Shown piece by piece: positions 1 through 64,000 of a stretch of 64,000 nucleotides of DNA (its first letter is position 1; the number at the start of each line of letters is the position of its first letter). The DNA lies in the NCBI GenBank assembly GCA_039809385.1, contig JBDHUY010000001.1, positions 96,001-160,000 on the forward strand. The letters run 5' to 3'. This DNA is from Candidatus Altimarinota bacterium. Its GTDB lineage: Bacteria; Patescibacteriota; Gracilibacteria; JBDHUY01. The position numbers were made by a program, and so were the translations under genes. The notes below the pieces were generated by a model that was not told the DNA's origin, did not search any database, and worked only from the letters and a program-made list of their open reading frames with translations.

Positions 1-2118
1 AACGGCCACGTCGTTCTCACCGACTCGTATGAACCGTTCGACCGCTACGTCATCTGCCAGAGTTTCAGCGCCGCCGACACTCCCAAATGTCTCTATACTG
101 CCGAAGTGGAAATCGCCGACTATGACAACGATCTGGCCCTGCTCAGACTCAACCGGACAAATCCGGAAGGAGAAACAGTTCCCCTGCCAACCGTGACTCC
201 TCCGCATTTCGGCAATTCGGACAACCTGCAGCTGGGCGGCGAAATCAACGTGCTGGGATACCCGGATGTAGGCAAAGAGACCATTACCCAGACCAAAGGC
301 AGCATCAGCGGTTTTTTAAGCGAAAATATCAACGGAACTCCAACCAAAGTATGGATAAAAAGCGATGCAAAGATCAACCCGGGCAATTCGGGCGGAGCCG
401 CCTTCGATGCTGACGGAAACCTGATCGGGATCCCAACCCAGGTCGAATTCGGATTCGACGCACTGGGATATATCCGCCCCAGCAATTTCATAAGCGCCTG
501 GATCAAAAATGCCAACAATCTGATTCGTAACAGCACGGAACTGCCGATTGTGGAAAAAGAGATCCCCTCAAGTCTGGACGATGTGTTTACCGAAGCCGGA
601 GACCGTGAAATCACCCTCTCCTGGCCGGAATCCTATTCTACCGCCGGTATAAAACACTATGAAATCACCTACGATACAAAATCGTTCGATCCCAATCGCT
701 GGACCAAGCCAGTTAGCGAACTACCCCACTACCAGACTACCGGGGAAACCAGCCTGACCATCACGGGGCTGGAAAACGGCACGACCTACTATTTTTACGT
801 CCGCGCCGTATCCGAAAACAACAAACCAGCCGAATACTGGAGCTACGAAGCCAGCGATACTCCCACGGACGAAGTCTTGAGCGACGAAGTTTTTCTCGAC
901 GTTCCCAATACACACGAAGCTTATCTTGCTCTAACCTATTTAAAAAATAACGAGGTAATCAGCGGCTATCCCGACGGTACGTTCCGCCCCGGGGAAACGA
1001 TCAACCGGGCCGAGCTTATGAAAATCGTGGTAACCGGACAGGGAATCCGACCCGATCCGGTCAAATATAGAAATTGCTTCCCGGACGTCATGGAAACCTG
1101 GTATTCTCCGTATGTCTGCTACGGTCTGGAGAAAGGCTGGATCCAGGGGTATCCCGACGGCATGTTCAAACCGAGCGATACGGCCAACAAAGCCGAAGTC
1201 ATTAAGATATTGCTGAACGCTTATGATGCTCCCGATTTTTCTGCGGTCCAAACCCAGTTTGGGGATATACACCCCGAACAGTGGTTTTACCGCTTCGTCT
1301 CGACGGCCGAACAAATGCAACTCCTGCCGGAACGGGACAATTTTGAGCCAGGTCAAGCGGCTAAACGAGGCATAACTGCCGAATACCTGTACCGGCTCAA
1401 CCTGATCAAAAAGAACGAGATGCTGCCCGCTGCTTCGCCAACCTGGCAGACTCCGAGCGGGGAAGAAGTGACCGTATCAGACTTTTTGGCGGTACAGGAT
1501 GGGAAAGAATGGGATTTTGTCTCAGATCAAAACCTAAATGACAACGGCAATACGGCCCCGGACAATATTATTACTGCTACGGAGTGTGAAACAGAAAGCG
1601 AGTGTTTCGATCTGCGCTACGACGATCACTATACCAGTCAGATTTTCCCGGAAGATCCGGAAGTTTTAATCAAGAAACTGACACTTCACGAAGGTACCGG
1701 AAATGACAAAGAAGTCGCTTACGAAGAACCCGAAACACTCTTCTCTACTCGTAACCGTATCAACTATTTTAGGCTTGCCGAAGGCACCCCGGTACGGGCT
1801 GACGACGGGTCGACGATTACGCTATACGACGGCACGAACAGTCTGGAATTCGACGGGTTCGAAACAGTGGAAACCCCGGCTACCGGCCAGGTTAGCGCGC
1901 TCAAAGTAAAAATAACCGATCTGGTACATATCAATACCACCAAACCGATGTACGAAAACGATATAAGCCACGAAGCTTTTGTCTTGAGTACCGGTACCAG
2001 ATACTATGCCTCTGGAGTCGGTCTGATCAAAAGCGAAACCAGGACCACCCTGCTCTACAACGGACAGACCTACGAACTCTCGGCCGGGACGAATGTGCTG
2101 AAATCCTACAAGAACTGA
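1..2118 (+). CDS. Trypsin-like serine protease with FN3 and S-layer homology (SLH) domains; 5' partial
   Basis: Frame is open from base 1 (NGHVV = trypsin His motif), then DLALL, INPGNSGGA (catalytic Ser), FN3 signature (LTITGLENGTTYYFYVRAV) and SLH repeats (ISGYPDGTFRPGETINRAE; IQGYPDGMFKP). Confidence 0.9.
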   Translation, partial: NGHVVLTDSYEPFDRYVICQSFSAADTPKCLYTAEVEIADYDNDLALLRLNRTNPEGETVPLPTVTPPHFGNSDNLQLGGEINVLGYPDVGKETITQTKGSISGFLSENINGTPTKVWIKSDAKINPGNSGGAAFDADGNLIGIPTQVEFGFDALGYIRPSNFISAWIKNANNLIRNSTELPIVEKEIPSSLDDVFTEAGDREITLSWPESYSTAGIKHYEITYDTKSFDPNRWTKPVSELPHYQTTGETSLTITGLENGTTYYFYVRAVSENNKPAEYWSYEASDTPTDEVLSDEVFLDVPNTHEAYLALTYLKNNEVISGYPDGTFRPGETINRAELMKIVVTGQGIRPDPVKYRNCFPDVMETWYSPYVCYGLEKGWIQGYPDGMFKPSDTANKAEVIKILLNAYDAPDFSAVQTQFGDIHPEQWFYRFVSTAEQMQLLPERDNFEPGQAAKRGITAEYLYRLNLIKKNEMLPAASPTWQTPSGEEVTVSDFLAVQDGKEWDFVSDQNLNDNGNTAPDNIITATECETESECFDLRYDDHYTSQIFPEDPEVLIKKLTLHEGTGNDKEVAYEEPETLFSTRNRINYFRLAEGTPVRADDGSTITLYDGTNSLEFDGFETVETPATGQVSALKVKITDLVHINTTKPMYENDISHEAFVLSTGTRYYASGVGLIKSETRTTLLYNGQTYELSAGTNVLKSYKN

Positions 2119-3812
2119 ACCAGCTTTTTGTTTAAGACGTCGCGGGTAGTCTGGCCGACCCGGCCGGCTCCCGTGGCTTGAGCTGAAGGAACCACGGCAT
2201 GATCTTGTTGGAATTGTAATAAGGCCTCTTTGGTCTTAGCGGCAAATTTGCCGGTAACGTCTTGTTTGAAATAGCCGAGCTTAGAGAGAATACTCTGTAA
2301 TTTGGCCACTTCGATCCCCTGGGTGCCGGGATCGAGTTCGGTGGTGATCTTTTGTTGTCGGTACTTGGAAAGAACATAGGCCAATTTCTCGCGAGTTTTG
2401 GGGCCATAGAGACTGGCACCGGGACTCTGGGGGGAACCGGCCAGCTTGAACTGCATTTGAAAAGAGAGTACCGCGGCAGAGGTTTTTGGACCGTAATACC
2501 CGGTAGGCGTGGCATCGAGATAGCCGAGTTCAAACAAAGTTTGCTGCAATGCCCGGACTTCGTCCCCGCTGTCTTTGGATTTGAGAATTTGAGATATCTG
2601 GCTCGAGACAGACGTCGTAGCACTTTTTGACGGAGTATTGGGGGGCACAGCGCCCGGGGCTGGGTTGGCAGATGAAGCGACAACGGCGGTTTTGGTACTC
2701 TGTCCGGCCTGAAAGAGATCTTCAACCAGATATAGACGGGTCTGATTGCCAAAATAACCGGCACCCCGGTCGGTATCTTTCAATATGATTCCTTTCTGTT
2801 TCTGGAAAGAGAGTACGGCTGCATAGGTGTTGCTATCATATTTTCCGGTTTCAGAAACCGCAAATCCCAGACGGTTGAGGGCCTGCTGCAAAGTGAGAAT
2901 ATCTCCTTTTTGACCCGATCCTTTGCCCAGTCCGACCGGAAAAGAAGAAAGCATCTTCTGTTTTTCGGTTTTTTGCGCGGCCAGAGAGCGGCGATCCTGT
3001 TCTTTTTTTTCGTAAAATTTCTGTTCCAGGACTTTACGGGTTTTCTGCCCGGTATACCCGGCACCGCTCTCCTGGTCGCCTTTGACGATTCCGTTATCAA
3101 CCTGAAAACGATACACCGCATCGACGGTTTTGACATCGTAGCTTTGGGCATCGGGGGTTTCCATATACCCCAGTTCGGTCAGCACTTCGTGGAGCTTTTG
3201 GACATCGCTGCCCTTATCGCCTTTACCTAAGTTGCGGGAAAAAAGCGTGGTTGAATTGGTGGCATTTTGCGGCCATTTGACTTTGGCGATGGCTAAATCT
3301 TCGACCTGGATCGTATCATTCAGTTCGGTACCGGACGGGTAAACATACCCTTCAACCTTACGGATGCCCCAGCTCAGAGCCCGCTTGAGCCCCTCTTCGC
3401 CATAGCCCATCCACAGATCGAGGCGATCATAGGAGTGCCCCCGTTCTCCGGCTACGACAATGGCGCCGCCGCGGTCTTCCACGGTTCCGATGCCCAGTCC
3501 TTCCAGCTTGATCTTGGTACCGAACGCATAGGTTTTAGGCGCGGCGATCATGCCGTCGTGCACTCCTTTGCCCGAGGCGCCCCGGATGCCTTGTCCGTTC
3601 AATTTTTTCTCGTCTTCCACATTTCCTCTCAAATAAAACGACTGCCCTTCCTGGGGAGAATAATACCCGGTCACCAGAAAGGTCCTCTTTTCGGGTTGAG
3701 GCGTTTCGGCCAGTGCCGTATCAACAGAACCGGGAAACAGAAAGGCTGTTTCGGCCAGGGAAAGAGACAGCACGAACAGAAGTATTTTTGGTATGTTTTT
3801 GTATATTTTCAT
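2106..3812 (-). CDS. Secreted 3D-domain (MltA/RlpA-like) protein with multiple peptidoglycan-binding repeats
   Basis: Signal peptide; VTGYYSP...MIAAPKTYAFGTKIKLEGLGIGTVEDRGGAI...RLDLWMG (3D domain); four repeats of type GD.G..V..LQ..L..LGY...TG.Y...T..AV..FQ. Confidence 0.85.
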   Translation of the reverse strand: MKIYKNIPKILLFVLSLSLAETAFLFPGSVDTALAETPQPEKRTFLVTGYYSPQEGQSFYLRGNVEDEKKLNGQGIRGASGKGVHDGMIAAPKTYAFGTKIKLEGLGIGTVEDRGGAIVVAGERGHSYDRLDLWMGYGEEGLKRALSWGIRKVEGYVYPSGTELNDTIQVEDLAIAKVKWPQNATNSTTLFSRNLGKGDKGSDVQKLHEVLTELGYMETPDAQSYDVKTVDAVYRFQVDNGIVKGDQESGAGYTGQKTRKVLEQKFYEKKEQDRRSLAAQKTEKQKMLSSFPVGLGKGSGQKGDILTLQQALNRLGFAVSETGKYDSNTYAAVLSFQKQKGIILKDTDRGAGYFGNQTRLYLVEDLFQAGQSTKTAVVASSANPAPGAVPPNTPSKSATTSVSSQISQILKSKDSGDEVRALQQTLFELGYLDATPTGYYGPKTSAAVLSFQMQFKLAGSPQSPGASLYGPKTREKLAYVLSKYRQQKITTELDPGTQGIEVAKLQSILSKLGYFKQDVTGKFAAKTKEALLQFQQDHAVVPSAQATGAGRVGQTTRDVLNKKLVQFL

Positions 3813-4099
3813 GAGAGTTTAGTTCTCTTCATAATACCACAAAATACTGCGCCCTCCCCGCAAAACTCCTTGCCCGATGCTTAAAATTGTCGGATAGATA
3901 GTTTTGAAGGATTCGACAAAAAACCGAATACGCTAAGGAATTTCCGGCAGGTTAAGGTTTTGCCGTCTTCTTGATGGAATCCTACTTGCTTTTAGAAAAG
4001 GCGATATCTCAGCAGTTAAGAAAACAAAAGAAGCATGTTTTGAAAACATGCTCACTTCGGTATAACTTCTACATGATTTATTTTATCTACTCCCTAATC

Positions 4100-5737
4100 T
4101 CAAAAATGCATCGGAGGAAGGTCCTGCCGGTGAATACTGTATAAAAGCAGAGCGAGCTCTCCCCGGGTAATATTATGAGCAGCATCAATCACCACTCCGT
4201 TCAATAATGCCTTTGTCATACCGGTCTGTATATATTTCTCATACCAGGGAGAGTCATTGGCGGCAACGAGCTCAATACTAAGTGTTCCGAATACGATTTT
4301 GAGTGCCTCAGCCAAGTTTACTTCCCGTTCGGGATGAAAAAGTCCATCAGGATATCCCCTGACTATGCCGATAGTCTTTGCATAACAGATGTACGGAGCG
4401 AACCACTCCCGTGTGACATCGTGAAAACAATTTTCGCCTTTTGGATTTTTTGTGATAATTCCAATAATGATTTTCGTAAATTCTGCCCGATTGATCTTTT
4501 TTTCGGGACCAAAGGTACCGTCGCTATACCCCGTGATAATTTCTCTTTCTCTCAAAAAATTTACGGCATCGAAATATCGACTGTCTTGAGAGATATCTCG
4601 AAACGATGGAGTGGCGCTCGCATTCTGCAATCCGGATGATTTGATGTACCACATTCCATTCTCTTTATATGGAAATGCCCAACTATTCCCGCGGGCTTGC
4701 GGGATCCCCACAGCTTCGAAAGGGCCGTACTGTTGGCCATTTATGACCGTGTAAATGTTTTTGGCCGTTATAGCAGAACTACTGCCGGGATAATCTGTCG
4801 CATAGGTAAACAGCCAATTCGAATCGCTGATAGCAAGACTATCGGGCAGACAAAACGTATCGGTGTTCCATACCGTTTTTTGGTCGATTACTACATTACA
4901 GGAACGATCGACATACCCTGAACGCAGAGGGGAAACTGATATGTCGGCCAGTTCGTCATTGAAACTTCCATAATGTTCTTTGTCGGTAAGAACTGAATAT
5001 TTTCCTCCGGGCGGGTTGTCATACGTTGCCAGTATCCAGCGTTCGCCGGATATTTTAAATTGCCCGGTATAGAGATATCCCGGATACGAATTACCGTCCA
5101 GCATAATCATGATTTGGGAACTTTGTGTATCCCTGTAAAAGAATCCCCAGTGTTGATTTGATACAGCCAGATTCGCAACGGACAGATATGGACCATAGCT
5201 TTTGCCATTCATAAGCACATATGATTTTCCTTCCTGGAAATACGCAACAGCCCAATTTGTATCGGACACAGCCAGAGATCCCGGTAAGACTTGGTACGGA
5301 CCATATTCCTGATTATCCAGAGACAGGTATTGTTGTCCGTTCTTGAGATATTGAACAAGCATACGGTTATTGGAGACCCTTACTTCGGGATAGGTATCGT
5401 AGACTTGACTCGTGCCATTCTTTGACTGTATGTAGTATTGACCGTTTTTCTCAAACGGATAGGCCCAATTTTGATCCGCGATACTCAGTACGCCACTCGG
5501 CAAACTGAGAGCAAGACCGAATCCGATCGGATCGGACACCGTTCCATTGACGAAAGTATAATTTTTACCATTTTTGCGGAACGAATATCCCCAGTTATTC
5601 TGGGAGATTTGAAGGTCTGTTACGGTCTCGAATGGCCCGGAAGTCGATATTTCCGGCTGCTCCGTAGCTGTACCTTCTACGGGAAGCACCGATAGACTCA
5701 TCATAAACAAGAGAACGAAAATCGAGTACCTTTTCAT
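4100..5737 (-). CDS. Secreted SLH-domain protein with N-terminal beta-rich repeats
   Basis: Signal peptide; repeated NG..YGP(Y/F)...S..NW units; C-terminal SLH motifs (ITGYSDGTFGPEKKINRAE, VRGYPDGLFHPE). Confidence 0.85.
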   Translation of the reverse strand: MKRYSIFVLLFMMSLSVLPVEGTATEQPEISTSGPFETVTDLQISQNNWGYSFRKNGKNYTFVNGTVSDPIGFGLALSLPSGVLSIADQNWAYPFEKNGQYYIQSKNGTSQVYDTYPEVRVSNNRMLVQYLKNGQQYLSLDNQEYGPYQVLPGSLAVSDTNWAVAYFQEGKSYVLMNGKSYGPYLSVANLAVSNQHWGFFYRDTQSSQIMIMLDGNSYPGYLYTGQFKISGERWILATYDNPPGGKYSVLTDKEHYGSFNDELADISVSPLRSGYVDRSCNVVIDQKTVWNTDTFCLPDSLAISDSNWLFTYATDYPGSSSAITAKNIYTVINGQQYGPFEAVGIPQARGNSWAFPYKENGMWYIKSSGLQNASATPSFRDISQDSRYFDAVNFLREREIITGYSDGTFGPEKKINRAEFTKIIIGIITKNPKGENCFHDVTREWFAPYICYAKTIGIVRGYPDGLFHPEREVNLAEALKIVFGTLSIELVAANDSPWYEKYIQTGMTKALLNGVVIDAAHNITRGELALLLYSIHRQDLPPMHF

Positions 5738-6034
5738 GCGGACGTATGTATTGGGAATATAAATTACCGTCGTATACTACCAGCACCATACGGAATGTCA
5801 AAAATCTATCGTTGGCATATTATTCGAGAATATTTCGCAAAAAATTTAAGAATACCTTTGCGTTCTGTTCAGAAGCGACTTGTGCGATGCTTGATACTTC
5901 CTTTAAGAAAACCTAACTCTGCCGTTTCTTGATCGAATCGAAAAACAACCACGCAAGAGCAAGCAGTGTGACAGTCAAGAAACCAAAAATAAGGGAGGTA
6001 ACCGCGAGATATCGGAAATATTTCCTCAAAACTT

Positions 6035-6063
6035 TTGACTTAAACGAGCCAAAAAGCTAGAAT
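6035..6063 (+). promoter_or_regulatory. Sigma70-type promoter of rpmH operon
   Basis: TTGACT-N17-TAGAAT, ending 35 nt upstream of the rpmH ATG. Confidence 0.7.
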
Positions 6064-6098
6064 GAGCCTTGCTTTTTATCTACGCTTACCAAAGAGAT

Positions 6099-6230
6099 AT
6101 GCAAGGAAAACTCAAGCAGCGAAAGCGGAAAAACAATCACGGCTTTCTGACCCGCAGCCGAACTACCAACGGTTCCAAACTGATCGCGCGACGCCGGGCC
6201 AAAGGAAGAGCCAGATTGTCGGTCGAGTAA
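6099..6230 (+). CDS. rpmH: 50S ribosomal protein L34 (not in ORF track)
   Basis: Translated by hand: [43 protein letters not shown]; HGF..R..T..G...+.RRRAKGR motif; sits before rnpA. Confidence 0.95.
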
Positions 6231-6241
6231 ATTGTCCGTCC

Positions 6242-6574
6242 ATGTTCAGAAAAAAAGAAAGACTCACCAGCAGCGATTTTTCCCGCATCTGGAAAGAGGC
6301 GTCCTTCTCGCGTTCCTCCCGCCGGTTTGTTCTCAAATGCAGACACAATAGTTTGGGCCTTAGCCGTTTCGGTGTGGTCGTCACGTCCAAATTTTCCAAA
6401 AGCGCGGTGAAACGAAACCGCAAACGAAGACAGATCTATGCCTGTTTACGAGAGATCCAGACGCGTTCCCCGCTCCCTTCCATGGATTGCATTGTGTTTC
6501 TCAAGAATACTCCGCTTCCCCCTGCCGCCTATACCGAGCTCTGTACCGACCTGACCTTTTTGTTTTCCTCCTAA
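6242..6574 (+). CDS. rnpA: Ribonuclease P protein component
   Basis: MFRKKERL...SRFGVVVTSKFSKSAVKRNRKRR (RNR motif); start moved to ATG 6242 just after rpmH. Confidence 0.92.
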   Translation: MFRKKERLTSSDFSRIWKEASFSRSSRRFVLKCRHNSLGLSRFGVVVTSKFSKSAVKRNRKRRQIYACLREIQTRSPLPSMDCIVFLKNTPLPPAAYTELCTDLTFLFSS

Positions 6575-6584
6575 TCCATTTTCG

Positions 6585-7778
6585 ATGAACCGCCAACGTA
6601 TTTACGGATATTTGCTGCTGTTGCTGGGTGTCTATTTACTGCTTTTTGTCATCAACCCGGCCAAACCTGCCGACCAACCCGCCGCCCCGACCAATCAGAT
6701 TCGCCTCGTCCCTACCAAATCGAGCTTTGGCTTCGGCGAAGCGGTACACGTCAATCTAGAGAACGGCCTGTCGGAAGACATTACGCTCCTGTCACGCTGC
6801 CCCGCCCCCCCCCTGGATATCTATAAAAACGGAGAGAAGATCAGCACGGATACACAATATACATGCCCTACCGATAACGAGATCATCAAGCCGAATGAGA
6901 AACGATCCATTTCGTTTGACCCGTGGAACAACGATCTATTTAAGGACGCGGGCGAGTACCGAATCGAATACACGACTACGGTAGGAGGCGAGGAAAAAAA
7001 GGCCGAGTCAACCATTCGGATAACCGAACCGAACTGGCTGGGATATGTATGGGATCTCATTCTCTACCGGCCGATTTATAATACCCTGATCTTCTTGACC
7101 AGCATTCTGCCGGGCCATGATCTGGGACTAGCGATCATCGTTCTGACCATCTTGATGCGCGTCATCCTGCTGATCCCGAATCAAAAAGCGCTGGAACAGC
7201 AAAAACAGATGCAGAAACTCCAGCCCAAGATCGCTGAAATTCAGAAAAAATACGAAGGAAATCAGCAAAAGATCGGCGAAGAGACTCTGAAACTCTGGAA
7301 AGAATACAAAGTGAACCCGGCGGGTAGCTGTCTGCCCATCCTGATTCAGCTGCCTATCCTGATAGCACTCTATAATGCCATAGCCAACGGACTGCAAGTC
7401 AGCAGTACCTATTTTCTGTATCCCCCGCTCAAGGGCTTCAGCATCGACCAGATCAATTCCTTCTTTTTGGGAATCCTCGACCTGTCGAAACCCAATCTGT
7501 ATATATTGCCAATACTGCTAGCAGTATTGCAGTACATTCAAATGAGACTCTCGTTTGCCAACGCTGCCAAGAAACAGGCCAAAAATACTCCCCCAAAAGC
7601 CAAGGGAGATATGCCCGATGCGGGCGCGGTGACCAGCAAAGTCATGACCTATATTTTTCCGCTGCTCATTGCGCTGATGTCGATTGGCTTTCCGGCAGGG
7701 ATCGCGGTGTACTGGGGTGTTTCGACCCTTTTTGGCATCGGACAACAGCTTTGGGTAAATCGCGAAAAGGGTGTATAA
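6585..7778 (+). CDS. yidC: Membrane protein insertase YidC
   Basis: LGLAIIVLTILMRVIL...MQKLQPKIAEIQKKY...VNPAGSCLPILIQLPI...FPAGIAVYW; rpmH-rnpA-yidC-jag context. Confidence 0.95.
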   Translation: MNRQRIYGYLLLLLGVYLLLFVINPAKPADQPAAPTNQIRLVPTKSSFGFGEAVHVNLENGLSEDITLLSRCPAPPLDIYKNGEKISTDTQYTCPTDNEIIKPNEKRSISFDPWNNDLFKDAGEYRIEYTTTVGGEEKKAESTIRITEPNWLGYVWDLILYRPIYNTLIFLTSILPGHDLGLAIIVLTILMRVILLIPNQKALEQQKQMQKLQPKIAEIQKKYEGNQQKIGEETLKLWKEYKVNPAGSCLPILIQLPILIALYNAIANGLQVSSTYFLYPPLKGFSIDQINSFFLGILDLSKPNLYILPILLAVLQYIQMRLSFANAAKKQAKNTPPKAKGDMPDAGAVTSKVMTYIFPLLIALMSIGFPAGIAVYWGVSTLFGIGQQLWVNREKGV

Positions 7779-7842
7779 TAAAGACCGTTCTGTGGGAAGA
7801 GTTTTTTATCCCTGCTTTTTACTTTTTTATCCGCCAGCACTC

Positions 7843-8319
7843 ATGGACGAAATAGCTGTAAAAATCCAAACCCTCACCGAAGAATTCCTGCGCCGGATGG
7901 GTATCGCGTTTGACAAGGTATTGGTATCGCCCCGGGACGCCAGTACGTTACGGGTTAATATTTTATCACAAGACGCCAGTTTACTGATCGGCCACTTCGG
8001 CGATACGCTTAAAGCCATGCAATATTTGCTCAAATCGGCGATCAGTACGATGGATCTGACCGACGCGCCGCTGTTTCTCATCCTCGATGTGGAAGGCTAC
8101 AAAGAACGCCAGGAAGAGAAAGTGATCGAAATGGCCGAAAAAGCGGTAACTAGTCTCTTATCAGGAAAAAGCGAGGAAGAACATCTCCTGCCCATGTCGC
8201 CCTATTTTCGCAAAGTCGTCCACATGCATCTGATGGAAAAACACGGTTCGTCCGGCATCCTCACGAAGAGCGAAGGCGAGGGCGAGGACCGGCATATCGT
8301 GGTACGGGTAGGAAGCTAG
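7843..8319 (+). CDS. jag: Jag/EloR-family KH + R3H RNA-binding protein (short form)
   Basis: LLIGHFGDTLKAMQYL (KH), LDVEGYKERQE, LLPMSPYFRKVVH (R3H), KSEGEGEDRHIVV; start at ATG 7843. Confidence 0.88.
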   Translation: MDEIAVKIQTLTEEFLRRMGIAFDKVLVSPRDASTLRVNILSQDASLLIGHFGDTLKAMQYLLKSAISTMDLTDAPLFLILDVEGYKERQEEKVIEMAEKAVTSLLSGKSEEEHLLPMSPYFRKVVHMHLMEKHGSSGILTKSEGEGEDRHIVVRVGS

Positions 8320-8579
8320 TCAGCCGAATGTACGTAGCGTGTCAAAGAGGCTCTTCTTCGTTTTTTCGAGACTTTTGACTCGGTACTAAAGACTATGTAC
8401 GTTGTCCCCAAGCGCTAATTACTAACTGAATATACTTACTATCCTGAACCCCTTTTATCCCCTTTATTAGGTGGAACGGAAGCACCGTTTAATTCTCAGC
8501 TTTTGACTACGTACTAGGTACTTTGTACTGTTGCATTGAATACTGACCACTGGACGCTGAAGGCTGACAGCTGGCGCCC

Positions 8580-8924
8580 CTACCCCACCTCGCCTGCCGG
8601 GTTCGACATTTTCCCTGCCAGCAAGTGCAGATGTACATGCATTACTACCTGTCCGCCTTCCGGACCAACATTTAACGAAAGTTTATAGCCGGGGATATCT
8701 AATTCCTCGGCTATTTTTTTGGCGGCAAACAAGAGATGCCCCATCAGCGGACGATCGGTTTCCTGCATATCCGAGATTTTTTCCAGATGTTGTTTGGGAA
8801 TGATCAGAATGTGCGTCTCGGCCGCAGGGTGAATGTCGTCAAAGGCGACCACCTGATCGTCTTCGTAGCGAAACGAAGTCGGAAAGGCGCGGGTAGCAAT
8901 TTTACAGAAAATACAGTCGGACAT
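8580..8924 (-). CDS. HIT family nucleotide-binding protein
   Basis: CIFCKI, DIHPAAETHILIIPK, GQVVMHVHLHLL histidine triad. Confidence 0.95.
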   Translation of the reverse strand: MSDCIFCKIATRAFPTSFRYEDDQVVAFDDIHPAAETHILIIPKQHLEKISDMQETDRPLMGHLLFAAKKIAEELDIPGYKLSLNVGPEGGQVVMHVHLHLLAGKMSNPAGEVG

Positions 8925-9060
8925 GGGGGAGAAGTATTAGGTATAAAGTATCTGGTATGAGGTATGAAAACAGGGGTCAAAGAAGAATAAGGCGATTTCT
9001 GGAAGGACAAGATGTCCTACACATTATACTTCATACCAAATACTTTATACATGCCTCCCC

Positions 9061-10770
9061 CTACCCACCGCCCAACCGCTGAACAATCGTAACGGTACGT
9101 GGATTGGGGGAGATCGTAGTACCAAATTTGTCCCGAATATTGCCAAGCGTGAGTTTATAATGCTCTTCGGGCTGCTCGGTGACGCCGGCGAGATGAATGG
9201 TAAGGCCGCGATCTCCGCACTCGACGTCAACGACCCGGATCTGATCGGTACGGGGATCTTTGACATCAGCATCGATCAGATGGTAATTATCCGCAACCGC
9301 GCAACTTTTGATATCTATATCTTCGTTGAAATGAAGTTCTACTACCTGAAGCTCCTTAAATATCTGAAATGTCACCCGGGGCGGAATACGATCGGGATTG
9401 ATCCGCAAGGCCAGGTCGAGATCTTGATCGAGAGACGCTGTATACATAGCTAAATTATCGCGAAAATCCCAGACTTTCCCGTCCAGCACAAAATCCGCGG
9501 GAGCATGAAAACTGATTGTATACTGATCGTTCGTACCAGACTGCTTCAAGACAGTAAGTCGGTATTGCCCATCCCGCACAATCGAGTCGGGTAATACATA
9601 TGTAAATTCGATTATTGCCGAACTGCCGGGTTCGATCTGGATTTTTTTCCCGAGAAATTTATAACCGGATTCTTCCCCCTGTACGATTTCCGGATCGTTC
9701 CCGACCATCACACTGTTCTTGGGAACCAGAATTCGCACAAAGCCTTTGTACGTAAAACTGAGCGGCTCGTTATAGTCGCCGCGATGGGTCATAGCAATGG
9801 TAACGTGGGCAGTGGCTTTGTCGCCGGTATAATCAACGTCATAAGCCACTTGTCGCTGTATATAGCGGTCGGATTTCATGCCGGCCAGATTCGCCTCGAC
9901 TACCGCCAGAAAATCGCGATCCGGAGCAGTCAACGGAATCGTGGCACTCCAACCTCGGCGCTCCATCGCGTTATGTACCAGAGCGTCGGAAAAGTAGAGC
10001 TGGATATCCTTTTGATTCAGAGACTGAACGATCAACCGGGTCATTTGATGATACAGAATCGGTGAAAAAATGATTTTTTTCAGCAACGCCTGGTAGAAAT
10101 CTTTCAAAATTTCTTTGCGGTTTTTCAAATCTTCGATATTATGCCGGTCGATATTCGATACTTCGTGTTCAAGACTGGAAAAGAGCGTATGCCGATCAAA
10201 TTCCACCTCTCCGGCCCGGACCGGTCCCAGAATATCGAGCAGTTCTTCTACAACCCGAAAGTTGACCGCAATGACACCATCGATATGCTGATCCGGAAAT
10301 TTTTTCTGATAAAACCAGATCATTTGTTTGGCATTTTGGGGAAAATCAGCATACCAGTTGGCATCCTGAAACGCCCAGCCGTGGTAAAAAGGACCTTTCA
10401 GGAGGTCTTCCATCGGATAGGGCGGCTGGATATATGGGCTATTTTCGGTAGAGAGCGAAAATACATCGTTGATCTCAAAGCCGACTGGAAAACCATGCGC
10501 CATCCGTAACAGACCATACGCAGTGGTGAATCCGCCCCCGGGTCTCAGTTCGGCGTCATTTTGCAGGACGATGAGGTATTGCTTGCTGGCAAAGGGAAAT
10601 CCGGCAATCCAAGGATAATAGGGCACGAAAATACGCAAAGAATCCAGCACGAAAAAGAACCATATGAACAGGCCCAGCAATGCTCCCGCAATCACGATAA
10701 GTATTTTCGGTGTGTTCCAGAAACGTTTTTTGACCATAGGAGAGGAAATGTCATCCGCCACGGCGGACAA
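9061..10770 (-). CDS. DUF4012 domain membrane-anchored protein with C-terminal Ig-like domain
   Basis: YLIVLQNDAELRPGGGF, DANWYADFP, IDGVIAVN, NLAGMKSDRYI motifs. Confidence 0.85.
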   Translation of the reverse strand: MSAVADDISSPMVKKRFWNTPKILIVIAGALLGLFIWFFFVLDSLRIFVPYYPWIAGFPFASKQYLIVLQNDAELRPGGGFTTAYGLLRMAHGFPVGFEINDVFSLSTENSPYIQPPYPMEDLLKGPFYHGWAFQDANWYADFPQNAKQMIWFYQKKFPDQHIDGVIAVNFRVVEELLDILGPVRAGEVEFDRHTLFSSLEHEVSNIDRHNIEDLKNRKEILKDFYQALLKKIIFSPILYHQMTRLIVQSLNQKDIQLYFSDALVHNAMERRGWSATIPLTAPDRDFLAVVEANLAGMKSDRYIQRQVAYDVDYTGDKATAHVTIAMTHRGDYNEPLSFTYKGFVRILVPKNSVMVGNDPEIVQGEESGYKFLGKKIQIEPGSSAIIEFTYVLPDSIVRDGQYRLTVLKQSGTNDQYTISFHAPADFVLDGKVWDFRDNLAMYTASLDQDLDLALRINPDRIPPRVTFQIFKELQVVELHFNEDIDIKSCAVADNYHLIDADVKDPRTDQIRVVDVECGDRGLTIHLAGVTEQPEEHYKLTLGNIRDKFGTTISPNPRTVTIVQRLGGG

Positions 10771-10934
10771 ATGTCAAAAGAATATCAAATACTAAAATCC
10801 AAATCTAAAAGGTAATTATTTTTTTGAGCTTTGAACTTGATTTGATATTTGTCCGCCGCGGCGGATTGAACTTTGGGGGTTTGAGTTCGTAGAAATCCAA
10901 AACATACGTTACGAGCTCTCCACAAAGTGCCCGC

Positions 10935-11948
10935 TTACTGCAAGTATTTAACTTTATTTCGCTCGTGTTCCTGCAGATCCTTGGCATAATGGATCTGGCG
11001 CTCAGCATCGTGAAGATAGTACCAATACGGCGATTCCTCGGGATAAACCGAGGCTTTCAGGCTTTCAAGTCCGGGGTTAGCGATGGGGGTCGGCGGTAAG
11101 CCGTGCTTGAGACGGGTATTGTACGGATTGTTCTGATCTTTAAGATCTTGGTAGGTCAGCGGATTATACCAGTCATCTTTATAATAATGCAGCGTCGCAT
11201 CAACTCCCAAGTACCAGCGATTATCCAGGCGCTTCCACAAAATCCCGGAAACGATGGAACGTTCTTCGGCACTGACAGTTTCCCGTTCGATCAGAGAGGC
11301 CATATTGACAATATCGGCCACTGAACGGTTCTTTATATCGGCTTTCATGGGAGAAAAACGCTGCTGAAAGGTTGACAAAAGGCGGTCAATGAAGGATTGG
11401 GGCGTAAACGTGACCGGATCGACGAAATACGTACTGGGAAAAAGATAGCCTTCCAGATTACGATCCTCCCCCTGGGGTAAAAAATCGTAGTCGAACGGGC
11501 AGTTTTTTAAACAATCCAGAAATTCGTTTCCCTCTACCAATTCCAACTCTTTGAGCAAAGCATCGATCTTTTTGACCGTGTAGCCTTCCGGAATACGTAC
11601 CGATACCTGGCGTACGGTTTTACCCGTCAAGACATCGACCAGCGCCGGGATGGTATCGTTGCGATTGAGCACGAACGATCCCGATTTGAGAGCCTGGTCG
11701 GCATTCTTTTCTTTGATATAGCGCAGAAATACCCAGTCGGCCACGACCACGCGGTTAGTCACCAGCCGTTCGGCGATCTGCTTAGCAGATTCGCCTTTTT
11801 TGATCACGAAAGAGACCGGTTCGCTTTCATCGGAAACGCTTTGAGATAACATCTCTTTATACTGGGCCTCGCTTCTATACCAGTAGGTCCCGACACCAGC
11901 CACTACGAGGATGACGATAATACCAGCAAATAACAGTGATTTTTTCAT
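10935..11948 (-). CDS. mltG: Endolytic transglycosylase MltG
   Basis: VRIPEGYT, LEGYLFPSTY, MASLIERE, PYNTRLKHGLPPTPIANPG, HYAKDLQEH. Confidence 0.95.
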   Translation of the reverse strand: MKKSLLFAGIIVILVVAGVGTYWYRSEAQYKEMLSQSVSDESEPVSFVIKKGESAKQIAERLVTNRVVVADWVFLRYIKEKNADQALKSGSFVLNRNDTIPALVDVLTGKTVRQVSVRIPEGYTVKKIDALLKELELVEGNEFLDCLKNCPFDYDFLPQGEDRNLEGYLFPSTYFVDPVTFTPQSFIDRLLSTFQQRFSPMKADIKNRSVADIVNMASLIERETVSAEERSIVSGILWKRLDNRWYLGVDATLHYYKDDWYNPLTYQDLKDQNNPYNTRLKHGLPPTPIANPGLESLKASVYPEESPYWYYLHDAERQIHYAKDLQEHERNKVKYLQ

Positions 11949-12077
11949 AGAATACTCCAGGGATAGAAACCTTCTTACTGTCTTTATTTATCAAGCATGC
12001 AGAAGGGTGCTATCACGAGCAACCTGTATGCTGTATGCTTTATGACTTTATAAACTTTACGGACTTTCAACTCATCT

Positions 12078-12374
12078 CTACATCCCCGGAAATCCAAGAT
12101 CCCCCATCACACCTTTCATCTCTTCCGCGGCAATTTTCTGGGCTTTTTCGATGGCACGGTTCAGCGAATCTTTGATAGCCGAGGTAAGCCGGCCTTCATG
12201 CTGCATCAAAGATTTATCGACAATCTCGATCGAGACCACTTTCATCTCTCCGTCCACCACGACCTTGACCCCGCCATGTTCGGATTCAATATGCGTTTGT
12301 TGCAATTTTTTCTTGGCCTCGCGAGCCTGTTTTTGAAGCTTGTACATATCCCCCATTTTTCCTAAGAACGACAT
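12078..12374 (-). CDS. ybaB: YbaB/EbfC nucleoid-associated protein
   Basis: GGVKVVVDGEMKVVSIEI...AIKDSLNRA...GDLGFPGM. Confidence 0.9.
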   Translation of the reverse strand: MSFLGKMGDMYKLQKQAREAKKKLQQTHIESEHGGVKVVVDGEMKVVSIEIVDKSLMQHEGRLTSAIKDSLNRAIEKAQKIAAEEMKGVMGDLGFPGM

Positions 12375-12439
12375 ACGAACAATAATTTATAAGCTAAAAG
12401 AAGCAGACCTATTGTAAAGAAGAGACCGCGAAAGGTCAA

Positions 12440-12883
12440 CTAACCGTTTTTGACCCTTTCCAGTACCAGACAGGCAAACATGATTTGTAGCTCGGTTTGC
12501 TTACGGAGTTTTCTGATTTGCTCGCGCCCATCCTGAAATTGCTTGATATCTAGAAGCAGGCGTTGTTTTTCCATTTGAAGATCCTCATGAGTAATACCGG
12601 TTTCCCGGTAACAACGTTTTGAATCATTTTGATATTTGGCGTAAATAATATCGATAATTTTTATTTTATCTTGATAACGCAGGATTTCTCCTTCGTAACT
12701 GGTACATTCCTCTTCGTCCAGGATCCGCTCCAGTCGCTCATTCTGAAGATTATACAAATACCGGTTCAGATAAAACCAAACCATATACCGCCATTGATCT
12801 TTTGCGGCAGGGAATTTCCACATTTTCTTGAATGCCCGCGGAGAATCAACAAAAACAGATGGTAATTCAGAGCGGGGATACAT
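12440..12883 (-). CDS. Hypothetical helical protein
   Basis: 147-aa ORF starting 3 nt after the peptidase gene's stop; no recognised motif. Confidence 0.65.
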   Translation of the reverse strand: MYPRSELPSVFVDSPRAFKKMWKFPAAKDQWRYMVWFYLNRYLYNLQNERLERILDEEECTSYEGEILRYQDKIKIIDIIYAKYQNDSKRCYRETGITHEDLQMEKQRLLLDIKQFQDGREQIRKLRKQTELQIMFACLVLERVKNG

Positions 12884-12885
12884 AG

Positions 12886-14301
12886 TTACTGGAGTGAATT
12901 AAACCCAATATCTAGAGACTCAAATGTAATTTCTGAAGCAAGTTTTTCAAGATCTTGAGGTGTAGTACTCAGCAAATCAAGCATAATAATACTATGCGGG
13001 TCGTCAGATGAACTAAAGAGACTACTATAACGATTTTCCCCAACCTGATCGGGATTCTCAAACAGGATTAGTTCGGGAAATCGTTTGACCAGTAACGTCT
13101 CAAAGATCTCTTCAAACTGTTGCCGATCAACATCGGAATCAAATACAAACGCCACAACCATCAAGGATTCCTGGCCACGTTCCAAAAGTTGTACCCGACC
13201 TCCATCCCATCCCTCTGCCACCCTATGGGCATCTTCTCCAGGGATAAATTGCTCCAACCAGGTTCGCAATTCAAATTCGCCCAAGGAAAATGATATTTTG
13301 GTCTTCCAATCGGGCAAACCTGAAACATCGATCATTATATTTTGAGGAATGTCCTTCGCATACTTTTCCGGATGCAGGATCTGTTCGGTTGACAGCGGCG
13401 GATTGGCAAACAGTTCTTCGATCCTGGAAAAACCCGAACGAAGCTGGAAGAATTGCGTAAATGCCAGCCCCTCTTCATAGGGAAACAACAACGTTTTTTG
13501 CAGGTAGGGCGGCGAGCTGTTCAAAACGTCGGAGCTGCCGAAAAAAGACCGCGCCGTGGAAGTAATCCCGGCATCCAGCAAGGTAAAAGGATGCCGCAGA
13601 CCGTAGTGAACCATTACTAACGTAGCATCGCCTTCGGCCAAGGCTTTGACCGCCGAAGCGACATCGTCAAGTCCTCTATCGGCGAAATCTCCCATGCGGG
13701 TAAATAAATCCGGCTGATATTGGTCGCGAAGCGCGTGCGTCAGTTCGTGGGCAATGATAATATCTTTTTCGGCCTCGGTCATTTTGTTCTGTCCTTCGAT
13801 GACAAACATAGTTTTCTTTTCTGTATCGTACAACCCGGCCACCTGCTCGGTCAGAAGCTGTTGAACGCTCTGTTTGAAATCAAACCCTTGCGGGAGTAAG
13901 CCGAGACGCTGATATACCTGCTGATACAACATAAATTTCTCGTCGCTCATATCTTTAGAAAGTTCCTCATCGAGAAAGACCTGTAATTCGGTCTGCGTCA
14001 TGACCCGAAAAGGTACGTCGCTTTTGAATTTCAACCCAGTGATCTCTTCCACTTCGCGTTTGAGTGCCTCCTGACGTTTGGTATCCTGTTCCAGAGGCAG
14101 GACGGGTGGCTGCGATAACTGATCGACCGTCGCTCGAAGTTGCGTATTCTCCTGTTGTACATGATCAAAAGAAACTTGGAGTTGCTTATGTTGTTCCCGT
14201 AAACCGGCATAATCAGCTTTCATTTGAAATAGCAGAACTACAGTCACCAGCTGACTTGAAAGTACGACCAAGGCAAAGAACAGAAGCCACAATCGTTTCA
14301 T
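12886..14301 (-). CDS. Membrane-anchored putative zinc metallopeptidase (gluzincin-type)
   Basis: N-terminal TM + coiled coil; AGLYD, AHELTHAL (HExxH), LAEGDAT third ligand, FPYEEG, PPLSTEQILHPEKY, AEGWDG. Confidence 0.8.
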   Translation of the reverse strand: MKRLWLLFFALVVLSSQLVTVVLLFQMKADYAGLREQHKQLQVSFDHVQQENTQLRATVDQLSQPPVLPLEQDTKRQEALKREVEEITGLKFKSDVPFRVMTQTELQVFLDEELSKDMSDEKFMLYQQVYQRLGLLPQGFDFKQSVQQLLTEQVAGLYDTEKKTMFVIEGQNKMTEAEKDIIIAHELTHALRDQYQPDLFTRMGDFADRGLDDVASAVKALAEGDATLVMVHYGLRHPFTLLDAGITSTARSFFGSSDVLNSSPPYLQKTLLFPYEEGLAFTQFFQLRSGFSRIEELFANPPLSTEQILHPEKYAKDIPQNIMIDVSGLPDWKTKISFSLGEFELRTWLEQFIPGEDAHRVAEGWDGGRVQLLERGQESLMVVAFVFDSDVDRQQFEEIFETLLVKRFPELILFENPDQVGENRYSSLFSSSDDPHSIIMLDLLSTTPQDLEKLASEITFESLDIGFNSLQ

Positions 14302-14552
14302 AAGGGAGCACAGTATTTAGGTATTTAGTATCGAGTATCTGGTAGTATTAGCAATAAATTTCAAGAAATCTCCATACATTACGATAAATATTCACATGAA
14401 CAACCACTAAGTACTTTGTACCAGGTACTACTATCCCCCTCCCGCCAGCATACGATTTCATTTTCCGGAAGTCAAACCGCAAACCGACTTGAAAAAAAGT
14501 CCAAAAAAACGTATGGTCATTTTGGTTTCTGCCTTAATCTTACACCTCTTTT

Positions 14553-14822
14553 ATGCGCTACCAATTTCTCCTCGGTTTGTCAGTATTATTCCTGATAACC
14601 GGCTGCGGTCAGGGCACTAGCCCCCGGAATGCCAATACGCCACTCCCCCTGCCCCAGCAAAACGTCAATACGATATCGTCCGCTACCAACGCCTCAACAC
14701 CGAATAAAGCGTCAACCGAGACCGATATCAAAGATATTCAGGCACTGAGCCAAAAATTGCAAGATGCCTCCCGCCAGGGAGACAGTTTTGATATGGATAC
14801 CGCTCTTTCAGATGAGAATTAA
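14553..14822 (+). CDS. Small lipoprotein
   Basis: Signal peptide with lipobox LITGC. Confidence 0.7.
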   Translation: MRYQFLLGLSVLFLITGCGQGTSPRNANTPLPLPQQNVNTISSATNASTPNKASTETDIKDIQALSQKLQDASRQGDSFDMDTALSDEN

Positions 14823-14869
14823 TCTTTGAATTCAGCCTGCCGGCTGCTTATTTTCTTAATTCCGATTAT

Positions 14870-15670
14870 ATGAAAAAAATAGTATCAACATTGCTCCTGC
14901 TTGTGTTCTTCGGGACGTCTTATACCATCAGTTTCGCTCACAGCCACGATACCGTGGCTACGGAAAACAAATCCCGTACCGAGAAAGAGACTGTGGCCTC
15001 ACCGAGCACGACAAGCCATGAGGAAAAGGACAAAATGATGGAAGATGCGCACGAAAAATCCGATAATAAAAACCGGAACGTTGTCTCCCGTCCGACCGTA
15101 GACCCGGAGAATTACGAGGAACTGAAAAGCAGTATCGATCAACGAATTACCAAAGCGATCGGCAAACTTGACCAGGCTATTGCCAAAATCAACAACAATG
15201 CGAAATTATCCCCGGTAACCAAAAACGAACTGATCCAGATCCTTACTGCGGTAAAGAACAAGCTGGTCAGTTATCAGACCCAGCTCGGCGCTACGACGAA
15301 TTTACAGGAACTACAGACGCTCAATCAGACAGTACGGACATATTTAAAAGAAAATAAAGATATTATCCGCGATACGCTGATTCAGGCGATCACGGTAATC
15401 ACAGACGAAGCCACCGCCACTTCGGAAGCACTGAAAATGAAGGTAGAGCAATTGTTGAAAGTGCTGAAAGTAACCTGCCCCAGTCAAAAAGACAATATAG
15501 CGACGCTCGAATCCTTACTGCAATCGCTTTCAGCCGAAACCGAAGAGCTAAAAGAATACCTCAAAGACAAGAATGTATCCGAAGTACGCAGCGTGTTACA
15601 CGAGCTGGCCGATATCTCTATGGCAATCGTTAAAACGGCGACTGAGATCCAACAAGCGTGCCTTAGCTGA
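14870..15670 (+). CDS. Secreted helical/coiled-coil protein
   Basis: Signal peptide, amphipathic helical body, two Cys. Confidence 0.75.
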   Translation: MKKIVSTLLLLVFFGTSYTISFAHSHDTVATENKSRTEKETVASPSTTSHEEKDKMMEDAHEKSDNKNRNVVSRPTVDPENYEELKSSIDQRITKAIGKLDQAIAKINNNAKLSPVTKNELIQILTAVKNKLVSYQTQLGATTNLQELQTLNQTVRTYLKENKDIIRDTLIQAITVITDEATATSEALKMKVEQLLKVLKVTCPSQKDNIATLESLLQSLSAETEELKEYLKDKNVSEVRSVLHELADISMAIVKTATEIQQACLS

Positions 15671-15706
15671 CTTTTTACCTTTTCACGTCCTCGCCTTCCT
15701 TTTGCT

Positions 15707-16552
15707 ATGAAAAAAATAAGCCTACTGCCGATAGCGTTTCTGCTGATCCTGTCAGCTTGTTCTACCCCGCCGCCAGAAAACAAGAGTACCAGCCTGGGAG
15801 TGGCACCCGCCACTTTTATGAACGGGAACAGTTCCGAATTTATCCCGATTGTCGAGAATCAAAACAGCTCGACTTCCAACACGAACGGCAGCGACAACAA
15901 TGCAAATGGGAATCCGGACGAAACGACGAATCAAAACGGCAATGGCTCGTCTAATAGCAATGAGACAACGGTCTTAGCCACCCCGAGCAGTATCGATCCG
16001 GTTTTGCTCAATCCGCACGAAACCGCCTTTGATTGTAAAACGCTGTCGGTCTACGAAACGATGGATTTTTACAGCAAATTTCTAGCAAAACTGGAAAGCC
16101 TGCCACGCTACTCGACGCATGATATAAAAATACTGTCTGGGCAAGCGACCACCGACCCAACGGCTCTCAATAAAAAACTGAACGGACGCGAAGACCGCGG
16201 GTTTATTACTTCCGCCTGTCTGGCCAAAGACCAGTCGATCTTTGTAGCGGTCATCAAAGGCGATGACGGGAGCAATTTGGGATTTAAGCTCGTACGCTAT
16301 ATTCTGGCCCGGGATGTCGTGGAAGTGGCGGGACGGGAAGACGAGCGCAACGCCACGCACTGGAAATTCTTTCCCAGCACTTTTGGCAAAAGGACCGGCA
16401 ATAGCTTAAGTCTAAACGCCACCGGACGTGAAGGCGAGACCCGTATTTCGATGATCTATGCGTATAACTACGTGACCAACGATCTGCGCGTCGCGGAGTA
16501 TTGCAAGCAGGTCGGAAGCGGGAAAAAAGAATGTGCTGGGTATCCGTACTAG
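15707..16552 (+). CDS. Lipoprotein with Asn/Ser-rich linker
   Basis: Lipobox LSAC; low-complexity N/S/T linker; Cys-containing C-terminal domain. Confidence 0.75.
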   Translation: MKKISLLPIAFLLILSACSTPPPENKSTSLGVAPATFMNGNSSEFIPIVENQNSSTSNTNGSDNNANGNPDETTNQNGNGSSNSNETTVLATPSSIDPVLLNPHETAFDCKTLSVYETMDFYSKFLAKLESLPRYSTHDIKILSGQATTDPTALNKKLNGREDRGFITSACLAKDQSIFVAVIKGDDGSNLGFKLVRYILARDVVEVAGREDERNATHWKFFPSTFGKRTGNSLSLNATGREGETRISMIYAYNYVTNDLRVAEYCKQVGSGKKECAGYPY

Positions 16553-16756
16553 ACTCTCTGGAAAAACACAGGAGTCCCTCGTATTATTTAATCATTTTTG
16601 GAAATTGTTTTTATCCCTTCGATAAAATAGATCAACTAAATTTAGATTAAACATAAAATAAAGATAAAATTTAACAATTTATTATATCCTTCGCTTTTCA
16701 AAGAGAGCAACAGGGTGTATTATTAAATCCCCTTTTATGAATTAATAGCTTAATAT

Positions 16757-16972
16757 ATGAATGATGAAGCATTAATCAATAAGGTAAATCAATTGCAAAA
16801 AACAAATTCAAGAATTGCTTCGGCTATGGAAATTTTTAGAAATGCACAAAAAATCTATGAAGAATCAATAGAGACAATCAATCCATACCGAAGAACTATA
16901 GTAAAAGGTAGCTACTCGAGTTCGATATCTACAAAAGATTATCATGCAAATATTTCAACAACTACTCAATGA
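16757..16972 (+). CDS. Small hypothetical protein overlapping the SDH/ClpP-class protease gene
   Basis: 71-aa ORF in the same AT-rich block; overlaps the next start by 29 nt. Confidence 0.6.
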   Translation: MNDEALINKVNQLQKTNSRIASAMEIFRNAQKIYEESIETINPYRRTIVKGSYSSSISTKDYHANISTTTQ

Positions 16973-17897
16973 GTTAGACCAAAAAGAACCAAGCGAACAA
17001 CTTGAATTCATTCATAAATTTAGGAAACAAGCCATTGCTGATATCGTTAATATTACCCAGCGCGGTCTTATAGTATACGTTTCAGATTTTAAGAAGAATC
17101 TACCTCCACAATTTGGTATTACAAACTCAATAACATGGGAAGACAAAACTTGTTTTGCTGATATAGTGAACGATTTTTCAACCAGAGACATAGACATCTT
17201 TATCCATAGTCCAGGCGGATCGGCAGAAGCAACAGAATTACTTGTATCATTGTTAAGAGCAAAATTCGACAGTGTCCGTTTTATTATTCCGAATATGGCA
17301 AAGAGTGCAGCTACTATGATGGCACTATCCGGAGATGAAATTCTAATGGATGAAAAATCCGAACTGGGACCTATTGATCCTCAGATTCAGATTAATGGCA
17401 ATTTTGTTCCGGCGCAGACTTTAATTGACGGATTTGAAGAAGCAAAAGAAATAATTAGGAGTAGTGGACCTGAAATACTACCGGCATATTTACCAATGCT
17501 CAATAAATATGATCTACATATTCTACAGATTTGTAAAAACGCAAAAACATTATCGGAAACACTAGTAGGTAATTGGTTAAGTGAGTATATGTTTAAAAGT
17601 GAAGAGGATGCTCAAGAGATATCTCAGAGTATCGCAAGAAAGTTGTCTAACCATACCGAATATCTATCTCATGGGAGACCAATTAAGATTCAAGATGCTT
17701 TAAAGCTAGGTCTAAAAATATTAGATTTGAGAGAACAAAATGAACTACGAGATAAAATTTGGAGCTTATATTGTGTAATTGAATTACTATTAGATCGTAC
17801 ACCGGTGATTAAGCTTTACGAAAATAGTGTAGGTGCGTTTCTTATCAAGCAAATTCCTATTCAAATTCCACAGCAAAATACTGGGCAAAAGAATTGA
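16944..17897 (+). CDS. ClpP-fold (SDH/S49-like) serine peptidase
   Basis: IDIFIHSPGGS, IPNMAKSAATMMALSGDEILM, SELGPIDPQ, SHGRPI. Confidence 0.88.
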   Translation: MQIFQQLLNELDQKEPSEQLEFIHKFRKQAIADIVNITQRGLIVYVSDFKKNLPPQFGITNSITWEDKTCFADIVNDFSTRDIDIFIHSPGGSAEATELLVSLLRAKFDSVRFIIPNMAKSAATMMALSGDEILMDEKSELGPIDPQIQINGNFVPAQTLIDGFEEAKEIIRSSGPEILPAYLPMLNKYDLHILQICKNAKTLSETLVGNWLSEYMFKSEEDAQEISQSIARKLSNHTEYLSHGRPIKIQDALKLGLKILDLREQNELRDKIWSLYCVIELLLDRTPVIKLYENSVGAFLIKQIPIQIPQQNTGQKN

Positions 17898-17941
17898 AAG
17901 AATCTCTTGCTCATTTTTAGATTCATCAGCCATCTCCTTCT

Positions 17942-17971
17942 GAGGCAGTCATTTTGACTGCCTCTTTTTTT
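17942..17971 (+). terminator. Intrinsic terminator
   Basis: GAGGCAGTCA-TTT-TGACTGCCTC followed by T7. Confidence 0.85.
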
Positions 17972-18320
17972 CGTAGCGTCCGTTGATGCAATGAATTTCA
18001 AAGCATTTTTCCATCACAACACATTTTCGGTTTGAAAACCATTAAAAATCAAAGACGAAGATTCATCGTGAATAAGTAACGCTCCAGACAAGATTGTCCT
18101 TTTCGATATTGGAAAGTACGCGAAACTGTTATGGTTTTAATCGAGACAATTGACCCCACGAGCAACTATTTGTCGGAGAGCAAATATTCTTCTTTTCTCT
18201 TCAGCGAAATATAAAAAAATCTGATCAGTATTTTTCTGAATCAGTTGATAAAAATGCATGCGAGACATTTTCTTTCTAATTTAGAAGATTTTTATCTTTT
18301 TATGATATGTTTCTTGACCA

Positions 18321-18386
18321 TGGAGAATATGTTTCAAATGGAAAAATAATCATGCCTACGACGTATCTATCGTCGATTATCATTAA
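18321..18386 (+). pseudogene. higB: HigB toxin C-terminal remnant
   Basis: Reads WRICFKWKNNHAYDVSIVDYH*, the typical HigB C-terminus; in-frame stop just upstream and no intact 5' part. Confidence 0.8.
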
Positions 18387-18401
18387 AACGCTTGAACGTA
18401 T

Positions 18402-18740
18402 ATGAAAAAAATTACTCCGATCCACCCGGGCGAAATACTTTTGGAAGAGTTTCTGCGCCCTCTTACTCTTACTGCTTATCGTTTGGCCCTCGACATCGGA
18501 GTAACTCCCCGACGTATCGGAGAGATTCTCCAGGGCAAAAGAGCGATAACCGCGGATTCGGCACTACGATTGGTAAAGTACTTCGGTATGTCGGAACAAT
18601 TCTGAATTCACCTTCAGATAAACTACGATCGAGAAATCTTCAGGTTTTCACAGGCAGAAGTATTTGTTTCAAAAATAAATATATACCGGCCAAAAATTCA
18701 AGAAAAAGAACATATACATAATATACGGCAGAAGAATTGA
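18402..18740 (+). pseudogene. higA: HigA antitoxin with internal nonsense codon
   Basis: PIHPGEILLEEFL...ITADSALRLVKYFGMSEQF[TGA 18603-18605]IHLQINYD; the TGA sits at the conserved FW Trp position. Confidence 0.85.
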
Positions 18741-18758
18741 ACGGACTTCGATGGCAAC

Positions 18759-19361
18759 TTACTCATTCCACGGCACGATCGTCAATTTTGGCCAGATCTT
18801 GATCCAGCGATTCACTTTGGCCTGATAAATATCTGCGGTGATCTTGCGTTTATTGGGACGGACGGTGAGGTTAAAAAGATCCTCCAGCCCAAACGGAGCG
18901 TAAACGACGAAATTGCCCTTCTCGTCATAACGAACTCCCAGCGAGGTAGCAGTCGTCGGCCATTCGTCGATCGCCGCTTCGACGGAAGGGTACGGATTGA
19001 TCTTTTTACCGAATTTGTTTTCGTACCAGAGATGGACGCGCGCCTGATTGCGTATTTCGACCGGAAAACCGATATGGCTAAAAAGCTCATTGGCTTTTTG
19101 AATATACACATCTTCGGCCTCGTACGAGAGATCCGAAGCGTCGTAATAGACCAGATCGGCATCCCGGATCCCGCGAGACAACTCAAAATCGTGCCGAAAA
19201 TTCCACACCGTCTGGGCAATCGAACCAGCCCCGAGATACCAGCTCGACATGCCCAGCAGGGGCGCTTTTTGGAGGATCTCGGTAATCTGTTCGTTTCGAG
19301 CTAAGATCGCTTCAAGTTCGGCTATCTGAGGCAGAGATTCGGAGTGTTTAAGAGGTTTCAT
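18759..19361 (-). CDS. Nucleotidyltransferase family protein (DUF925-like)
   Basis: WYLGAGSIAQTVW, IRDADLVYYD, EIRNQARVHLWY, WPTTAT, APFGLEDLF, W..IWPKL. Confidence 0.88.
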   Translation of the reverse strand: MKPLKHSESLPQIAELEAILARNEQITEILQKAPLLGMSSWYLGAGSIAQTVWNFRHDFELSRGIRDADLVYYDASDLSYEAEDVYIQKANELFSHIGFPVEIRNQARVHLWYENKFGKKINPYPSVEAAIDEWPTTATSLGVRYDEKGNFVVYAPFGLEDLFNLTVRPNKRKITADIYQAKVNRWIKIWPKLTIVPWNE

Positions 19362-19510
19362 ACAGAACAAAACAAATCAATAATTGATATAGTTAACCTA
19401 TCGGCTGAGAAAAATAAGGTCTGCTTTTTGGATCAATCCGTTAGAAGACATAGGATAGAATCAAGCGCACCCACTGTCAACTTAGATTGTCAAAGATATA
19501 AAGAACTCCT

Positions 19511-20440
19511 CTACTCTGCAAGTTTTCCGGATTCAAGTACCGTTACCCACTGCACGCCTTCGATCCTCCGAAACCAGGTCCCCTGCCGCTTGGCATAATG
19601 TCGCGTATTTTGAGCGATCGAAGCTTTACACTCCCGGAAAGAAATCTCTCCGCGTAAATACGTAAGCACCTCCTTATACCCGATGCCGTTCATGGCGTGG
19701 GCTTTTTGATCATACCCTTTTTCCAAAAGGCTTCTTACTTCTTCCAGCAAACCTTTTTCAAACATTTCTTCCACCCGTTGATCAATTCTTTTATACAAAA
19801 CGTCTCGCGGAATATCGAGGCCGATAAAAAAGCAATCAAAGAGGGGCTTTTCTTTTTTGGCAATTTCGCTTTTACGACTCCCTTTCAATGCTATTTCCAA
19901 AGCTCGAACAAGATAGCGCTTCTGATTGGGATGGATTTTCTGAGCCTCAATTGGGTCCAACTGCCTCAACCTCTCATGCACAAAAAGATTGCCCTTTTCT
20001 TCCAATTCTTTTTCGAGGAGGGCGCGAAGCTCGTAATCGGGCAAGATTTCAGGAATCGTATAGTTGAAAGCTACCGCATTGATATAAAGCCCGGTACCTC
20101 CCACCAGAAACGGAATATGTTTCCTGGTCAAGATCTCATCAATCGTCCCCACAGCCATGTTCTTATACTCAGCCACCGTAAACACCTCGTCGGGATCTTT
20201 AAAACTTAGCAGATGATGCGGAATTCCGTTCATCTCAGCGGGTAAAACCTTATTCGTACCGATATCCATCTCGCGGTAGATCTGCCGGCTGTCGGCATTC
20301 ACGATCTCCCCCTTACATTCCCGGGCCAGCTTCAAAGAGAGCCCCGTTTTGCCAGCACCAGTAGGACCAAGGATAACGATCAGCGGACGGGAAGCAGCTT
20401 GCAAAAAAACGCGGAGATCTGGAAGGAGAGAGGAAAACAC
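19511..20440 (-). CDS. miaA: tRNA dimethylallyltransferase
   Basis: GPTGAGKT, IVNADSRQIYREMDIGTNK, VGGTGLY, IGYKE, TRHYAKRQGTW. Confidence 0.97.
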   Translation of the reverse strand: MFSSLLPDLRVFLQAASRPLIVILGPTGAGKTGLSLKLARECKGEIVNADSRQIYREMDIGTNKVLPAEMNGIPHHLLSFKDPDEVFTVAEYKNMAVGTIDEILTRKHIPFLVGGTGLYINAVAFNYTIPEILPDYELRALLEKELEEKGNLFVHERLRQLDPIEAQKIHPNQKRYLVRALEIALKGSRKSEIAKKEKPLFDCFFIGLDIPRDVLYKRIDQRVEEMFEKGLLEEVRSLLEKGYDQKAHAMNGIGYKEVLTYLRGEISFRECKASIAQNTRHYAKRQGTWFRRIEGVQWVTVLESGKLAE

Positions 20441-20616
20441 GGCGGGAAAAGAGTATTATGTATGAAGTATAAAGTATTACGTATGAGAGACAATGGATGA
20501 CTTATGAATGATGATTTATAATTGAGAGTAATTTCCACAAACATCCATGAATTTCCAAAGATTTCCCTTTCCCCGCTGATCGCTGACCGCTGTTTGCTGA
20601 AAGCTCCTGCCCCCGC

Positions 20617-21783
20617 CTATCCCATTCTCACCACCATCAGCACCGCCCCCGCCACTACCGGAATCAGCACATTGTCGTCGAGTTCGAATTTTCCAATCTT
20701 TAGATCCATACTCTCGACCAGCATCGCGACCGAGCTGGCCCAAAAAGCATAAGTGAGCGGCACAAAGAGACTAGCTCCCATAGTGGCAAAGAAGATACCC
20801 GAGAGCGTACCTTCCCAATTTTTACGCGGATTGTAGAAAATCTTTTTGCGACCAAAATAACGGCCGATAATATTGGTTACCGAATCGCCGAAGGCCAGTA
20901 CCAAAATACTAGCCGCCGCTATATTTTCACTAAAAAAGACAGTCGCCAGCCACGACCCCAGCAAAAAGCATAGTACGCCGCGAGCCGGGAAACGTTTCAA
21001 ATGTTTTTCGCGTTCAAAAAAAGCCAGTCCTTGATACAAAAAGGCCGGGAATTTGAAATACTTCAGAAATGCCACCAGACCGAAGGCTACGAGTAAGCCT
21101 ACACCCAGCAGTTCCGACGACAGAATATAGACCCTCAGCAGAAACACCAGAAACAGACCAAAGAAGCAATGTAAAACCTGCCGGCGGACTTCCAGATTTT
21201 CTTTCAGCAAAAGATTAAAACGCGAAAATACGCGGTATTTGTTCTCAAACCACAAAAAGAGGGTCGAGACTTCGTAGCCGATAAACGCCCCCAGGATAAC
21301 ATCCGAGAGAAAGTGCACATGCAGGTATACCCGCGCGAAAGCAATAATAAGCGCATACATGAGCCAGAGTCGCGCCGCCCATTTATTCTTGTAGGCAATC
21401 AGCGGCAATAGCGCAAAAACTGCGATAGCATGCTGACTGGGCAAACTGAACGTATATTCCGGAACCAGTACGTCTACGCCGTACTGTACAAAAGGACGCG
21501 GCACGTCGAAGATGTCTTTAAGCTGAATCCCAAGCCAATTAGCGACTCCAAAACTGAGCAAAAAAGGCAAAATAAACTCGGGTCGGTGATGCCATACGAC
21601 CGTTTCGACCGAAACCGCCAACAGGATCACCATAAATATAAAGGAGCACAAATAGGCAAAAAACAAAGCCAGCGTTGGATCGTTTATAAAGGTCATCAGA
21701 TCGAAAACCGCCCGATTGACAAAGTACGAAGCGATAAAAACCGACACCCATATCCCGAGACGATGATAAAAACGAAGTTTCAT
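20617..21783 (-). CDS. PAP2 lipid phosphatase fused to dolichol/phytol-kinase (SEC59/VTE5/DGK1) domain
   Basis: PAP2 motifs KDIFDVPRP, PSQH, RVYLHVHFLSD; kinase motifs RRQVLH, FGDSVTNIIGRYFG, PRKNWEG, DDNVLIP. Confidence 0.85.
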   Translation of the reverse strand: MKLRFYHRLGIWVSVFIASYFVNRAVFDLMTFINDPTLALFFAYLCSFIFMVILLAVSVETVVWHHRPEFILPFLLSFGVANWLGIQLKDIFDVPRPFVQYGVDVLVPEYTFSLPSQHAIAVFALLPLIAYKNKWAARLWLMYALIIAFARVYLHVHFLSDVILGAFIGYEVSTLFLWFENKYRVFSRFNLLLKENLEVRRQVLHCFFGLFLVFLLRVYILSSELLGVGLLVAFGLVAFLKYFKFPAFLYQGLAFFEREKHLKRFPARGVLCFLLGSWLATVFFSENIAAASILVLAFGDSVTNIIGRYFGRKKIFYNPRKNWEGTLSGIFFATMGASLFVPLTYAFWASSVAMLVESMDLKIGKFELDDNVLIPVVAGAVLMVVRMG

Positions 21784-22073
21784 ACAAAAATGGCGCTAAT
21801 CAGACGCAGGATCAATTGAAACAGCAGTTCGAGACCGAAGAGTACCAGAATCGGGCTCAGATCGATCGGTCCCAGCGGCGGAATAACCCGGCGCACGATC
21901 CGGTACAGCGGATCGACCACCGAACGCAAAAAACGGTGAAACGGACTCGCCGAATGCGGACGAAACCAGGAGTACAGCACCGCCAACAGCACGCACCACT
22001 CAACCAGACCGAACAGCATTTGTAAGAAATAGACCAGGAAGATAGCGATCTGCATAAAAATATCAAATATCAA
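21780..22073 (-). CDS. yggT: YggT family membrane protein
   Basis: LYSWF...VVDPLYRIVRRVIPPLGPIDLSPI; real start may be the ATG of MQIAIF. Confidence 0.9.
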   Translation of the reverse strand: MIFDIFMQIAIFLVYFLQMLFGLVEWCVLLAVLYSWFRPHSASPFHRFLRSVVDPLYRIVRRVIPPLGPIDLSPILVLFGLELLFQLILRLISAIFV

Positions 22074-22259
22074 AACTCAAATGCCAAAATAAACCCCAAC
22101 AGCAAAGTTCAAAAAGATTCGTAATTATATTTTAGCATTTATGTTTGGTCAGCGATAAGCCGTAGTTCTCAGTCGCAAAAATGCCCGTTCGGAACAATCA
22201 TACATTACAATTCACCTCTGCCACATACGTCATACGTTATACATAATACTTTATACTTT

Positions 22260-23297
22260 TCACTGGCTTTCGAATAACTTCAGGTTCGGATCCGGCAGTA
22301 CATTCCGCCACATAGTATACTCTTGCGGATGATCGCGGTACAAAAAATAGCCAAGGGCCGCGATCATAGCTCCGTTATCGGTCGAATACACGTTTTTTAC
22401 CGGAAATTTTACCGTAAATCCGAGCTCCTGCCCTCGTCGTTCGACCGTTTCCCGATAGAGTACATTGGCCGAGACGCCGCCGGCAATATGGACTTCGGAA
22501 GCATTATATTCACGAGCTGCTTGAAATAGTTTAGCCACCAGGACATCGATCACGGCCATCTGAAACGAAGCCGCCATATCGGCAACAAACTGCCCGGACA
22601 ACGAATCCGATTGGCGCAGTTCTTTTTCCACTACCCGTAACACTTCGGATTTTAGGCCGGAAAAGCTGAAATCATATGTACCGGGCAGCCAGGCCCGCGG
22701 CAAATCAATCGAGACAGCATTTCCCGAGAGCGCGCTTTTACTGATCAGAGGCCCCCCAGGATAACCCAGTCCTAAAATCCGCGCCACTTTGTCAAAAGCC
22801 TCGCCCGCCGCATCGTCGCGGGTTCTACCGATATGTTCGAAGGTCAGGTGACGAGGCATGTAGACCAACTCGTTATGACCTCCGGAAGCGGTAAGGATGA
22901 CCAGAGGAAAACGAATATCGGCATCGAGGCGCTCCAGCCAGTTGGCATAAATATGACCGCCGATATGATGAACCGGAATTATAGGGATATCCAATAACCA
23001 TGCTAAGGTCGATGCCACCAGATCCCCGACGAGCAGAGAACTGACCAGACCAGGACCGCGCGTTACGGCAATGGCATCAATACAGTCAAGAGACACCCCG
23101 GATGTTTCGCACAGATCACGGAGTACTGGCAGAATGCTATTTACGTGTTCACGGGCGGCTAATTCCGGAACTACCCCGCCGGTGAGGTTGTGCATCTCGA
23201 TCTGGGACGCCGTTCTCATACCTACAACTCGGGTTCCATCCTCAACCAATGCCAGGCTCGTATCGTCGCACGAAGTTTCAATGCCGAGAAAAAGCAT
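22260..23297 (-). CDS. tsaD: tRNA N6-adenosine threonylcarbamoyltransferase
   Basis: LGIETSCDDT, GGVVPELAAREH, HHIGGH, ASGGH, DDAAGEAFDKVAR, FSFSGLKS, GGVSAN, TDNGAMIA; start at ATG 23297. Confidence 0.97.
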   Translation of the reverse strand: MLFLGIETSCDDTSLALVEDGTRVVGMRTASQIEMHNLTGGVVPELAAREHVNSILPVLRDLCETSGVSLDCIDAIAVTRGPGLVSSLLVGDLVASTLAWLLDIPIIPVHHIGGHIYANWLERLDADIRFPLVILTASGGHNELVYMPRHLTFEHIGRTRDDAAGEAFDKVARILGLGYPGGPLISKSALSGNAVSIDLPRAWLPGTYDFSFSGLKSEVLRVVEKELRQSDSLSGQFVADMAASFQMAVIDVLVAKLFQAAREYNASEVHIAGGVSANVLYRETVERRGQELGFTVKFPVKNVYSTDNGAMIAALGYFLYRDHPQEYTMWRNVLPDPNLKLFESQ

Positions 23298-23534
23298 GGG
23301 GAAAGGACAAGGAGTATAAAGTATTATGTAGAATGTATGAAGTATGGAACTTTCATTCTCCGAATCATGAAGCATCAATCAAGGAAGAGACTTTTGCCCC
23401 TTAACCGTTAACTATTGACGATCTAATGTATTGATGAATTTTTTGTCAAAAATAAAAGATCATTCGGTAAAGATGGATAGTCTCTTTCTTCTCTAATAAG
23501 CTGTTCGCTGATCGCTGTAAGCTGTTTGCTCTCC

Positions 23535-23609
23535 TGGTGCCCCCGCCGGGAATCGAACCCGGAATTACAGTTTAGGAAACCGTCGTTATATCCATTTAAC
23601 TACGGGGAC
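23535..23609 (-). tRNA. tRNA-Arg(CCT)
   Basis: Reverse complement GTCCCCGTAGTTAAATGGATATAACGACGGTTTCCTAAACTGTAATTCCGGGTTCGATTCCCGGCGGGGGCACCA; loop TTCCTAA; encoded CCA. Confidence 0.93.
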
Positions 23610-23975
23610 GGAGAAGTAGCGAAAGAGAGTATATAAAAAGAAGAGGCGGTTTGAAAGCGTTTTAGAAGAAAGTATAACGTATTAGGTAGAATGTATCACG
23701 TATAGGAAATGTTTTTATGATGTAGAACTTATGATTGATAATCGCTAACTTCCCTAGCTTCTAACTCGTGACCTCTAACCCCTGCTCTAGGCAGATACAT
23801 AGGTTTCTTCACTACATTTACAGATACCTGGGGATACCCGTTTTATAGACTTTATGAACTTTATGGACTTTCGGCTGGTTCTGGGGCAGAAACGCGTGTC
23901 TGTCCCTACTTTGCTATTGGCTAACTGATCAAAACCTCTATAATAGGCCTGTTACATCCTCTAGGTACATTGTTC

Positions 23976-25337
23976 ATGCTTCCCAACGAATCACCGCCGG
24001 GATTACCAAACCAACCCCTGAGCGTTACCAAGCAACCCGAAAACGACGAGCAGCGACTACAGGCCGAAGATATAAAAATCAGCTACGTCGAGAACCTGGG
24101 AATTATCAGCTACCTCACCAAAGCGATTGAAGACGCCATGATCAAACGCGTCGGCATTCTGAAATTTCCGCTCCTCCTGATCGATATTCCGCTCATTCTG
24201 GCCGTACTGATCGTCAATCTGGAACGAATCGTCTATACCTACGTGATCGAATATTTGGTAGCCCACATCAAGTTTGACATAGCAATTATCACCAACGGAA
24301 TTAAGAAAGTTTTTAATATCGGACAGAATCCGGTATACAGCGAAGACGACGAAGAGGAAATTTATGAAGAGACACCTTCGGGCAAGGCGTTTCAGACGAT
24401 CCGCTACATTTTGCGATTTCTGTGGGGGGTGCTGATATTGGGGATCTTTTTGCCGGTCTGGCCCTTGATCCTGCTCTACAATATATTTATCGAACTCTTC
24501 CTGATCGGATTCTTGTACTATATTTTCATTACCTACCATTTTCCGGACTGGTGGGGCGGCCTGTTGTCCTATACCATTTTTGCGACAGTAACGTTCATCA
24601 TCGCCAGTATCTCGGTCCCGGCTTTTTTACGCACCTTTACCTACCTGAAATATCTTTTTTCGATCGAACGAAAGAGCTGGCGGGAGATCAACAACGAAGC
24701 AAAGCTGGCGTTTTTGAGTATCTACCTGCGTATCCAAAATAACAAACTCGACGTACTTGGACGACTCGGGTCGCGCTACGAGCCGGTAGAAAAAGTGGAA
24801 GGAGGTCTCTATTATCTGTTCCTGAAAACCATCTACGGGGTCAAGGACCGGGTATTCGATTTACGCAAAAAACGCGTGAAACAATTAATGGGAGATCTCG
24901 ACCAGACGGTCAAATCCGCTCAGGGAGAATTGAGTAACGAGTTGGAAACTTATGAAAAAACAGTTTCGCTGATGACTCCCAGCGAGCTGTTTAAAACGGC
25001 ACTTGCTTTGATTCTCACTTTCGCGTTATCGGCCCTGTTATTACTACGGGGTTCCAGCGGAGAAGGAATTACCGCACCGATTATCTTTTCCTTTCTCGAT
25101 CAAGCACGGGGGCTTAGTATGTGGATCAACTATCAAGGAAGCAACTTGGGTTACTATGAATTTCTGGCACAAAAAGCCGGATTTCTACCAGAGATATTGC
25201 GTTACGCGGCAATCGGACTGGACACGATCCTGCACTATTTTTTCCAAGCCTATTATTATGTTCTTCCGGTATATTTGAAATTTTTTACCGACTATTACCT
25301 GTTCTATTTTAGCAATATCATTGCCAGAATCGTATAA
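23976..25337 (+). CDS. Hypothetical multi-pass membrane protein
   Basis: Long ORF with several hydrophobic segments; no family recognised; ATG 23976 preferred over TTG 23970. Confidence 0.75.
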   Translation: MLPNESPPGLPNQPLSVTKQPENDEQRLQAEDIKISYVENLGIISYLTKAIEDAMIKRVGILKFPLLLIDIPLILAVLIVNLERIVYTYVIEYLVAHIKFDIAIITNGIKKVFNIGQNPVYSEDDEEEIYEETPSGKAFQTIRYILRFLWGVLILGIFLPVWPLILLYNIFIELFLIGFLYYIFITYHFPDWWGGLLSYTIFATVTFIIASISVPAFLRTFTYLKYLFSIERKSWREINNEAKLAFLSIYLRIQNNKLDVLGRLGSRYEPVEKVEGGLYYLFLKTIYGVKDRVFDLRKKRVKQLMGDLDQTVKSAQGELSNELETYEKTVSLMTPSELFKTALALILTFALSALLLLRGSSGEGITAPIIFSFLDQARGLSMWINYQGSNLGYYEFLAQKAGFLPEILRYAAIGLDTILHYFFQAYYYVLPVYLKFFTDYYLFYFSNIIARIV

Positions 25338-25345
25338 TTTTCCGC

Positions 25346-25386
25346 TTGACGTCTCGTTTTTAGCACTCTATAATTAAGGGTGCTAA
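25346..25386 (+). promoter_or_regulatory. Sigma70 promoter with overlapping CIRCE (HrcA operator) upstream of dnaK
   Basis: TTGACG-N17-TATAAT; TTAGCACTC-N9-GGGTGCTAA at 25360-25386 (1 mismatch to TTAGCACTC-N9-GAGTGCTAA); the -10 box lies inside the CIRCE spacer. Confidence 0.9.
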
Positions 25387-25477
25387 CTGTATTGAGCAGG
25401 GAAAAGGCTAATACTGAAGTATATAGGACATGCCTCCGCTCGATAATCTCGGTTATTTGTATTTTTTACATAATCTT

Positions 25478-27400
25478 ATGAGTACCGTATTAGGCATAGA
25501 CCTTGGAACAACTTTTTCCTGTATGGCGGTAATGAAAGGCGGCGAGCCAATTGTTATCCCCAATGCGGAAGGCGACCGAACAACTCCGTCGGTCGTGGCC
25601 ATCAAAGACGGCGAGACTCTAGTCGGCGTGATTGCCAAACGTCAGGCCGTGACCAATCCCAGAAACACGATTTATTCGGCCAAGCGCTTTATCGGGCGAC
25701 TGCACGACGAAGTTCAGGAAGAAATTAAATCGGTCCCCTACGAAGTCGTACGGGGCAAAAACGGCGAGGCAATGATTATGCTCGATGAAAAAACCAGACA
25801 GCCTGCCGAAATAGCGGCCATGGTCTTGCAGAAGTTGAAAGCCGACGCCGAAGCCTATCTGGGAGAAAAAATCACCCAGGCCGTCATTACCTGCCCAGCC
25901 TATTTTAACGATTCCCAGCGCCAGGCTACGAAAGACGCCGGAAAAATTGCCGGACTCGAAGTGTTGCGGATTATCAACGAGCCGACCGCTTCGGCCTTAG
26001 CCTACGGCTTGAGCAAGAAAAAAGACGAAAAGATCGCCGTGTACGATTTCGGAGGAGGAACCTTCGATATTTCGATTCTCGAGATCAGCAGCGAAGGAAC
26101 CTTTGAAGTACTGGCTACCAACGGAGACACGCACCTGGGCGGTGACGACTTTGACAAACAGATCATGGACTGGCTGATCGCCGAATTTAAAAAAGACCAG
26201 GGCATTGACTTGTCGCAAGACCAGTTTGCTCTGCAGCGCCTGAAAGAAGAATCGGAAAAAGCCAAGCGCGAACTCTCGGCCAAAGCCGAAGTCGAAATCA
26301 ATATTCCGTTCATTACCGCGGATAAATCGGGACAGCCAAAACATTTAAATCTCAAGCTGTCGCGCGCCAAATTCGAGCAACTGATCGAGGATCTGGTACA
26401 GCGCTCGATTGAGCCGTGCAAAAAAGCGCTTTCTGACGCAAAGTTGTCGGCTTCTGAAGTAGATGAAGTCATCCTGGTCGGAGGTTCTACCCGCGTACCG
26501 CTGGTCCAGCAGAAGGTCAAAGAGATCTTCGGCAAAGACCCCAGCAAGGGCGTGAACCCGGACGAAGCTGTCGGTGTGGGCGCCGCGATCCAGGGAGCCA
26601 TCATTCAGGGAGACGTAAAAGACGTGCTCTTGCTCGACGTTACTCCACTCTCCTTGGGCATAGAAACACTGGGAGGAGTAGCCACCAAAGTTATTCCGAG
26701 AAACACCACGGTTCCCACCAGTAAATCGCAGGTTTTTTCGACCGCGGCCGACAACCAGTCGTCGGTCGAAATTCATATCGTGCAGGGAGAACGCGAAATG
26801 GCTTCGGACAACAAATCGCTCGGTAAATTCATGCTCGACGGCATTCCGCCGGCCCCGCGCGGTATTCCTCAGGTAGAAGTCACTTTTGATATCGATGCCA
26901 ACGGCATTCTGAATGTATCCGCCAAAGACAAAGCCACCAACAAAGAACAGCGCATCACCATCCAGGGATCGAGCGGTATGAGCAAAGATGATATCGAAAA
27001 ACTGGCAAAAGAGGCCGAATTGCACGCCGAAGAAGACAAAAAGAAAAAGGAAAAGATCGAAGCCCGCAACATGGCCGACACTCTTATTTACCAATCAGAA
27101 AAAACGCTGAAAGAATCAGGCGACAAAGTCGACGCTGCTCTGAAAAAAGATGCCGAAGACAAAACCGAAGAATTAAAGAAGATCATTGCCAACGAGCAAT
27201 CGAGCAAAGAAGAGATCGAAAAAGGCACGCAAGTACTGTCCGAATCGATTCAAAAAGTCGGCGCGGCCATGTACCAGCAAGCCCAGAATCAGAATCCGGG
27301 AGATAACGCCTCGGACTCTTCTGGACAGGAAACCGGCAATGACAAAAAAGATGAGGGGAATGTCGTAGAAGGCGAATATACCGATCCGGATAAGAAATAA
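25478..27400 (+). CDS. dnaK: Chaperone DnaK (Hsp70)
   Basis: [46 protein letters not shown]; start at ATG 25478. Confidence 0.98.
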
Positions 27401-27608
27401 GCGGATAGGCAGCAGTACATACCGAGTGAAAAATGCAAAATGTAAAGTGAAAAATTGAAGACAATACGTTTGGCAGTTTTCGATCATTTATTGAAAACAG
27501 GAACTTCTATCTTCTGAACCCTTGTTTTACTGTAAGCTGTCTGCTCTTAGCTTCAGCCCTCACTCCATTCTAAAGCTTGCCCCTGCCTTACTGTAAACTG
27601 TCAGCTGT

Positions 27609-28178
27609 ATGTGCTCTGCCTCTCCCGACTCCCCTCTCCGATCTCCTAACTCCCCTCCGGTGCCGCACATTGCGCTTATTCAAGGCAGTCTGAGTCCTAA
27701 CTCGAAAACCAGCCTGGTGATCGAGGAGGCCCGGCAGGTATTGGCAGACAAAAAAATCGACTACACGCTGATCGATCTGAGAAAGATCGACATGCAGTTT
27801 TGCGACGGTCGCGATATCAAAGAATATAATGAGGATATGCAACGCACCTACCGGGAACTGGAGAACTGTAGCGGCTATATTTTCGGTATGCCGGTATACC
27901 AATATTCGGTTGCAGGCCCGTTAAAAAACTTCATCGACATCATGGCCGGAGCGATGGACTACAAAGTCGCCGGCATCCTGTGTAATTCAGGCGGCGTTCG
28001 TTCGTACCTGGCCAGCGCCGATTTGATGAAAAGTCTTTCGTTCGAGTCCTACGTGGTTACGGTACAACCCACGGTCCATACCTGGGCCGAAGATTTCGAA
28101 AACAACAAAATCAAAAATCCCAAAGTCCGCGAAAAAATCAGCGAAATGGTCGATGCGATGATGAAGTTAGTGAAATAA
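27609..28178 (+). CDS. NADPH-dependent FMN reductase (flavodoxin-like)
   Basis: IALIQGSLSPNSKT, GMPVYQYSVAGPLKNFID; true start may be GTG 27660. Confidence 0.88.
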   Translation: MCSASPDSPLRSPNSPPVPHIALIQGSLSPNSKTSLVIEEARQVLADKKIDYTLIDLRKIDMQFCDGRDIKEYNEDMQRTYRELENCSGYIFGMPVYQYSVAGPLKNFIDIMAGAMDYKVAGILCNSGGVRSYLASADLMKSLSFESYVVTVQPTVHTWAEDFENNKIKNPKVREKISEMVDAMMKLVK

Positions 28179-28731
28179 CCGAGATGTAATATTTTTCTTA
28201 CGTTTGGGCGTTGACTTGACTCCCGCAAATTCTGGAATAGTATTGATTCCTAAATTGCTTCTATCTATGGACTTCGGAACGAGCAAGAATGGCTATATTG
28301 CTGAACAATTGATCTCGTTCTGGCAGGGATTAATGCATTGCACCAACGTGTTATACGATTAGAAGATGATATGAGTTTTCTCAAAGAAGCCCTTCACGTG
28401 TTCAGTTTTTCAATAGCCTGAAACCTCTCGTTTCGTTGATTGAAAGGTATTTTGTGACAGACAAGAAATAAAGGGAGTATGTTTTGAAAACATGATCCCA
28501 CTGCAAAATCATCACATGCTATAAAAGCTTTCTCTTAAAAGAGCAGGTTGATTAGGTCTGTTCTGTTTTAAGACGGTGTTTAAAAAGTCTTCAAGCATGG
28601 GATCCATCATTCCAGCATCAAAAGCAGCCCCTTTGGGCCTTGTCTTAATACTCCACTCTCTCCTCTTGATCTCTCTCTATTACTGTTAGCTGCAGGCTGC
28701 AGCCTGTGAGCTGTAGGCTGTGAGCTGTGAG

Positions 28732-29241
28732 CTAAGGTGATAGCTCTACATAAAACTTGCCCTCCTGCGAAGCCGAGAAGCCCTCTTTGCTGGAGAATCC
28801 CAGGTTAGAAGCATTGCCTTTGGCGGGGTTTTCCATCTTGGCCGCTATCACGAAACCGTTATCCGGAATGTCGTTGGAAGACAGAGAACGGTAATAAAAA
28901 TAGCCCGGCTCGTTACATCCCTCGCCGACGACGTTTTTGCCGTTCGGATCGGCCGGGAAGCGATTGGCGTCCAAATATTTGCCGCTGATCAAAGCCTGTC
29001 CTACTGTTGAATTGGGACTCAGGCATCCGCCGCTGGGGGAAGATGGATAATCCTGATTATCGCTCTTGTACTGGATGAGGGCGGTAACGATATTTTTCAA
29101 TTCGGCTTTGCGGGCATCGTCCGAGGCCCGGCCCAGCGCTCCCAGCAATTTAGGAAATAGGGCTACAGCCAGAATACCGATAATCACGACAACCAGCATA
29201 ATTTCGATCAATGTAAATGCTTTTTTGGTGGAAGAAGTCAT
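28732..29241 (-). CDS. Type IV pilin / GspG-like prepilin
   Basis: KKA-FTLIEIMLVVVIIGILA N-methylation segment; RASDDARKAELKNIVTAL..Y. Confidence 0.9.
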   Translation of the reverse strand: MTSSTKKAFTLIEIMLVVVIIGILAVALFPKLLGALGRASDDARKAELKNIVTALIQYKSDNQDYPSSPSGGCLSPNSTVGQALISGKYLDANRFPADPNGKNVVGEGCNEPGYFYYRSLSSNDIPDNGFVIAAKMENPAKGNASNLGFSSKEGFSASQEGKFYVELSP

Positions 29242-29336
29242 ATGAAAAAGAGAAAAGTAAAGAGATGGATATTTTATGGCAAAGGCCTAAAGAGTGTACT
29301 TATTCAGATAAGCAAAAGCAAGACCGGTCAGGTCGT

Positions 29337-30200
29337 CTAGTTGCCATATTCGCAACTATTGTTTTCCGTTTCGGGAAATGCCGGAATAACTCCGTTCGCT
29401 CTTTTTATAGTAAGCTCGGCGTCATCAAAGTTCACCATACAATCGCGGTTGGTGTCGGAGAGCGATTCCAGAGTAGCCTGGGTCAAACTGATATCGTCAA
29501 AAACTCCCTGGGTCTGCATGGCGACCAGATAGGCCGGCCAATTCTGAAAATATTTATACATGACGATCGCATAGGCGTCATCACTTGCAATACGCCCGTC
29601 ACGATTAACATCCCCTATGGGGTTTTCGGGATCGACCGCCACTCCCGGGGCATGGGAGGCAGCGGCGCCGGAAGCCGCGGAATTGACAGAACGGGTATTG
29701 ACGGTTAAAGCATTGCTGACCTCCTGCAACCCGTTCTCTCCATCCTGTTTCAACACTCCAAACGTATAACGAGTGTTCGGCTGCAGTTCTGTAGCGATAA
29801 CCCGTTTCGAGTCGTTTACATTTTCGGTGATACCGGTATGGTCCGCATGTATATCTTCAAACAGGTTCCACGATTCGATCATCTGCCGGGTCGTCAGTTC
29901 TCCGGTATAGTATTTGATATCATAACCGACCTGTCCGGTGTAGGATCCCGCCGGCGGTGCGGGTTCGTCCCACAACAGTTCTACATTTCGATTACCCACT
30001 TGGCCCGCCGACAGATTGAGCGTATCTTGCGAAATATTGATGAGATCTGATTTCAAGCGCGAACCGGTATCGTTGACATAGCCGACCACCAGCACCGAGA
30101 CAATGAAGATCCCGGCAGCCAGCAGCAGATTAAGCCGGTGTTCTTGCCAGAAAGAAGCGGGTGGAATCGTATTTTTGGGAATGTTTTGAGACATATCCAT
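29337..30200 (-). CDS. Membrane-anchored FN3 + dockerin-domain protein
   Basis: N-terminal TM; FN3 (VELLWDEP...ELQPNTRYTFGV); two Ca-loop repeats GDVNRDGRIASDDA and DTNRDCMVNFDDA. Confidence 0.75.
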   Translation of the reverse strand: MDMSQNIPKNTIPPASFWQEHRLNLLLAAGIFIVSVLVVGYVNDTGSRLKSDLINISQDTLNLSAGQVGNRNVELLWDEPAPPAGSYTGQVGYDIKYYTGELTTRQMIESWNLFEDIHADHTGITENVNDSKRVIATELQPNTRYTFGVLKQDGENGLQEVSNALTVNTRSVNSAASGAAASHAPGVAVDPENPIGDVNRDGRIASDDAYAIVMYKYFQNWPAYLVAMQTQGVFDDISLTQATLESLSDTNRDCMVNFDDAELTIKRANGVIPAFPETENNSCEYGN

Positions 30201-30316
30201 TTTGTTTGTTTCTCATTATTATACTCCAAATGCGTCAAATGCGCGAACGATATTTTTTTTGAAAATTATTGCAATTTTTATATTTCAAGAGTAACGTTTA
30301 AGAGAACATTGAATTT

Positions 30317-30412
30317 ATGAAAAACACATCCCTCCTTTCCGCCAACTTTTTTGGATACTACTTCTACTTCTTTTTTACGAAGAGGGGTTTTTGTTACGCG
30401 GATCAAGGATAG
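30317..30412 (+). CDS. Putative Phe/Tyr attenuator leader peptide (31 aa)
   Basis: MKNTSLLSANFFGYYFYFFFTKRGFCYADQG*; 9 of codons 11-20 are Phe/Tyr; upstream of aromatic amino acid genes. Confidence 0.85.
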   Translation: MKNTSLLSANFFGYYFYFFFTKRGFCYADQG

Positions 30413-30439
30413 ACATTAAAAACATACCGCAACAATAAG

Positions 30440-30478
30440 AAAAACCTCTCTTCACCACTTACGAAGAGAGGTTTTTTT
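30440..30478 (+). terminator. Attenuator terminator of Phe/Tyr leader
   Basis: AAAAACCTCTCTTC-loop-GAAGAGAGGTTTTTTT, 31 nt before pfkB ATG; 3' arm nearly duplicated (17/18) at 30375-30392 as antiterminator. Confidence 0.85.
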
Positions 30479-30509
30479 ATACTTTATTTCTGCCATAAAA
30501 ACATATATT

Positions 30510-31442
30510 ATGAAGGTTCTGGGAATAGGCGAAGTCGTCGCCGATAACGTTTACAGGGTCAACGACATGTCGCTCACCGATCAACAGCCCTGCTCACAGC
30601 AGGTACAACACTGCCTGGGCGGTCCGGTTCCGATCGCGCTTATACTTCTGGCCCGTCTGGGAGTGAACTGTACATTACTTGCCAGTATCGGGACAGACGA
30701 ACAGGGCGAAGACCTTAAAAAAGAACTCCGGCACGAACGCGTTCATCTCCTGACACAGCACCAACCCGCTACCAAATCGAATATTATTCTGGTGGATGAA
30801 AAGACGGGAAACCGCAAAAAGATGCGTGGGTCGGTGACCCATGCCCCTTTACGAAACCTGAAAACCGAGTTCCTTCGACAATTCGACGTCATCCTGATTG
30901 ATCGTCATGAGCCGCAAGCTTTGTACGAAGTTCTACAAAAAAAAGCTCCGCACACCCGGCTGGTCATCGACCCTTCAACCGAAATATCCGCCCTGACTCT
31001 GGACATGCTCAAACACGCCGAGTATCCGATTGTACCGATTGAAGGGGTTCTGAAAATAGACGGAGGCTCCACGCTCTTTGAAAAGATCAAGGCACTCTAT
31101 GCCATGAGCCGCAAAGAGATCATCGTTACCGCCGGCAGCCTGGGCACGATTCTCTACGACGGCAAAACTATCGAGATCATTCCCAGCATGGATATCCGTG
31201 CACAGGACACCAACGGGGCCGGCGATGTGTTCCGGGCCGGGGTTATTTACGGTGTTTTACGCAAATGGGATATCCGCAAAAGCATCAAAATGGGCAACGT
31301 GGTAGCCGCCCTGCAATGCTTAAAACCGGGCAACAGTACAGCCATTCCCACCAAACGGGAGATCATCCGCGCTGCAAAAAGCTTACGTCCCAAGCACATC
31401 GAGATTCGTCATCTGGAAGCATACTGTCAGGAGCTGGGATAG
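30510..31442 (+). CDS. PfkB/ribokinase-family carbohydrate kinase
   Basis: VLGIGE..AD, LGGPV..ALILLARLG, IIVTAGSLG, DTNGAGDVFRAG. Confidence 0.93.
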   Translation: MKVLGIGEVVADNVYRVNDMSLTDQQPCSQQVQHCLGGPVPIALILLARLGVNCTLLASIGTDEQGEDLKKELRHERVHLLTQHQPATKSNIILVDEKTGNRKKMRGSVTHAPLRNLKTEFLRQFDVILIDRHEPQALYEVLQKKAPHTRLVIDPSTEISALTLDMLKHAEYPIVPIEGVLKIDGGSTLFEKIKALYAMSRKEIIVTAGSLGTILYDGKTIEIIPSMDIRAQDTNGAGDVFRAGVIYGVLRKWDIRKSIKMGNVVAALQCLKPGNSTAIPTKREIIRAAKSLRPKHIEIRHLEAYCQELG

Positions 31443-31760
31443 CAAGCTATCAGCAAACAGCGGTCAGCTGACAGCGGGAACAGACAGGGAGCAAGCTATC
31501 GGCGAGCAGCGGTCAGTAGAAACTGTGAAATTGATAGAAACTTATTGAAATTGGTTGCCCTTCCTGCAGTCACTCTGACTCTGAGCGGAGCGAAGAGGAA
31601 GAGTCTCATACGTACTTCATGCATGTAGAACCAGGTAAACGGCACTATTTGAAATTTGGATTTGGACATTTGTCATTCTTTTGATATTTACATTCATGCA
31701 TACCTTTCCTCTATCTTTCTCATTATGGAGTGGCTGAAAAGTCTCCAAGACATTGTATCA

Positions 31761-31983
31761 GTCATTCCGGCCCCGAAGGGGAGCCTTGCTCTTGCCCGCC
31801 TGCCCCGCCTTCTGGCGTGGGGAATCCGGGTACTGGTACTACAGTATGAACAAGAGTGATGTTCACTGTTATTACCTGATAGAGAGGAATGAATCGTGAT
31901 ATTCTCTCCATGGAATTACACTTCAATGAGTGCCTTAAACAAAGCTCTGTGCGTGTACGGATGCTGGGCGGAGCCAGCATGAC
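31761..31983. repeat. GTCA...TGAC-type structured repeat, copy 1 (upstream of fba)
   Basis: GTCATTCCGGCC...GAAGGGGAGCC...GAATCCGGGTAC ... TACGGATGCTGG.CGG.GCCAGCATGAC; clearly homologous to 32966-33157. Confidence 0.8.
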
Positions 31984-32063
31984 AAGAAAAAAACACCAAT
32001 GTATATACTTTCCCCATACTTAATACTTACTACATCATACTTTATACTTTTCCCCTTCTCCCC

Positions 32064-32903
32064 ATGCTGATCGATGCAAAAATGCTTCTCTCTGAAGCCA
32101 AAAAACAAAAAAAGGCGATTGCCGCGCTCAATACCTCGAGCGTCGAATGTACCCAGGCCATTTTCGAGGCCGCCGCCGAGCTAAAGGCGCCCCTCATTGT
32201 TTCGACCTCGGAAGGCGAATCGAAGCATTTGTTACCCGAAGTTGCGATCAATTTGTGCCAGACTCTGTCAAAAATCCATGGAGTAGACTATGTCCTGCAC
32301 CTGGACCATGGGAAAGATATTCCTTATATTGCGAAGTGTCTTGAGGCCGGCTATACCTCGATTCATGTCGATTATTCCGAACTTCCGCTGGAGGAAAATA
32401 TCGCCAAGACCATGGAAGTGCGGACACTCACCGACCAGTATGGCGCACAACTGGAAGGCGAAGTTGGCATTATTCCCTATAACTACTACGAAGTCACCAA
32501 AGAGCTCGAAGTCACCGACCCCGAAACGGCCAAGCTCTATGTAGAAAAAACACAAGTCGATTCGCTGGCAGTCTCGATCGGCACCGAACACGGGAAGTTC
32601 AAACGGGTCAAAGAGTTGAAAATCGATGCTCTGCAAAAGTTGAATGAAGTTTTACCCGAGATGCCGTTTGTGCTGCACGGCGGCTCATTTTTACCCGACG
32701 AACAATATCTGCTGGCAATCCAAGACGGAATCGCTAAAATAAATATCAATGCCGAGATTCGCATGGCCTATAGCGAAACTTTGAAAAAGAATCTGGAAAA
32801 CAACCCCGATGAGTATGCTCCTTTTCGTCTGCTCAAGGGGGTCAAAGAGGCGATGAAGGACGTGGCGAAGAAGAAGATAGAACTGTTCTATCGTGGGCAA
32901 TAA
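32064..32903 (+). CDS. fba: Class II fructose/ketose-bisphosphate aldolase
   Basis: VLHLDHG, GYTSIHVD.S, EGEVG, VDSLAVSIGTEHG, VLHGGS, KININ. Confidence 0.93.
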   Translation: MLIDAKMLLSEAKKQKKAIAALNTSSVECTQAIFEAAAELKAPLIVSTSEGESKHLLPEVAINLCQTLSKIHGVDYVLHLDHGKDIPYIAKCLEAGYTSIHVDYSELPLEENIAKTMEVRTLTDQYGAQLEGEVGIIPYNYYEVTKELEVTDPETAKLYVEKTQVDSLAVSIGTEHGKFKRVKELKIDALQKLNEVLPEMPFVLHGGSFLPDEQYLLAIQDGIAKININAEIRMAYSETLKKNLENNPDEYAPFRLLKGVKEAMKDVAKKKIELFYRGQ

Positions 32904-32965
32904 AAAAACGGAGCCAATAGATTCATGTAAAAGGGTATCTGAGAAATTTTCAAGCCATGGGATCT

Positions 32966-33157
32966 GTCATTCCGGCCATGAAGGGGAGCCTTTGGCTCTT
33001 GCCTGCCTGTCCCGCCTTGGCGTGGAGAATCCGGGTACAGACAGTACAATTGTGAAGAAGAGTAGTGTGCACTTTACTACCTATCTGGAGTACCTCCTCA
33101 TTGAGTGCTTAAAACAAACTGCGTGCCTATACGGATGCTGGACGGGGCCAGCATGAC
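32966..33157. repeat. GTCA...TGAC-type structured repeat, copy 2 (downstream of fba)
   Basis: Same orientation and same termini as 31761-31983. Confidence 0.8.
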
Positions 33158-33383
33158 TGGGATGGGAAAAAAGAACGATCTATGTTTTTCAGACAGGCTC
33201 TTAGATACCTCTCTCTAAAATCCCAATTTCAAAATCCAAATGAAAAAAATAAGAAAAATTGCTTCACTTAAACTTTGACTTTTGAACTTTGAGATTTGAA
33301 CTTCTTTTGATATTTGAACTTTGTCATTTGATATTCAAGAATCCCATTCATAATTTATCATTCATCATTAATAATTCCCTTCT

Positions 33384-34139
33384 ATGCTCACCCGCGACGA
33401 ACTCCTCAAACACAAGCCTCTGATCATGGCCGGCCCGTGCGCCGTCGAATCGAAAGAGCAAATTACGAGCATTGCCGAAGCGCTCGCGCCAATGGGCGTG
33501 CACGTTTTACGATCGCAATTCTGGAAACCGCGTACATCAGCCGCCGACTTTCAGGGAGTAGGCGAAGCCGGGTTTGCCTGGGTGCGGGAAATTAAAGAAA
33601 AAACCGGGCTGCTGGTGGCTACAGAAATTGTCGATAAAGATCATATTCCGCTCACCCACGGCACTTCGGATATTCTATGGGTAGGCGCGCGGAACATGCA
33701 AAACTTCGAGCTCCTGAAAGCCTTGGCCAAAGATGACCGTCCGGTTATTCTCAAGCGCGGATTTATCAATACGATGAAAGAGTGGCTGGCTTCCGCCGAT
33801 TATATCGGACGCGAACGGGTAATCCTGTGCGAACGGGGCGTCCGGACCGGCGCCGATAGTATGCGCTTTACACTCGATATCAACAGCGCCCTGGTAGCCA
33901 AGCACGATCACGGCATGCCGGTCATCGCGGATCCTTCCCATACGACCGGACGACGGGATATGGTACCAGCCATGACACTTGCCAGTGTGGCGGCCGGACT
34001 CGACGGGATTGTGGTGGAAGTCCATAACGATCCGGAAAACGCGCTCTCGGACAGTAAGCAGCAGATCACCCCGGAAACGTTTAAAGACCTTTTGGATAAA
34101 GTACGGAAGGTGTATGCGATAGCCACAGGAATCGCTTAA
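33384..34139 (+). CDS. aroF: DAHP synthase type I-beta without N-terminal regulatory domain
   Basis: IMAGPCAVES, FWKPRTS, FQGVG, VGARNMQNFELL, ILKRG, LCERG, DPSH, VEVHNDPENALSD; 251 aa. Confidence 0.93.
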   Translation: MLTRDELLKHKPLIMAGPCAVESKEQITSIAEALAPMGVHVLRSQFWKPRTSAADFQGVGEAGFAWVREIKEKTGLLVATEIVDKDHIPLTHGTSDILWVGARNMQNFELLKALAKDDRPVILKRGFINTMKEWLASADYIGRERVILCERGVRTGADSMRFTLDINSALVAKHDHGMPVIADPSHTTGRRDMVPAMTLASVAAGLDGIVVEVHNDPENALSDSKQQITPETFKDLLDKVRKVYAIATGIA

Positions 34140-34349
34140 AGAAGAGAATACGCAAATTATGAATCATGATGGATGAATGGAATATCAAATGACAATCCAC
34201 CACGGCGGACAAATGCCAAAAGAATGACAAATATCCAAACCCAAATTTAAAAGAGTGCCGATTCAATGAATTTCTACGAATTTCAATAAATTTCCACGAT
34301 TTTCTCTCAACTTTGATATTTGATTTTTGAACTTTTATTCCCCAGCTAG

Positions 34350-34531
34350 GTCACTCCGGCTTGTCCGGAGTCCGGGAACAGCAACAAACACTTAAATGAG
34401 ATTTACGGCATCTCAGATCACGGGAGTACAGATGCGAGAAGCTTTATTTACGAGCCAATATGAGTATTGAAACGAACACATGCCAAACCCGGATCCTGGG
34501 CAAGCCAGGATCCTGGGCAAGCCAGGATGAC
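34350..34531. repeat. REP-like GTCA...TGAC element with internal 17-bp tandem duplication
   Basis: GTCACTCCGGCTTGTCCGGAGTCC ... (GGATCCTGGGCAAGCCA)x2 GGATGAC. Confidence 0.7.
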
Positions 34532-34688
34532 GGAGTCGAGGGAATATATTGGAACTTTTGAGATTCTAGGTAGATATTAGGATTTGGGACATGGGATTTT
34601 TTTGGATCTTTTTTCGTTTTAAACTTTGAATTTAATTTCAAACTTAGACATTTGGTATTTATTCCTTACCTCAACCTCCCTTACCTTC

Positions 34689-35762
34689 ATGTTAAAAAAT
34701 CCCGTGGTTGCCCGCGACCTGGCCGCACTCCGCGACACCATTACCGGACTGGACGAAACGCTCATTAGGACACTCGAGAAGCGTTTAAAAATTGCCGAGC
34801 AAATCGGGAAAATAAAGCGCCAAAAAGGACTCCCTTTGACCGATCCGGCGCGGGAAAAAGAGCTGTTGACCGTATTGAAAAAAAGCGCCAAAAGTTCACT
34901 GTTCAAATCACAGATTGAACCGCTTTATAAGGTCATCTTCGAGATGTCGAAAGCACAGCAGCGTGCTGTAAAAAAGCCATTCACGGCTCCTGTATCGATC
35001 GGCATTATCGGTTATGGACGCTTCGGGCAATTACTCGCAGATATTTTTCGCACCCACTGGCAAGGGGCCAGGATTCTTGTTTTTTCTAAGACGCAAGCAG
35101 CGGACCACGTGCTGTTTTTTCCTTTAGAAGCTATCTCGCAGTGCGATATCGTACTGCCTTGCGTGCCGATTTCGTCTCTGAAAAACACATTGCAAGAGAT
35201 AGCCCCGTTGTTAAAAGACGGAGCCACGGTGATCGACGTATGTTCGGTGAAGGTCGCACCGGTCGAATGGATGAAAAGAATCGTAAAGCAGAAGGCCGGC
35301 ATTATCGCGACGCATCCCATGTTCGGCCCCGACAGTACCCGTCAGGGCAAACAGTTAGCCGGGCTCAATATGATGCTCTATAACGTTTCGGCTAAAAAAA
35401 GCATATACGATCTGTGGAAAAGCTTTTGGGATTTTCTGGAAATGCATACGGTGGAAATCACCCCCCGCGAGCACGACCGGTTTGCGGCCTATACGATCAA
35501 CTATAACCATTTAATTGGTCGGATCGGCGAAAAAATCGGTATCCGGGAAACGCCGATCGATACCGCCGGCTTCAGTGTCATTTACCAAGCTCTCACCTAT
35601 GTAGTCAACGACTCGTGGCAATTGTTTCTTGATATGCAGCGCTATAATCCGTATGCGGGAGAAATGCGAAAAAAAATAGCAAGGGCGCTACGAGAGATTG
35701 AAGAAGAAATTAAGCAATCTGGGAGGAAGAAGCTCATAAGTAAAAATGCTACGGTCAATTGA
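34689..35762 (+). CDS. tyrA: Bifunctional chorismate mutase / prephenate(arogenate) dehydrogenase
   Basis: AroQ motif LRDTITGLD...R...IGKIK...DPARE; Rossmann GIIGYGRFG, DVCSVK, THPMFGP, EHDR; start at ATG 34689. Confidence 0.92.
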   Translation: MLKNPVVARDLAALRDTITGLDETLIRTLEKRLKIAEQIGKIKRQKGLPLTDPAREKELLTVLKKSAKSSLFKSQIEPLYKVIFEMSKAQQRAVKKPFTAPVSIGIIGYGRFGQLLADIFRTHWQGARILVFSKTQAADHVLFFPLEAISQCDIVLPCVPISSLKNTLQEIAPLLKDGATVIDVCSVKVAPVEWMKRIVKQKAGIIATHPMFGPDSTRQGKQLAGLNMMLYNVSAKKSIYDLWKSFWDFLEMHTVEITPREHDRFAAYTINYNHLIGRIGEKIGIRETPIDTAGFSVIYQALTYVVNDSWQLFLDMQRYNPYAGEMRKKIARALREIEEEIKQSGRKKLISKNATVN

Positions 35763-35852
35763 AATATCAAGACACAAACTTCAAATAAAATCCAAAAAAG
35801 TTCCAAGCATACCCTTGAAGATTTTTTACTTTCTTATTCTTACGTTTTTATT

Positions 35853-36044
35853 ATGAGTCCAGAACTACCTACACCTGATATTGAAATCAATACAGAAGAA
35901 ACTGGCAAACCAGGTACACAACCCCAACGAAAGCCGGATGATCAGGAAGTTCAAACTGGAACAACTGAAATTAAAAGAGCTGTTAACGATGTGGGAGGAT
36001 GGGGCGAAGATTCGCGAGCATTTGGAAGTGGGTTTGTGAATTAA
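35853..36044 (+). CDS. Small acidic hypothetical protein
   Basis: 63-aa ATG ORF co-oriented within the aromatic cluster. Confidence 0.4.
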   Translation: MSPELPTPDIEINTEETGKPGTQPQRKPDDQEVQTGTTEIKRAVNDVGGWGEDSRAFGSGFVN

Positions 36045-36353
36045 GGAAATGCGGTGGAAGAAGAGAGCATCCGTGACTCTTCGCTTCGCTCAGAGTGACG
36101 GTGTGCAGAGAATCGTGAACCTGTGCCTATGCTCAGGCTACTATGCTGCCCTGAACCCCCTACCCCCACCAATTCAGAGGGGGACGAATAAGGTAGGCCC
36201 TGTATCCAATTTTGAATTTTGCACTTTGAACTTTTCATTTCTGCCGTCCTGCTCTTCGCTGATCGCTGGCTGCTTACAGCCCGCAGGGGCAGACACACGG
36301 GTCTGCACCCTACAGATTTGACTTTTACCTTTTGACTTTTGACCTACCTTCCC

Positions 36354-37178
36354 ATGCTCCTCTCCATCCAGGGTAACCGCGGCTCGTTTCACCATATTGT
36401 CGCGCAGAATATTTTCGGGTCCGATATCGAACTGATAGAACGAGATACGTTTCGGGAGGTATTTGACGATACCAAAAACGGAAGTTGCGACTACGGGATC
36501 GTGGCGATCGAAAACTCGATTGCGGGTTCGATCCATGAAAACTACGACCACCTGGTACGATACGACCTTTTTATCCAAAGGGAGTACTATTTACGCATCG
36601 AACAACAACTGATCGCGCATCAAAACGTTACGACCGAGAACATCCGTCAGGTTTTTTCCCACCCGATGGCGATCAAACAATGTCGAGATTTTCTGGAGCT
36701 CTATCCAGAGTGGCAGATCGTCGAAGCCGCCGATACCGCCGGTAGTGTTGCGAAAATCAAAAACGAAGGTCGGCTCGATGCCGCGGCTATCGCAAGCGAC
36801 CTGGCAGCAACAATTCACGACATGAACATTGTGGCCCACAGCATTCAGACCGAAAAACAGAACTACACACGATTTTTCGTACTGGGCAAAGACCATACAT
36901 TCCTCCCGATCTCGGACAAAACTTCCCTGGTGTTTACGACCAAAAACGAGGCTGGCGCGCTGGTAAAAATTTTGAACCTCCTGGGCACTGCCAATATCAA
37001 CATGTCCAAACTCGAATCACGGCCCGTTGCTTCCAAGACCTGGGAATATTACTTCTACTTGGACGTGGAGAAAAACTTACTCGATCCGAACTGCGCCGAA
37101 CTATTAGCCCAGATACAAGACTACACGACATGGTTCAAAGTACTGGGAGTCTATCCGCGGGAACAGGGGGTGGTGTAG
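36354..37178 (+). CDS. pheA: Prephenate dehydratase with ACT domain
   Basis: QGNRGSF, AIENSIAGSI, SHPMAIKQC, NYTRFF, KTSLVF, INMSKLESRP, WEYYFYLD, LGVYP; start at ATG 36354. Confidence 0.95.
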   Translation: MLLSIQGNRGSFHHIVAQNIFGSDIELIERDTFREVFDDTKNGSCDYGIVAIENSIAGSIHENYDHLVRYDLFIQREYYLRIEQQLIAHQNVTTENIRQVFSHPMAIKQCRDFLELYPEWQIVEAADTAGSVAKIKNEGRLDAAAIASDLAATIHDMNIVAHSIQTEKQNYTRFFVLGKDHTFLPISDKTSLVFTTKNEAGALVKILNLLGTANINMSKLESRPVASKTWEYYFYLDVEKNLLDPNCAELLAQIQDYTTWFKVLGVYPREQGVV

Positions 37179-37394
37179 AGGAACAGTGAAAAGCGGTTAG
37201 CGATTAGCGGTCAGCAAAGACAGCGTGAAAAATGCAAAATGAAAAATTCAAAGTTGAAACACAGAATCTTTCTCCCGCTTCTATACTTTATCATGATTCA
37301 TACTTCACGCTTTATGCTCCCGGCCTAGCTATGGACTGTAAGCTGTTAGCCTCTGCCCTACTCCCCTCTCCTATCTCCCAACTCCTCCCTCTCT

Positions 37395-38576
37395 ATGTCT
37401 TCCTTTCCCCTACCCCACATAACACCCGAACCATCCGCGACAGTCACGATCAACTCGCTGGCAGCCGAGAAAAAAGCGCACGGAGAACTCGTCTATAATC
37501 TGGCTGCCGGCGAACCGGTTCTCTCTCCTCACCGAGGAGTCGTGGAGCAGGTGGAAGATGCGTTGAAAAAAGGCTATACGCTCTACCCGCCGGTGCAGGG
37601 AATCGGGCGTCTCATCGAACTGGCCCGCAACTGGATGAACGAGCAATACGGAAGCGACTTCTCCACCTTCGAAACGCTGGTCACGCCGGGAGGAAAGTTC
37701 GGGATATTTCTGCTGCTGCAGGCTTATTTACAACCCGGCAACGAAGTCATTATTCCGGCTCCTTACTGGGTTTCCTACACCGGCATGGTACGGTTGTTCG
37801 GGGGAAAAACCACCATTCTGGCAACCCGCCCGGAGCAAGACTGGAAATTTACGCCCCACGAACTGGAACAAGTTTGTACCGAAAAAAGTAAGATACTGCT
37901 CCTCAATAACGGTGCCAATCCCACCGGCGTGCTGTATAGCAAAGAAGAACTGGAGGCCATTTTAACTGTAGCACAGAGAAAAAACCTGATCGTTATTTCC
38001 GACGAAGTATACAGTGAACTGGTCTACGATCGCGCACGCCCCTATGTCTCGTGTGCGAGTTTTCCGGAATACCGCGACCATCTGTTTGTCATTCAAAGTT
38101 GCTCAAAGCACTTTGCTATGACCGGGTGGCGGGTTGGATTCGTATTCGGGAATGAAAAAATTCTAAAGATCCTGACCATGCTGGTGAGCCAAAGTACCAG
38201 CGGCACCGGGACGATCGACCAGTATGCCGCGATCGGAGCTTTTGAGCACGCCGCAGAAATTCAGCAGGGGGTCCGTTCTGCCATGCAACAACGACGGGAT
38301 CTATTCGTCCGTGGATTAGAAAAGATCCTGGAGCAAACTCTGCCCATGCCGCCGGCGGCTCTGTATAGCTTTGTCCCCATTTCGTTATTCGGATACCGAG
38401 ACAATTCCTCTGCGGCTTTTTGCGAAGAACTTCTGAGAGAAACCAATATCGCGGCTGTTCCGGGGATTGCGTTCGGCCAGGAAGGGTATGTACGCTTTGC
38501 CTTCGGCGAAAACGAAGAAGTGCTGCGTGGAGCATTACAGGCTTTGGAGAAACGAAGAATGAATTTATGTGGATAG
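37395..38576 (+). CDS. Class I/II PLP aminotransferase (aspartate/aromatic type)
   Basis: LAAGEP, PAPYWVSY, NNGANPTG, ISDEVY, SCSKHFAMTGWRVG, VPGIAFG..GYVRF. Confidence 0.93.
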   Translation: MSSFPLPHITPEPSATVTINSLAAEKKAHGELVYNLAAGEPVLSPHRGVVEQVEDALKKGYTLYPPVQGIGRLIELARNWMNEQYGSDFSTFETLVTPGGKFGIFLLLQAYLQPGNEVIIPAPYWVSYTGMVRLFGGKTTILATRPEQDWKFTPHELEQVCTEKSKILLLNNGANPTGVLYSKEELEAILTVAQRKNLIVISDEVYSELVYDRARPYVSCASFPEYRDHLFVIQSCSKHFAMTGWRVGFVFGNEKILKILTMLVSQSTSGTGTIDQYAAIGAFEHAAEIQQGVRSAMQQRRDLFVRGLEKILEQTLPMPPAALYSFVPISLFGYRDNSSAAFCEELLRETNIAAVPGIAFGQEGYVRFAFGENEEVLRGALQALEKRRMNLCG

Positions 38577-38735
38577 TATACCCACAATATACTCATGTTT
38601 GCGAAAAATCCTTCCTCGATTTTGTATTGCGAACCGCTGAACGCTAATCGCTAAGAGATTCTCCTTTTTCGCATAATCTATTCTTTTCAGGATAGAAGTA
38701 CATTTCTGCTATAATGAAAGAAATGACTCCTCGCT

Positions 38736-40544
38736 ATGAACTCCGAAAAACTGCAGCAAAGATTTCCGGATATCTACCAAACCTTTTTTCAGCAGGCTCC
38801 GCTGGTAGCTGCTGCTCCTTTTTCCATGACCTGGATGACCGACAGCAGCATTCGTTTTCGGGGTGCGGTGATTCGTCAGAAAATTCCGCTGAAGGGATAT
38901 GTGGGAGTGGAAGAAACAGGACAAGCGGGTGAAATTTCGCTGGGTACGGTAACCTGGTATGAATCCGGACAGGACCGGTTCTCAACTCCGGCGCCTTTAT
39001 CGTCGATCTTTGCTCAGACCAAGGAAGTAGCGAAGTATATGGAGTCTCATTTTTCCGTAAAGCTAGGCTCGCGGGGTATTCGCTTCCATGCTCTGCTGGA
39101 AATGGCGATTGACCGGGGGATGAGTTGTCATGCCACTCTGACCGCCTTAATAGCGTTTCTGCTCTGTTATAGGACGAACCAGGTCAGCTCCGAGCAAATC
39201 AAACAATGGAGGGACGTGTCGGTGGAAGAACTGCTGAAAAATGACACATATGGTTTCACGAAGGTAGCCGAACACGGCCGTAATATGGATCACATTACCA
39301 AATACGGCAATACCTGGGGTACCGGGGTGATCTCCAGTCTGGTTCCTTCCAGGTTTCCTTTTGTCACGTTTCCTCAGCAAAAACCGGAAGTAAACTTGGA
39401 AGAGATCATGAAAGAAAAGATGGACGTACTCTCCTACCGCCTCAACGAACTATTTCCCCAGCTGCCTCGAAAAGTATCGTGGCCTATCGACTATGCGATC
39501 ATCTTTTCGGGGAAACTCTTGAATTTGGAAAATTCTCTGCAGAAAACTCTGACAAAAAGCAAAGAACTAGAAGATATACAAGCTCATTTACGGCTCATAA
39601 AAGCAGAACAGGTAGATAAGACCGCGTTATTTACTATGAAAGTTAAACAAACAAACAGCTTTGAAAATACGTTTTTAGAGACGAACGCAATCGTATCGCT
39701 CATGCTGGTATCACAACTTGCAAAAATGATGTTAAAAAGCCACGATGAACGTGAAGCAGAAATGTTTATTGAATATATGAAAAAACGCCACAGTGCCGCC
39801 ACAGTGATGGATCCGGTATCGCCCTACATTACCAAATTTCTTGCCCGTTTAAATAGTCAATTGGCCTCCGGAAAACAGTATAACAACTATGCTACATTTT
39901 GCTTTGACGATATTACTTTAGGAGGAAGCATTGGATTCGTAAGCTTAAAAGGGATACAACGGGATATATTCTCAAATACGGCCAACAAGATTGTCAAAGA
40001 ATTTCCAGTCTCATCAATCGATTATATGAGTTGGGAGGACGGCAGCTGTGATGATGGTGTAGAGATATTGCAAGATATTGAAAAGAAAACCTTTTCTCGT
40101 TACATACCCCCGGAAAGCATAATCATGAGTAGATTTGAAGGAAAAACCTCCCCTCAGCGCCTCCTTACTTCCCATAGTGCCGTAAACATTTCAGAAACAA
40201 CGGGTCTGGTCTTGGACACCATACAAGAAAAAATATTCATTAACGGTGTAGCTCCTACGAGTAAAGAACTTCACTCACACAAAGTAACAATTCAGCTTCT
40301 ACGATTTCTGCTTTCGTCGAAGAATCATGAAATTAGCAATAAAGACCTGCCTCGCTCGGCATATTCTCTCAGCAAAAACGAGATGGAAGGGAAAATTGTT
40401 CGCCCCTTTAACTCACTAATAAAAACCAAACTTGGAAAAGACGAAAACTTCCTCATATGCATTGGAAATAATACAGATTTTTGTGTATATATGAATATGA
40501 ATACTATCAATATAAATCTATATCAAAAACTGTTTGAGTTTTAA
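38736..40544 (+). CDS. GHMP-kinase-fold protein (degenerate motifs) with possible C-terminal winged-helix domain
   Basis: APFSMTWMTDSSIRFRGAVIRQKIPLKGYVGV resembles GHMP motif I; MAIDRGMSCHATL resembles PxxxGLxSSA; C-terminal LVLDT..KIFING...LLRFLL...ISNKDL resembles OmpR-type wHTH. Confidence 0.55.
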   Translation: MNSEKLQQRFPDIYQTFFQQAPLVAAAPFSMTWMTDSSIRFRGAVIRQKIPLKGYVGVEETGQAGEISLGTVTWYESGQDRFSTPAPLSSIFAQTKEVAKYMESHFSVKLGSRGIRFHALLEMAIDRGMSCHATLTALIAFLLCYRTNQVSSEQIKQWRDVSVEELLKNDTYGFTKVAEHGRNMDHITKYGNTWGTGVISSLVPSRFPFVTFPQQKPEVNLEEIMKEKMDVLSYRLNELFPQLPRKVSWPIDYAIIFSGKLLNLENSLQKTLTKSKELEDIQAHLRLIKAEQVDKTALFTMKVKQTNSFENTFLETNAIVSLMLVSQLAKMMLKSHDEREAEMFIEYMKKRHSAATVMDPVSPYITKFLARLNSQLASGKQYNNYATFCFDDITLGGSIGFVSLKGIQRDIFSNTANKIVKEFPVSSIDYMSWEDGSCDDGVEILQDIEKKTFSRYIPPESIIMSRFEGKTSPQRLLTSHSAVNISETTGLVLDTIQEKIFINGVAPTSKELHSHKVTIQLLRFLLSSKNHEISNKDLPRSAYSLSKNEMEGKIVRPFNSLIKTKLGKDENFLICIGNNTDFCVYMNMNTININLYQKLFEF

Positions 40545-40628
40545 CAGAAAAAAGCTCGTGAAGGAAATAGGAATCATTTTTTGACGTATGGTATCTTAAA
40601 CGTAAATACAGGTTCTTGGGTATTAATA

Positions 40629-41675
40629 TCAGTTACTTTGCTTATCAATCAATCTTTTGATAGCAACTATATTTTCTTGCACTTCTTGAGGGTTAAATTG
40701 AGTTACAGCAATCCCAAATTGCTCATAATTATATTGAGATCTGTGCATTTGCCAAATGAAATATTCATACAATTTTATTAATTCCTCTGTTTCACTATAA
40801 GACAACTTAAAATTATCTCCTCTTTTCTCATCAAGTAAAAAAAGGAGCTTTTGTGATACACTTCTTGGTAAGTTTTGAATTAACAGGGAGGCTGTTTCGT
40901 ATTCGGGTCCAGAAGTAATGAGTTGGCCGTGCTTGGTACAAATTGATCGTAGTAATTTTATAAAATCCCGTATTACCATGAGTTGTATGGTCCTATTTGG
41001 ACCATATTTAAAAGAAGACAGGTACTGAGCCCCGTTTTTAGAGTAGTAAGATTCACCTTTTTCAGGATCATAATGACGTAATTCTTCTCCTTTACTTATT
41101 TGTTTACCAGAGGGCAGTATTTTGTAATACTCAGTAAAATAACTCTTTACTTGTTTTAAAACGCTTTTTCCATCCGAACCAACCAATTCCCCGAGCATTT
41201 TTCTTCGAGCCTCATCTAAAATTTGATTATTACCAGCTAGAACAGACGCATCTAAGATACGTGACGGCCATTTTTGACCAGTTTCAAGATATTCAGATAG
41301 GCGTTCCTTATTAATATCTTTCTTCTCAAAGCCTTTAAAAAAAACACCGTGCTGGGATTCAGTGCAACTTCTAATTTCCTGCTCAATCGTTGTAATCAAA
41401 TCGTTTACCGCAGATATGCTTTTTGCCAATACAATTACCTCTAACTTTGAATCTGGCCCTTTTTCAAATCTCCCGTCACTACCAGTAGCCAATAATACTA
41501 TATCATCTGTCTTATCGGTTACGCCTATAGTATGAAAAAAGTTGGTTACTAATTGCTGTAGTTCCAAGTTGTATTTTTGCAAATACTCAAAATATTTTTG
41601 AGGATTCTTTATATCGGGATTATCGATCTCTGGCAAAGTAGGACAAATCATTTTTGGACTTATAGCGTAGGACAT
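40629..41675 (-). CDS. GlnD/GlnE/DUF294-like nucleotidyltransferase-fold protein
   Basis: LLATGSDGRFEKGPDSKLEV (cf. GSxGRxExxxxSDLD), RILDASVLAGN, FKYGPNRTIQ, ELIKLYEYF..QMHR. Confidence 0.65.
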   Translation of the reverse strand: MSYAISPKMICPTLPEIDNPDIKNPQKYFEYLQKYNLELQQLVTNFFHTIGVTDKTDDIVLLATGSDGRFEKGPDSKLEVIVLAKSISAVNDLITTIEQEIRSCTESQHGVFFKGFEKKDINKERLSEYLETGQKWPSRILDASVLAGNNQILDEARRKMLGELVGSDGKSVLKQVKSYFTEYYKILPSGKQISKGEELRHYDPEKGESYYSKNGAQYLSSFKYGPNRTIQLMVIRDFIKLLRSICTKHGQLITSGPEYETASLLIQNLPRSVSQKLLFLLDEKRGDNFKLSYSETEELIKLYEYFIWQMHRSQYNYEQFGIAVTQFNPQEVQENIVAIKRLIDKQSN

Positions 41676-41738
41676 ACTATTAATATATTTATATAATATT
41701 CTTCACAAAAAGCAACAAAAAAACCAAGAATTTTATCC

Positions 41739-41773
41739 AAAAAAACCTCTTCTGTAGGCGAAGAGGTTTTTTT
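41739..41773 (-). terminator. Attenuator terminator of Val/Ile/Leu leader
   Basis: Minus strand AAAAAAACCTCTTC-GCCTACA-GAAGAGGTTTTTTT, 63 nt upstream of the start of the NTase-like gene. Confidence 0.8.
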
Positions 41774-41801
41774 ATATAACATGCTGAAGGAAATCTCTCC
41801 G

Positions 41802-41900
41802 CTATGGTAAGAGGTTAATAATGACTACTCGAAGTACAGACCGCACTGGAGAGTTCGTTTTTGAAGGAAATCGTTGTAGTGTCTTATCCAGTGTAAACAT
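41802..41900 (-). CDS. Putative branched-chain amino acid attenuator leader peptide (32 aa)
   Basis: MFTLDKTLQRFPSKTNSPVRSVLRVVIINLLP*; 9 of codons 19-31 are Val/Ile/Leu; promoter-like TTGACT-N16-TAGAAT upstream. Confidence 0.65.
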   Translation of the reverse strand: MFTLDKTLQRFPSKTNSPVRSVLRVVIINLLP

Positions 41901-41958
41901 AAGAGATTGTATAAATACTGGATCTATTCTAATTAGAGGGGAATAAAAGTCAAATCTA

Positions 41959-42904
41959 CGTTCTCTTTCAGATCAAATGCGACATAGCGAATTGATGAGG
42001 GGTGAGCATATTAAGGGATAAATGGGGTCGTTCGTGGTGGTAGTAATGGAGGTAGTCGTTGATCTTCTGCTGCAGCCAGGGCAGGTCTGATTTTTTGTAT
42101 TTGATATGACCCACACATTCTTTCCTCAGGATTCCGTTAAATCGTTCGATAAATGCCTGTTCATTCTTTTTGTACGGTCGTGCTGTTCTGAGCCGTATCC
42201 CCAATCCTCTTACTCTTCTTTGCCACTCGGCTTTGAACTCCGGTCCGCCATCCCGTTGCGCGTGTTCCATGTGTCCATAAAACTTCAACTGTTCAATAAA
42301 TGCTTCTTCTCCGGCTTTTGCTGTTAATCGGTCTTTCAAGATTACCGTTCCTTCTCTGGTACAAATATCAATCGACGTAAACGCATAAATATCTCCCAAA
42401 TCCACCGTATCAAATTGTAATGCTTCCCGAGCTCTGCTTGCTTTCAATACCGTTTTACCACGTACTACATTCTTCTTCCACTTACTGCGTAAAACATATT
42501 TCTCATTCAGAATTCGATAGATCGTGCTCCCCGAGACTTTTGTCCCATATTCTTTCTTCAAGAAATATTGAATCTTTTCTCCACAGCATTCGTGCCGCTC
42601 TTCCCGAATCTTCCAGATGTACCGTTTGGTTATCGGATCGGTTTCAGTTCTTTTTCGTTTCCCTTGCTTGGCCCGGGTAAAATCTCTCAAAAATATTTTG
42701 ATCCCTTTCTTCTTCATTCCATTGATCCATCGATACACCGTGGCTCGGTGTACTCCTATCTGCTTTGGTATCTGCTCTGGTGATATTTCGTTCTTGTACA
42801 AATTCCAGCATACATACATCTTCTCTATTGTTTTCATGTCCATAGGATTAGTAGCTTCCTTCTACTATTCTACCCTATGTCGCATTTTTAAAGAGAATAC
42901 AACG
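41959..42904 (-). mobile_element. IS481-like insertion sequence
   Basis: Imperfect terminal IRs (CGTT...AAATGCGACATAG / CTATGTCGCATTT...AACG); 5-bp direct repeat ATCTA at 41954-41958 and 42905-42909. Confidence 0.8.
41968..42843 (-). CDS. DDE (rve) transposase with N-terminal HTH
   Basis: GVHRATVYRW, QFDTV, QRDGGPEF, FIERFNGILRKE, YHHERPHLSL...TP. Confidence 0.93.
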   Translation of the reverse strand: MDMKTIEKMYVCWNLYKNEISPEQIPKQIGVHRATVYRWINGMKKKGIKIFLRDFTRAKQGKRKRTETDPITKRYIWKIREERHECCGEKIQYFLKKEYGTKVSGSTIYRILNEKYVLRSKWKKNVVRGKTVLKASRAREALQFDTVDLGDIYAFTSIDICTREGTVILKDRLTAKAGEEAFIEQLKFYGHMEHAQRDGGPEFKAEWQRRVRGLGIRLRTARPYKKNEQAFIERFNGILRKECVGHIKYKKSDLPWLQQKINDYLHYYHHERPHLSLNMLTPHQFAMSHLI

Positions 42905-42925
42905 ATCTATTATTTTTTATTAGAA

Positions 42926-44116
42926 TTACTCCGCGCTATTCTGAAGATTATTATATACATACTCTAACATTGAAGCTACGAGCGAATTGGTAACAATTGT
43001 ATCCCGCAGTCGCTGTAGCTTCTGATGGACAAGTTCGCACACAAGCTCGTTTACCTTTTGAAACGTAACATAACGCTGCCATTCGATAATTTCCTGAGGA
43101 GTGGCATTCGTAATGCTGAGGTGCTCCCCCACTTGAATCGGAAATCCTCTCTTGCCGTGAATTACCTGAGCCAGATTCCCCTGGACGGAAGCCAAATATA
43201 ACGCTCGTTTGGCATGATCGGTGATCATAGCCTTACTTCCATTCACAGCCACAATCGTACCTTTTTCTTCGCTAAAAGCACTCGTACGCTTGGCGACACA
43301 CAGCAACGTACCTCTTGCATCCCGTACCGCGATACAACATCCTATCTGAAATTGCTCTTCATCCAACTCGACCCGCAGGTTACCAAATTCACAACTTTCG
43401 GTAATAACTCCCAATCGTAAGGGACTTTTTTCAATTTCCTCCTCTATCTTTTCGGTATCAATGGGGTTGCCAAGTTGTTCGAAACCATATCCTCTGGCGA
43501 TACCAGCTCCGGCCGGAGCGAATTTGCTCGCTCCGTCAAACACGTCACCCCCACGTTTTTCCGTAAGTCTCAGTCCGATCAGTTTTTCCAAAGAGATTTC
43601 ATACACCTTTGCCTCGGCAAGTTTACCATGACCGTGAAACTCCGGCACCCGCATGTACCAACGAGCCGGACCGACAAGTATCAATCCGGATGGGTATTGA
43701 ATCATAACCCGTTTGCTTCCAACGTTGGAATCGTTCTCGTCATTTTGACCCACATGCGGATCGATAGTGATCACAAAAATAGCTTTACTACTCGATATTC
43801 TATCTTCAACGTATGCCGAAAGAGTGTGAGCAGCAGCTGTGAGGTTAAAGTTCTCTACTTTGTTGGTACGAATGGGAATAGGATTATCCGCCAAGATATA
43901 TTCCATGATCGCAGCCTGTTGGTTGAGCGATTCAGAATTGAGGTCGGCAATCGTAATAATCTGACAGGACAATTGCTCACCAGATTCTTTGAAATCAGGA
44001 AGAACCGTGCCTTTATTGGGGAGATTGGAGCGAGAATTCGCATTTGGATATACCGAAGTTTCGGTCTGAACATCGGGAGTATCAGAAAAAGAAGTTTGGT
44101 TCTTTAGAGTAGACAT
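42926..44116 (-). CDS. Divergent SAM hydrolase / SAM-dependent halogenase (DUF62) family protein
   Basis: IFVITIDPHVG..GSKR (cf. VVDPGVG..R), LVGP (cf. GPDNG), VFDGASKFAPAGAGIARG (cf. TFHGRDIFAPAAA.LA.G), CEFGNL (cf. D.FGN), LYLASVQGN (cf. LEIA.N.GN). Confidence 0.75.
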   Translation of the reverse strand: MSTLKNQTSFSDTPDVQTETSVYPNANSRSNLPNKGTVLPDFKESGEQLSCQIITIADLNSESLNQQAAIMEYILADNPIPIRTNKVENFNLTAAAHTLSAYVEDRISSSKAIFVITIDPHVGQNDENDSNVGSKRVMIQYPSGLILVGPARWYMRVPEFHGHGKLAEAKVYEISLEKLIGLRLTEKRGGDVFDGASKFAPAGAGIARGYGFEQLGNPIDTEKIEEEIEKSPLRLGVITESCEFGNLRVELDEEQFQIGCCIAVRDARGTLLCVAKRTSAFSEEKGTIVAVNGSKAMITDHAKRALYLASVQGNLAQVIHGKRGFPIQVGEHLSITNATPQEIIEWQRYVTFQKVNELVCELVHQKLQRLRDTIVTNSLVASMLEYVYNNLQNSAE

Positions 44117-44139
44117 ACCAGAAAAAGAAATGAGATAAT

Positions 44140-44170
44140 AAAAAACAGCCTCCGAAATGGTCGAAGGCTG
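44140..44170 (-). terminator. Attenuator terminator of Met leader
   Basis: Minus strand CAGCCTTCGA-CCAT-TTCGGAGGCTG-TTTTTT, 23 nt upstream of the DUF62 start; 3' arm TTCGGAGGC exactly repeated in the leader (44207-44215). Confidence 0.85.
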
Positions 44171-44195
44171 CTTGTTTTAAAGGGGATAACGCACT

Positions 44196-44315
44196 TTAAA
44201 CCATTTGCCTCCGAAGCAGACGCATCATCATCATTATCGCCATCATCATGTACCCGGTACGACAAATGTTGTTAACCGAAACTTCCTGTGATGGAATGTT
44301 TGAATACCGGGACAT
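44196..44315 (-). CDS. Putative methionine attenuator leader peptide (39 aa)
   Basis: MSRYSNIPSQEVSVNNICRTGYMMMAIMMMMRLLRRQMV*; 7 Met in 9 consecutive codons. Confidence 0.82.
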   Translation of the reverse strand: MSRYSNIPSQEVSVNNICRTGYMMMAIMMMMRLLRRQMV

Positions 44316-44339
44316 AGAAAGAAAAAAGATTTTTACATC

Positions 44340-44367
44340 ATCATAATCGTCAAAAAAAGTTTGTCAA
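44340..44367 (-). promoter_or_regulatory. Sigma70-type promoter of Met leader
   Basis: Minus strand TTGACA-N16-TATGAT, 24 nt upstream of the leader ATG. Confidence 0.65.
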
Positions 44368-44569
44368 AAAATTCCCGAAGAAATTCCTACAATTCATTCT
44401 ATTCTTGTAACAAGTGTATTATTATGAGAGTTTATACAATAATTAGTAGCTTATAATTTAATACCTCCATCCTTGAAGGCAGATCAGTATCATTTTCAAG
44501 TTTTCCGTGATTTTTTAATTTCACCGAAAATGATAAAATAAAGCAACTATAAAACTTCATTCATTCTTC

Positions 44570-44597
44570 TTGCCACCGCAAACCCCGCTGCTATAAT
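44570..44597 (+). promoter_or_regulatory. Promoter of tRNA-Thr
   Basis: TTGCCA-N16-TATAAT with extended -10 TGn. Confidence 0.6.
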
Positions 44598-44660
44598 GTC
44601 CCTGCATTTTTAAGATGGAAAAGTCGGAGCAGTCGCTCTGAGAACAAAGAAATGCTGAAT

Positions 44661-44735
44661 GCCGGAGTAGCTCAGTGGTAGAGCAATGCTTTCGTAAAGC
44701 AGTGGTCGTGGGTTCAACTCCCATCTCCGGCTCCA
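44661..44735 (+). tRNA. tRNA-Thr(CGT)
   Basis: GCCGGAGTAGCTCAGTGGTAGAGCAATGCTTTCGTAAAGCAGTGGTCGTGGGTTCAACTCCCATCTCCGGCTCCA; loop TTCGTAA; one mismatch at top of anticodon stem. Confidence 0.9.
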
Positions 44736-45086
44736 GGGGGAAATAGTATAAAGTATCTGGTATTAGGTATCTAGTATAGTGCCGAATAAGTAAACCACGT
44801 GCGGAAACATGAGTCCGGGGTTTTTACAGATAAGGACGTTTGACTCTTGACCTCCAAGACCTGTCCATTCACCCATTCCCGAGTCCTCATGCCCCTGCTG
44901 TTGGCTGTAAGCTGTCAGCTCTGTGTTTTGGCTAATCGCCACTACCCGCCTGTCACCGCTGTAAGCTGTTCGCTGACCGCTGAACGCCGCCCGCCTGATT
45001 TGTCCCTTGCCTTTTACCTGCTCTTTTTCTATAGTAGAACACGCTTATCAAACGACCTCTTATTTTCTATTTATCTAAAACCTGTT

Positions 45087-47579
45087 ATGAAGACCCGTTC
45101 GCGTTTTATCCTCATCCTGATCGTATTTGTATTTTCCTTGCTGGTAGCGTTGCCTTCAAGCGTAAAAACCACCGCCTTCCGCGCGGTAGGACTGGAGAGT
45201 AACGGGGTTGCCCAGTGGTTGAGCAACCAGCAGATCAGCCTCGGACTGGATTTACAGGGAGGTACGCAGCTCGATTACAAAGTCGACCTCAGAGACGTCC
45301 CCCAAAGAGATCGAAACCAGGTCATCGAGGGAGTCAAAGCCGTATTTGAAAAACGAGTTAACGGTCTGGGAGTATCCGAACCGAATATCTATACCTCCGT
45401 GGTAGGCAATGAAGAGCATATTATCGTTGAACTCGCCGGTATTACCGATATCAATGAGGCAAAAGCCACGATCGGGAAGGTGATTCAGCTCGAATTCAAA
45501 GTACAGAACGATGCCCAGGAATCGGATCAAAAGAGCCAGATCAAAAAGCAAGCCGAAGCGGTCCTGGTAGAAGCCAAAGCTAGCCCTCAAAACTTCGAGA
45601 CGATCGGCAAGGAAAACGAAAAAGCCAGCCGGGTCGAGTACAAACAGGAAAGCAACTTTCTGGACGCTGCTCCCGGTCCTGTCCAGAAAATTCTTCCCAC
45701 GCTGGCTGAGAATCAGGTGAATCCGGAACTGGAGGAAGGCCAAACCGAGAGCACGTTCGAATTTGTAGACGGACAGGTACGGGAAGTACCGGCCAAGCAG
45801 GGGTACTTTATTGTAAAAGGCATATCCAGCGAACCGGTTTTGCGACCCGATCCTAAAAATGCGGAAGATTTTCTAAAGGCAGGTCAGGAAGTATCGACTG
45901 ACAAAAAAGTAGACCTCGGCTTCGTGCGCAAAGGAGACTTGGATCCCGAACTTCAGGACAAAGTATTTTCCCTCTCGGCCGGCAATATTTCGGATGTCCT
46001 GGAAACATCCAAAGGCTACTATATTGCCAAACTGGTTCAGACGCTTCCTAAGGACGAGGAAATGATCCGGGCGGATAGTATCCTGATCAAACTCAAACCG
46101 GAACAACCGACCAAGACCATCGATGCCAGTCTACCCGATGCCGAAAAGCAGAAATTGGAAGAAGAAAATACAAAGATTCTGGCTGACAACGGGAGTGCCA
46201 AAAAATATAACGAGGAGGAAGCACCGAAACGAGCGCAGGAAGCCCTGGAAAAAGCCAAAGCCGATCCTGGCAGTTTTGCCGAGTTGGTAAATCAATATTC
46301 CGACGATACCGCCGCGAAGGCACACGGAGGCGATATGGGTTTCTTTACGAAAGACCAGCGCGCTCCCGAAATCGCGGAAAAAGCCTTTGGCGCCAATAAG
46401 GGCGACCTGATTCCGGAAGCAATCAAAACCAGCGAAGGATACTATATCCTGCGCGTAACCGATAAAAAGGCCAAAGACGAAGAGATTGCCCGGGTTCAGA
46501 TGATTCAGATCTGTGGAAACGAGCAAACCGGCTGTACGGCAAGCCTAAGTAAGAGCGAAGCCAAAACCAAAGCCGACGAGACCCTCAAACGAGTGCGGGA
46601 AGAAAAGAAATACACCTATGCCTACATTTACTTTTCAACCAATCCTGATCCGTGGAAACCGGCTCTGGCCACGAATCCTATCACCAAAGAACAAGAACCG
46701 CTGACCGGAAAATTCTTCAAACGGGCCGATCTGCAATACGATTCGCGCACCTTCGAACCTGTCGTAGTTATCTCGTTTAACGACGAAGGCGCCAAAATGT
46801 TCGAAGAGTTAACCGGCCGCTTGGTCAATCAACCTCTCGCTATTTTCGTCGGAGGAGAACTGATTTCGGCTCCGACGGTCAACGACAAGATCAGCGGGGG
46901 AAACGCGACCATCTCGGGACGATTCAGCGACGAGGAAGCCGCTAAATTACAGCGTGATTTGAATGCCGGCGCGATCCCGGCTCCGATTACGCTGGTCGGC
47001 GAACAGGAGATCGGCGGATCGGTCGGGACCGAGGCTCTCAATGCCTCGCTGAAGGCCGGATTGATCGGCATACTAGTACTGATTCTCTTCATGATTTTGT
47101 ATTACCGACTACCTGGTTTGATCGCCAGCTTAGCTTTAGGGCTCTATGTAATTGTTTTCATTGCTTTCATCAAACTCTGGCCCGGCATGGTCATGACCCT
47201 GGCCGGAATTGCCGGTGTGATCCTGTCGATCGGTGTAGCGGTAGACGGCAATATTCTCATATTCGAACGCGTACGTGAAGAGCTTTCTCTTGGCAAGACG
47301 CTGAATGCGGCACTGAAAGCCGGATTTGAACGAGCCTGGACTTCGATCCGGGATTCCAACTCGTCTTCGATTTTGACCGCAATCATCCTGTTGTGGTTTG
47401 GAACCAGCATTATCAAAGGATTTGCCTTCATGCTGATCGTCGGCGTAGTCTTGAGCTTATTCAGCGCCATCTACGTAACCAGAACGTTACTATACGTTTT
47501 CAATACGTCGCGGTTTGAAAAGAACCTGTTCCTGTGGGGAGCCAAGAAACCGGTCGCCGAAGAAGGCAAGAAGAAATGA
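45087..47579 (+). CDS. secD: Protein translocase subunit SecD with inserted parvulin (PpiC) PPIase domains
   Basis: LGLDLQGG, RVNGLGVSEP, IIVELAG, LNAGAIP, TLAGIAG.ILSIGVAVDGNILIFER, IRDSN, IKGFA; inserted FAELVNQYSDD...GGDMGFF and DLGFV..GDL...ISDVLETSKGYYI; start ATG 45087. Confidence 0.95.
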   Translation: MKTRSRFILILIVFVFSLLVALPSSVKTTAFRAVGLESNGVAQWLSNQQISLGLDLQGGTQLDYKVDLRDVPQRDRNQVIEGVKAVFEKRVNGLGVSEPNIYTSVVGNEEHIIVELAGITDINEAKATIGKVIQLEFKVQNDAQESDQKSQIKKQAEAVLVEAKASPQNFETIGKENEKASRVEYKQESNFLDAAPGPVQKILPTLAENQVNPELEEGQTESTFEFVDGQVREVPAKQGYFIVKGISSEPVLRPDPKNAEDFLKAGQEVSTDKKVDLGFVRKGDLDPELQDKVFSLSAGNISDVLETSKGYYIAKLVQTLPKDEEMIRADSILIKLKPEQPTKTIDASLPDAEKQKLEEENTKILADNGSAKKYNEEEAPKRAQEALEKAKADPGSFAELVNQYSDDTAAKAHGGDMGFFTKDQRAPEIAEKAFGANKGDLIPEAIKTSEGYYILRVTDKKAKDEEIARVQMIQICGNEQTGCTASLSKSEAKTKADETLKRVREEKKYTYAYIYFSTNPDPWKPALATNPITKEQEPLTGKFFKRADLQYDSRTFEPVVVISFNDEGAKMFEELTGRLVNQPLAIFVGGELISAPTVNDKISGGNATISGRFSDEEAAKLQRDLNAGAIPAPITLVGEQEIGGSVGTEALNASLKAGLIGILVLILFMILYYRLPGLIASLALGLYVIVFIAFIKLWPGMVMTLAGIAGVILSIGVAVDGNILIFERVREELSLGKTLNAALKAGFERAWTSIRDSNSSSILTAIILLWFGTSIIKGFAFMLIVGVVLSLFSAIYVTRTLLYVFNTSRFEKNLFLWGAKKPVAEEGKKK

Positions 47580-47935
47580 TGTACTGCCTTTGACCTTCAA
47601 TGCTTTCTTCCCTCAGCACAAACTTTAGACTTTTGTCCCGACCTCCTATGTCCCCTGCTATAAACTGTTAGCTGTAAGTTGTTCACTAGCTCCCCTTGCA
47701 TCCTGCTCCTTATTTTGGTTTAATAAGCGGGATGTTTCTCTTTTTATTTATTTTTATCTCTTTTCCGGTCGGGATCGTACAATCCTCCCAGGGAAAACAA
47801 GCAGGAAGAATAAAGCATCCAGGGATAAGGAAAAATGTTTTATACATACTACCTTATACCTAATACTTTATACTATTGTCTCCCGGGCCCCAGTACGAAA
47901 CGAACGATCACGGAAATAACTTTTAAGGATGTGTT

Positions 47936-48679
47936 ATGCAGATCACCACGGATGACCTCATCGGTCACGCAGTCCATTTCGGACTGAAAACCCAACGCTG
48001 GGATCCGAAGATGAAGGAATTCATCGCCGGAAGCAGCAAAGGCATTCATATTTTCGACGTCGAAACCCAGAAACAAAAACTGGAAGAAGCGTTTAATTTT
48101 ATCGTAAAAACCGCCCAGGAAGGAAAAAACTTCCTGCTGATCGGTACGAAGCTGCAAGTCAGCGACCTAACCGCAGAACTGGGCAAAGAACTGTCCATGC
48201 CTTATGTAAACCATAAATGGACGCCCGGCTTTCTCACCAATTTCGAGACCAGCCGCCGCCGTATCAAATACCTGCACGATATCGAACAAATGGAGGACAG
48301 CGGCGACATCGAGAAATATACCAAAAAAGAACAATCGAAACTGATGAAAGAAAAGAACGATCTGCTCTACGCTCTTTCGGGAGTAAAGCAGATGGACAAA
48401 TTGCCCGATGTGGTGATTATCATCGACGGCAAAAAAGAGCATATCGCTTTGCGTGAAGCCAAAAACCTTGGGATGCATATTGTCTGCTTTCTCAATTCCA
48501 ACGGAAACCCGGACGGAGTGCACTACCCGGTTCCGGGAAACGTGAACGCCATTCGCTCGCTCAAATACCTCCTGCCTCTGGTAAAAGACGCTTACGCGCG
48601 CGGACGACACCTCAAACCGCGGGGCAAAGGAGAAGAGACGGGCAAAGCTCAGGCACCTGTAGCGGCAGAAACAGACTAG
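47936..48679 (+). CDS. rpsB: 30S ribosomal protein S2
   Basis: AVHFG....RWDPKM, GIHIFD, LIGTK, YVNHKWTPGFLTNF, LSGVKQMDKLPD, YPVPGN. Confidence 0.95.
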   Translation: MQITTDDLIGHAVHFGLKTQRWDPKMKEFIAGSSKGIHIFDVETQKQKLEEAFNFIVKTAQEGKNFLLIGTKLQVSDLTAELGKELSMPYVNHKWTPGFLTNFETSRRRIKYLHDIEQMEDSGDIEKYTKKEQSKLMKEKNDLLYALSGVKQMDKLPDVVIIIDGKKEHIALREAKNLGMHIVCFLNSNGNPDGVHYPVPGNVNAIRSLKYLLPLVKDAYARGRHLKPRGKGEETGKAQAPVAAETD

Positions 48680-48824
48680 AATATAGTATTACATATCTGG
48701 TATCTGACTGCTATGGCTGATTCTCTGTTTTAGACTAAGTACTAGGCACTATGTACTGTTGCCTGTTTAGCTGACAGCTTGTCCCCATCACTTTGCATTT
48801 TGCACTTTAGATTTTGCACTATCT

Positions 48825-49169
48825 ATGTCCCCTGAAACGCCGCCGCCTACAAACCAGCCGCCACTGCTTAACCCTGCTCCCGACGAGACTGAAAAATTGC
48901 TCTCGGCAATTGGATATTTGGGATTGCTATGTGTTTTACCCCTAGTCCTGCGGCGCGAAAGCAAGTTTTGCCAGCATCACGGCAAACAAGCGCTGGTCTT
49001 GGCTATTTTTGACTTGGGACTGCGCTTAACGGTATTCCTGGGGTGGCTCTACGGCCTGGTAACCCTGCTCTACTACGGACTGATCGTCTACTGCATGATT
49101 CGGGTCTTCCGGGGATCATACTTCCGGCTCCCGGTCGTCGCGGATATGGCAGACAGTCTGAAATTTTAA
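48825..49169 (+). CDS. DUF4870-like small membrane protein
   Basis: LSAIGYLGLLCVLPL...FCQHHGKQALVL...G.YFRLPVV. Confidence 0.75.
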   Translation: MSPETPPPTNQPPLLNPAPDETEKLLSAIGYLGLLCVLPLVLRRESKFCQHHGKQALVLAIFDLGLRLTVFLGWLYGLVTLLYYGLIVYCMIRVFRGSYFRLPVVADMADSLKF

Positions 49170-49259
49170 CTGCAGATCGGAACGCAGAAAAGGGAGTAAT
49201 ACTCCAGTCATTCTGAGCGAAGCGAAGAATCTACCTTTTAACTTTATAAACATACATCT

Positions 49260-50030
49260 ATGGAAATTTCCGCATCAATGGTCATGCAACTACGCGAAAA
49301 GACCGGCGTTTCGATGATGGCTTGTAAAAAAGCCCTGACCGAAGCCAACGGCGAGATGGAAAAAGCTGTCGAGATCTTACGCAAAAGCGGCGAAGCCAAA
49401 GCCGCCAGTAAAGCCGACCGGGTTACCCACGAAGGTCGCATTTTTATGAAAAGCAACGGGAACGAACTGGGCATCGTCGGGATTGCCTGCGAGACCGATT
49501 TCGTCGCGCGCAACGAAGATTTCGGTCATCTGGGAGAAGCTGTTCTGGACGTCTTGCTAAATGAGGGCGAAGAAGCCGCCAAGACCAAAGCCGATCAAAT
49601 GATCAAAGAACTGATCGTCAAATTAGGCGAGAATATGTCTCTTACGATAGCCAAGAAAGTGTCGGGACATACGTGGGGATTGTATGTTCACAGTAACAAT
49701 AAACTGGGTGCCTTTGTTTCGCTCGCCTCGGGAACAGACGATCAGGCCAAAGACGTCGCTATGCATGTAGCGGCCACAAATCCGCAGTTTCTAAGCCCAG
49801 ATGACGTAGATCAGGTGGCAGTCGACAAGGAAGTCGAAATCATGAAAGAGCAGCTGAAAAACGAAGGCAAACCCGAAAACATCTGGGACAAGATTCTGGA
49901 AGGAAAAGTCAAAAAATTCCGGGAAGAGCGGGCACTGCTCACCCAGCCATTTGTAAAAGATCCTTCCATGACGATCGAAAAGTATTTGAACGGAGTAGCG
50001 GTGGAAAAGTTTGAGTATGTGGCGTTGTAA
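49260..50030 (+). CDS. tsf: Elongation factor Ts
   Basis: LREKTGVSMMACKKAL, CETDFVARN, AMHVAATNP, LLTQPFVKDP. Confidence 0.97.
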   Translation: MEISASMVMQLREKTGVSMMACKKALTEANGEMEKAVEILRKSGEAKAASKADRVTHEGRIFMKSNGNELGIVGIACETDFVARNEDFGHLGEAVLDVLLNEGEEAAKTKADQMIKELIVKLGENMSLTIAKKVSGHTWGLYVHSNNKLGAFVSLASGTDDQAKDVAMHVAATNPQFLSPDDVDQVAVDKEVEIMKEQLKNEGKPENIWDKILEGKVKKFREERALLTQPFVKDPSMTIEKYLNGVAVEKFEYVAL

Positions 50031-50048
50031 ATAGTGAAAAGAACCTAT

Positions 50049-50087
50049 AAAAGATTCCTTCATGTTTTGCACGAAGGAATCTTTTTT
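50049..50087 (+). terminator. Intrinsic terminator after tsf
   Basis: AAAAGATTCCTTC-loop-GAAGGAATCTTTTTT. Confidence 0.85.
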
Positions 50088-50333
50088 GGGGTATGGCAGA
50101 CTTTAGAGTATTTATACGATATAGTCAGCTCATGTAGCTTGCCGTAGAATAATAGGACTCCAACGACAATAGAATCTTGTCTATATTTCAATCCCTCCGT
50201 CCTTTCTTGCGATGACACATTATCTTGAGTTAGCTATACCATACTCATTCGCTCATTACGGCACGAGAATGAAAAAGTTCAAAATCTAAATAGCCTGAAT
50301 TACGAAATAGACAAATGAATGGCTTTTCTAAGC

Positions 50334-50479
50334 GTCATTGCGAGGAGGTTTGTACTATGCTTTTCAACAAGCTATTGACCAGACGAAGCAATGTGTGTCC
50401 CCTATCAGACAGTACATGAGATTGCTTCGTCTAGGAAGAATCGTCGAGATACTATTGTTCAAAGCTTCCTCGCAATGAC
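50334..50479. repeat. REP-like palindromic element
   Basis: Perfect inverted ends GTCATTGCGAGGA / TCCTCGCAATGAC plus inner pair GACGAAGCAAT / ATTGCTTCGTC. Confidence 0.75.
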
Positions 50480-50690
50480 GGAGTTGCTCATCGTAAGACC
50501 AGGATAGATTTCCTAATTCAAGCTAAATACTAAATCCAAAGTTCAAACAGATCCCTAGCTCGATAGTAGACATTTGAAATTTGAGTTTTGATATTTGACA
50601 TTCTTTTGTCATTTGTCTGCCGCGGCGGATTGTGATTTGAATTTTTTCTGCTTATACCAATGGATGCATTGTTTAAACTCGGCATCGGTA

Positions 50691-52406
50691 CTAGTAGAGA
50701 CTTTGCAAATAACAGGCTTCGCAGTAGACGGACTCCGGTCTCCCGGGAGCATAACTGGTCTGAATGGAGGCAGCGCAACGATCGCAGGTACGAGACCACA
50801 GCCGGTGGGGATTTTTGAGTGCAAAACGATCGGTGTGGCGCTGGTCGGGATGGCGGCGCGGTAACGGAATATTATATTTGCGGTAAAACTCCAGTTCCTG
50901 CCGGATGATGCGGAATGGCTTTCCGGTAACCTCGCATTGAATCGCCCAGTTGAGCAGATTATCGGCAATCTCATAGATAGTATCCGGCAACTGGTCCGCC
51001 GGAATGATTTTTTCCACCTCCGGGCTGGGGCGTTCATAATCGCTCCAGTTATATCCCCGGGACAGAGCTTCCGAGCGGGTTAAAGGAAAATAGTCACTCG
51101 CAATCGTCTCGTTATATCCAAACGGCGACAGAGCGGGCGGGAAATATTCGCCCCACTCGGGTATTCCCGCAGAAGTGACGTTTTTTTGCATATGTTCGAT
51201 GATCTTCGGCACCAGTATCTCGTATTCTTGTTTGGTATATTGTTTGTTCAGAATACAGTACCGGGCGCGTTTCAGGCCCACACAACCAAACAAATACGCC
51301 GATCCGTTCACGCAGGAATCGCAATACAGGCATTCCCGGGCATTGATCAAAAAAGAGCTGAACAGATTTCTATAGCCGGGAAATACTTGCGGGCCGACCT
51401 CGTACATCAGTTCGGTTCCCTCGCCCACTCCCGTAAAATCATAGACATCGTGTATCTGGTTCACGCTGAGAAACCCATATTTGCAATGCGAGATGCTGCT
51501 CTGCATTCCGTCGCTTTCAAAGATCCAGGCCGAGTCTTTGACATTCCTGATTTCGTCTCCGCTCGCATTGTCACACAAGGTCTGACGCGAGGCGACTCGA
51601 GGCATACGGGCACGTTCGATCTCAAATTTTTCGCGCCAATACCTGATTTTTTGATAGGAACCATTTATATTCTCGAGAATAAACTGCTCGAATTTTTCGG
51701 AAGAAACCGGCTGATTGAAAATGTGATACTCCTTGTTTCGAAGACCAACACACCCGAAACAATTGCGACATTGCCGGCAATCATACAGGAAATAGGAATC
51801 CGAACAATTCTCGCTGTAGCTAGAGTAAAAAAGGTTGTAACCGCCCTTACATTGAACGCATTCGTAGCAATACTGCGAGTCGATCAGAAAATAAAAGTCG
51901 ACGCACGATTGAACATAACGGCTATAGTGGCCATACAGACAGTTTTGGGCTTCGAAGCCGACTGTCATGTAGCAGTTCTTGCTATGGGCGATTTTGGTAC
52001 AGTAATTGCAATTTTCAGACATCACGCGGTTTTGATTCATCCGCGGAACGGACAAAGATAGTTCCCGATATTGTTCAAAAAACGGCCGCGAAAAGTCAAA
52101 ATCTCGTCCATAGTCGCGGGCATCCCAGCGGTCCGACCACCAGTAATCGGCACTCACGACCGGAAAAGCATGGCCCGGCCGGTAAATAGAGAGAATCGGA
52201 GCTTGGGTAATGGCATCGACATCGTGGTAGAGTTGCCGTTCATTTGCCATGCACATACGCCGGGCGCTGCGACAGGGCGGACACACGGTCGGAGGCGGTA
52301 CCAGATATTTTTTACCGGCAAATACCGGCGATACTTTTTCATAAAAAACCATATCTTCGTCCGCTATGTCAAAAACCGTTTTACACCAACGACAACTTCG
52401 ATGCAT
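50691..52406 (-). CDS. Cys-rich repeat / zinc-ribbon protein of the type common in CPR genomes
   Basis: CxxC motifs at both ends, PPTVCPPCR, YGRDFDFSRPFFEQ, repeated C..CFGCVGL...YCILNKQY, WGEYFP..LSPFGYNET, VYCEACY; start ATG 52406. Confidence 0.85.
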   Translation of the reverse strand: MHRSCRWCKTVFDIADEDMVFYEKVSPVFAGKKYLVPPPTVCPPCRSARRMCMANERQLYHDVDAITQAPILSIYRPGHAFPVVSADYWWSDRWDARDYGRDFDFSRPFFEQYRELSLSVPRMNQNRVMSENCNYCTKIAHSKNCYMTVGFEAQNCLYGHYSRYVQSCVDFYFLIDSQYCYECVQCKGGYNLFYSSYSENCSDSYFLYDCRQCRNCFGCVGLRNKEYHIFNQPVSSEKFEQFILENINGSYQKIRYWREKFEIERARMPRVASRQTLCDNASGDEIRNVKDSAWIFESDGMQSSISHCKYGFLSVNQIHDVYDFTGVGEGTELMYEVGPQVFPGYRNLFSSFLINARECLYCDSCVNGSAYLFGCVGLKRARYCILNKQYTKQEYEILVPKIIEHMQKNVTSAGIPEWGEYFPPALSPFGYNETIASDYFPLTRSEALSRGYNWSDYERPSPEVEKIIPADQLPDTIYEIADNLLNWAIQCEVTGKPFRIIRQELEFYRKYNIPLPRRHPDQRHTDRFALKNPHRLWSRTCDRCAASIQTSYAPGRPESVYCEACYLQSLY

Positions 52407-52675
52407 ACCAAGTATTAGTCTTAGGAATATCCCGGCAAACAAGACGAAAAAATTGTACAGTGGAGTAGACAAAAGGACAATAGAGAAGGATGCTCCATGA
52501 AGCGATATATTGAGAAATCTATATAACTTCTTTTGAATAAGCCTGGCAACAGTCTTTTTTCTCAGAATTTAGGAATTTCTTATTTTAGGCTATTGCTTCA
52601 GGAAAAAAACTCTTGTACCGTTTTGGGCGGCAAGCTTTTTTGCCGTGTCGATTTTATTTTTTAACCCTCCTTTGT

Positions 52676-53152
52676 ATGAAATACAAAGCATTTACCCTGG
52701 GGGTCGCTATATTATCACTTATTGTTGTAAGCTCCACGCTGCCGGCGCGCGGGCAAGACAGCGAAAAAACCAGAGAAGGTCCCGTATTGGCCCAACGAGC
52801 TTCGGGCGTCAAGAATCCGACGTGTCTGGATAATTATCTATCCTGGAACAATTCAACGACGTACAAAACCACCTCCAGCTGGAATACGGCTTTTATGACC
52901 TCGTCGGTCATAGCGACTTTGGCGTCTGCCGGAAGCAATTCGCTGAACCCGATCAATCAGCTACAAGATATTAACGGAGACGGTCTACCCGATTACGTTT
53001 ATCTTCAAAAAGCCAACGATTTTACCGGTCAAAATCAGGCAGCGAGCGAAGCCAGCTGCGTTTATCTGAACAACGGAAATGGCTGGACCTTGACATACCG
53101 GTGCGTAGCAGACCCCACGAGCGGCAAATTTTACGGCGACTGCGCCGGATAA
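52676..53152 (+). CDS. Small secreted protein with a single FG-GAP/VCBS-like repeat
   Basis: Signal peptide from ATG 52676; LQDINGDGLPDYV...VYLNNGNGW. Confidence 0.75.
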   Translation: MKYKAFTLGVAILSLIVVSSTLPARGQDSEKTREGPVLAQRASGVKNPTCLDNYLSWNNSTTYKTTSSWNTAFMTSSVIATLASAGSNSLNPINQLQDINGDGLPDYVYLQKANDFTGQNQAASEASCVYLNNGNGWTLTYRCVADPTSGKFYGDCAG

Positions 53153-53407
53153 GAATCGCCACACACTTGCATCGGCATTCTATAAAACGATGTAGCTTGA
53201 ACGCGATATTTCAAGATGTTCATACACATGAAACATTGCTCAAATGTATATGGGGGATGATTCCAGCGAGCATCTGTGACGAAAAAATTACGCAACGAGC
53301 CTCGATCTCCTCTTTTTAAAAATCAAGAATGAAAACCGAGTAGAACTTTTTTCCAGCACTACGAAGGCACACAAATCGATGATTCTATAACTTTATTTCT
53401 CCTCTCT

Positions 53408-56400
53408 ATGGATTTCCGAAAACGAATGAGCGCCTTGATGCTCGTCATGATCCTGGCAAATACACTAAATATTCCTTTGCTCGTCCATGCCGCCGAGAAT
53501 GAAAAAGCAGCTGAATCGACCAGCGACAGCAACGATACCAGCACCGGCAGTGGCACAAGCATCGCAGCTGAAACTACTACTTCGGGTATTCAAAGCGATA
53601 ACGGAGAAATCCAGACAGATAAAGACAGAGATTCTCTCCCCGCAGAGAATGTCCCGGAAGAAAAAGTTACAGTACCGGAAATAAACGCCCTCCGGGCGAC
53701 CGAGACCGTGACACCTCCGTATTTGTTCGCTTCCTCGCAGGCTCCTGCAAACAATACCAAGAATGGGTTAAAAGGCTTGAAAGGAACTTTTCAGACCGAT
53801 CTCTTTACCGGTGGCGGTTCGTTCAGCTACCCGCTCGACGTAATTCCCGGTCGCGGTGGTATGACACCCAGCGTAGTTCTGGGATACTCCACGCAAAATA
53901 CGCGTCAGGATAGTCTGGTCGGCTACGGCTGGGATATCAATTCGTCGTTTATCGTACGGAGCGGCAATAAAGGAACCGATAAACTCTATTCCGAAAACAG
54001 TTTTACCGCATCCCTGTTCGGATTAACCGAAGAGTTAGTCCTGACCAATGCCGCAACCGGGGAGTTCCGTCCCAAAGTAGAAGGATCGTTCCGGGTTTAT
54101 ACTTTTACCAATGGCACATGGACGGCACGCGACAAAACTGGAACCCAGTATATTTTCGGATCGACTGCCAATAGCCAGCAAGGGAATCCCGCTGATCCCA
54201 CAAAAATATACAAATGGATGCTGGAAAAAGTTATGGATACGAACGGAAATTACATGAGTTTTTCTTATACCAAAGACCAGAACCAGATCTATCCTGATGC
54301 GATCCGTTATACCGGCAACGGCACCGATCCGGGGATCTTTGAAGTGCGTTTTACATTGGAAAATCGCCCTGTCGTAGTACAGAACGCGATTCCGGGCTTT
54401 ATGATAACCACGACGAAGAGAATGAAACAGGTGGACATGCGCCTCAACACTACCAGCAGCTATCAAACCGCCTATAGCTTTATATTCAATTATAATGATG
54501 GAGGAATAATAAAAAACCTGCTCACTTCCGTGGTACAGAGCAGCGGGTCCCAAAATATTCCTCCCTTGGCATTTGGGTACACGAGCGGAACCGAAAGCCC
54601 GATCCAGCTACCGAACCTCCTAAAATCGATTCAAACTCCCTACGGCGGGCAGACCAGTATCGTCTATCAATCCTCGAAGCAGGCCTTCAATGGTAACACG
54701 CCGCTTAATCCCAAATTGTTTCTCCAGATCAATACGGTAAAAAGCATCACCCAAAAGAACAGTCCGTCGGATTCGCCGAAAGTCACGAATTATACCTATA
54801 AAAACGGGCATTACTTTTTTGAAATGCTCGACAGTTACAAACGCGAATATGCCGGGTTCGGACAAGTAACTGTCACCGATCCGCTGGGACAAATCCAACA
54901 ATTGTACTTTCACCAGAGCGAAAAAGACAGTACGAATCCTTCCACCGGCCCACTAGGAGAATTTCAAGACCATTTGAGCAAAAAAGGTCGTATCTATCGG
55001 CAGGAAACTTTAGATGGGAGCGGGAATATGTATCGGATCATCCTGAGCAAATGGGACCGCTCCGACCTGGGAAACGGCAGAAGCTTTCCATTTCTCAGTC
55101 AGGCAGTCACGATGCAATACGACGGCGGGAGTACTCACAATGATACGGCAGTCAGTTACGCGTACGATCAGTACGGGAACATTACCAGCGAGAAGAACTG
55201 GGGAGAAGTTACGGCGAACAATGACGGAACATTCAGCGACATCGGATCGGACACGGTAATAAAAGAAAACCTCTATGCTCAAAGTAGCACCGGGTATATT
55301 ACGGCCCTGCCGCAACAGGTCACGCTGAAAGACGGCAGCGGTACGCAGCTTCAGCAGCAGCGCATCTTTTATGATAATCTGCCGCTCGGGCAGGTAGCCA
55401 AGGGCAATATGACCAAACAGGAAGAATGGCTCAATCCTGGCAATCGCTTTATCGCTGCGAAACAACAAACGTTTAATATATTCGGCCTTGTTACCGCAAC
55501 CACTGATCCCCGCGGCAAGACCAGCACGCTAGCCTACGATACCTATAATCTCTATGCGGCTATTACCACCAACCCGCTGGGACATACGACGACCGGAAGT
55601 TATGATTATGCTTCCGGTCAGGCCAAAGAGACGATCGATCCGAACGGCGTAAAAACCACCAACCAGTATGATCCGTTCGGCCGGCTGGTCGAAACAAAGA
55701 TTACCGATCCGGCCAATACAGCTGCCCAGAAGACCAGCAAAACCATCCGATATTTCGACCTTGAACAACCGGTGCGTGTAGTAGAAACCGATTTTAACGG
55801 ACAAACCGGAAATACCGGGAAACAGGAGATACGCTTCTTTGACGGAGTCGGACAACTGATGCAAACCCGCAGAACCGCCGAGGGCAACAATACCTATATC
55901 GTAAAATCCATTATTTACGATCAGAAAAACCGTGTTTCCAAAGAGCTTTTACCCGTCTTTGGAACCGGAGCAAGCTTTACGGCTCCCGATAACAACGGAG
56001 CCGGCAACATGATGAGCTATGACGTGCTTGACCGGACCAAAGCGGTCACCAATACGCTCGGTAGCACCACAACATTGTACGACAAATGGACTAAAACCGT
56101 CACCGACGCGAACGGTCATTCGAGAAAGTTTGTCTACGACGCCTACCAAAACCTGATCCGCGTGGAAGATACGAACGGATCTCAAACGTACAGCACGCGC
56201 TACGATTACGATGCCCTGAAGCATCTGAGAAAGATCACCGACGCCGAAAGCAATATCCGCACCTTCAGCTACGATTCTCTCTCTCGATTGCTGAATCAGG
56301 ATATGTTACATCCTTCTACTGCAGTCAATGTGGGCAGCTGGAACTACACGTACGACGACGGAGGAAATTTGACCGCTCGTACCGATCCGGAGAACCGGGT

Positions 56401-58480
56401 CGTGAATTATAGCTATGATGATCTAAACCGCCTGCTGACTGAAGACTTTGCGGGCAATGGCGAAATCGAAGTAAAAAATGACTACGACGACCGCCCAAAT
56501 GCCAAAGGAAAGCTGATCAGGGTCACCCTACCCGGCTATGTGATCGGATTGCTGTACGATCCGCTCGGTCGCGTAACGTCGCGGTATGATGTTTTGGACG
56601 GCGTCAATTATAGTACGAATACGTCGTACGACCTGCTGGGAAATACGCTCAGTATCACGTACCCCAATAGCAAAACCGTGACCTATGAGTATAACAACGC
56701 CTATCAGATCAATGCTATAGCTCTGGCCCCCGGTTCGACGCTGGTATCCAACATCGACTATTCGCCGCTCGACATGATCAGCCGGATCGATATGGGTAAC
56801 GGAGCTACTACGATAAACACGTACGATATCGCAAAGCTGTATCGGCTGACGAATAAGAAAACCACCAAAGAAGCAACCATTCTGCAAGACCTCTCCTACA
56901 CCTACGATCCGGTAGGAAATCTTTTGGCTATCGCCGAAAATGCGCCCACCGCCGCCAAAAGAAACGCGACGTACACGTATGACGATCTGGACCGGCTGCT
57001 GAGCGCTACGATTACCAACACGAACAATAACACGAATGTTTCTCAAACGTTCAGCTATAGCCCGGGCGGCAATATTCTCTCCAATTCGTTGTTGGGCAAT
57101 TATGTCTATGACGGAGCTAATAATGCCAATCCCCAGGCTGTAACGCGCGTCGGCAACGACCGCACGTATGCGTATGATAAAAACGGCAATGTGGTTGCCA
57201 TAGGCAAAGCAGGCGTCAATCAGAATCTGAGCTACGATTACCGCAACAATCTCAGCCAGTCGGTCAAAGGAACCGCGGTGACGAAGTATGCTTACGATCA
57301 GGGTTTTAATCGAATCAAAAAATGGAGTTCGGGGAGCAATGCGTTACAGGTATATTTAGGAGACTACGAAATCGAAGGAACGGCGAATAGTTCGGGAGTA
57401 CTGACTGGTACAACTCTGCAGCGGATCAATGTTCCCTTGGGCAAAGGACAGGGAGTATCGATCGAGACGACGATTACGGGGAATATCACCGCTCCGATTT
57501 ATCATCATACCGATCATTTGACCGGATCGAGCGTCGATACGGATCAGAATGGGTATATGCTCGAGGTGCAGGATTATCTGCCTTTCGGTTCGCAACGGGT
57601 CGACCAGCGCTTTCAGTCGTACGCAAACAAGAAAAAATTTACCGGAAAAGAGCTGGATAGCGAAAACGGACTGTACTACTATGGAGCGCGGTACTATGAT
57701 AGTGACATAGGGCGCTTCATGGGGGTCGATCCGGCAGTATTTTTCCATGACAAGTTTGCCGATCTGCTGGTAAATCCGCAGCTGCTCAACAACTACAGCT
57801 ATGTCGCCAACAATCCGCTAAAGTATGTTGATCCGGATGGACAATTCTTACAACTCCTGGCAGCTCTTGTATCAGTTGTAGTCACGGCAATCGATGTGCT
57901 GACGACTTTCTTTAGTGGAATTCCGATTGCCAATGCGCCGGGACCGGAAGGTCCGGTCACTGCGGCAACTGCAGCTCCGGCCCGAGACGGCTTGAACGGC
58001 GAGATTGTGGATATGGCAGTAGGAGCAGTTGTGGGCGGAGTAATTGGGAAAGGGCTCGGTGCAGGGATTGAATATGTTGGAGGGAAACTTTTAGGAAAGG
58101 CGGGAGAAGAAGCAATCCAGTCAACGACTTCCACTGTACGACAAGGTATTGACGACGCGATAAATGCCGATATTCCTAAAGTTAGTGGTGATGTGTTACC
58201 AACTAATGTTCAAAATACAGTTTCTCAACTAAAAAGTAACGGTTACGAATCATTGCAGGGATATAAAGGAAAAGAGGTATTTGAAAATAGAGAAGGCTTG
58301 CTTCCTTTGCAAAAACCAAACTATTATACAGAATTTGATGTAAAACCATTGACCACCGGCTCTGATCGAGGATTAGACAGGATTGTAGTAGGAGGGCAGG
58401 GAGAAACTACTTTCTTTACTAATACACACTATGGTACTGTTCCAAATGGAATTGATCCACCATTTTACCAAATAAAATAG
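53408..58480 (+). CDS. RHS/YD-repeat polymorphic toxin (SpvB + TcdB-mid + RHS core) with C-terminal barnase/RNase Sa-like ribonuclease
   Basis: Signal peptide; TGGGSFSYPL..PGRGGMTP...VGYGW (SpvB); REYAGFGQVTVTDP; YD repeats; FTGKELD..GLYYYGARYYD..GRF; NPLKYVDPDG; toxin FENREGLLP...YYTEFDV...RGLDRIVVG...FFTNTHY. Confidence 0.93.
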   Translation: MDFRKRMSALMLVMILANTLNIPLLVHAAENEKAAESTSDSNDTSTGSGTSIAAETTTSGIQSDNGEIQTDKDRDSLPAENVPEEKVTVPEINALRATETVTPPYLFASSQAPANNTKNGLKGLKGTFQTDLFTGGGSFSYPLDVIPGRGGMTPSVVLGYSTQNTRQDSLVGYGWDINSSFIVRSGNKGTDKLYSENSFTASLFGLTEELVLTNAATGEFRPKVEGSFRVYTFTNGTWTARDKTGTQYIFGSTANSQQGNPADPTKIYKWMLEKVMDTNGNYMSFSYTKDQNQIYPDAIRYTGNGTDPGIFEVRFTLENRPVVVQNAIPGFMITTTKRMKQVDMRLNTTSSYQTAYSFIFNYNDGGIIKNLLTSVVQSSGSQNIPPLAFGYTSGTESPIQLPNLLKSIQTPYGGQTSIVYQSSKQAFNGNTPLNPKLFLQINTVKSITQKNSPSDSPKVTNYTYKNGHYFFEMLDSYKREYAGFGQVTVTDPLGQIQQLYFHQSEKDSTNPSTGPLGEFQDHLSKKGRIYRQETLDGSGNMYRIILSKWDRSDLGNGRSFPFLSQAVTMQYDGGSTHNDTAVSYAYDQYGNITSEKNWGEVTANNDGTFSDIGSDTVIKENLYAQSSTGYITALPQQVTLKDGSGTQLQQQRIFYDNLPLGQVAKGNMTKQEEWLNPGNRFIAAKQQTFNIFGLVTATTDPRGKTSTLAYDTYNLYAAITTNPLGHTTTGSYDYASGQAKETIDPNGVKTTNQYDPFGRLVETKITDPANTAAQKTSKTIRYFDLEQPVRVVETDFNGQTGNTGKQEIRFFDGVGQLMQTRRTAEGNNTYIVKSIIYDQKNRVSKELLPVFGTGASFTAPDNNGAGNMMSYDVLDRTKAVTNTLGSTTTLYDKWTKTVTDANGHSRKFVYDAYQNLIRVEDTNGSQTYSTRYDYDALKHLRKITDAESNIRTFSYDSLSRLLNQDMLHPSTAVNVGSWNYTYDDGGNLTARTDPENRVVNYSYDDLNRLLTEDFAGNGEIEVKNDYDDRPNAKGKLIRVTLPGYVIGLLYDPLGRVTSRYDVLDGVNYSTNTSYDLLGNTLSITYPNSKTVTYEYNNAYQINAIALAPGSTLVSNIDYSPLDMISRIDMGNGATTINTYDIAKLYRLTNKKTTKEATILQDLSYTYDPVGNLLAIAENAPTAAKRNATYTYDDLDRLLSATITNTNNNTNVSQTFSYSPGGNILSNSLLGNYVYDGANNANPQAVTRVGNDRTYAYDKNGNVVAIGKAGVNQNLSYDYRNNLSQSVKGTAVTKYAYDQGFNRIKKWSSGSNALQVYLGDYEIEGTANSSGVLTGTTLQRINVPLGKGQGVSIETTITGNITAPIYHHTDHLTGSSVDTDQNGYMLEVQDYLPFGSQRVDQRFQSYANKKKFTGKELDSENGLYYYGARYYDSDIGRFMGVDPAVFFHDKFADLLVNPQLLNNYSYVANNPLKYVDPDGQFLQLLAALVSVVVTAIDVLTTFFSGIPIANAPGPEGPVTAATAAPARDGLNGEIVDMAVGAVVGGVIGKGLGAGIEYVGGKLLGKAGEEAIQSTTSTVRQGIDDAINADIPKVSGDVLPTNVQNTVSQLKSNGYESLQGYKGKEVFENREGLLPLQKPNYYTEFDVKPLTTGSDRGLDRIVVGGQGETTFFTNTHYGTVPNGIDPPFYQIK

Positions 58481-58500
58481 TACTACTTAGAAATTAAATT

Positions 58501-59055
58501 ATGATACCTTTCAACCGTAGAGAAGTTGTCTTCCAAAAACATTTAGATTTCGATCTTATAAGGGATGGCAGTTGTATCTTGTATCATAAAAAAGATTACT
58601 TAGACAAGGATAAAAACTGGCTGTCACAAAAAGGCTATGAAGTATATGAATTTCATTGCCATCAGTGGAAAGATCGACATACCATGCATACAGACTTGCA
58701 AGATAAATTGCAGTTTCCCTATTACGGGATGAACCTCGATGCTCTAAATGATAGTCTTAAGAACCGAGAAACAGTGGAAAACTCTACAGGTTTAATCTTA
58801 ATCTTTTATCAGTTTGATTCTTATATGTCTAAAGATGAGGAATATTCCTTAAATTTATTAGACGTATTAAACAATTGCTCACGATATTTTCTTCTATTTG
58901 GAGAAAAGCTTCTTGTCTTGATACAAGTCGATAATAGAGCCCTGGAAATATATCCCATATCCTTCAATGGGGTAATCTGGAATTTTAATGAGAGATTTGC
59001 AAAAAGCAGAGGAATTCCTCAAGAAAAAATGCAAGTGATTGGAAAAAAAATCTGA
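58501..59055 (+). CDS. Barstar-family immunity protein
   Basis: LQFPYYGMNLDALNDSL motif; directly follows the RNase toxin. Confidence 0.88.
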   Translation: MIPFNRREVVFQKHLDFDLIRDGSCILYHKKDYLDKDKNWLSQKGYEVYEFHCHQWKDRHTMHTDLQDKLQFPYYGMNLDALNDSLKNRETVENSTGLILIFYQFDSYMSKDEEYSLNLLDVLNNCSRYFLLFGEKLLVLIQVDNRALEIYPISFNGVIWNFNERFAKSRGIPQEKMQVIGKKI

Positions 59056-59117
59056 AGAATAAGAAAGTAAGACTATTATCACGAAAGTTAGGGAGTTAGC
59101 AGATAGTTCATCCGAGC

Positions 59118-59612
59118 ATGAGACATCCGATCGCCCCGGAAGAAAAAAGTACGGGCTTTGCTCTGGGTGAGGCGGTGGGAAACGGGATTGGTTTTGGAGT
59201 TGGTGTTGCGGAAGCGGTTGGAGGAGGGTTAGTAATCGCAGGAAGTGTGGCCGGAGCAGGAGCGCTCTCGGCGGGAAGCGAGGCTCTCGCGGTTGGTGTA
59301 GTCACGGCAGGGGTAGGAGTAGGGGCTTTAGGAGTACAACAAGGTACGGGAATTGCGCAGTATTCGACTAAGAAGGCGTTGAGTGGGGGTGATGAACCAG
59401 AAGATATAACCAAGAAGAGCGATTGGAAACGAGCGAATGAACATCAAATTGAAACGTTGAAAGAAAAAGGATTTAATGCACATGATCCTCAATGGAAGGT
59501 AGGGAAATCAAAACAAGATGTATTCATTGATAAAAAAGGTAATGTAGGATTGGGCCCCAGAAAAGGTTCAGGAGAAATCGATCCCCTAGAAATAAATATT
59601 TATAATGAATAA
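59118..59612 (+). CDS. Orphan toxin C-terminal cassette (Ntox33-like)
   Basis: Gly/Ala-rich hydrophobic pre-toxin segment, then LKEKGFNAH...DVFIDKKGNV...RKGSGE.DP. Confidence 0.6.
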   Translation: MRHPIAPEEKSTGFALGEAVGNGIGFGVGVAEAVGGGLVIAGSVAGAGALSAGSEALAVGVVTAGVGVGALGVQQGTGIAQYSTKKALSGGDEPEDITKKSDWKRANEHQIETLKEKGFNAHDPQWKVGKSKQDVFIDKKGNVGLGPRKGSGEIDPLEINIYNE

Positions 59613-59620
59613 GAACATTT

Positions 59621-60046
59621 ATGACTCCCTATGTTAATGTATTTCTCAATATCCTCTCAGATACAAAGTCACCAGAAGAAATATCGGATTTCTTAGGAAT
59701 AACATGCGATGAACTTAAGAGAAAAGGAGAACCAATTCCTCTCACAAATCCTCAAAAGTTATATGAGATACACAAATGGCGTATAAATTCCAACTTAGAT
59801 GAGTCACACTTGGATGTTATTGATCATATAAAAGACTTATTGCATAAAATTCCTGACACGATTACTGGGAAAATAAAAGAGCTATCAAAAGACCATGAAG
59901 TATATCTCACGATAGGTTCGGTATCTCACGAAAGCCATCCTTACTTGTTTTTTGAAGCAGACATGATCCAAAAAATTGCCGACATGGGAGCAATATTAGA
60001 CCTTGATTTATACATCTTTCCCCAAAACGAGGACGAATCTTCTTAG
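59621..60046 (+). CDS. DUF4279-like putative immunity protein
   Basis: PEEISDFLGI...KGEP...W.INS...IQKIADMGAILDLDLY. Confidence 0.7.
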   Translation: MTPYVNVFLNILSDTKSPEEISDFLGITCDELKRKGEPIPLTNPQKLYEIHKWRINSNLDESHLDVIDHIKDLLHKIPDTITGKIKELSKDHEVYLTIGSVSHESHPYLFFEADMIQKIADMGAILDLDLYIFPQNEDESS

Positions 60047-60151
60047 CAAATCATAGCAGTACAATACGCTACGATAAGATCAGATATCCTGACCTCATTC
60101 TCATCATTCACTGATAGCTGGTGTGAATCTGAATATAGATAAAAATGATGA

Positions 60152-60757
60152 ATGCCTCGGTATCGAAGTTTACTAATGGAATATAACAATTCTTTCATCA
60201 CTGTAGGTTTCGATATTAGAGAAAGGTACTTTTCTGGAGGTGAAAATTATACTTTTGGAAAAGGAGAATTCGTAACTATGGACACAAGTCTATGTGAAAG
60301 ATACGAGAAAAGTATTATTTGGCACTATGAAAATAACCAAAGTTATCCCTTAGAATTTCATCCCGCATATGAAGAATTAAAATCGATATATGGGAATCTT
60401 ACCCCGGCTGAGAAAAAAATATTCACACTCTACGCGTTTGAGATTTATAGCAAAGACATGTCAATCGTAAAGAGAATGGTTGGAAGTAAAGAGATTCCCT
60501 TATACCAATGGGCTCTCACAAGAAACCTGGGGCTTTTGGCTGCACAAGAATGGCAATTCCAGGGATACGATGTATGTGGGGCAGCCATAGAAGTATCAGC
60601 TGTGACAAATTGTGCATATAAAAAAGAGGAGATTGAAAAACTTGGAAAACTGAACAAAAACTTTCTTTTGGAAGAATTACATGGAGCTGTTGCTTTTCAA
60701 GAATTTGCAAATAAGGATGCGATAGAACATGCACCTTTTGTCATCTGGAAAATATAG
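60152..60757 (+). CDS. Hypothetical protein, possible orphan immunity protein
   Basis: AT-rich ORF co-oriented at the end of the toxin-immunity array; no motif recognised. Confidence 0.55.
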   Translation: MPRYRSLLMEYNNSFITVGFDIRERYFSGGENYTFGKGEFVTMDTSLCERYEKSIIWHYENNQSYPLEFHPAYEELKSIYGNLTPAEKKIFTLYAFEIYSKDMSIVKRMVGSKEIPLYQWALTRNLGLLAAQEWQFQGYDVCGAAIEVSAVTNCAYKKEEIEKLGKLNKNFLLEELHGAVAFQEFANKDAIEHAPFVIWKI

Positions 60758-61060
60758 CTGAATCAATATAGGATGTCGTAAAAATAGTACTATTTCATTT
60801 CATTAGAGATCGGCATTAAGCGGTAAGACGAGGTGATAAAGTAATGAGGCACTATGGCAAGTTATTACAAGTTAGCTATATACAAACGTAAGGAGAATCT
60901 CTCATCGGAATCGAGAAATTCCGTGAATTGACAGTACAAAAAGAAAAGTCCACAATACAAAAAAGTCGATTCGTACGAACAGATACGTATGCTCAAGAAT
61001 CGACGATAGGCTTATTTTCTTTACTACGTCTATGGAACACCTTCGAAGCTCGGGGATCGA

Positions 61061-61891
61061 TTGGCAGGATTTCATGCACCCAACTGGCAAACGCAACTGA
61101 AAGAAGAAAAAGTCTTCGAGCAATTGTCCGAAAAAATCTTCACCCGGATCCCCTACCCGCGCGAAATGGCGGAATTTATCGGGGCAGCCGCACCGTGGAA
61201 AGAATTCTGCGCCCTTCGCATAGACGAGAAAAATCTAACCCATTTTCCCGAAACACCCGAAGGCAAAGAACCGGGCTACCAGCGGAGAGAGCGCAAAGCC
61301 GGCCGCGACGAAAAAGAATTTTTCCACTTCAACCGCAATTACATAAAAACGTTCGCCGAATCCGGCAGAGCCAAGATAGCCGGCATTCGGGCCTTTCACG
61401 ACTTCGCAGACGAACTTTTACAAATTAGTGGCGACTACATCCTCTCCATTGCTCATTCCATGCGAGACAGCATACCCGCATTATACGAAAACCTCGAAGC
61501 GCGTGAACTGACCCTGCGCTTTTTGCACTATATTCCCAGCCAGGACGCTCCCCATATATTGGCCGATCCGCACTTTGACCGTTCGGGCTTTACGCTCCAT
61601 CTGTATGAAAACTATCCCGGAGCCCAGTATCTGGACTGGGATAACACCTGGAAAGAGCTGCCGATCGATACCGGCAAAACCGTGGCTTTCGGCGCCTACC
61701 AGATGGGAGTACTCACCCGCAACAAAATTCAGCCGCTCTGGCACCAGGTGGTTTCGCGTCCCGACCTGGCGACACTACACGGAGATCGCTACGCTATCGT
61801 ACTCTTCAGCAGTCTTCCTGAGGTCGAACCGTTTCCCAAAGATATCCGTACTCAGGATCTCCTACCAGGCTATCTGCCGAAAGTGGACTGA
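61061..61891 (+). CDS. 2OG-Fe(II) oxygenase family protein
   Basis: LRFLHY, HFD (HxD), PLWHQV, RYAIVLF; start codon uncertain. Confidence 0.85.
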   Translation: MAGFHAPNWQTQLKEEKVFEQLSEKIFTRIPYPREMAEFIGAAAPWKEFCALRIDEKNLTHFPETPEGKEPGYQRRERKAGRDEKEFFHFNRNYIKTFAESGRAKIAGIRAFHDFADELLQISGDYILSIAHSMRDSIPALYENLEARELTLRFLHYIPSQDAPHILADPHFDRSGFTLHLYENYPGAQYLDWDNTWKELPIDTGKTVAFGAYQMGVLTRNKIQPLWHQVVSRPDLATLHGDRYAIVLFSSLPEVEPFPKDIRTQDLLPGYLPKVD

Positions 61892-62048
61892 AGCATCCAG
61901 GCTGGTTCAAAAACATTTTTCAAACATAGCAAAAAGGAATCGTTTTTCAATAAGGTGAAAATAGAGACAAATATTCAACAGTTATTTACTATTTCATATA
62001 ATTATACTACAATTTATATGATTTTTTATAGTAACATTATTAAATTCT

Positions 62049-62270
62049 ATGTCACTGATTCAAGTAAGTGTGGATGAAAAAGTCAAAAAAGCTATACAGA
62101 AGAAAGCCGATAAGTACGGCGTTCCGGCCAGTTCTCTGATCAAGATAGTCCTTGTCAAAGCTTTTTTGACAGAAGACCACGAATCGTTTAAAGCTGGAAA
62201 CATATTTAATGCCGACAGAGACAATCATGGCCAGAGGCTTAGTATTGACGATCTTATCTCAGCCTTGTAA
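62049..62270 (+). CDS. Ribbon-helix-helix antitoxin-like protein
   Basis: IQVSVDEKVKKAIQKKADKYGVPASSLIKIVL; directly upstream of RelE-like gene. Confidence 0.7.
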   Translation: MSLIQVSVDEKVKKAIQKKADKYGVPASSLIKIVLVKAFLTEDHESFKAGNIFNADRDNHGQRLSIDDLISAL

Positions 62271-62280
62271 AAAAGAGTAT

Positions 62281-62517
62281 ATGCCGGATAAACTCGTAAA
62301 GTTTTTGCGTTCACCGGAAGCCCCGCTTCGTGAAAAGCTGAAAAACAGACTGGAAGCGTTAAAACAATCGCCGTTTGCCGGACAGGATATAAAAAAGCTG
62401 AAAGGATCTTTATCTCATCAGTATCGTTTACGGGTAGGGAAGATCCGGATCATTTATGAAGTAAAAGACGGAGAAGTGAGCATCATCGACATAGACTTTC
62501 GAGGGAATATTGATTAG
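62281..62517 (+). CDS. RelE/ParE family toxin
   Basis: LKQSPF..DIKKLKG....YRLRVGKIRIIYEV...IDIDFRGNI; start ATG 62281. Confidence 0.88.
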   Translation: MPDKLVKFLRSPEAPLREKLKNRLEALKQSPFAGQDIKKLKGSLSHQYRLRVGKIRIIYEVKDGEVSIIDIDFRGNID

Positions 62518-62593
62518 AGAAACAAAAAGAATCAGATAAAAAAGTTTAACGTATACAGCAAACTTGGTAGAATAGGTGCTACAAACCTTCCTT

Positions 62594-62968
62594 ATGCGCA
62601 TAAAATCTTTCTTCAATACTAGTTTCGCTTTCCTGTACGGGTTTCTGCTACCTACGACCTCGTGGGCTCAAACCAGCACCGAGGGGAACGGGGTACTGCC
62701 AAAACAATCGTGCATCAACGACGGTTCGTGCGGACTGCAAGATATTCCGTTTTTCATTTACTATTTTGTAAACTTTTTGATCGGCATTGCCGGAACGCTG
62801 GCAGTTCTGATGCTGATGTACGGCGGATACCAGTATATCGTAGGCGGAATTGTCGAAGACCAGAAAGCCAAGGCGAAAAAAACTATTACGTACGCCGTAG
62901 CGGGATTGATCGTGAGCTCCCTGGCATGGGTCATCATAAACGTTTTGCAAACGACCCTGGCCGGTTAA
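62594..62968 (+). CDS. TrbC/VirB2-like pilin
   Basis: Signal peptide; IAGTLAVLMLMYGGYQYI...AKAKKTITYAVAGLIV..LAWVII. Confidence 0.8.
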   Translation: MRIKSFFNTSFAFLYGFLLPTTSWAQTSTEGNGVLPKQSCINDGSCGLQDIPFFIYYFVNFLIGIAGTLAVLMLMYGGYQYIVGGIVEDQKAKAKKTITYAVAGLIVSSLAWVIINVLQTTLAG

Positions 62969-63001
62969 ACACACATCTTTGCTTCTTCATCTTTTTTTCC
63001 T

Positions 63002-64000
63002 ATGGCTAATAAACTTGTCTCTCAAGCTCAAAAACTGCTCAACACGACCCAAAAGACCCTGAGCGCGCTGCAGCAGAAACTCCCCAAAAAACACAACCAT
63101 CAGGAACCGGCTAGTGACGAACATATGCTTTCTCCTGCGTCCGGGGATACGGACAAACCTCGCACCGTAGTGGACGTGAGCGTCTCCAGTATTACCAAGG
63201 GTGCTTTTGCCATTGTGGGCATTTTACTGCTGATCTATTTTTTATATTCGGTTCAGAGCACGCTGGTACTGCTCTTCGTATCGCTGATCCTGGCCGCCGC
63301 ACTGGATCCGGTCGTAGACGGTCTCGAGGCGCGCAGAATCCCCAGGGGTATCAGCGTGCTTATAATGTATATTGCTCTTTTAGTCATTCTGGGCACGGTA
63401 GTTTACTCGATCATTCCGATCATCGTCGATCAGCTGATTACCATGACCACCAATATCAGCACCTTTATCAACAATATTTTATCCGAAAATACCAAGATTA
63501 CCTTTAGCAAGGAACTTGAACCGGTCATTAACAGTCTCGTAAACAATATCGACAAAGAGCAGATTATCAGCGAGCTCCAAAAGATCCTTTCCACGATCAG
63601 CAGCCAGCTGGGCAATATCGCGGGCAATGTGTTGCTGGCGCTGGGAGCGATCTTTAACGGTATTCTCAATGCGGTACTGGTATTGGTAGTAACGTATTTT
63701 ATGGTTACGGACAAAGCCGCCCTTTACAATTTCGCCCATGCGCTCATCCCCGCCCGACATGCACATTATTTTACGATCAAAACGCGCCAGATGCAGAAAA
63801 AAATCGGCGGATGGGTACGCGGCCAGGTATTGCTCTGTATCAGTATTGGCATATTTACTTATATGGGTCTATACATTTTACAATTCTTTGGGATGGATAT
63901 TCAGTATAAAGAGACACTAGCCGTTGTGGCCGGCGTAACCGAAATAATACCGTTTGTCGGCCCCCTTATCGGTATGATTCCAGCCCTCTTGATTGCATTG
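63002..64000 (+). CDS. AI-2E (PerM) family transporter; 3' partial (not in ORF track)
   Basis: Translated by hand from ATG 63002: SLILAAALDPVVDGLEARRIPRGISVLIMY, KIGGWVRGQVLL, AGVTEIIPFVGPLIG; open to window end. Confidence 0.9.
   Translation, partial: MANKLVSQAQKLLNTTQKTLSALQQKLPKKHNHQEPASDEHMLSPASGDTDKPRTVVDVSVSSITKGAFAIVGILLLIYFLYSVQSTLVLLFVSLILAAALDPVVDGLEARRIPRGISVLIMYIALLVILGTVVYSIIPIIVDQLITMTTNISTFINNILSENTKITFSKELEPVINSLVNNIDKEQIISELQKILSTISSQLGNIAGNVLLALGAIFNGILNAVLVLVVTYFMVTDKAALYNFAHALIPARHAHYFTIKTRQMQKKIGGWVRGQVLLCISIGIFTYMGLYILQFFGMDIQYKETLAVVAGVTEIIPFVGPLIGMIPALLIAL

Follow-up and report, generated by a model that had tools for sequence, protein, structure and literature searches.

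Candidate attenuators in a CPR genome

Do short open reading frames (sORFs) that carry runs of particular amino acid codons and lie just before a hairpin and a gene act as amino acid sensors in a CPR bacterium, or do such combinations arise by chance? Leader-peptide attenuation is a textbook mechanism, and CPR bacteria are uncultured organisms with few recognisable regulators and many hypothetical genes. Most known cases are described as coming from Proteobacteria and Actinobacteria, with a few from Firmicutes (PMC2965389). We analysed a stretch of 64,000 nt, hereafter the window, from Candidatus Altimarinota bacterium (GCA_039809385.1, contig JBDHUY010000001.1, positions 96,001-160,000, forward strand), and studied three units of sORF and hairpin within it: L1 (Phe/Tyr), L2 (Ile/Leu/Val) and L3 (Met). 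The sORFs, hairpins and downstream genes that an initial annotation had described for these units were all found in place. The CPR lineage it had proposed is borne out by the genome sizes in the class of the host (0.7-2.0 Mb) and by the in-frame TGA codons in many of the class matches among those listed, which are consistent with recoding; for the Met-controlled gene, the closest relatives that carry a name come from Candidatus Peregrinibacteria MAGs.

By analogy with the attenuation of trp, phe and his operons, transcription would begin upstream of the short leader ORF. A ribosome that reaches the end of the leader would cover or free segments of the RNA, which would let the terminator hairpin fold and halt RNA polymerase ahead of the gene. 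When the charged tRNA is scarce, the ribosome would stall on the run of control codons and the next downstream segment could then pair with the 5' arm of the terminator (the antiterminator), which would allow read-through. We consider it likely that the window contains two such ribosome-mediated leader-peptide attenuators, L1 for Phe/Tyr and L3 for Met, and that L2 is an ordinary bidirectional terminator beside a chance sORF. Among sequencing runs, no RNA run contained this DNA, which was matched by DNA contigs only.

Codon runs compared with chance

The codon content of 6405 intergenic sORFs of the 1.87-Mb genome was evaluated in 10-codon windows, and the null model consisted of all 1055 intergenic regions, dinucleotide-shuffled 20 times; a second ranking covered the 262 sORFs adjoining 5'-UTR terminators. 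The codon runs of L1 and L3 far exceed what chance would give; the codon bias of L2 does not. L1 holds nine Phe/Tyr codons in ten, a single case among all sORFs (next best seven, shuffles at most eight), and ranks second beside 5'-UTR terminators (P 2.4e-8). Seven Met codons per window likewise occur once, in L3 (next best four, shuffles at most four), which ranks first (P 3.6e-11). The comparison with shuffled DNA, which had been suggested as a check on all three units, thus left L1 and L3 unmatched in the 20 shuffles and placed the composition of L2 at the shuffle rate. Shine-Dalgarno sites are found in 4.6% of 987 genes of the host genome, and as the genome hardly uses such sites, leaders that lack them are nothing unusual.

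The Phe/Tyr leader

L1 (30317..30412, forward strand) encodes 31 amino acids (MKNTSLLSANFFGYYFYFFFTKRGFCYADQG, followed by the stop codon) with the control run FFGYYFYFFF at codons 11-20 (30347-30376). It contains a segment 2 (30378..30393) that is a near-copy of the terminator 3' arm, and is followed by an intrinsic terminator with a U tract (30440..30483). The hairpin stem (30440-30476, -18.1 kcal/mol) is separated by 33 nt from the gene at 30510. In the predicted folds, segment 2 pairs either with the Phe/Tyr-codon stretch (1:2) or with the terminator 5' arm (2:3, the antiterminator). The antiterminator comprises 14 bp, and its duplex (-20.7 kcal/mol, z = -5.2) was matched by none of 500 shuffles. 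The free fold has segment 2 paired with the Phe/Tyr codons themselves; in folds of transcripts ending before the 3' arm, the 14-bp antiterminator is present with the ribosomal A site at codons 2-17 and is lost once the ribosome covers segment 2. The minimum free energy folds of the full-length leaders always retained the terminator and therefore the switch must be kinetic. Since the terminators of L1 and L3 both lie between divergent genes, they do not represent the 3' end of an upstream gene.

The genes downstream of L1, all on the forward strand and assigned by Pfam and NCBIfam, encode: a PfkB kinase (30510-31442), a class II aldolase (32064-32903), a DAHP-synthase family protein (33384-34139), a chorismate mutase fused to prephenate dehydrogenase (34626-35762), a prephenate dehydratase with ACT domain (36339-37178) and a class I/II aminotransferase (37395-38576). 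The codons of L1 fit this content, in particular the chorismate mutase/prephenate dehydrogenase, the prephenate dehydratase and the aminotransferase. The genes from 30510 to 38576 are presumably co-transcribed under L1; the large gaps between them are occupied by dispersed repeats, which may interrupt the co-transcription. DHQ synthase, shikimate dehydrogenase and chorismate synthase were not detectable in the host genome, which counts against the reading. L1 would be a sensor of Phe and Tyr that controls the terminal Phe/Tyr enzymes, the DAHP-synthase-family gene and two sugar-phosphate enzymes. The Phe/Tyr attenuator postulated earlier is thus supported by codon run, antiterminator, terminator, downstream genes and related loci (see below).

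The predicted design resembles that of pheL-pheA, trpL and hisL of Proteobacteria: codons for the amino acid that the pathway makes are clustered in a short leader ORF, alternative 1:2, 2:3 and 3:4 pairings follow, and an intrinsic terminator immediately precedes the biosynthetic genes. In the classical attenuation model segment 1 is made up of the control codons, and the predicted folds of L1 agree. In contrast to the classical systems, the leaders of the window show no sequence or model similarity to them and occur in a CPR lineage whose translation starts do not depend on Shine-Dalgarno sites. Unlike pheL-pheA, the L1 leader mixes Phe and Tyr (its relatives add Trp) and the operons hold both tyrA-type and pheA-type genes.

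The Met leader and its SAM_HAT-family gene

L3 (44196..44315, reverse strand) encodes 39 amino acids (MSRYSNIPSQEVSVNNICRTGYMMMAIMMMMRLLRRQMV, followed by the stop codon), with seven Met in nine codons (codons 23-25 and 28-31, 44249-44223). Upstream lies a promoter-like TTGACA-16-TATGAT (44340..44367, reverse strand; 11/12, a consensus match only), whose -10 hexamer is overlapped by a mini-ORF on the same strand, ATGATGATGTAA (44345-44334). The end of the leader ORF contains a candidate antiterminator segment, TTCGGAGGCA (44206..44215), a near-copy of the terminator 3' arm; this duplex is weak and was equalled by 53 of 500 shuffles. The intrinsic terminator with its U tract spans 44135..44173; its hairpin stem (44173-44143, -18.6 kcal/mol) ends 26 nt before the gene at 44116.

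As ATG and CAT are reverse complements, the forward strand reads seven His in ten codons, and the Met run could be the shadow of a His leader for forward-strand genes, in the form of the His-rich sORF 44205-44291 that starts with MPPKQTHHHHYRHHHV. We consider this extremely improbable: on the forward strand the hairpin lies upstream of the sORF and not between sORF and gene, the next features on that strand are a tRNA-Thr at 44661 and secDF, and in 14 of 14 related loci the Met frame and the downstream gene share a strand and are separated by the terminator. Together with the codon run, the terminator and the nature of the controlled gene, the related loci support the Met attenuator that the initial annotation had put forward. 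L3 would sense Met and control a divergent SAM_HAT-family enzyme.

Characterised SAM_HAT relatives convert SAM to adenosine (or 5'-halo-adenosine) and L-methionine. The gene in question (DUF62 / SAM hydrolase; 42926..44116, reverse strand) encodes 396 amino acids, and the protein alone scores 26.0 bits against a Pfam cut-off of 26.3; a precomputed PF01887 (SAM_HAT_N) assignment exists for nine of nine members of its family, and the family profile matches PH0463 (1wu8/2wr8) with E = 1.3e-5. The VDPxVG, GP, F.G, GN and GS motifs align with those of canonical members and both domains are covered. The canonical FHGRD motif, whose His we take to be the active-site residue (part of the triad), is absent: DVFDG(L/A) replaces TFHGRD in all members of the subfamily, with Asp in place of His, and the G071 protein, of canonical length, has FDGRD. 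Because of the weak SAM_HAT score, the His to Asp exchange and an unusable AlphaFold model (pLDDT 51), the reaction of the 396-aa enzyme is one that we can only infer. The DUF62 / SAM hydroxide adenosyltransferase proteins, e.g. PH0463 (1wu8/2wr8), are presented as (R)-SAM hydrolases in bioRxiv 10.1101/2025.08.29.672840. Their SAM_HAT_N domain is on record for all nine members of the family to which the window protein belongs, but the window protein exceeds them by about 130 residues, owing to extensions at both termini, and has SDL for TDFG and DVFDG(L/A) for FHGRD.

The host genome (95% complete) contains MetK, and we found in it no MetE or MetH-type methyltransferase domain; therefore we read the enzyme as a putative starvation-induced valve, through which the SAM pool, or its inactive epimer, would be turned into methionine. 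The result points to a physiological role of SAM-hydrolase-family enzymes as a methionine source during starvation.

The Ile/Leu/Val candidate

L2 (41802..41900, reverse strand) encodes 32 amino acids (MFTLDKTLQRFPSKTNSPVRSVLRVVIINLLP, followed by the stop codon) with the run VLRVVIINLL. The palindromic hairpin that follows (41742..41770, reverse strand, -13.9 kcal/mol) has A and U tracts on both sides and is therefore bidirectional; it lies 66 nt before a gene at 41675 (40629..41675, reverse strand). The 348-aa product has no Pfam or NCBIfam family and is DUF294 / NTP_transf_2-like by language-model features only. An IS element (41958..42899, reverse strand, ends approximate), with an rve transposase (42843-41968, reverse strand) and inverted repeats at 41975-41987 and 42875-42887, separates L2 from the SAM_HAT-family gene.

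Hairpins of the form AACCTCT...AGAGGTT occur exactly twice in the 1.87-Mb genome, as the terminators of L1 and L2, and the likeness of the two that had been pointed out is thus real and confined to these sites. All three units might be working attenuators, with L2 sensing Ile/Leu/Val or the general speed of translation and controlling the nucleotidyltransferase-like gene (41675-40629), a reading that we regard as rather unlikely. In its favour, eight of ten codons specify Ile, Leu or Val, the terminator stem is common only to L1, and a promoter-like TTGACT-16-TAGAAT (10/12) is present at 41953-41926. Moreover, an 8-bp antiterminator (AGCGGAGAGA with CCTCTTCGC) overlaps the leader stop codon; 2 of 200 shuffles matched it in one test and 1 of 500 in another. 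In four accepted leaders the 5' arm likewise begins within the stop codon or beyond it, by 1-2 nt. However, at least eight Ile/Leu/Val codons in ten were found in 23 real sORFs and in 7-22 per shuffle, and L2 ranks only 20th of the 262 sORFs beside terminators (P 2.2e-4). The -35 hexamer sits at the end of the IS element, and the hairpin comes first among the terminators that follow the SAM_HAT-family gene (at about 213 nt without the IS element) and could end that upstream unit. Nothing connects the downstream gene with branched-chain amino acids, and the leader is present in none of the four homologous loci with a readable gene start (two more loci gave no start). Whole-genome scans of G000 and G207 recovered no Ile/Leu/Val leader, and no KARI (IlvC) or isopropylmalate-dehydrogenase-type (LeuB-type) gene was found in the host genome. 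The shuffle-rate composition, the unrelated gene, the lack of the leader in the four readable homologous loci and the absence of IlvC and LeuB-type genes speak against the Ile/Leu/Val attenuator of the initial annotation. The L2 sORF is probably not a sensor and L2 most likely represents an ordinary bidirectional terminator that a chance sORF adjoins.

Leaders in related genomes

Leaders rich in Phe/Tyr (and Trp), with terminators, precede aroA-led operons at six other loci (L055, L057, G207, G286, G037 and G231), including a 12-gene Phe/Tyr operon at L057. Their N-termini are similar (MKNTS..SANFF versus MKHTSAANFY), and in six of seven leaders the antiterminator was matched by at most 3 of 500 shuffles. 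Met-run leaders were recovered in 14 other genomes or records of the class or phylum, two of them named Candidatus Peregrinibacteria. Such a leader precedes the SAM_HAT-family gene at 6 of 11 loci examined, this window counted (G000, G127, G071, G522 and two Candidatus Peregrinibacteria MAG records); it is absent at four of the 11, which counts against the reading, and the remaining locus is cut by a contig end and unreadable. Others lie ahead of homocysteine S-methyltransferase (G207, G140), homoserine O-succinyltransferase (MetA; G166, G145) and genes of unknown function (G187, G141, G134, G070, G163). The Met antiterminators were matched by at most 3 of 500 shuffles in three of six leaders and were no better than shuffles in two of the five outside this genome.

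Over the 14 leaders tested, the start of the antiterminator segment ranges from 32 nt before to 2 nt past the stop codon's first base; in the 13 tabulated, 21-48 nt separate stop codon and terminator and 1-68 nt terminator and gene. In eight other-genome leaders from a pattern search, the terminator follows 18-37 nt and the first downstream ORF 28-129 nt after the stop. The Phe/Tyr and Met leaders each have relatives of their own and unrelated terminators, and the resemblance of terminator stems is limited to L1 and L2, which argues against the modular cassette with swapped codons that had been envisaged.

The hairpins might instead be regulated or constitutive terminators that are read by a metabolite-binding RNA or an RNA-binding protein, with incidental codon runs. 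The lack of Shine-Dalgarno sites before the leaders and the weak Met antiterminator in three of six loci agree with this, and ATG repeats could in principle bind a protein or RNA. We nevertheless deem it improbable: at 15 Met and 7 Phe/Tyr loci the in-frame codon run, its placement in a short ORF and the terminator spacing are conserved, whereas no nucleotide sequence or fold of aptamer size is, with a mere 18-48 nt between stop codon and terminator, and the Met runs precede four different Met-related enzyme families. In addition, over 30000-45000 and with E up to 10, Rfam gave no match for SAM riboswitches or T-boxes, and the best Phe_leader (RF01859) hit, which lies on the opposite strand, reached 25.2 bits where the gathering score is 55. 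Over the whole window, only two tRNAs passed the gathering threshold.

We lean, if only slightly, towards a broader reading: the AUG-run leaders would form a Met-tRNA-sensing class of attenuators over a lineage-wide methionine regulon of Peregrinibacteria-like CPR (SAM-hydrolase-family, homocysteine S-methyltransferase, MetA, possibly MsrB), a task that elsewhere falls to SAM riboswitches, T-boxes or MetJ. In a methionine auxotroph, the divergent SAM hydrolase would serve as the starvation-induced SAM-to-methionine valve, and at least five family-less genes (those of G187, G141, G134, G070 and G163) would be methionine-related. The earlier suggestion that such leaders can flag gene function is sustained by their position before MetA, homocysteine methyltransferase and SAM-hydrolase-family genes.

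Comparison with known regulators

Methionine is listed as being under S-box control (PMC1262725), and a T-box or riboswitch of one bacterial group is said to be replaceable by a leader peptide in another (PMC2965389). Like S-box (SAM-I and other SAM) riboswitches and Met T-boxes, the Met leaders would act by ending transcription early, within the 5' leader of Met-related genes; in contrast to both, the sensor would consist of a run of 3-7 AUG codons in a translated sORF and not of an aptamer or tRNA-binding leader, and, unlike that of S-box riboswitches, the signal would be the charging of Met-tRNA and not SAM. Outside Proteobacteria, polycysteine attenuators in leaderless sORFs are described for mycobacteria (bioRxiv 10.1101/834739) and His/Leu leaders for Firmicutes (PMC2965389). 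These share with our leaders the peptide-based sensing outside Proteobacteria, and Cys falls outside the classical set, but they concern other amino acids, lineages and targets, none with Met or a CPR organism. The His/Leu leaders of Firmicutes are reportedly the subject of a further paper (PMC5794164). We found neither a methionine-specific leader peptide nor a leader-peptide attenuator of CPR/Patescibacteria in the published literature, and Met would be a new amino acid specificity for leader-peptide attenuation.

The host cells appear to regulate the few amino acid steps that they have retained. A sensor that is legible directly from DNA offers a rare handle on regulation in CPR bacteria, and the family-less genes behind the leaders gain a testable function label. 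The leader-terminator units themselves measure about 200 nt or less.

Codon runs and their chance expectation

All three short open reading frames (sORFs), hairpins and downstream genes named in the initial annotation were confirmed in the window. The Phe/Tyr (F/Y) leader, L1, consists of an sORF at 30317-30412 (+) encoding MKNTSLLSANFFGYYFYFFFTKRGFCYADQG, a hairpin at 30440-30476 (-18.1 kcal/mol) with a long U tract, and a gene that starts 33 nt further on, at 30510. The candidate Ile/Leu/Val leader, L2, has its sORF at 41900-41802 (-), encoding MFTLDKTLQRFPSKTNSPVRSVLRVVIINLLP, and its hairpin at 41770-41742 (-13.9 kcal/mol), 66 nt before the gene at 41675; the Met leader, L3, has its sORF at 44315-44196 (-), encoding MSRYSNIPSQEVSVNNICRTGYMMMAIMMMMRLLRRQMV, and its hairpin at 44173-44143 (-18.6 kcal/mol), 26 nt before the gene at 44116. 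Each of the three regions is non-repetitive and retrieved only itself from the genome. The L1 and L3 terminators cannot end upstream genes, because they sit between divergently transcribed genes. A search with Rfam returned no leader, riboswitch or T-box family, whether gathering thresholds were applied to the window or, over 30000-45000, E values up to 10 were allowed.

The codon runs were compared with chance using the 6405 sORFs in 1055 intergenic regions of the genome (crude gene calling, 1532 ORFs) and 20 dinucleotide shuffles, each sORF being scored by its best 10-codon window. Seven Met codons were found in one sORF only, L3 (next best: 4), and the shuffles reached a maximum of 3-4, with no window of at least 5. 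Likewise, nine F/Y codons were found only in L1 (next best: 7), and each shuffle contained 0-1 sORFs with at least 8, which was also the maximum. The claim that such patterns exceed those of shuffled DNA therefore stands for Met and F/Y and falls for Ile/Leu/Val, for which 23 real sORFs had at least 8 codons vs 7-22 per shuffle. The same order was obtained for the 262 sORFs that end beside a terminator at most 150 nt upstream of a gene: L3 ranked first (binomial P 3.6e-11), L1 second (2.4e-8) and L2 20th (2.2e-4).

Whole-genome scans of the genome of the window (G000) and of a relative with a complete 1.49-Mb genome (G207) showed no conspicuous His, Trp, Thr or Ile/Leu/Val leader. A Thr-rich sORF before the gene for glycine-tRNA ligase on contig C14 was dropped, as it has no proper U-tract terminator. 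Since ATG and CAT are reverse complements, the Met run is mirrored by a His-rich sORF (MPPKQTHHHHYRHHHV...) at 44205-44291 (+); scans for His leaders will catch Met leaders on the wrong strand, and vice versa.

Predicted folding, promoters and translation signals

The proposed mechanism is the classical leader-peptide attenuation of trpL, pheL and hisL, in which a segment 2 pairs either with the control codons (1:2) or with the 5' arm of the terminator (2:3, the antiterminator). The terminator was kept in every full-length leader fold, which fits the expectation for a kinetic switch. Left to fold freely, L1 pairs its F/Y codon stretch (CUUCUACUUCUU) with GAAGAGGGG, which comes next, and when the RNA is cut before the 3' arm of the terminator, GAAGAGGGG is predicted to form a 14-bp antiterminator with the 5' arm. 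With an imposed ribosome footprint this antiterminator was kept with the A site at codons 2-17 and lost at codons 18-29. The L1 duplex has a z of -5.2, was equalled by 0/500 shuffles and ranks 3/183 genome-wide. For L3 an 8-bp antiterminator was predicted (UCGGAGGC:GCCUUCGA), which is disrupted once the A site lies beyond codon 31; it is weak in G000 and no better than shuffles (matched by 53/500). Across the leaders with relatives, described below, at most 3 of 500 shuffles matched the antiterminator complementarity in 6/7 F/Y and 3/6 Met leaders, and every leader tested has its antiterminator segment at the end of the ORF.

Upstream of L3 (-) we found a promoter-like site, TTGACA-16-TATGAT, that matches the consensus at 11/12 positions; upstream of L1 there was none at the stringency applied to L2 and L3. 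A mini-ORF, ATGATGATGTAA (MMM*), lies at 44345-44334 (-), 19 nt upstream of the Met leader, and is probably at or before the transcript start, because it overlaps the -10 hexamer of this best promoter-like site. None of the three leaders is preceded by a Shine-Dalgarno sequence. Such motifs are rarer upstream of the genes of G000 (4.6% of 987 genes) than in a control window (7.9%), and the 20 nt before its start codons are G-poor and U/A-rich. Initiation of translation in this organism does not depend on Shine-Dalgarno pairing.

Two further 5'-UTR terminators of G000, at C11:28537-28580 and C13:53226-53261, have upstream segments with strong complementarity to the 5' arm (z = -6.6 and -6.1, 0/200 shuffles). 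No amino-acid codon run was seen beside either of them, and they may represent further attenuators or riboswitch expression platforms.

The Phe/Tyr leader and its relatives

The genes that follow L1 encode, in order: a PfkB-family kinase, a class II ketose-bisphosphate aldolase, a DAHP-synthase-family protein (TIGR01361, 301 bits, above cut-off), a fusion of chorismate mutase and prephenate dehydrogenase, a prephenate dehydratase with an ACT domain (NF008865, above cut-off) and a class I/II aminotransferase. They thus serve both the Tyr and the Phe branch, and the Phe/Tyr-rich leader precedes both. A 602-aa ORF (38736-40544, +) without Pfam or NCBIfam family directly follows the aminotransferase gene on the same strand and perhaps closes the F/Y-controlled unit.

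The gaps within the operon are unusually long (31443-32063, 32904-33383, 34140-34625, 35763-36338 and 37179-37394) and consist of dispersed repeats, with 46, 16, 17, 10 and 6 blastn hits on many contigs (E <= 1e-4, self-hit counted), respectively. These repeats look like small interspersed elements, and around 31570-31950 the contigs of DNA from public runs are broken and variable. Because the gaps are filled with dispersed repeats, co-transcription of the operon is not assured. DHQ synthase, shikimate dehydrogenase and chorismate synthase were not recovered from G000 (95% complete) in a Pfam family search, nor were AroA, AroK and AroQ in a tblastn search with the proteins of a metagenome locus, L057. 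Either G000 lacks the middle part of the shikimate pathway, or unknown genes substitute for it together with the PfkB kinase and the class II aldolase.

The comparison of codons with gene function in related genomes that the initial annotation had proposed associates F/Y leaders with aroA-led operons, and Met leaders with genes for SAM_HAT-family proteins (DUF62, SAM hydrolase), homocysteine S-methyltransferase and homoserine O-succinyltransferase and with five genes without family. With the TyrA-like protein as query, metagenome contigs yielded 14 loci, in two of which a long operon begins with a leader; the upstream DNA of seven others was read and contained no leader, and the rest were too short. 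In L055 the leader MKHTSAANFYFYFGNL precedes an ORF (1058-2350, 430 aa) that is aroA-like by size and place only. In L057 the leader MKLPQQAYFFYFWNL precedes aroA (PF00275), followed by genes for an HAD hydrolase, aroK, aroQ, aroE, DAHP synthase, aroB, aroC, PDT, PDH, CM and an aminotransferase. Among 301 genomes of the class, a leader was found directly upstream of four of the five closest homologues of the L057 AroA (49-56% identity): MNNPSKTYGYFFYNFSHLKA in G207, MHMQHSVNTFGYYFWNFNNVKA in G286, MNNLNTNSSFYFFFA in G037 and MVHTWFFSGFYFFAQQRGL in G231. The fifth (G237) has none, and an automatic screen, to which the other 25 fetched aroA loci were confined, flagged nothing among those checked. 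The closest relative of PheA (G054, 49% identity) is encoded by a gene that stands alone, with no leader seen.

The methionine leader and its relatives

The gene behind L3 (44116-42926, -) encodes a protein of 396 aa whose SAM_HAT_N score narrowly misses the Pfam cut-off (26.0 vs 26.3 bits). Its assignment to this family is based on several observations: PF01887 is present in 9/9 family members found in a large protein collection, one of which is named S-adenosylmethionine hydrolase by its source; the family profile matches the solved Pyrococcus protein PH0463 (1wu8/2wr8; E = 1.3e-5); and the alignment with relatives of canonical length spans both domains. The subfamily carries DVFDG(L/A) instead of the canonical FHGRD motif, and the AlphaFold2 model of the protein has a mean pLDDT of 50.9. 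L-methionine is, to our knowledge, released from SAM by every member of the superfamily that has been characterised; the reaction of the 396-aa protein is one that we infer. Archaeal members are described in a 2025 preprint as hydrolysing the inactive (R)-epimer of SAM in a salvage step (10.1101/2025.08.29.672840). G000, which is 95% complete, has MetK; searches for a MetE- or MetH-type methyltransferase domain found none. Nearby, at 44847-47579 (+), an unusual fusion is encoded: a 910-aa protein with SecD/SecF domains and two inserted PPIC-type peptidyl-prolyl isomerase domains.

A search of 401 class genomes with the 396-aa family profile hit four (G000, G127, G071 and G345), PF01887 added five of 401 phylum genomes (G418, G513, G522, G549 and G745), and two Candidatus Peregrinibacteria MAG records (L076, L077) bring the SAM_HAT-family loci to eleven. 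Six carry a Met leader before the gene: ...GYMMMAIMMMMRLLRRQMV in the window, ...AIMFMMMRPPGR in G127, MKLLLSLLMQMMMHLVRGYCRV in G071, MKLGVYMMAMDSA in G522, which belongs to another class, MQISFAKSEQTNMMMSMMMLSQRRFEFVA in L076 and MKITLALQIAAKNMMDMMMPMMFFMRRLG in L077, and all six have a terminator between leader and gene. The leader is absent in four (G345, G418, G513, G745), and the contig of G549 ends 103 nt ahead of the gene.

In G207 the top intergenic sORF of the genome scan, MNTSAGHNQVNAQTSTMMMAMMMRFFGQRLMRA, has a promoter-like site and a terminator and precedes a homocysteine S-methyltransferase gene; besides it, only the F/Y leader was recognised there as an amino-acid leader. In a survey of 241 class genomes with one strict pattern, ATGATGATG-N3-6-ATGATGATG, 37 genomes matched, vs 8 with the reversed control pattern. 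The 30 loci returned comprised six in long reading frames, ten sORFs without and 14 with a terminator, and ten of these 14 had the full architecture (the sORF with the Met run has no more than 45 codons from the ATG closest to that run, and its stop is followed by a terminator at 18-37 nt): G000, G207, G145, G166, G187, G141, G134, G140, G070 and G163. In G145 an in-frame ATG further upstream would give 72 codons. The downstream gene encodes a homoserine O-succinyltransferase (PF04204) in G166 and a homocysteine S-methyltransferase in G140; in G145 the ORF leaves the contig after 51 residues, the first 50 of which are identical to those of G166.

The genes in G187, G141, G134, G070 and G163 have no family (L199 1623-2717; L207 1631-2731; L215 410-1396, -; L216 1577-3019; L208 1038-1364, -) and are candidates for unknown methionine-related functions; for three of the five, hhalign or BLASTP detected no relation to SAM_HAT, to homocysteine methyltransferase or to each other. 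In total, Met-run leaders were found in 15 genomes or records, G000 included. In the 13 leaders that were tabulated 21-48 nt separate the stop from the terminator downstream of it, and a further 1-68 nt separate the terminator from the gene; terminator sequences vary from locus to locus.

An M/T-rich sORF in G195 (L209, 1480-1596) is followed by a strong hairpin and an MsrB (SelR) gene (1674-2048); it possibly belongs to the Met regulon too, with a more compact layout, and was kept only as a borderline case, because the hairpin lies 7 nt past the stop. MT-rich sORFs before genes for SLH-domain proteins (L210, L211) were excluded from the leader count.

The Ile/Leu/Val candidate and the shared stem

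That L2 is a working leader, as had been proposed, seems unlikely to us. Its 8-bp pairing over the stop codon does beat shuffles (matched by 2/200 and 1/500 in two runs), and upstream of it (-) there is a promoter-like site with a 10/12 consensus match. The -35 hexamer of this site, however, is supplied by the end of an IS element that lies directly upstream of L2 (about 41958-42899, -; rve-type transposase of 291 aa, 13-nt perfect inverted repeats), end fragments or partial copies of which occur on C7, C2 and elsewhere on C1. Without the IS, the L2 hairpin would be the first terminator after the SAM_HAT-family gene, at a distance of ~213 nt; its sequence is palindromic, flanked on either side by A and U tracts. 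A look-up of sequencing runs that contain this DNA returned no RNA run. Fragmentary DNA contigs from activated-sludge and wastewater runs contained no IS-free joint, and no coverage problem touching the leaders.

The codon content also argues against a working leader, being at shuffle rate, as does the downstream gene, which has no connection with branched-chain amino acids. Its 348-aa product belongs to no Pfam or NCBIfam family (language-model features suggest a DUF294 / NTP_transf_2 nucleotidyltransferase-like protein, which we regard as a lead only). In G000, KARI and isopropylmalate-dehydrogenase-type genes were looked for and not found. Moreover, a leader was present in 0/4 homologous loci with a readable start, two further loci having given no start.

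The terminator stems of L1 and L2 are indeed nearly identical, which also speaks for L2: of AACCTCT...AGAGGTT hairpins the 1.87-Mb genome has exactly two, one in L1 and one in L2. The modular cassette with swapped sensor codons that had been proposed was not borne out: the F/Y and Met leaders each have old relatives of their own, with unrelated terminators, and the likeness is therefore no evidence for such a cassette. The common stem may be a local copy of a terminator.

Known systems and lineage

Leader-peptide systems are known in Proteobacteria and Actinobacteria, with a His leader added in Firmicutes, according to PMC2965389; PMC1262725 lists methionine as riboswitch-regulated and reports that no RNA element for methionine was found in Actinobacteria. 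Full-text searches, mostly outside subscription journals, gave nothing relevant on a methionine leader peptide, of which an earlier description is possible, or on leader peptides in Patescibacteria or the candidate phyla radiation. We class as new the amino-acid specificity, the set of controlled genes and the host lineage, the mechanism itself being already known.

The suspected affiliation with the candidate phyla radiation is supported by features of the GTDB class, whose genomes measure 0.7-2.0 Mb, and by the 396-aa subfamily, for which the only two hits among species-representative genomes are both Candidatus Peregrinibacteria bacterium (Candidatus Peregrinibacteriota, NCBI); ribosomal protein S2 is only 44-46% identical to that of these two MAGs. 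Many of the listed class matches to PheA contain several in-frame TGA codons, which is consistent with recoding; G000 itself reads with code 11.

What the first reader, a model, noticed from the sequence alone, without database searches (positions are those of the whole stretch)
42926..44367. Methionine-codon leader-peptide attenuator controlling a SAM hydrolase (DUF62)-family gene
Seen on the minus strand, in order: a TTGACA-N16-TATGAT promoter; a 39-aa ORF ending ...GYMMMAIMMMMRLLRRQMV; a GC-rich terminator with U-tract 23 nt before the next start. The 9-mer TTCGGAGGC just after the Met run is an exact copy of the terminator 3' arm, so it can capture the 5' arm (antiterminator). Established: DUF62 enzymes hydrolyse SAM to adenosine + L-methionine; bacterial Met regulation is normally by MetJ, SAM riboswitches or T-boxes; classical leader peptides sense Trp, His, Phe, Thr, Leu or Ile/Val. 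I know of no characterised Met-codon attenuator. Inference: Met-tRNA shortage stalls the ribosome, allows read-through and induces an enzyme that recovers Met from (possibly host-derived) SAM. Caveat: the His of the TFHGRD motif is Asp here (VFDGAS), so the chemistry may differ.
Basis: partly seen in the sequence, partly recalled or inferred. Interest (0 to 1): 0.92.

Follow-up and report, generated by a model that had tools for sequence, protein, structure and literature searches.

The report
Methionine-codon attenuator before SAM-hydrolase gene
A short upstream reading frame packed with methionine codons, followed by a switchable transcription stop signal, sits in front of a SAM-hydrolase-like gene here and in many related uncultured bacteria, so it looks like a methionine-starvation switch of a type not described before.

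Summary
There is an 11-of-12 promoter, a 39-codon uORF with 7 Met in 9 codons, a 13-pair terminator with a T run 23 nt before the 396-aa gene, and a 9-mer after the Met run that duplicates the terminator 3' arm.

The same layout (Met-run uORF, antiterminator segment, terminator, DUF62 gene) occurs in 27 of 40 DUF62-type loci examined in this candidate-phyla-radiation phylum, 26 of them with at least 3 clustered Met codons. These include 6 of 7 loci of the window's own rare clade.

Terminator and antiterminator pairs covary. Ribosome-masked folding switches the terminator off at the first Met codon and on at the stop codon in 22 of 26 leaders. The window's own leader is not among them: it supports only a kinetic switch.

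The genome has MetK, and no methionine synthesis or SAH recycling genes were found.

No Rfam family and no paper found describes this. The closest is an untested 'metL' annotation in Streptomyces. No RNA or experimental data exist.

Verdict: a real, conserved new variant of leader-peptide attenuation.

The parts
44340..44367 (-). Sigma-70-type promoter: -35 TTGACA (44367-44362), 16-nt spacer, -10 TATGAT (44345-44340)
   Evidence: 11 of 12 consensus positions. Read directly.
44196..44315 (-). Leader ORF (uORF), 39 codons plus stop. The start lies in a T-rich, G-poor context with no Shine-Dalgarno sequence, as is typical of this genome.
   Evidence: only 23 of 799 long ORFs of the genome have an SD core, against a background of 0.098; the Met frame has an ATG start and a stop 32-48 nt before the terminator 3' arm in 9 of 9 loci.
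44248..44315 (-). 5' stem that pairs the uORF start region (44315-44305) with the bases just before and into the first Met codon (44259-44248). It is a possible pause or anti-antiterminator element. Its role is inferred.
   Evidence: Minimum-free-energy folds. Not conserved in sequence in the other loci.
44223..44249 (-). Regulatory Met-codon run: 7 ATG in 9 codons
   Evidence: unique in the window, 0 of 100 shuffles; densest Met cluster in the genome.
44207..44215 (-). Antiterminator segment (segment 2). It is an exact copy of the terminator 3' arm 9-mer and starts 7 nt after the last Met codon.
   Evidence: two copies only; it pairs with the 5' arm, duplex -14.0 kcal/mol, but 48 of 500 shuffles do as well.
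44140..44173 (-). Intrinsic terminator: core 5' arm 44170-44161, loop 44160-44156, core 3' arm 44155-44146 (the 13-pair stem spans 44173-44143), T run 44145-44140
   Evidence: 13 pairs, 6 G-C. (hairpin -18.6 kcal/mol).
42926..44116 (-). 396-aa divergent DUF62 / SAM-hydrolase-like protein (DPHVG and VFDG motifs, C-terminal helical extension)

Best explanation
This is a ribosome-mediated (leader-peptide) transcription attenuator whose regulatory codons are methionine codons.

Proposed mechanism. Transcription starts about 18 nt before a 39-codon leader ORF. When Met-tRNA(Met) is plentiful, the ribosome runs through the Met run to the stop codon and covers the segment just after the run. The terminator hairpin then forms and RNA polymerase stops at the T run, 23 nt before the gene. 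When charged tRNA(Met) is scarce, the ribosome stalls early in the run. The downstream segment stays free and pairs with the terminator's 5' arm as it emerges. The terminator cannot form and the gene is transcribed.

Regulated gene. It encodes a DUF62-fold enzyme. Its characterised relatives split S-adenosylmethionine (SAM) into adenosine and L-methionine. The organism has SAM synthetase, and no methionine synthesis or SAH recycling genes were found. The circuit would therefore release methionine from the SAM pool (or from inactive or imported SAM) when methionine runs short.

What is shown: the anatomy, its conservation and covariation across many genomes, the reading frame, and the fold of the protein.

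What is inferred: stalling at Met codons, read-through, and the enzyme's reaction in this His-less clade.
For: 1. Anatomy confirmed.

2. Conservation.
- A Met-run uORF followed by a terminator lies upstream of 6 of 7 loci of the window's own clade. WIN, L002, L003, L004, L005 and L011 have it; L012 does not.
- It also lies upstream of other DUF62 subtypes that keep TFHGRD or TFDGRD (L013, L016, L052).
- In another class of the phylum, 18 of 25 loci have a run of at least 3 Met. One more (L058) has the same layout with 2 Met.
- Overall: 27 of 40 informative loci.
- Background: the whole 1.87 Mb genome has 39 windows with at least 4 Met in 9 codons over all six frames. That gives roughly 0.003 expected per 300-nt upstream region.

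3. Reading frame. The Met frame has an ATG start and a stop 32-48 nt before the terminator 3' arm in 9 of 9 loci. The alternative GAT (Asp) frame has a start in 1 of 9.

4. Geometry. The antiterminator segment starts 4-8 nt after the last Met codon in 7 of 8 loci. It overlaps or abuts the uORF stop in 17 of 18.

5. Pairing against shuffles. The antiterminator duplex beats at least 95% of 500 dinucleotide shuffles in 6 of 8 loci and in 15 of 18.

6. Ribosome-mask folding. Terminator probability is <=0.2 with the A site on the first Met and >=0.7 at the stop in 6 of 9 loci and 17 of 18. That is 22 of 26 distinct loci.

7. Covariation.
- Terminator: 88% of cells paired against 71% in shuffles (0 of 500 shuffles reach it). 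3 of 6 pairs have compensatory changes. Score 0.437 against 0.160.
- Antiterminator: 75.5% against 60%. 7 of 8 pairs are compensatory. Score 0.442 against 0.182 (0 of 500). Slid controls reach at most 0.209.

8. Close pair L002/L004. All substitutions fall outside the Met run and the four pairing segments, and several change the peptide.

9. Specificity. In this genome and five others, the only Met-run-plus-T-run sites that look like attenuators are those before the DUF62 gene.

10. Protein and metabolism. DUF62 fold. MetK is present. AdoHcyase, MetE, MetH-type methyltransferase, the PNP_UDP_1 family and MetQ were not found (genome 95% complete).

11. DUF62 enzymes make adenosine and methionine from SAM (PMC10491745, passages read).
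Against: - No RNA or experimental data exist for any of these leaders.
- In the window's own leader the terminator stays at P 0.92-0.99 for every ribosome position at equilibrium. L004 and L011 behave the same way. Only the partial-transcript (kinetic) fold shows the antiterminator there: 0.79 of the 5' arm is paired when the ribosome is stalled, against 0.58 at the stop.
- The window's antiterminator duplex is matched by 48 of 500 shuffles, and L005's by 218 of 500.
- The covariance model built from the other class did not find the window, L005 or L016 at E<=1.
- The antiterminator covariation was counted on an alignment fitted to that structure.
- 13 of 40 DUF62-type loci lack the leader, including L012 of the same clade.
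- Methionine shortage also limits initiator tRNA charging, and so the translation start of the leader itself.
- The window protein scores just below the Pfam cut-off (26.0 against 26.3 bits).
- The protein has Asp where the strictly conserved catalytic His stands (PMC10491745), so SAM hydrolysis is not established for this clade.
- SAM is itself made from methionine, so a net gain needs imported SAM, the inactive epimer, or a deliberate sacrifice of the SAM pool.
- The ribosome footprint used (A site -15 to +12) is my assumption.
Confidence: 0.78

Rival explanations
1. The leader is a general translation-coupling sensor and is not methionine-specific. Any drop in translation of the uORF (ribosome or initiation capacity) frees the antiterminator. 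On this reading the ATG run serves as a row of in-frame start codons that helps ribosome loading in an organism without Shine-Dalgarno sequences.
For: - The genome lacks SD motifs (23 of 799 ORFs).
- In several leaders the untranslated RNA already favours the antiterminator: P(terminator) without a ribosome is 0.00-0.06 in L003, L005 and L016 and 0.00-0.01 in 8 of 18 leaders.
- In L005 the shortest possible uORF begins at the Met cluster itself.
Against: - An ATG start lies well upstream of the run in 9 of 9 loci.
- The runs are interrupted only by whole codons.
- The downstream gene is always a DUF62 enzyme whose product is methionine. No other gene in six genomes carries such a leader.
- Other leaders (L002, L004, L011, WIN) terminate by default without a ribosome, which does not fit a pure 'no translation means on' design.
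Confidence: 0.1
2. The small ORF encodes a functional Met-rich peptide, for example a precursor or substrate handled by the DUF62-like enzyme. The hairpin would then be a leaky terminator that sets the ratio of peptide to enzyme.
For: Small ORF followed by terminator followed by enzyme gene is also the layout of many peptide-modification operons (my general knowledge). The uORF is conserved in position.
Against: - Apart from the Met run, the peptides share no conserved residues, and their length ranges from 7 to 39 (or 66) codons.
- Between the close relatives L002 and L004 the non-Met codons take amino-acid changes, while the RNA pairing segments are invariant.
- The segment after the run covaries with the terminator arm.
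Confidence: 0.04
3. The ATG run is a simple-sequence repeat (contingency or phase-variation tract, or chance), and the hairpin is an ordinary terminator of an upstream transcript.
For: ATG repeats are trinucleotide repeats. One assembly contig of run X10 ends at 44212, beside the repeat.
Against: - Contig pieces from two studies cover the run with 0 differences and 0 gaps: X1 piece 43912-44400 and X5 piece 44046-44296. X1 may be the source sample, so it is not independent.
- The feature recurs with different interruptions in 26 loci of distant genomes.
- No gene ends just upstream on this strand. The neighbour is a tRNA on the other strand.
Confidence: 0.02

Closest known systems
Classical leader-peptide attenuators of amino-acid operons (trp, his, leu, thr, pheA, ilv)
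   Same: Promoter-proximal short ORF with a cluster of codons for one amino acid. Terminator plus mutually exclusive antiterminator. In some loci (L002, L004, L052) a further upstream segment gives the full 1:2 / 2:3 / 3:4 arrangement.
   Different: The regulatory codons are Met, which is not among the classical set (my knowledge; the conclusion of PMC1262725, passages read, lists methionine as regulated by riboswitches and found no Met element). The target is a salvage-type hydrolase, not a biosynthetic operon. The hosts are uncultured candidate-phyla-radiation bacteria without SD sequences. No Rfam leader family matches at its threshold. The only near match is a sub-threshold Leu_leader hit of 30.3 bits against 50 on L002.
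Predicted 'metL' leader peptide upstream of metNIQ in Streptomyces lividans TK24 (PMC8079986; passages read)
   Same: Proposed methionine-dependent leader peptide in front of a methionine-supply function.
   Different: As printed in that paper, the peptide has two internal Met codons interleaved with Cys codons, and the authors state that a typical Rho-independent terminator is missing. It was found in a single genome and not tested. Here there are runs of 3-7 Met, clear terminators, and conservation with covariation across 27 loci.
Cysteine-codon leader ORFs of actinobacterial cys/cbs operons (PMC1262725; passages read)
   Same: A sulfur amino acid is sensed through runs of its codons near the stop of a short leader ORF.
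   Different: Those lack conserved terminator hairpins according to the paper. The leaders here have intrinsic terminators with T runs.
DUF62 SAM hydroxide adenosyltransferases (PH0463, PDB 1wu8/2wr8; MJ1651; StDUF62) and the related chlorinase SalL and fluorinase FlA
   Same: Two-domain fold, TM-score 0.72-0.81 normalised to the targets. Motifs aligned: Asp58 is invariant over 102 sequences, and DP.VG, F.G and GS. correspond.
   Different: Asp194 replaces the triad His in all 15 family members. An invariant His appears inside DPHVG. There is an insertion of about 9 residues after that motif, an N-terminal disordered tail and a C-terminal pair of long helices. The clade is rare: 9 clusters at E<1e-30 among 1.84 billion representatives.

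Membership tests
Ribosome-mediated (leader-peptide) transcription attenuator | Short ORF directly downstream of a promoter, with a usable start codon | tested here: met
   Promoter matches 11 of 12 positions. ATG at 44315 lies about 18 nt after the expected transcription start. The T-rich, SD-less context matches the genome's genes. An ATG start is present in 9 of 9 loci.
Ribosome-mediated (leader-peptide) transcription attenuator | Cluster of codons for one amino acid within the leader ORF | tested here: met
   7 Met in 9 codons. Densest Met cluster in the genome. At least 3 clustered Met codons in 26 related leaders.
Ribosome-mediated (leader-peptide) transcription attenuator | Intrinsic terminator between the leader ORF and the structural gene | tested here: met
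   13-pair stem plus T run. Terminator pairs covary in 18 related leaders.
Ribosome-mediated (leader-peptide) transcription attenuator | Alternative antiterminator pairing that uses the terminator 5' arm and is masked by a ribosome at the leader stop but free when the ribosome stalls at the regulatory codons | tested here: inconclusive
   For the window, the pairing exists and forms on the partial transcript. At equilibrium, however, the terminator wins at all ribosome positions, and 48 of 500 shuffles pair as well. In relatives the feature is met: 22 of 26 loci switch, and 7 of 8 pairs covary.
Ribosome-mediated (leader-peptide) transcription attenuator | Regulated gene supplies the sensed amino acid | tested here: inconclusive
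   The protein has the DUF62 fold, and DUF62 enzymes release methionine from SAM (PMC10491745). The window's clade lacks the catalytic His. L013 and L052, which carry the same kind of leader, keep TFHGRD.
Ribosome-mediated (leader-peptide) transcription attenuator | Read-through rises on starvation for the amino acid | not testable with these tools
   No RNA run is listed. The organism is uncultured.
DUF62 / SAM hydroxide adenosyltransferase (Pfam SAM_HAT_N and SAM_HAT_C) | Pfam model matched above its gathering score | tested here: not met
   SAM_HAT_N scores 26.0 bits against a cut-off of 26.3, and no C-terminal domain hit was found. The family profile does reach PH0463 at E 5.6e-8. The database's precomputed Pfam column lists PF01887 for all 9 hits of the first search.
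DUF62 / SAM hydroxide adenosyltransferase (Pfam SAM_HAT_N and SAM_HAT_C) | Two-domain DUF62 fold | tested here: met
   Model with pLDDT 86.4 and pTM 0.82. All 27 PDB matches at E<=0.001 are DUF62, SalL or FlA chains. Caveat: the alignment used for the model contained DUF62 sequences.
DUF62 / SAM hydroxide adenosyltransferase (Pfam SAM_HAT_N and SAM_HAT_C) | [quoted passage not shown] | tested here: not met
   The His position is Asp194 in all 15 members. Asp119 and Arg136 (or Lys135) align with the Asp and Arg, across a 9-residue insertion.
DUF62 / SAM hydroxide adenosyltransferase (Pfam SAM_HAT_N and SAM_HAT_C) | Hydrolysis of SAM to adenosine and methionine | not testable with these tools
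   Needs an enzyme assay.
SAM/SAH riboswitches and Met T-box leaders | Match to the Rfam covariance models | tested here: not met
   No riboswitch or T-box hit at E<=10 in 42000-46000, nor at E<=1 in six related loci.

The most novel reading that the evidence does not exclude
Methionine-codon attenuation is a phylum-wide regulatory device of candidate-phyla-radiation bacteria and is dedicated to DUF62 enzymes. This would mean the long-debated physiological role of DUF62 SAM hydrolases, at least in these methionine auxotrophs, is emergency recovery of methionine from SAM (their own, the inactive epimer, or SAM taken from a host). It would also mean the His-less DPHVG/VFDG clade in the window is a new catalytic variant doing the same job.
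Probability: 0.5. Interest if true: 0.88.

Novelty: new variant of a known kind. Interest (0 to 1): 0.8.

Why it matters
- Leader-peptide attenuation is a textbook mechanism, but methionine has been missing from the list of sensed amino acids. Methionine control is normally ascribed to MetJ, SAM riboswitches and T-boxes. A conserved, covarying Met-codon attenuator fills that gap. It also shows that the obvious objection (methionine is needed to start the leader too) is not prohibitive.
- It is a rare example of a defined cis-regulatory RNA switch in candidate-phyla-radiation bacteria, which have few recognised regulators.
- The regulatory logic gives a direct, testable clue to what DUF62 enzymes are for. 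Recent papers disagree on whether removing the inactive (R,S)-SAM epimer is their real role (abstract of PMC12120602; abstract and introduction of bioRxiv 10.1101/2025.08.29.672840).
- The leaders are short (about 90 nt) and modular, so they could serve as methionine-responsive parts.

Tried and rejected
**Asp-frame leader.** The ATG run read one base later gives Asp codons. Rejected: that frame has a start codon in only 1 of 9 loci and no consistent stop.

**Met regulon.**
- A six-frame scan of the genome found no other Met-run small ORF. The next-best hits are real Met-rich proteins or the off-frame of a DGNDD-repeat gene.
- The pattern of an ATG triplet run followed 55-80 nt later by a T run was searched in five other genomes. 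It gave 42 rows, and apart from the DUF62 leaders the three that looked best (L033, L046, L048) were coding or off-frame.
- The pattern is narrow, so other leaders could be missed.

**Riboswitch or T-box.** No Rfam hit.

**First structure prediction.** With only 9 sequences the model was poor (pLDDT 50.9) and was not used.

**Expression.** No RNA holder is listed for this stretch, so nothing can be said about transcripts.

**DNA contigs.** Contigs of four runs were laid. They show no differences where they cover, but parts without cover say nothing.

**Neighbouring genes.** A 107-aa gene downstream in L002-L004 resembles the insert domain of NIF3-related proteins. It was not found in this genome with that query, so I did not treat it as part of the system.

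**Literature.** Searches for a Met leader peptide found only the S. lividans 'metL' annotation. About 1.7 million PMC articles and subscription journals are not searched, and supplements were closed, so an earlier description cannot be excluded.

**Fixed-column antiterminator count.** This could not be done on the MAFFT alignment A5, because the register of the pairing shifts by 1-2 columns between rows. A covariance-model alignment (A6) was used instead, which leans towards the structure.
Full report
**1. Observation**

On the minus strand I read, in order:
- a promoter with TTGACA at 44367-44362, a 16-nt spacer and TATGAT at 44345-44340;
- a 39-codon ORF at 44315..44196;
- a run of 7 ATG in 9 codons at 44249..44223;
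- a G+C-rich hairpin followed by six T at 44145-44140;
- 23 nt later, the ATG of a 396-aa ORF (44116..42926).

The consensus scan gave the promoter 11 of 12 positions. It found a single terminator-like site in 2.3 kb, with 13 pairs at 44173..44143. The Met-run pattern is unique in the window, with 0 of 100 shuffles matching. The 9-mer TTCGGAGGC occurs only at 44215-44207 and 44156-44148. In a six-frame scan of the whole 1.87 Mb genome this ORF holds the densest Met cluster. The other dense clusters lie in real Met-rich proteins or in the off-frame of an Asp-rich repeat gene.

**2. The organism**

The window lies in a 26-contig, 1.87 Mb, 45.7% G+C genome. Most relatives at class level have genomes of about 1-2 Mb. 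The homologous loci with record titles are Candidatus Peregrinibacteria MAGs. DNA contigs holding the stretch come from activated-sludge and wastewater metagenomes.

Genes of this genome do not use Shine-Dalgarno sequences. Only 23 of 799 long ORFs have an SD core, against a background of 0.098. Upstream regions are T-rich and G-poor, with T at position -1 in 54%. Both the uORF and the main ORF fit that context.

**3. The protein**

- Pfam gives SAM_HAT_N at 26.0 bits, just under the 26.3 cut-off.
- Only 9 proteins matched in the 5.8-billion-sequence word-indexed search.
- Only 9 clusters reached E<1e-30 among 1.84 billion representatives. A wide gap then separates them from ordinary DUF62 proteins.
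- A 15-member profile hits the DUF62 SAM hydrolase PH0463 (1wu8/2wr8) at E 5.6e-8. The family's DPHVG aligns with DPGVG, and VFDG aligns with TFHG.
- With a 102-sequence alignment the AlphaFold model reached pLDDT 86.4.
- All 27 PDB matches at E<=0.001 are DUF62, chlorinase or fluorinase chains, with TM-score 0.72-0.81 normalised to the target.
- The His of the His-Arg-Asp triad is described as strictly conserved in DUF62 hydrolases (PMC10491745, passages read). It is Asp194 in all 15 members.

The fold is therefore DUF62, but the chemistry of this clade is open.

**4. Conservation of the leader in the window's clade and nearby**

In the three loci first fetched (L002, L003, L004) a small ORF with a Met run lies directly upstream of the homologue. 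It is followed by a hairpin and a T run about 30 nt before the gene. Further searches of 401 genomes of the window's class and 205 genomes of the order of L002 added more loci:
- L005 and L011, same clade, leader present;
- L012, same clade, no leader (the gene starts 12 nt after the upstream gene);
- L013 and L016, other DUF62 subtypes, leader present;
- L014, L015, L017 and L018, no leader.

Two of the leader-bearing genes keep the canonical TFHGRD motif (L013, L052) and one has TFDGRD (L016).

**5. Conservation in a second class**

A 401-genome sample of the phylum yielded L052, a compact version of the leader. I then searched 401 genomes of that genome's class. 26 of them have a DUF62 gene. 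I left out L057 because its genome is flagged unpublished.

Of the remaining 25 loci, 18 have a small ORF with at least 3 Met in at most 6 codons directly upstream. One more, L058, was found by the covariance model. It has the same layout with only two internal Met codons.

Over everything examined, the layout is present in 27 of 40 informative loci. L049 was left out because its contig ends 103 nt upstream of the gene.

**6. Architecture and reading frame**

- In 9 of 9 loci of the first set, the Met frame has an ATG start before the run. Its stop lies 32-48 nt before the terminator 3' arm.
- The frame that would read the run as Asp codons has a start in only 1 of 9.
- The segment that can pair with the terminator 5' arm begins 4-8 nt after the last Met codon in 7 of 8 loci.
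- In the compact class it overlaps or abuts the uORF stop codon in 17 of 18.
- L002, L004 and L052 also have an upstream copy of the 5' arm inside the uORF. This gives the classical four-segment design.
- Between the close relatives L002 and L004, every substitution falls outside the Met run and the pairing segments, and several change the peptide.

**7. Folding tests**

I masked a 28-nt ribosome footprint (A site -15 to +12, my assumption).

On transcripts cut before the terminator 3' arm, the antiterminator forms when the ribosome sits on the first Met codon in all five loci first tested.

On full leaders at equilibrium, I asked for terminator probability <=0.2 at the first Met and >=0.7 at the stop. 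This held in 6 of 9 loci and in 17 of 18, which is 22 of 26 distinct loci.

The window, L004 and L011 do not switch at equilibrium: the window stays at P 0.98 throughout. For them only the kinetic argument holds. In the window, the 5' arm is 0.79 paired upstream with a stalled ribosome, against 0.58 with the ribosome at the stop.

Against 500 dinucleotide shuffles, the antiterminator duplex is in the top 5% in 6 of 8 loci and in 15 of 18. The window (48 of 500) and L005 (218 of 500) fail this test.

**8. Covariation**

*Terminator,* on the MAFFT alignment of 18 compact leaders:
- 88% of cells paired against 71% in shuffles, with 0 of 500 shuffles reaching that value;
- 3 of 6 pairs have changes on both sides;
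- score 0.437 against 0.160, with slid controls at most 0.147.

*Antiterminator.* A covariance model built on this structure recovered its 18 training leaders. It also found L058 and, at E 0.0025-0.051, five Peregrinibacteria leaders: L002, L013, L003, L011 and L004. It did not find the window, L005 or L016. On the resulting 24-row alignment:
- 75.5% of cells paired against 60%;
- 7 of 8 pairs are compensatory;
- score 0.442 against 0.182, with 0 of 500 shuffles reaching it, and slid controls at most 0.209.

That alignment is fitted to the structure, which favours it.

**9. Metabolic setting**

The genome has SAM synthetase. The families for SAH hydrolase, MetE, the MetH-type methyltransferase domain, PNP_UDP_1 (which includes MTA/SAH nucleosidase) and MetQ were not found. 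The genome is 95% complete, so absence is not proven.

A methionine auxotroph that cannot recycle SAH has no route from the SAM pool back to methionine other than a SAM hydrolase. DUF62 enzymes make adenosine and methionine from SAM (PMC10491745). Recent work shows a preference for the inactive (R,S) epimer and argues over whether that is the real role (PMC12120602 abstract; bioRxiv 10.1101/2025.08.29.672840 abstract and introduction).

A methionine-starvation switch on these genes points to methionine recovery as the selected function. That is inference.

**10. Prior knowledge**

No Rfam family matches the leaders. Five literature searches found one related claim. It is a 'metL' leader peptide upstream of metNIQ in Streptomyces lividans, with two internal Met codons. 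It has no typical terminator according to the authors, and it was not tested (PMC8079986, passages read). A comparative study of Actinobacteria found Cys, Trp and Leu leaders but no methionine element (PMC1262725, passages read). The library does not cover all journals, and supplements were closed.

**11. Verdict**

The interpretation as a Met-codon leader-peptide attenuator is well supported by comparative, structural and covariation evidence across two classes of the phylum.

The window's own copy is a long-run, thermodynamically terminator-biased variant that would have to work kinetically. Methionine dependence, read-through, and the reaction of the His-less enzyme clade remain to be shown.

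I rate it a new variant of a known kind, with high interest.

Noticed in passing
window 41968-42843 (-): An IS-type transposase (rve_3, HTH_32 and rve_2 domains) lies directly downstream of the DUF62-like gene. In L002-L004 that position holds a conserved 107-aa gene instead, so the window's locus may have been rearranged.
   Followed up: partly
window 44847-47579 (+): A SecD/SecF-type export protein carries two PpiC-type rotamase matches inserted in its periplasmic part. The listed TTG start is probably too far upstream.
   Followed up: no
window 44661-44735 (+): tRNA-Thr (CGT) lies between the leader's promoter and the SecDF gene. An 11-of-12 promoter-like site sits at 44570-44597 (+) just before it.
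   Followed up: no
whole genome G000: Genes lack Shine-Dalgarno motifs (23 of 799 long ORFs against a background of 0.098). Regions upstream of starts are T-rich and G-poor.
   Followed up: partly
G000 C3:23293-24462 (+): A 389-aa ORF has long Met-rich stretches, many of them M-M-x-M-type repeats. It is possibly a metal-binding secreted protein.
   Followed up: no
L002 4025-4348, L003 4035-4358, L004 3644-3877: A conserved 107-aa gene downstream of the DUF62-like gene matches the insert domain of a NIF3-related protein (2gx8, E 4e-34). It has no Pfam hit and was not found in the window's genome with that query.
   Followed up: partly
L011 (minus strand, about 1458-1520 in reversed coordinates): The ATG 30 nt after the terminator is out of frame with the rest of the DUF62-like ORF when compared with the database protein P0012. 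This suggests a one-base frameshift or an assembly error near the 5' end.
   Followed up: no
L012: The one member of the window's clade without a leader starts 12 nt after the upstream gene. The genome search reported one in-frame TAG inside the match.
   Followed up: no
L014 and L015, upstream of the DUF62 gene: In two canonical DUF62 loci without a leader, the sequence immediately upstream looks like a tRNA gene. This is by eye and was not checked with the tRNA tool.
   Followed up: no
L002 2594-2661 (+): A sub-threshold Rfam hit to Leu_leader (30.3 bits against 50, E 0.011) falls on the antiterminator/terminator part of the L002 leader.
   Followed up: no
window 38736-40544 (+) and G000 C2:66927-68753 (-): Two roughly 600-aa ORFs with similar N-termini and no Pfam family appear to be paralogues.
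   Followed up: no
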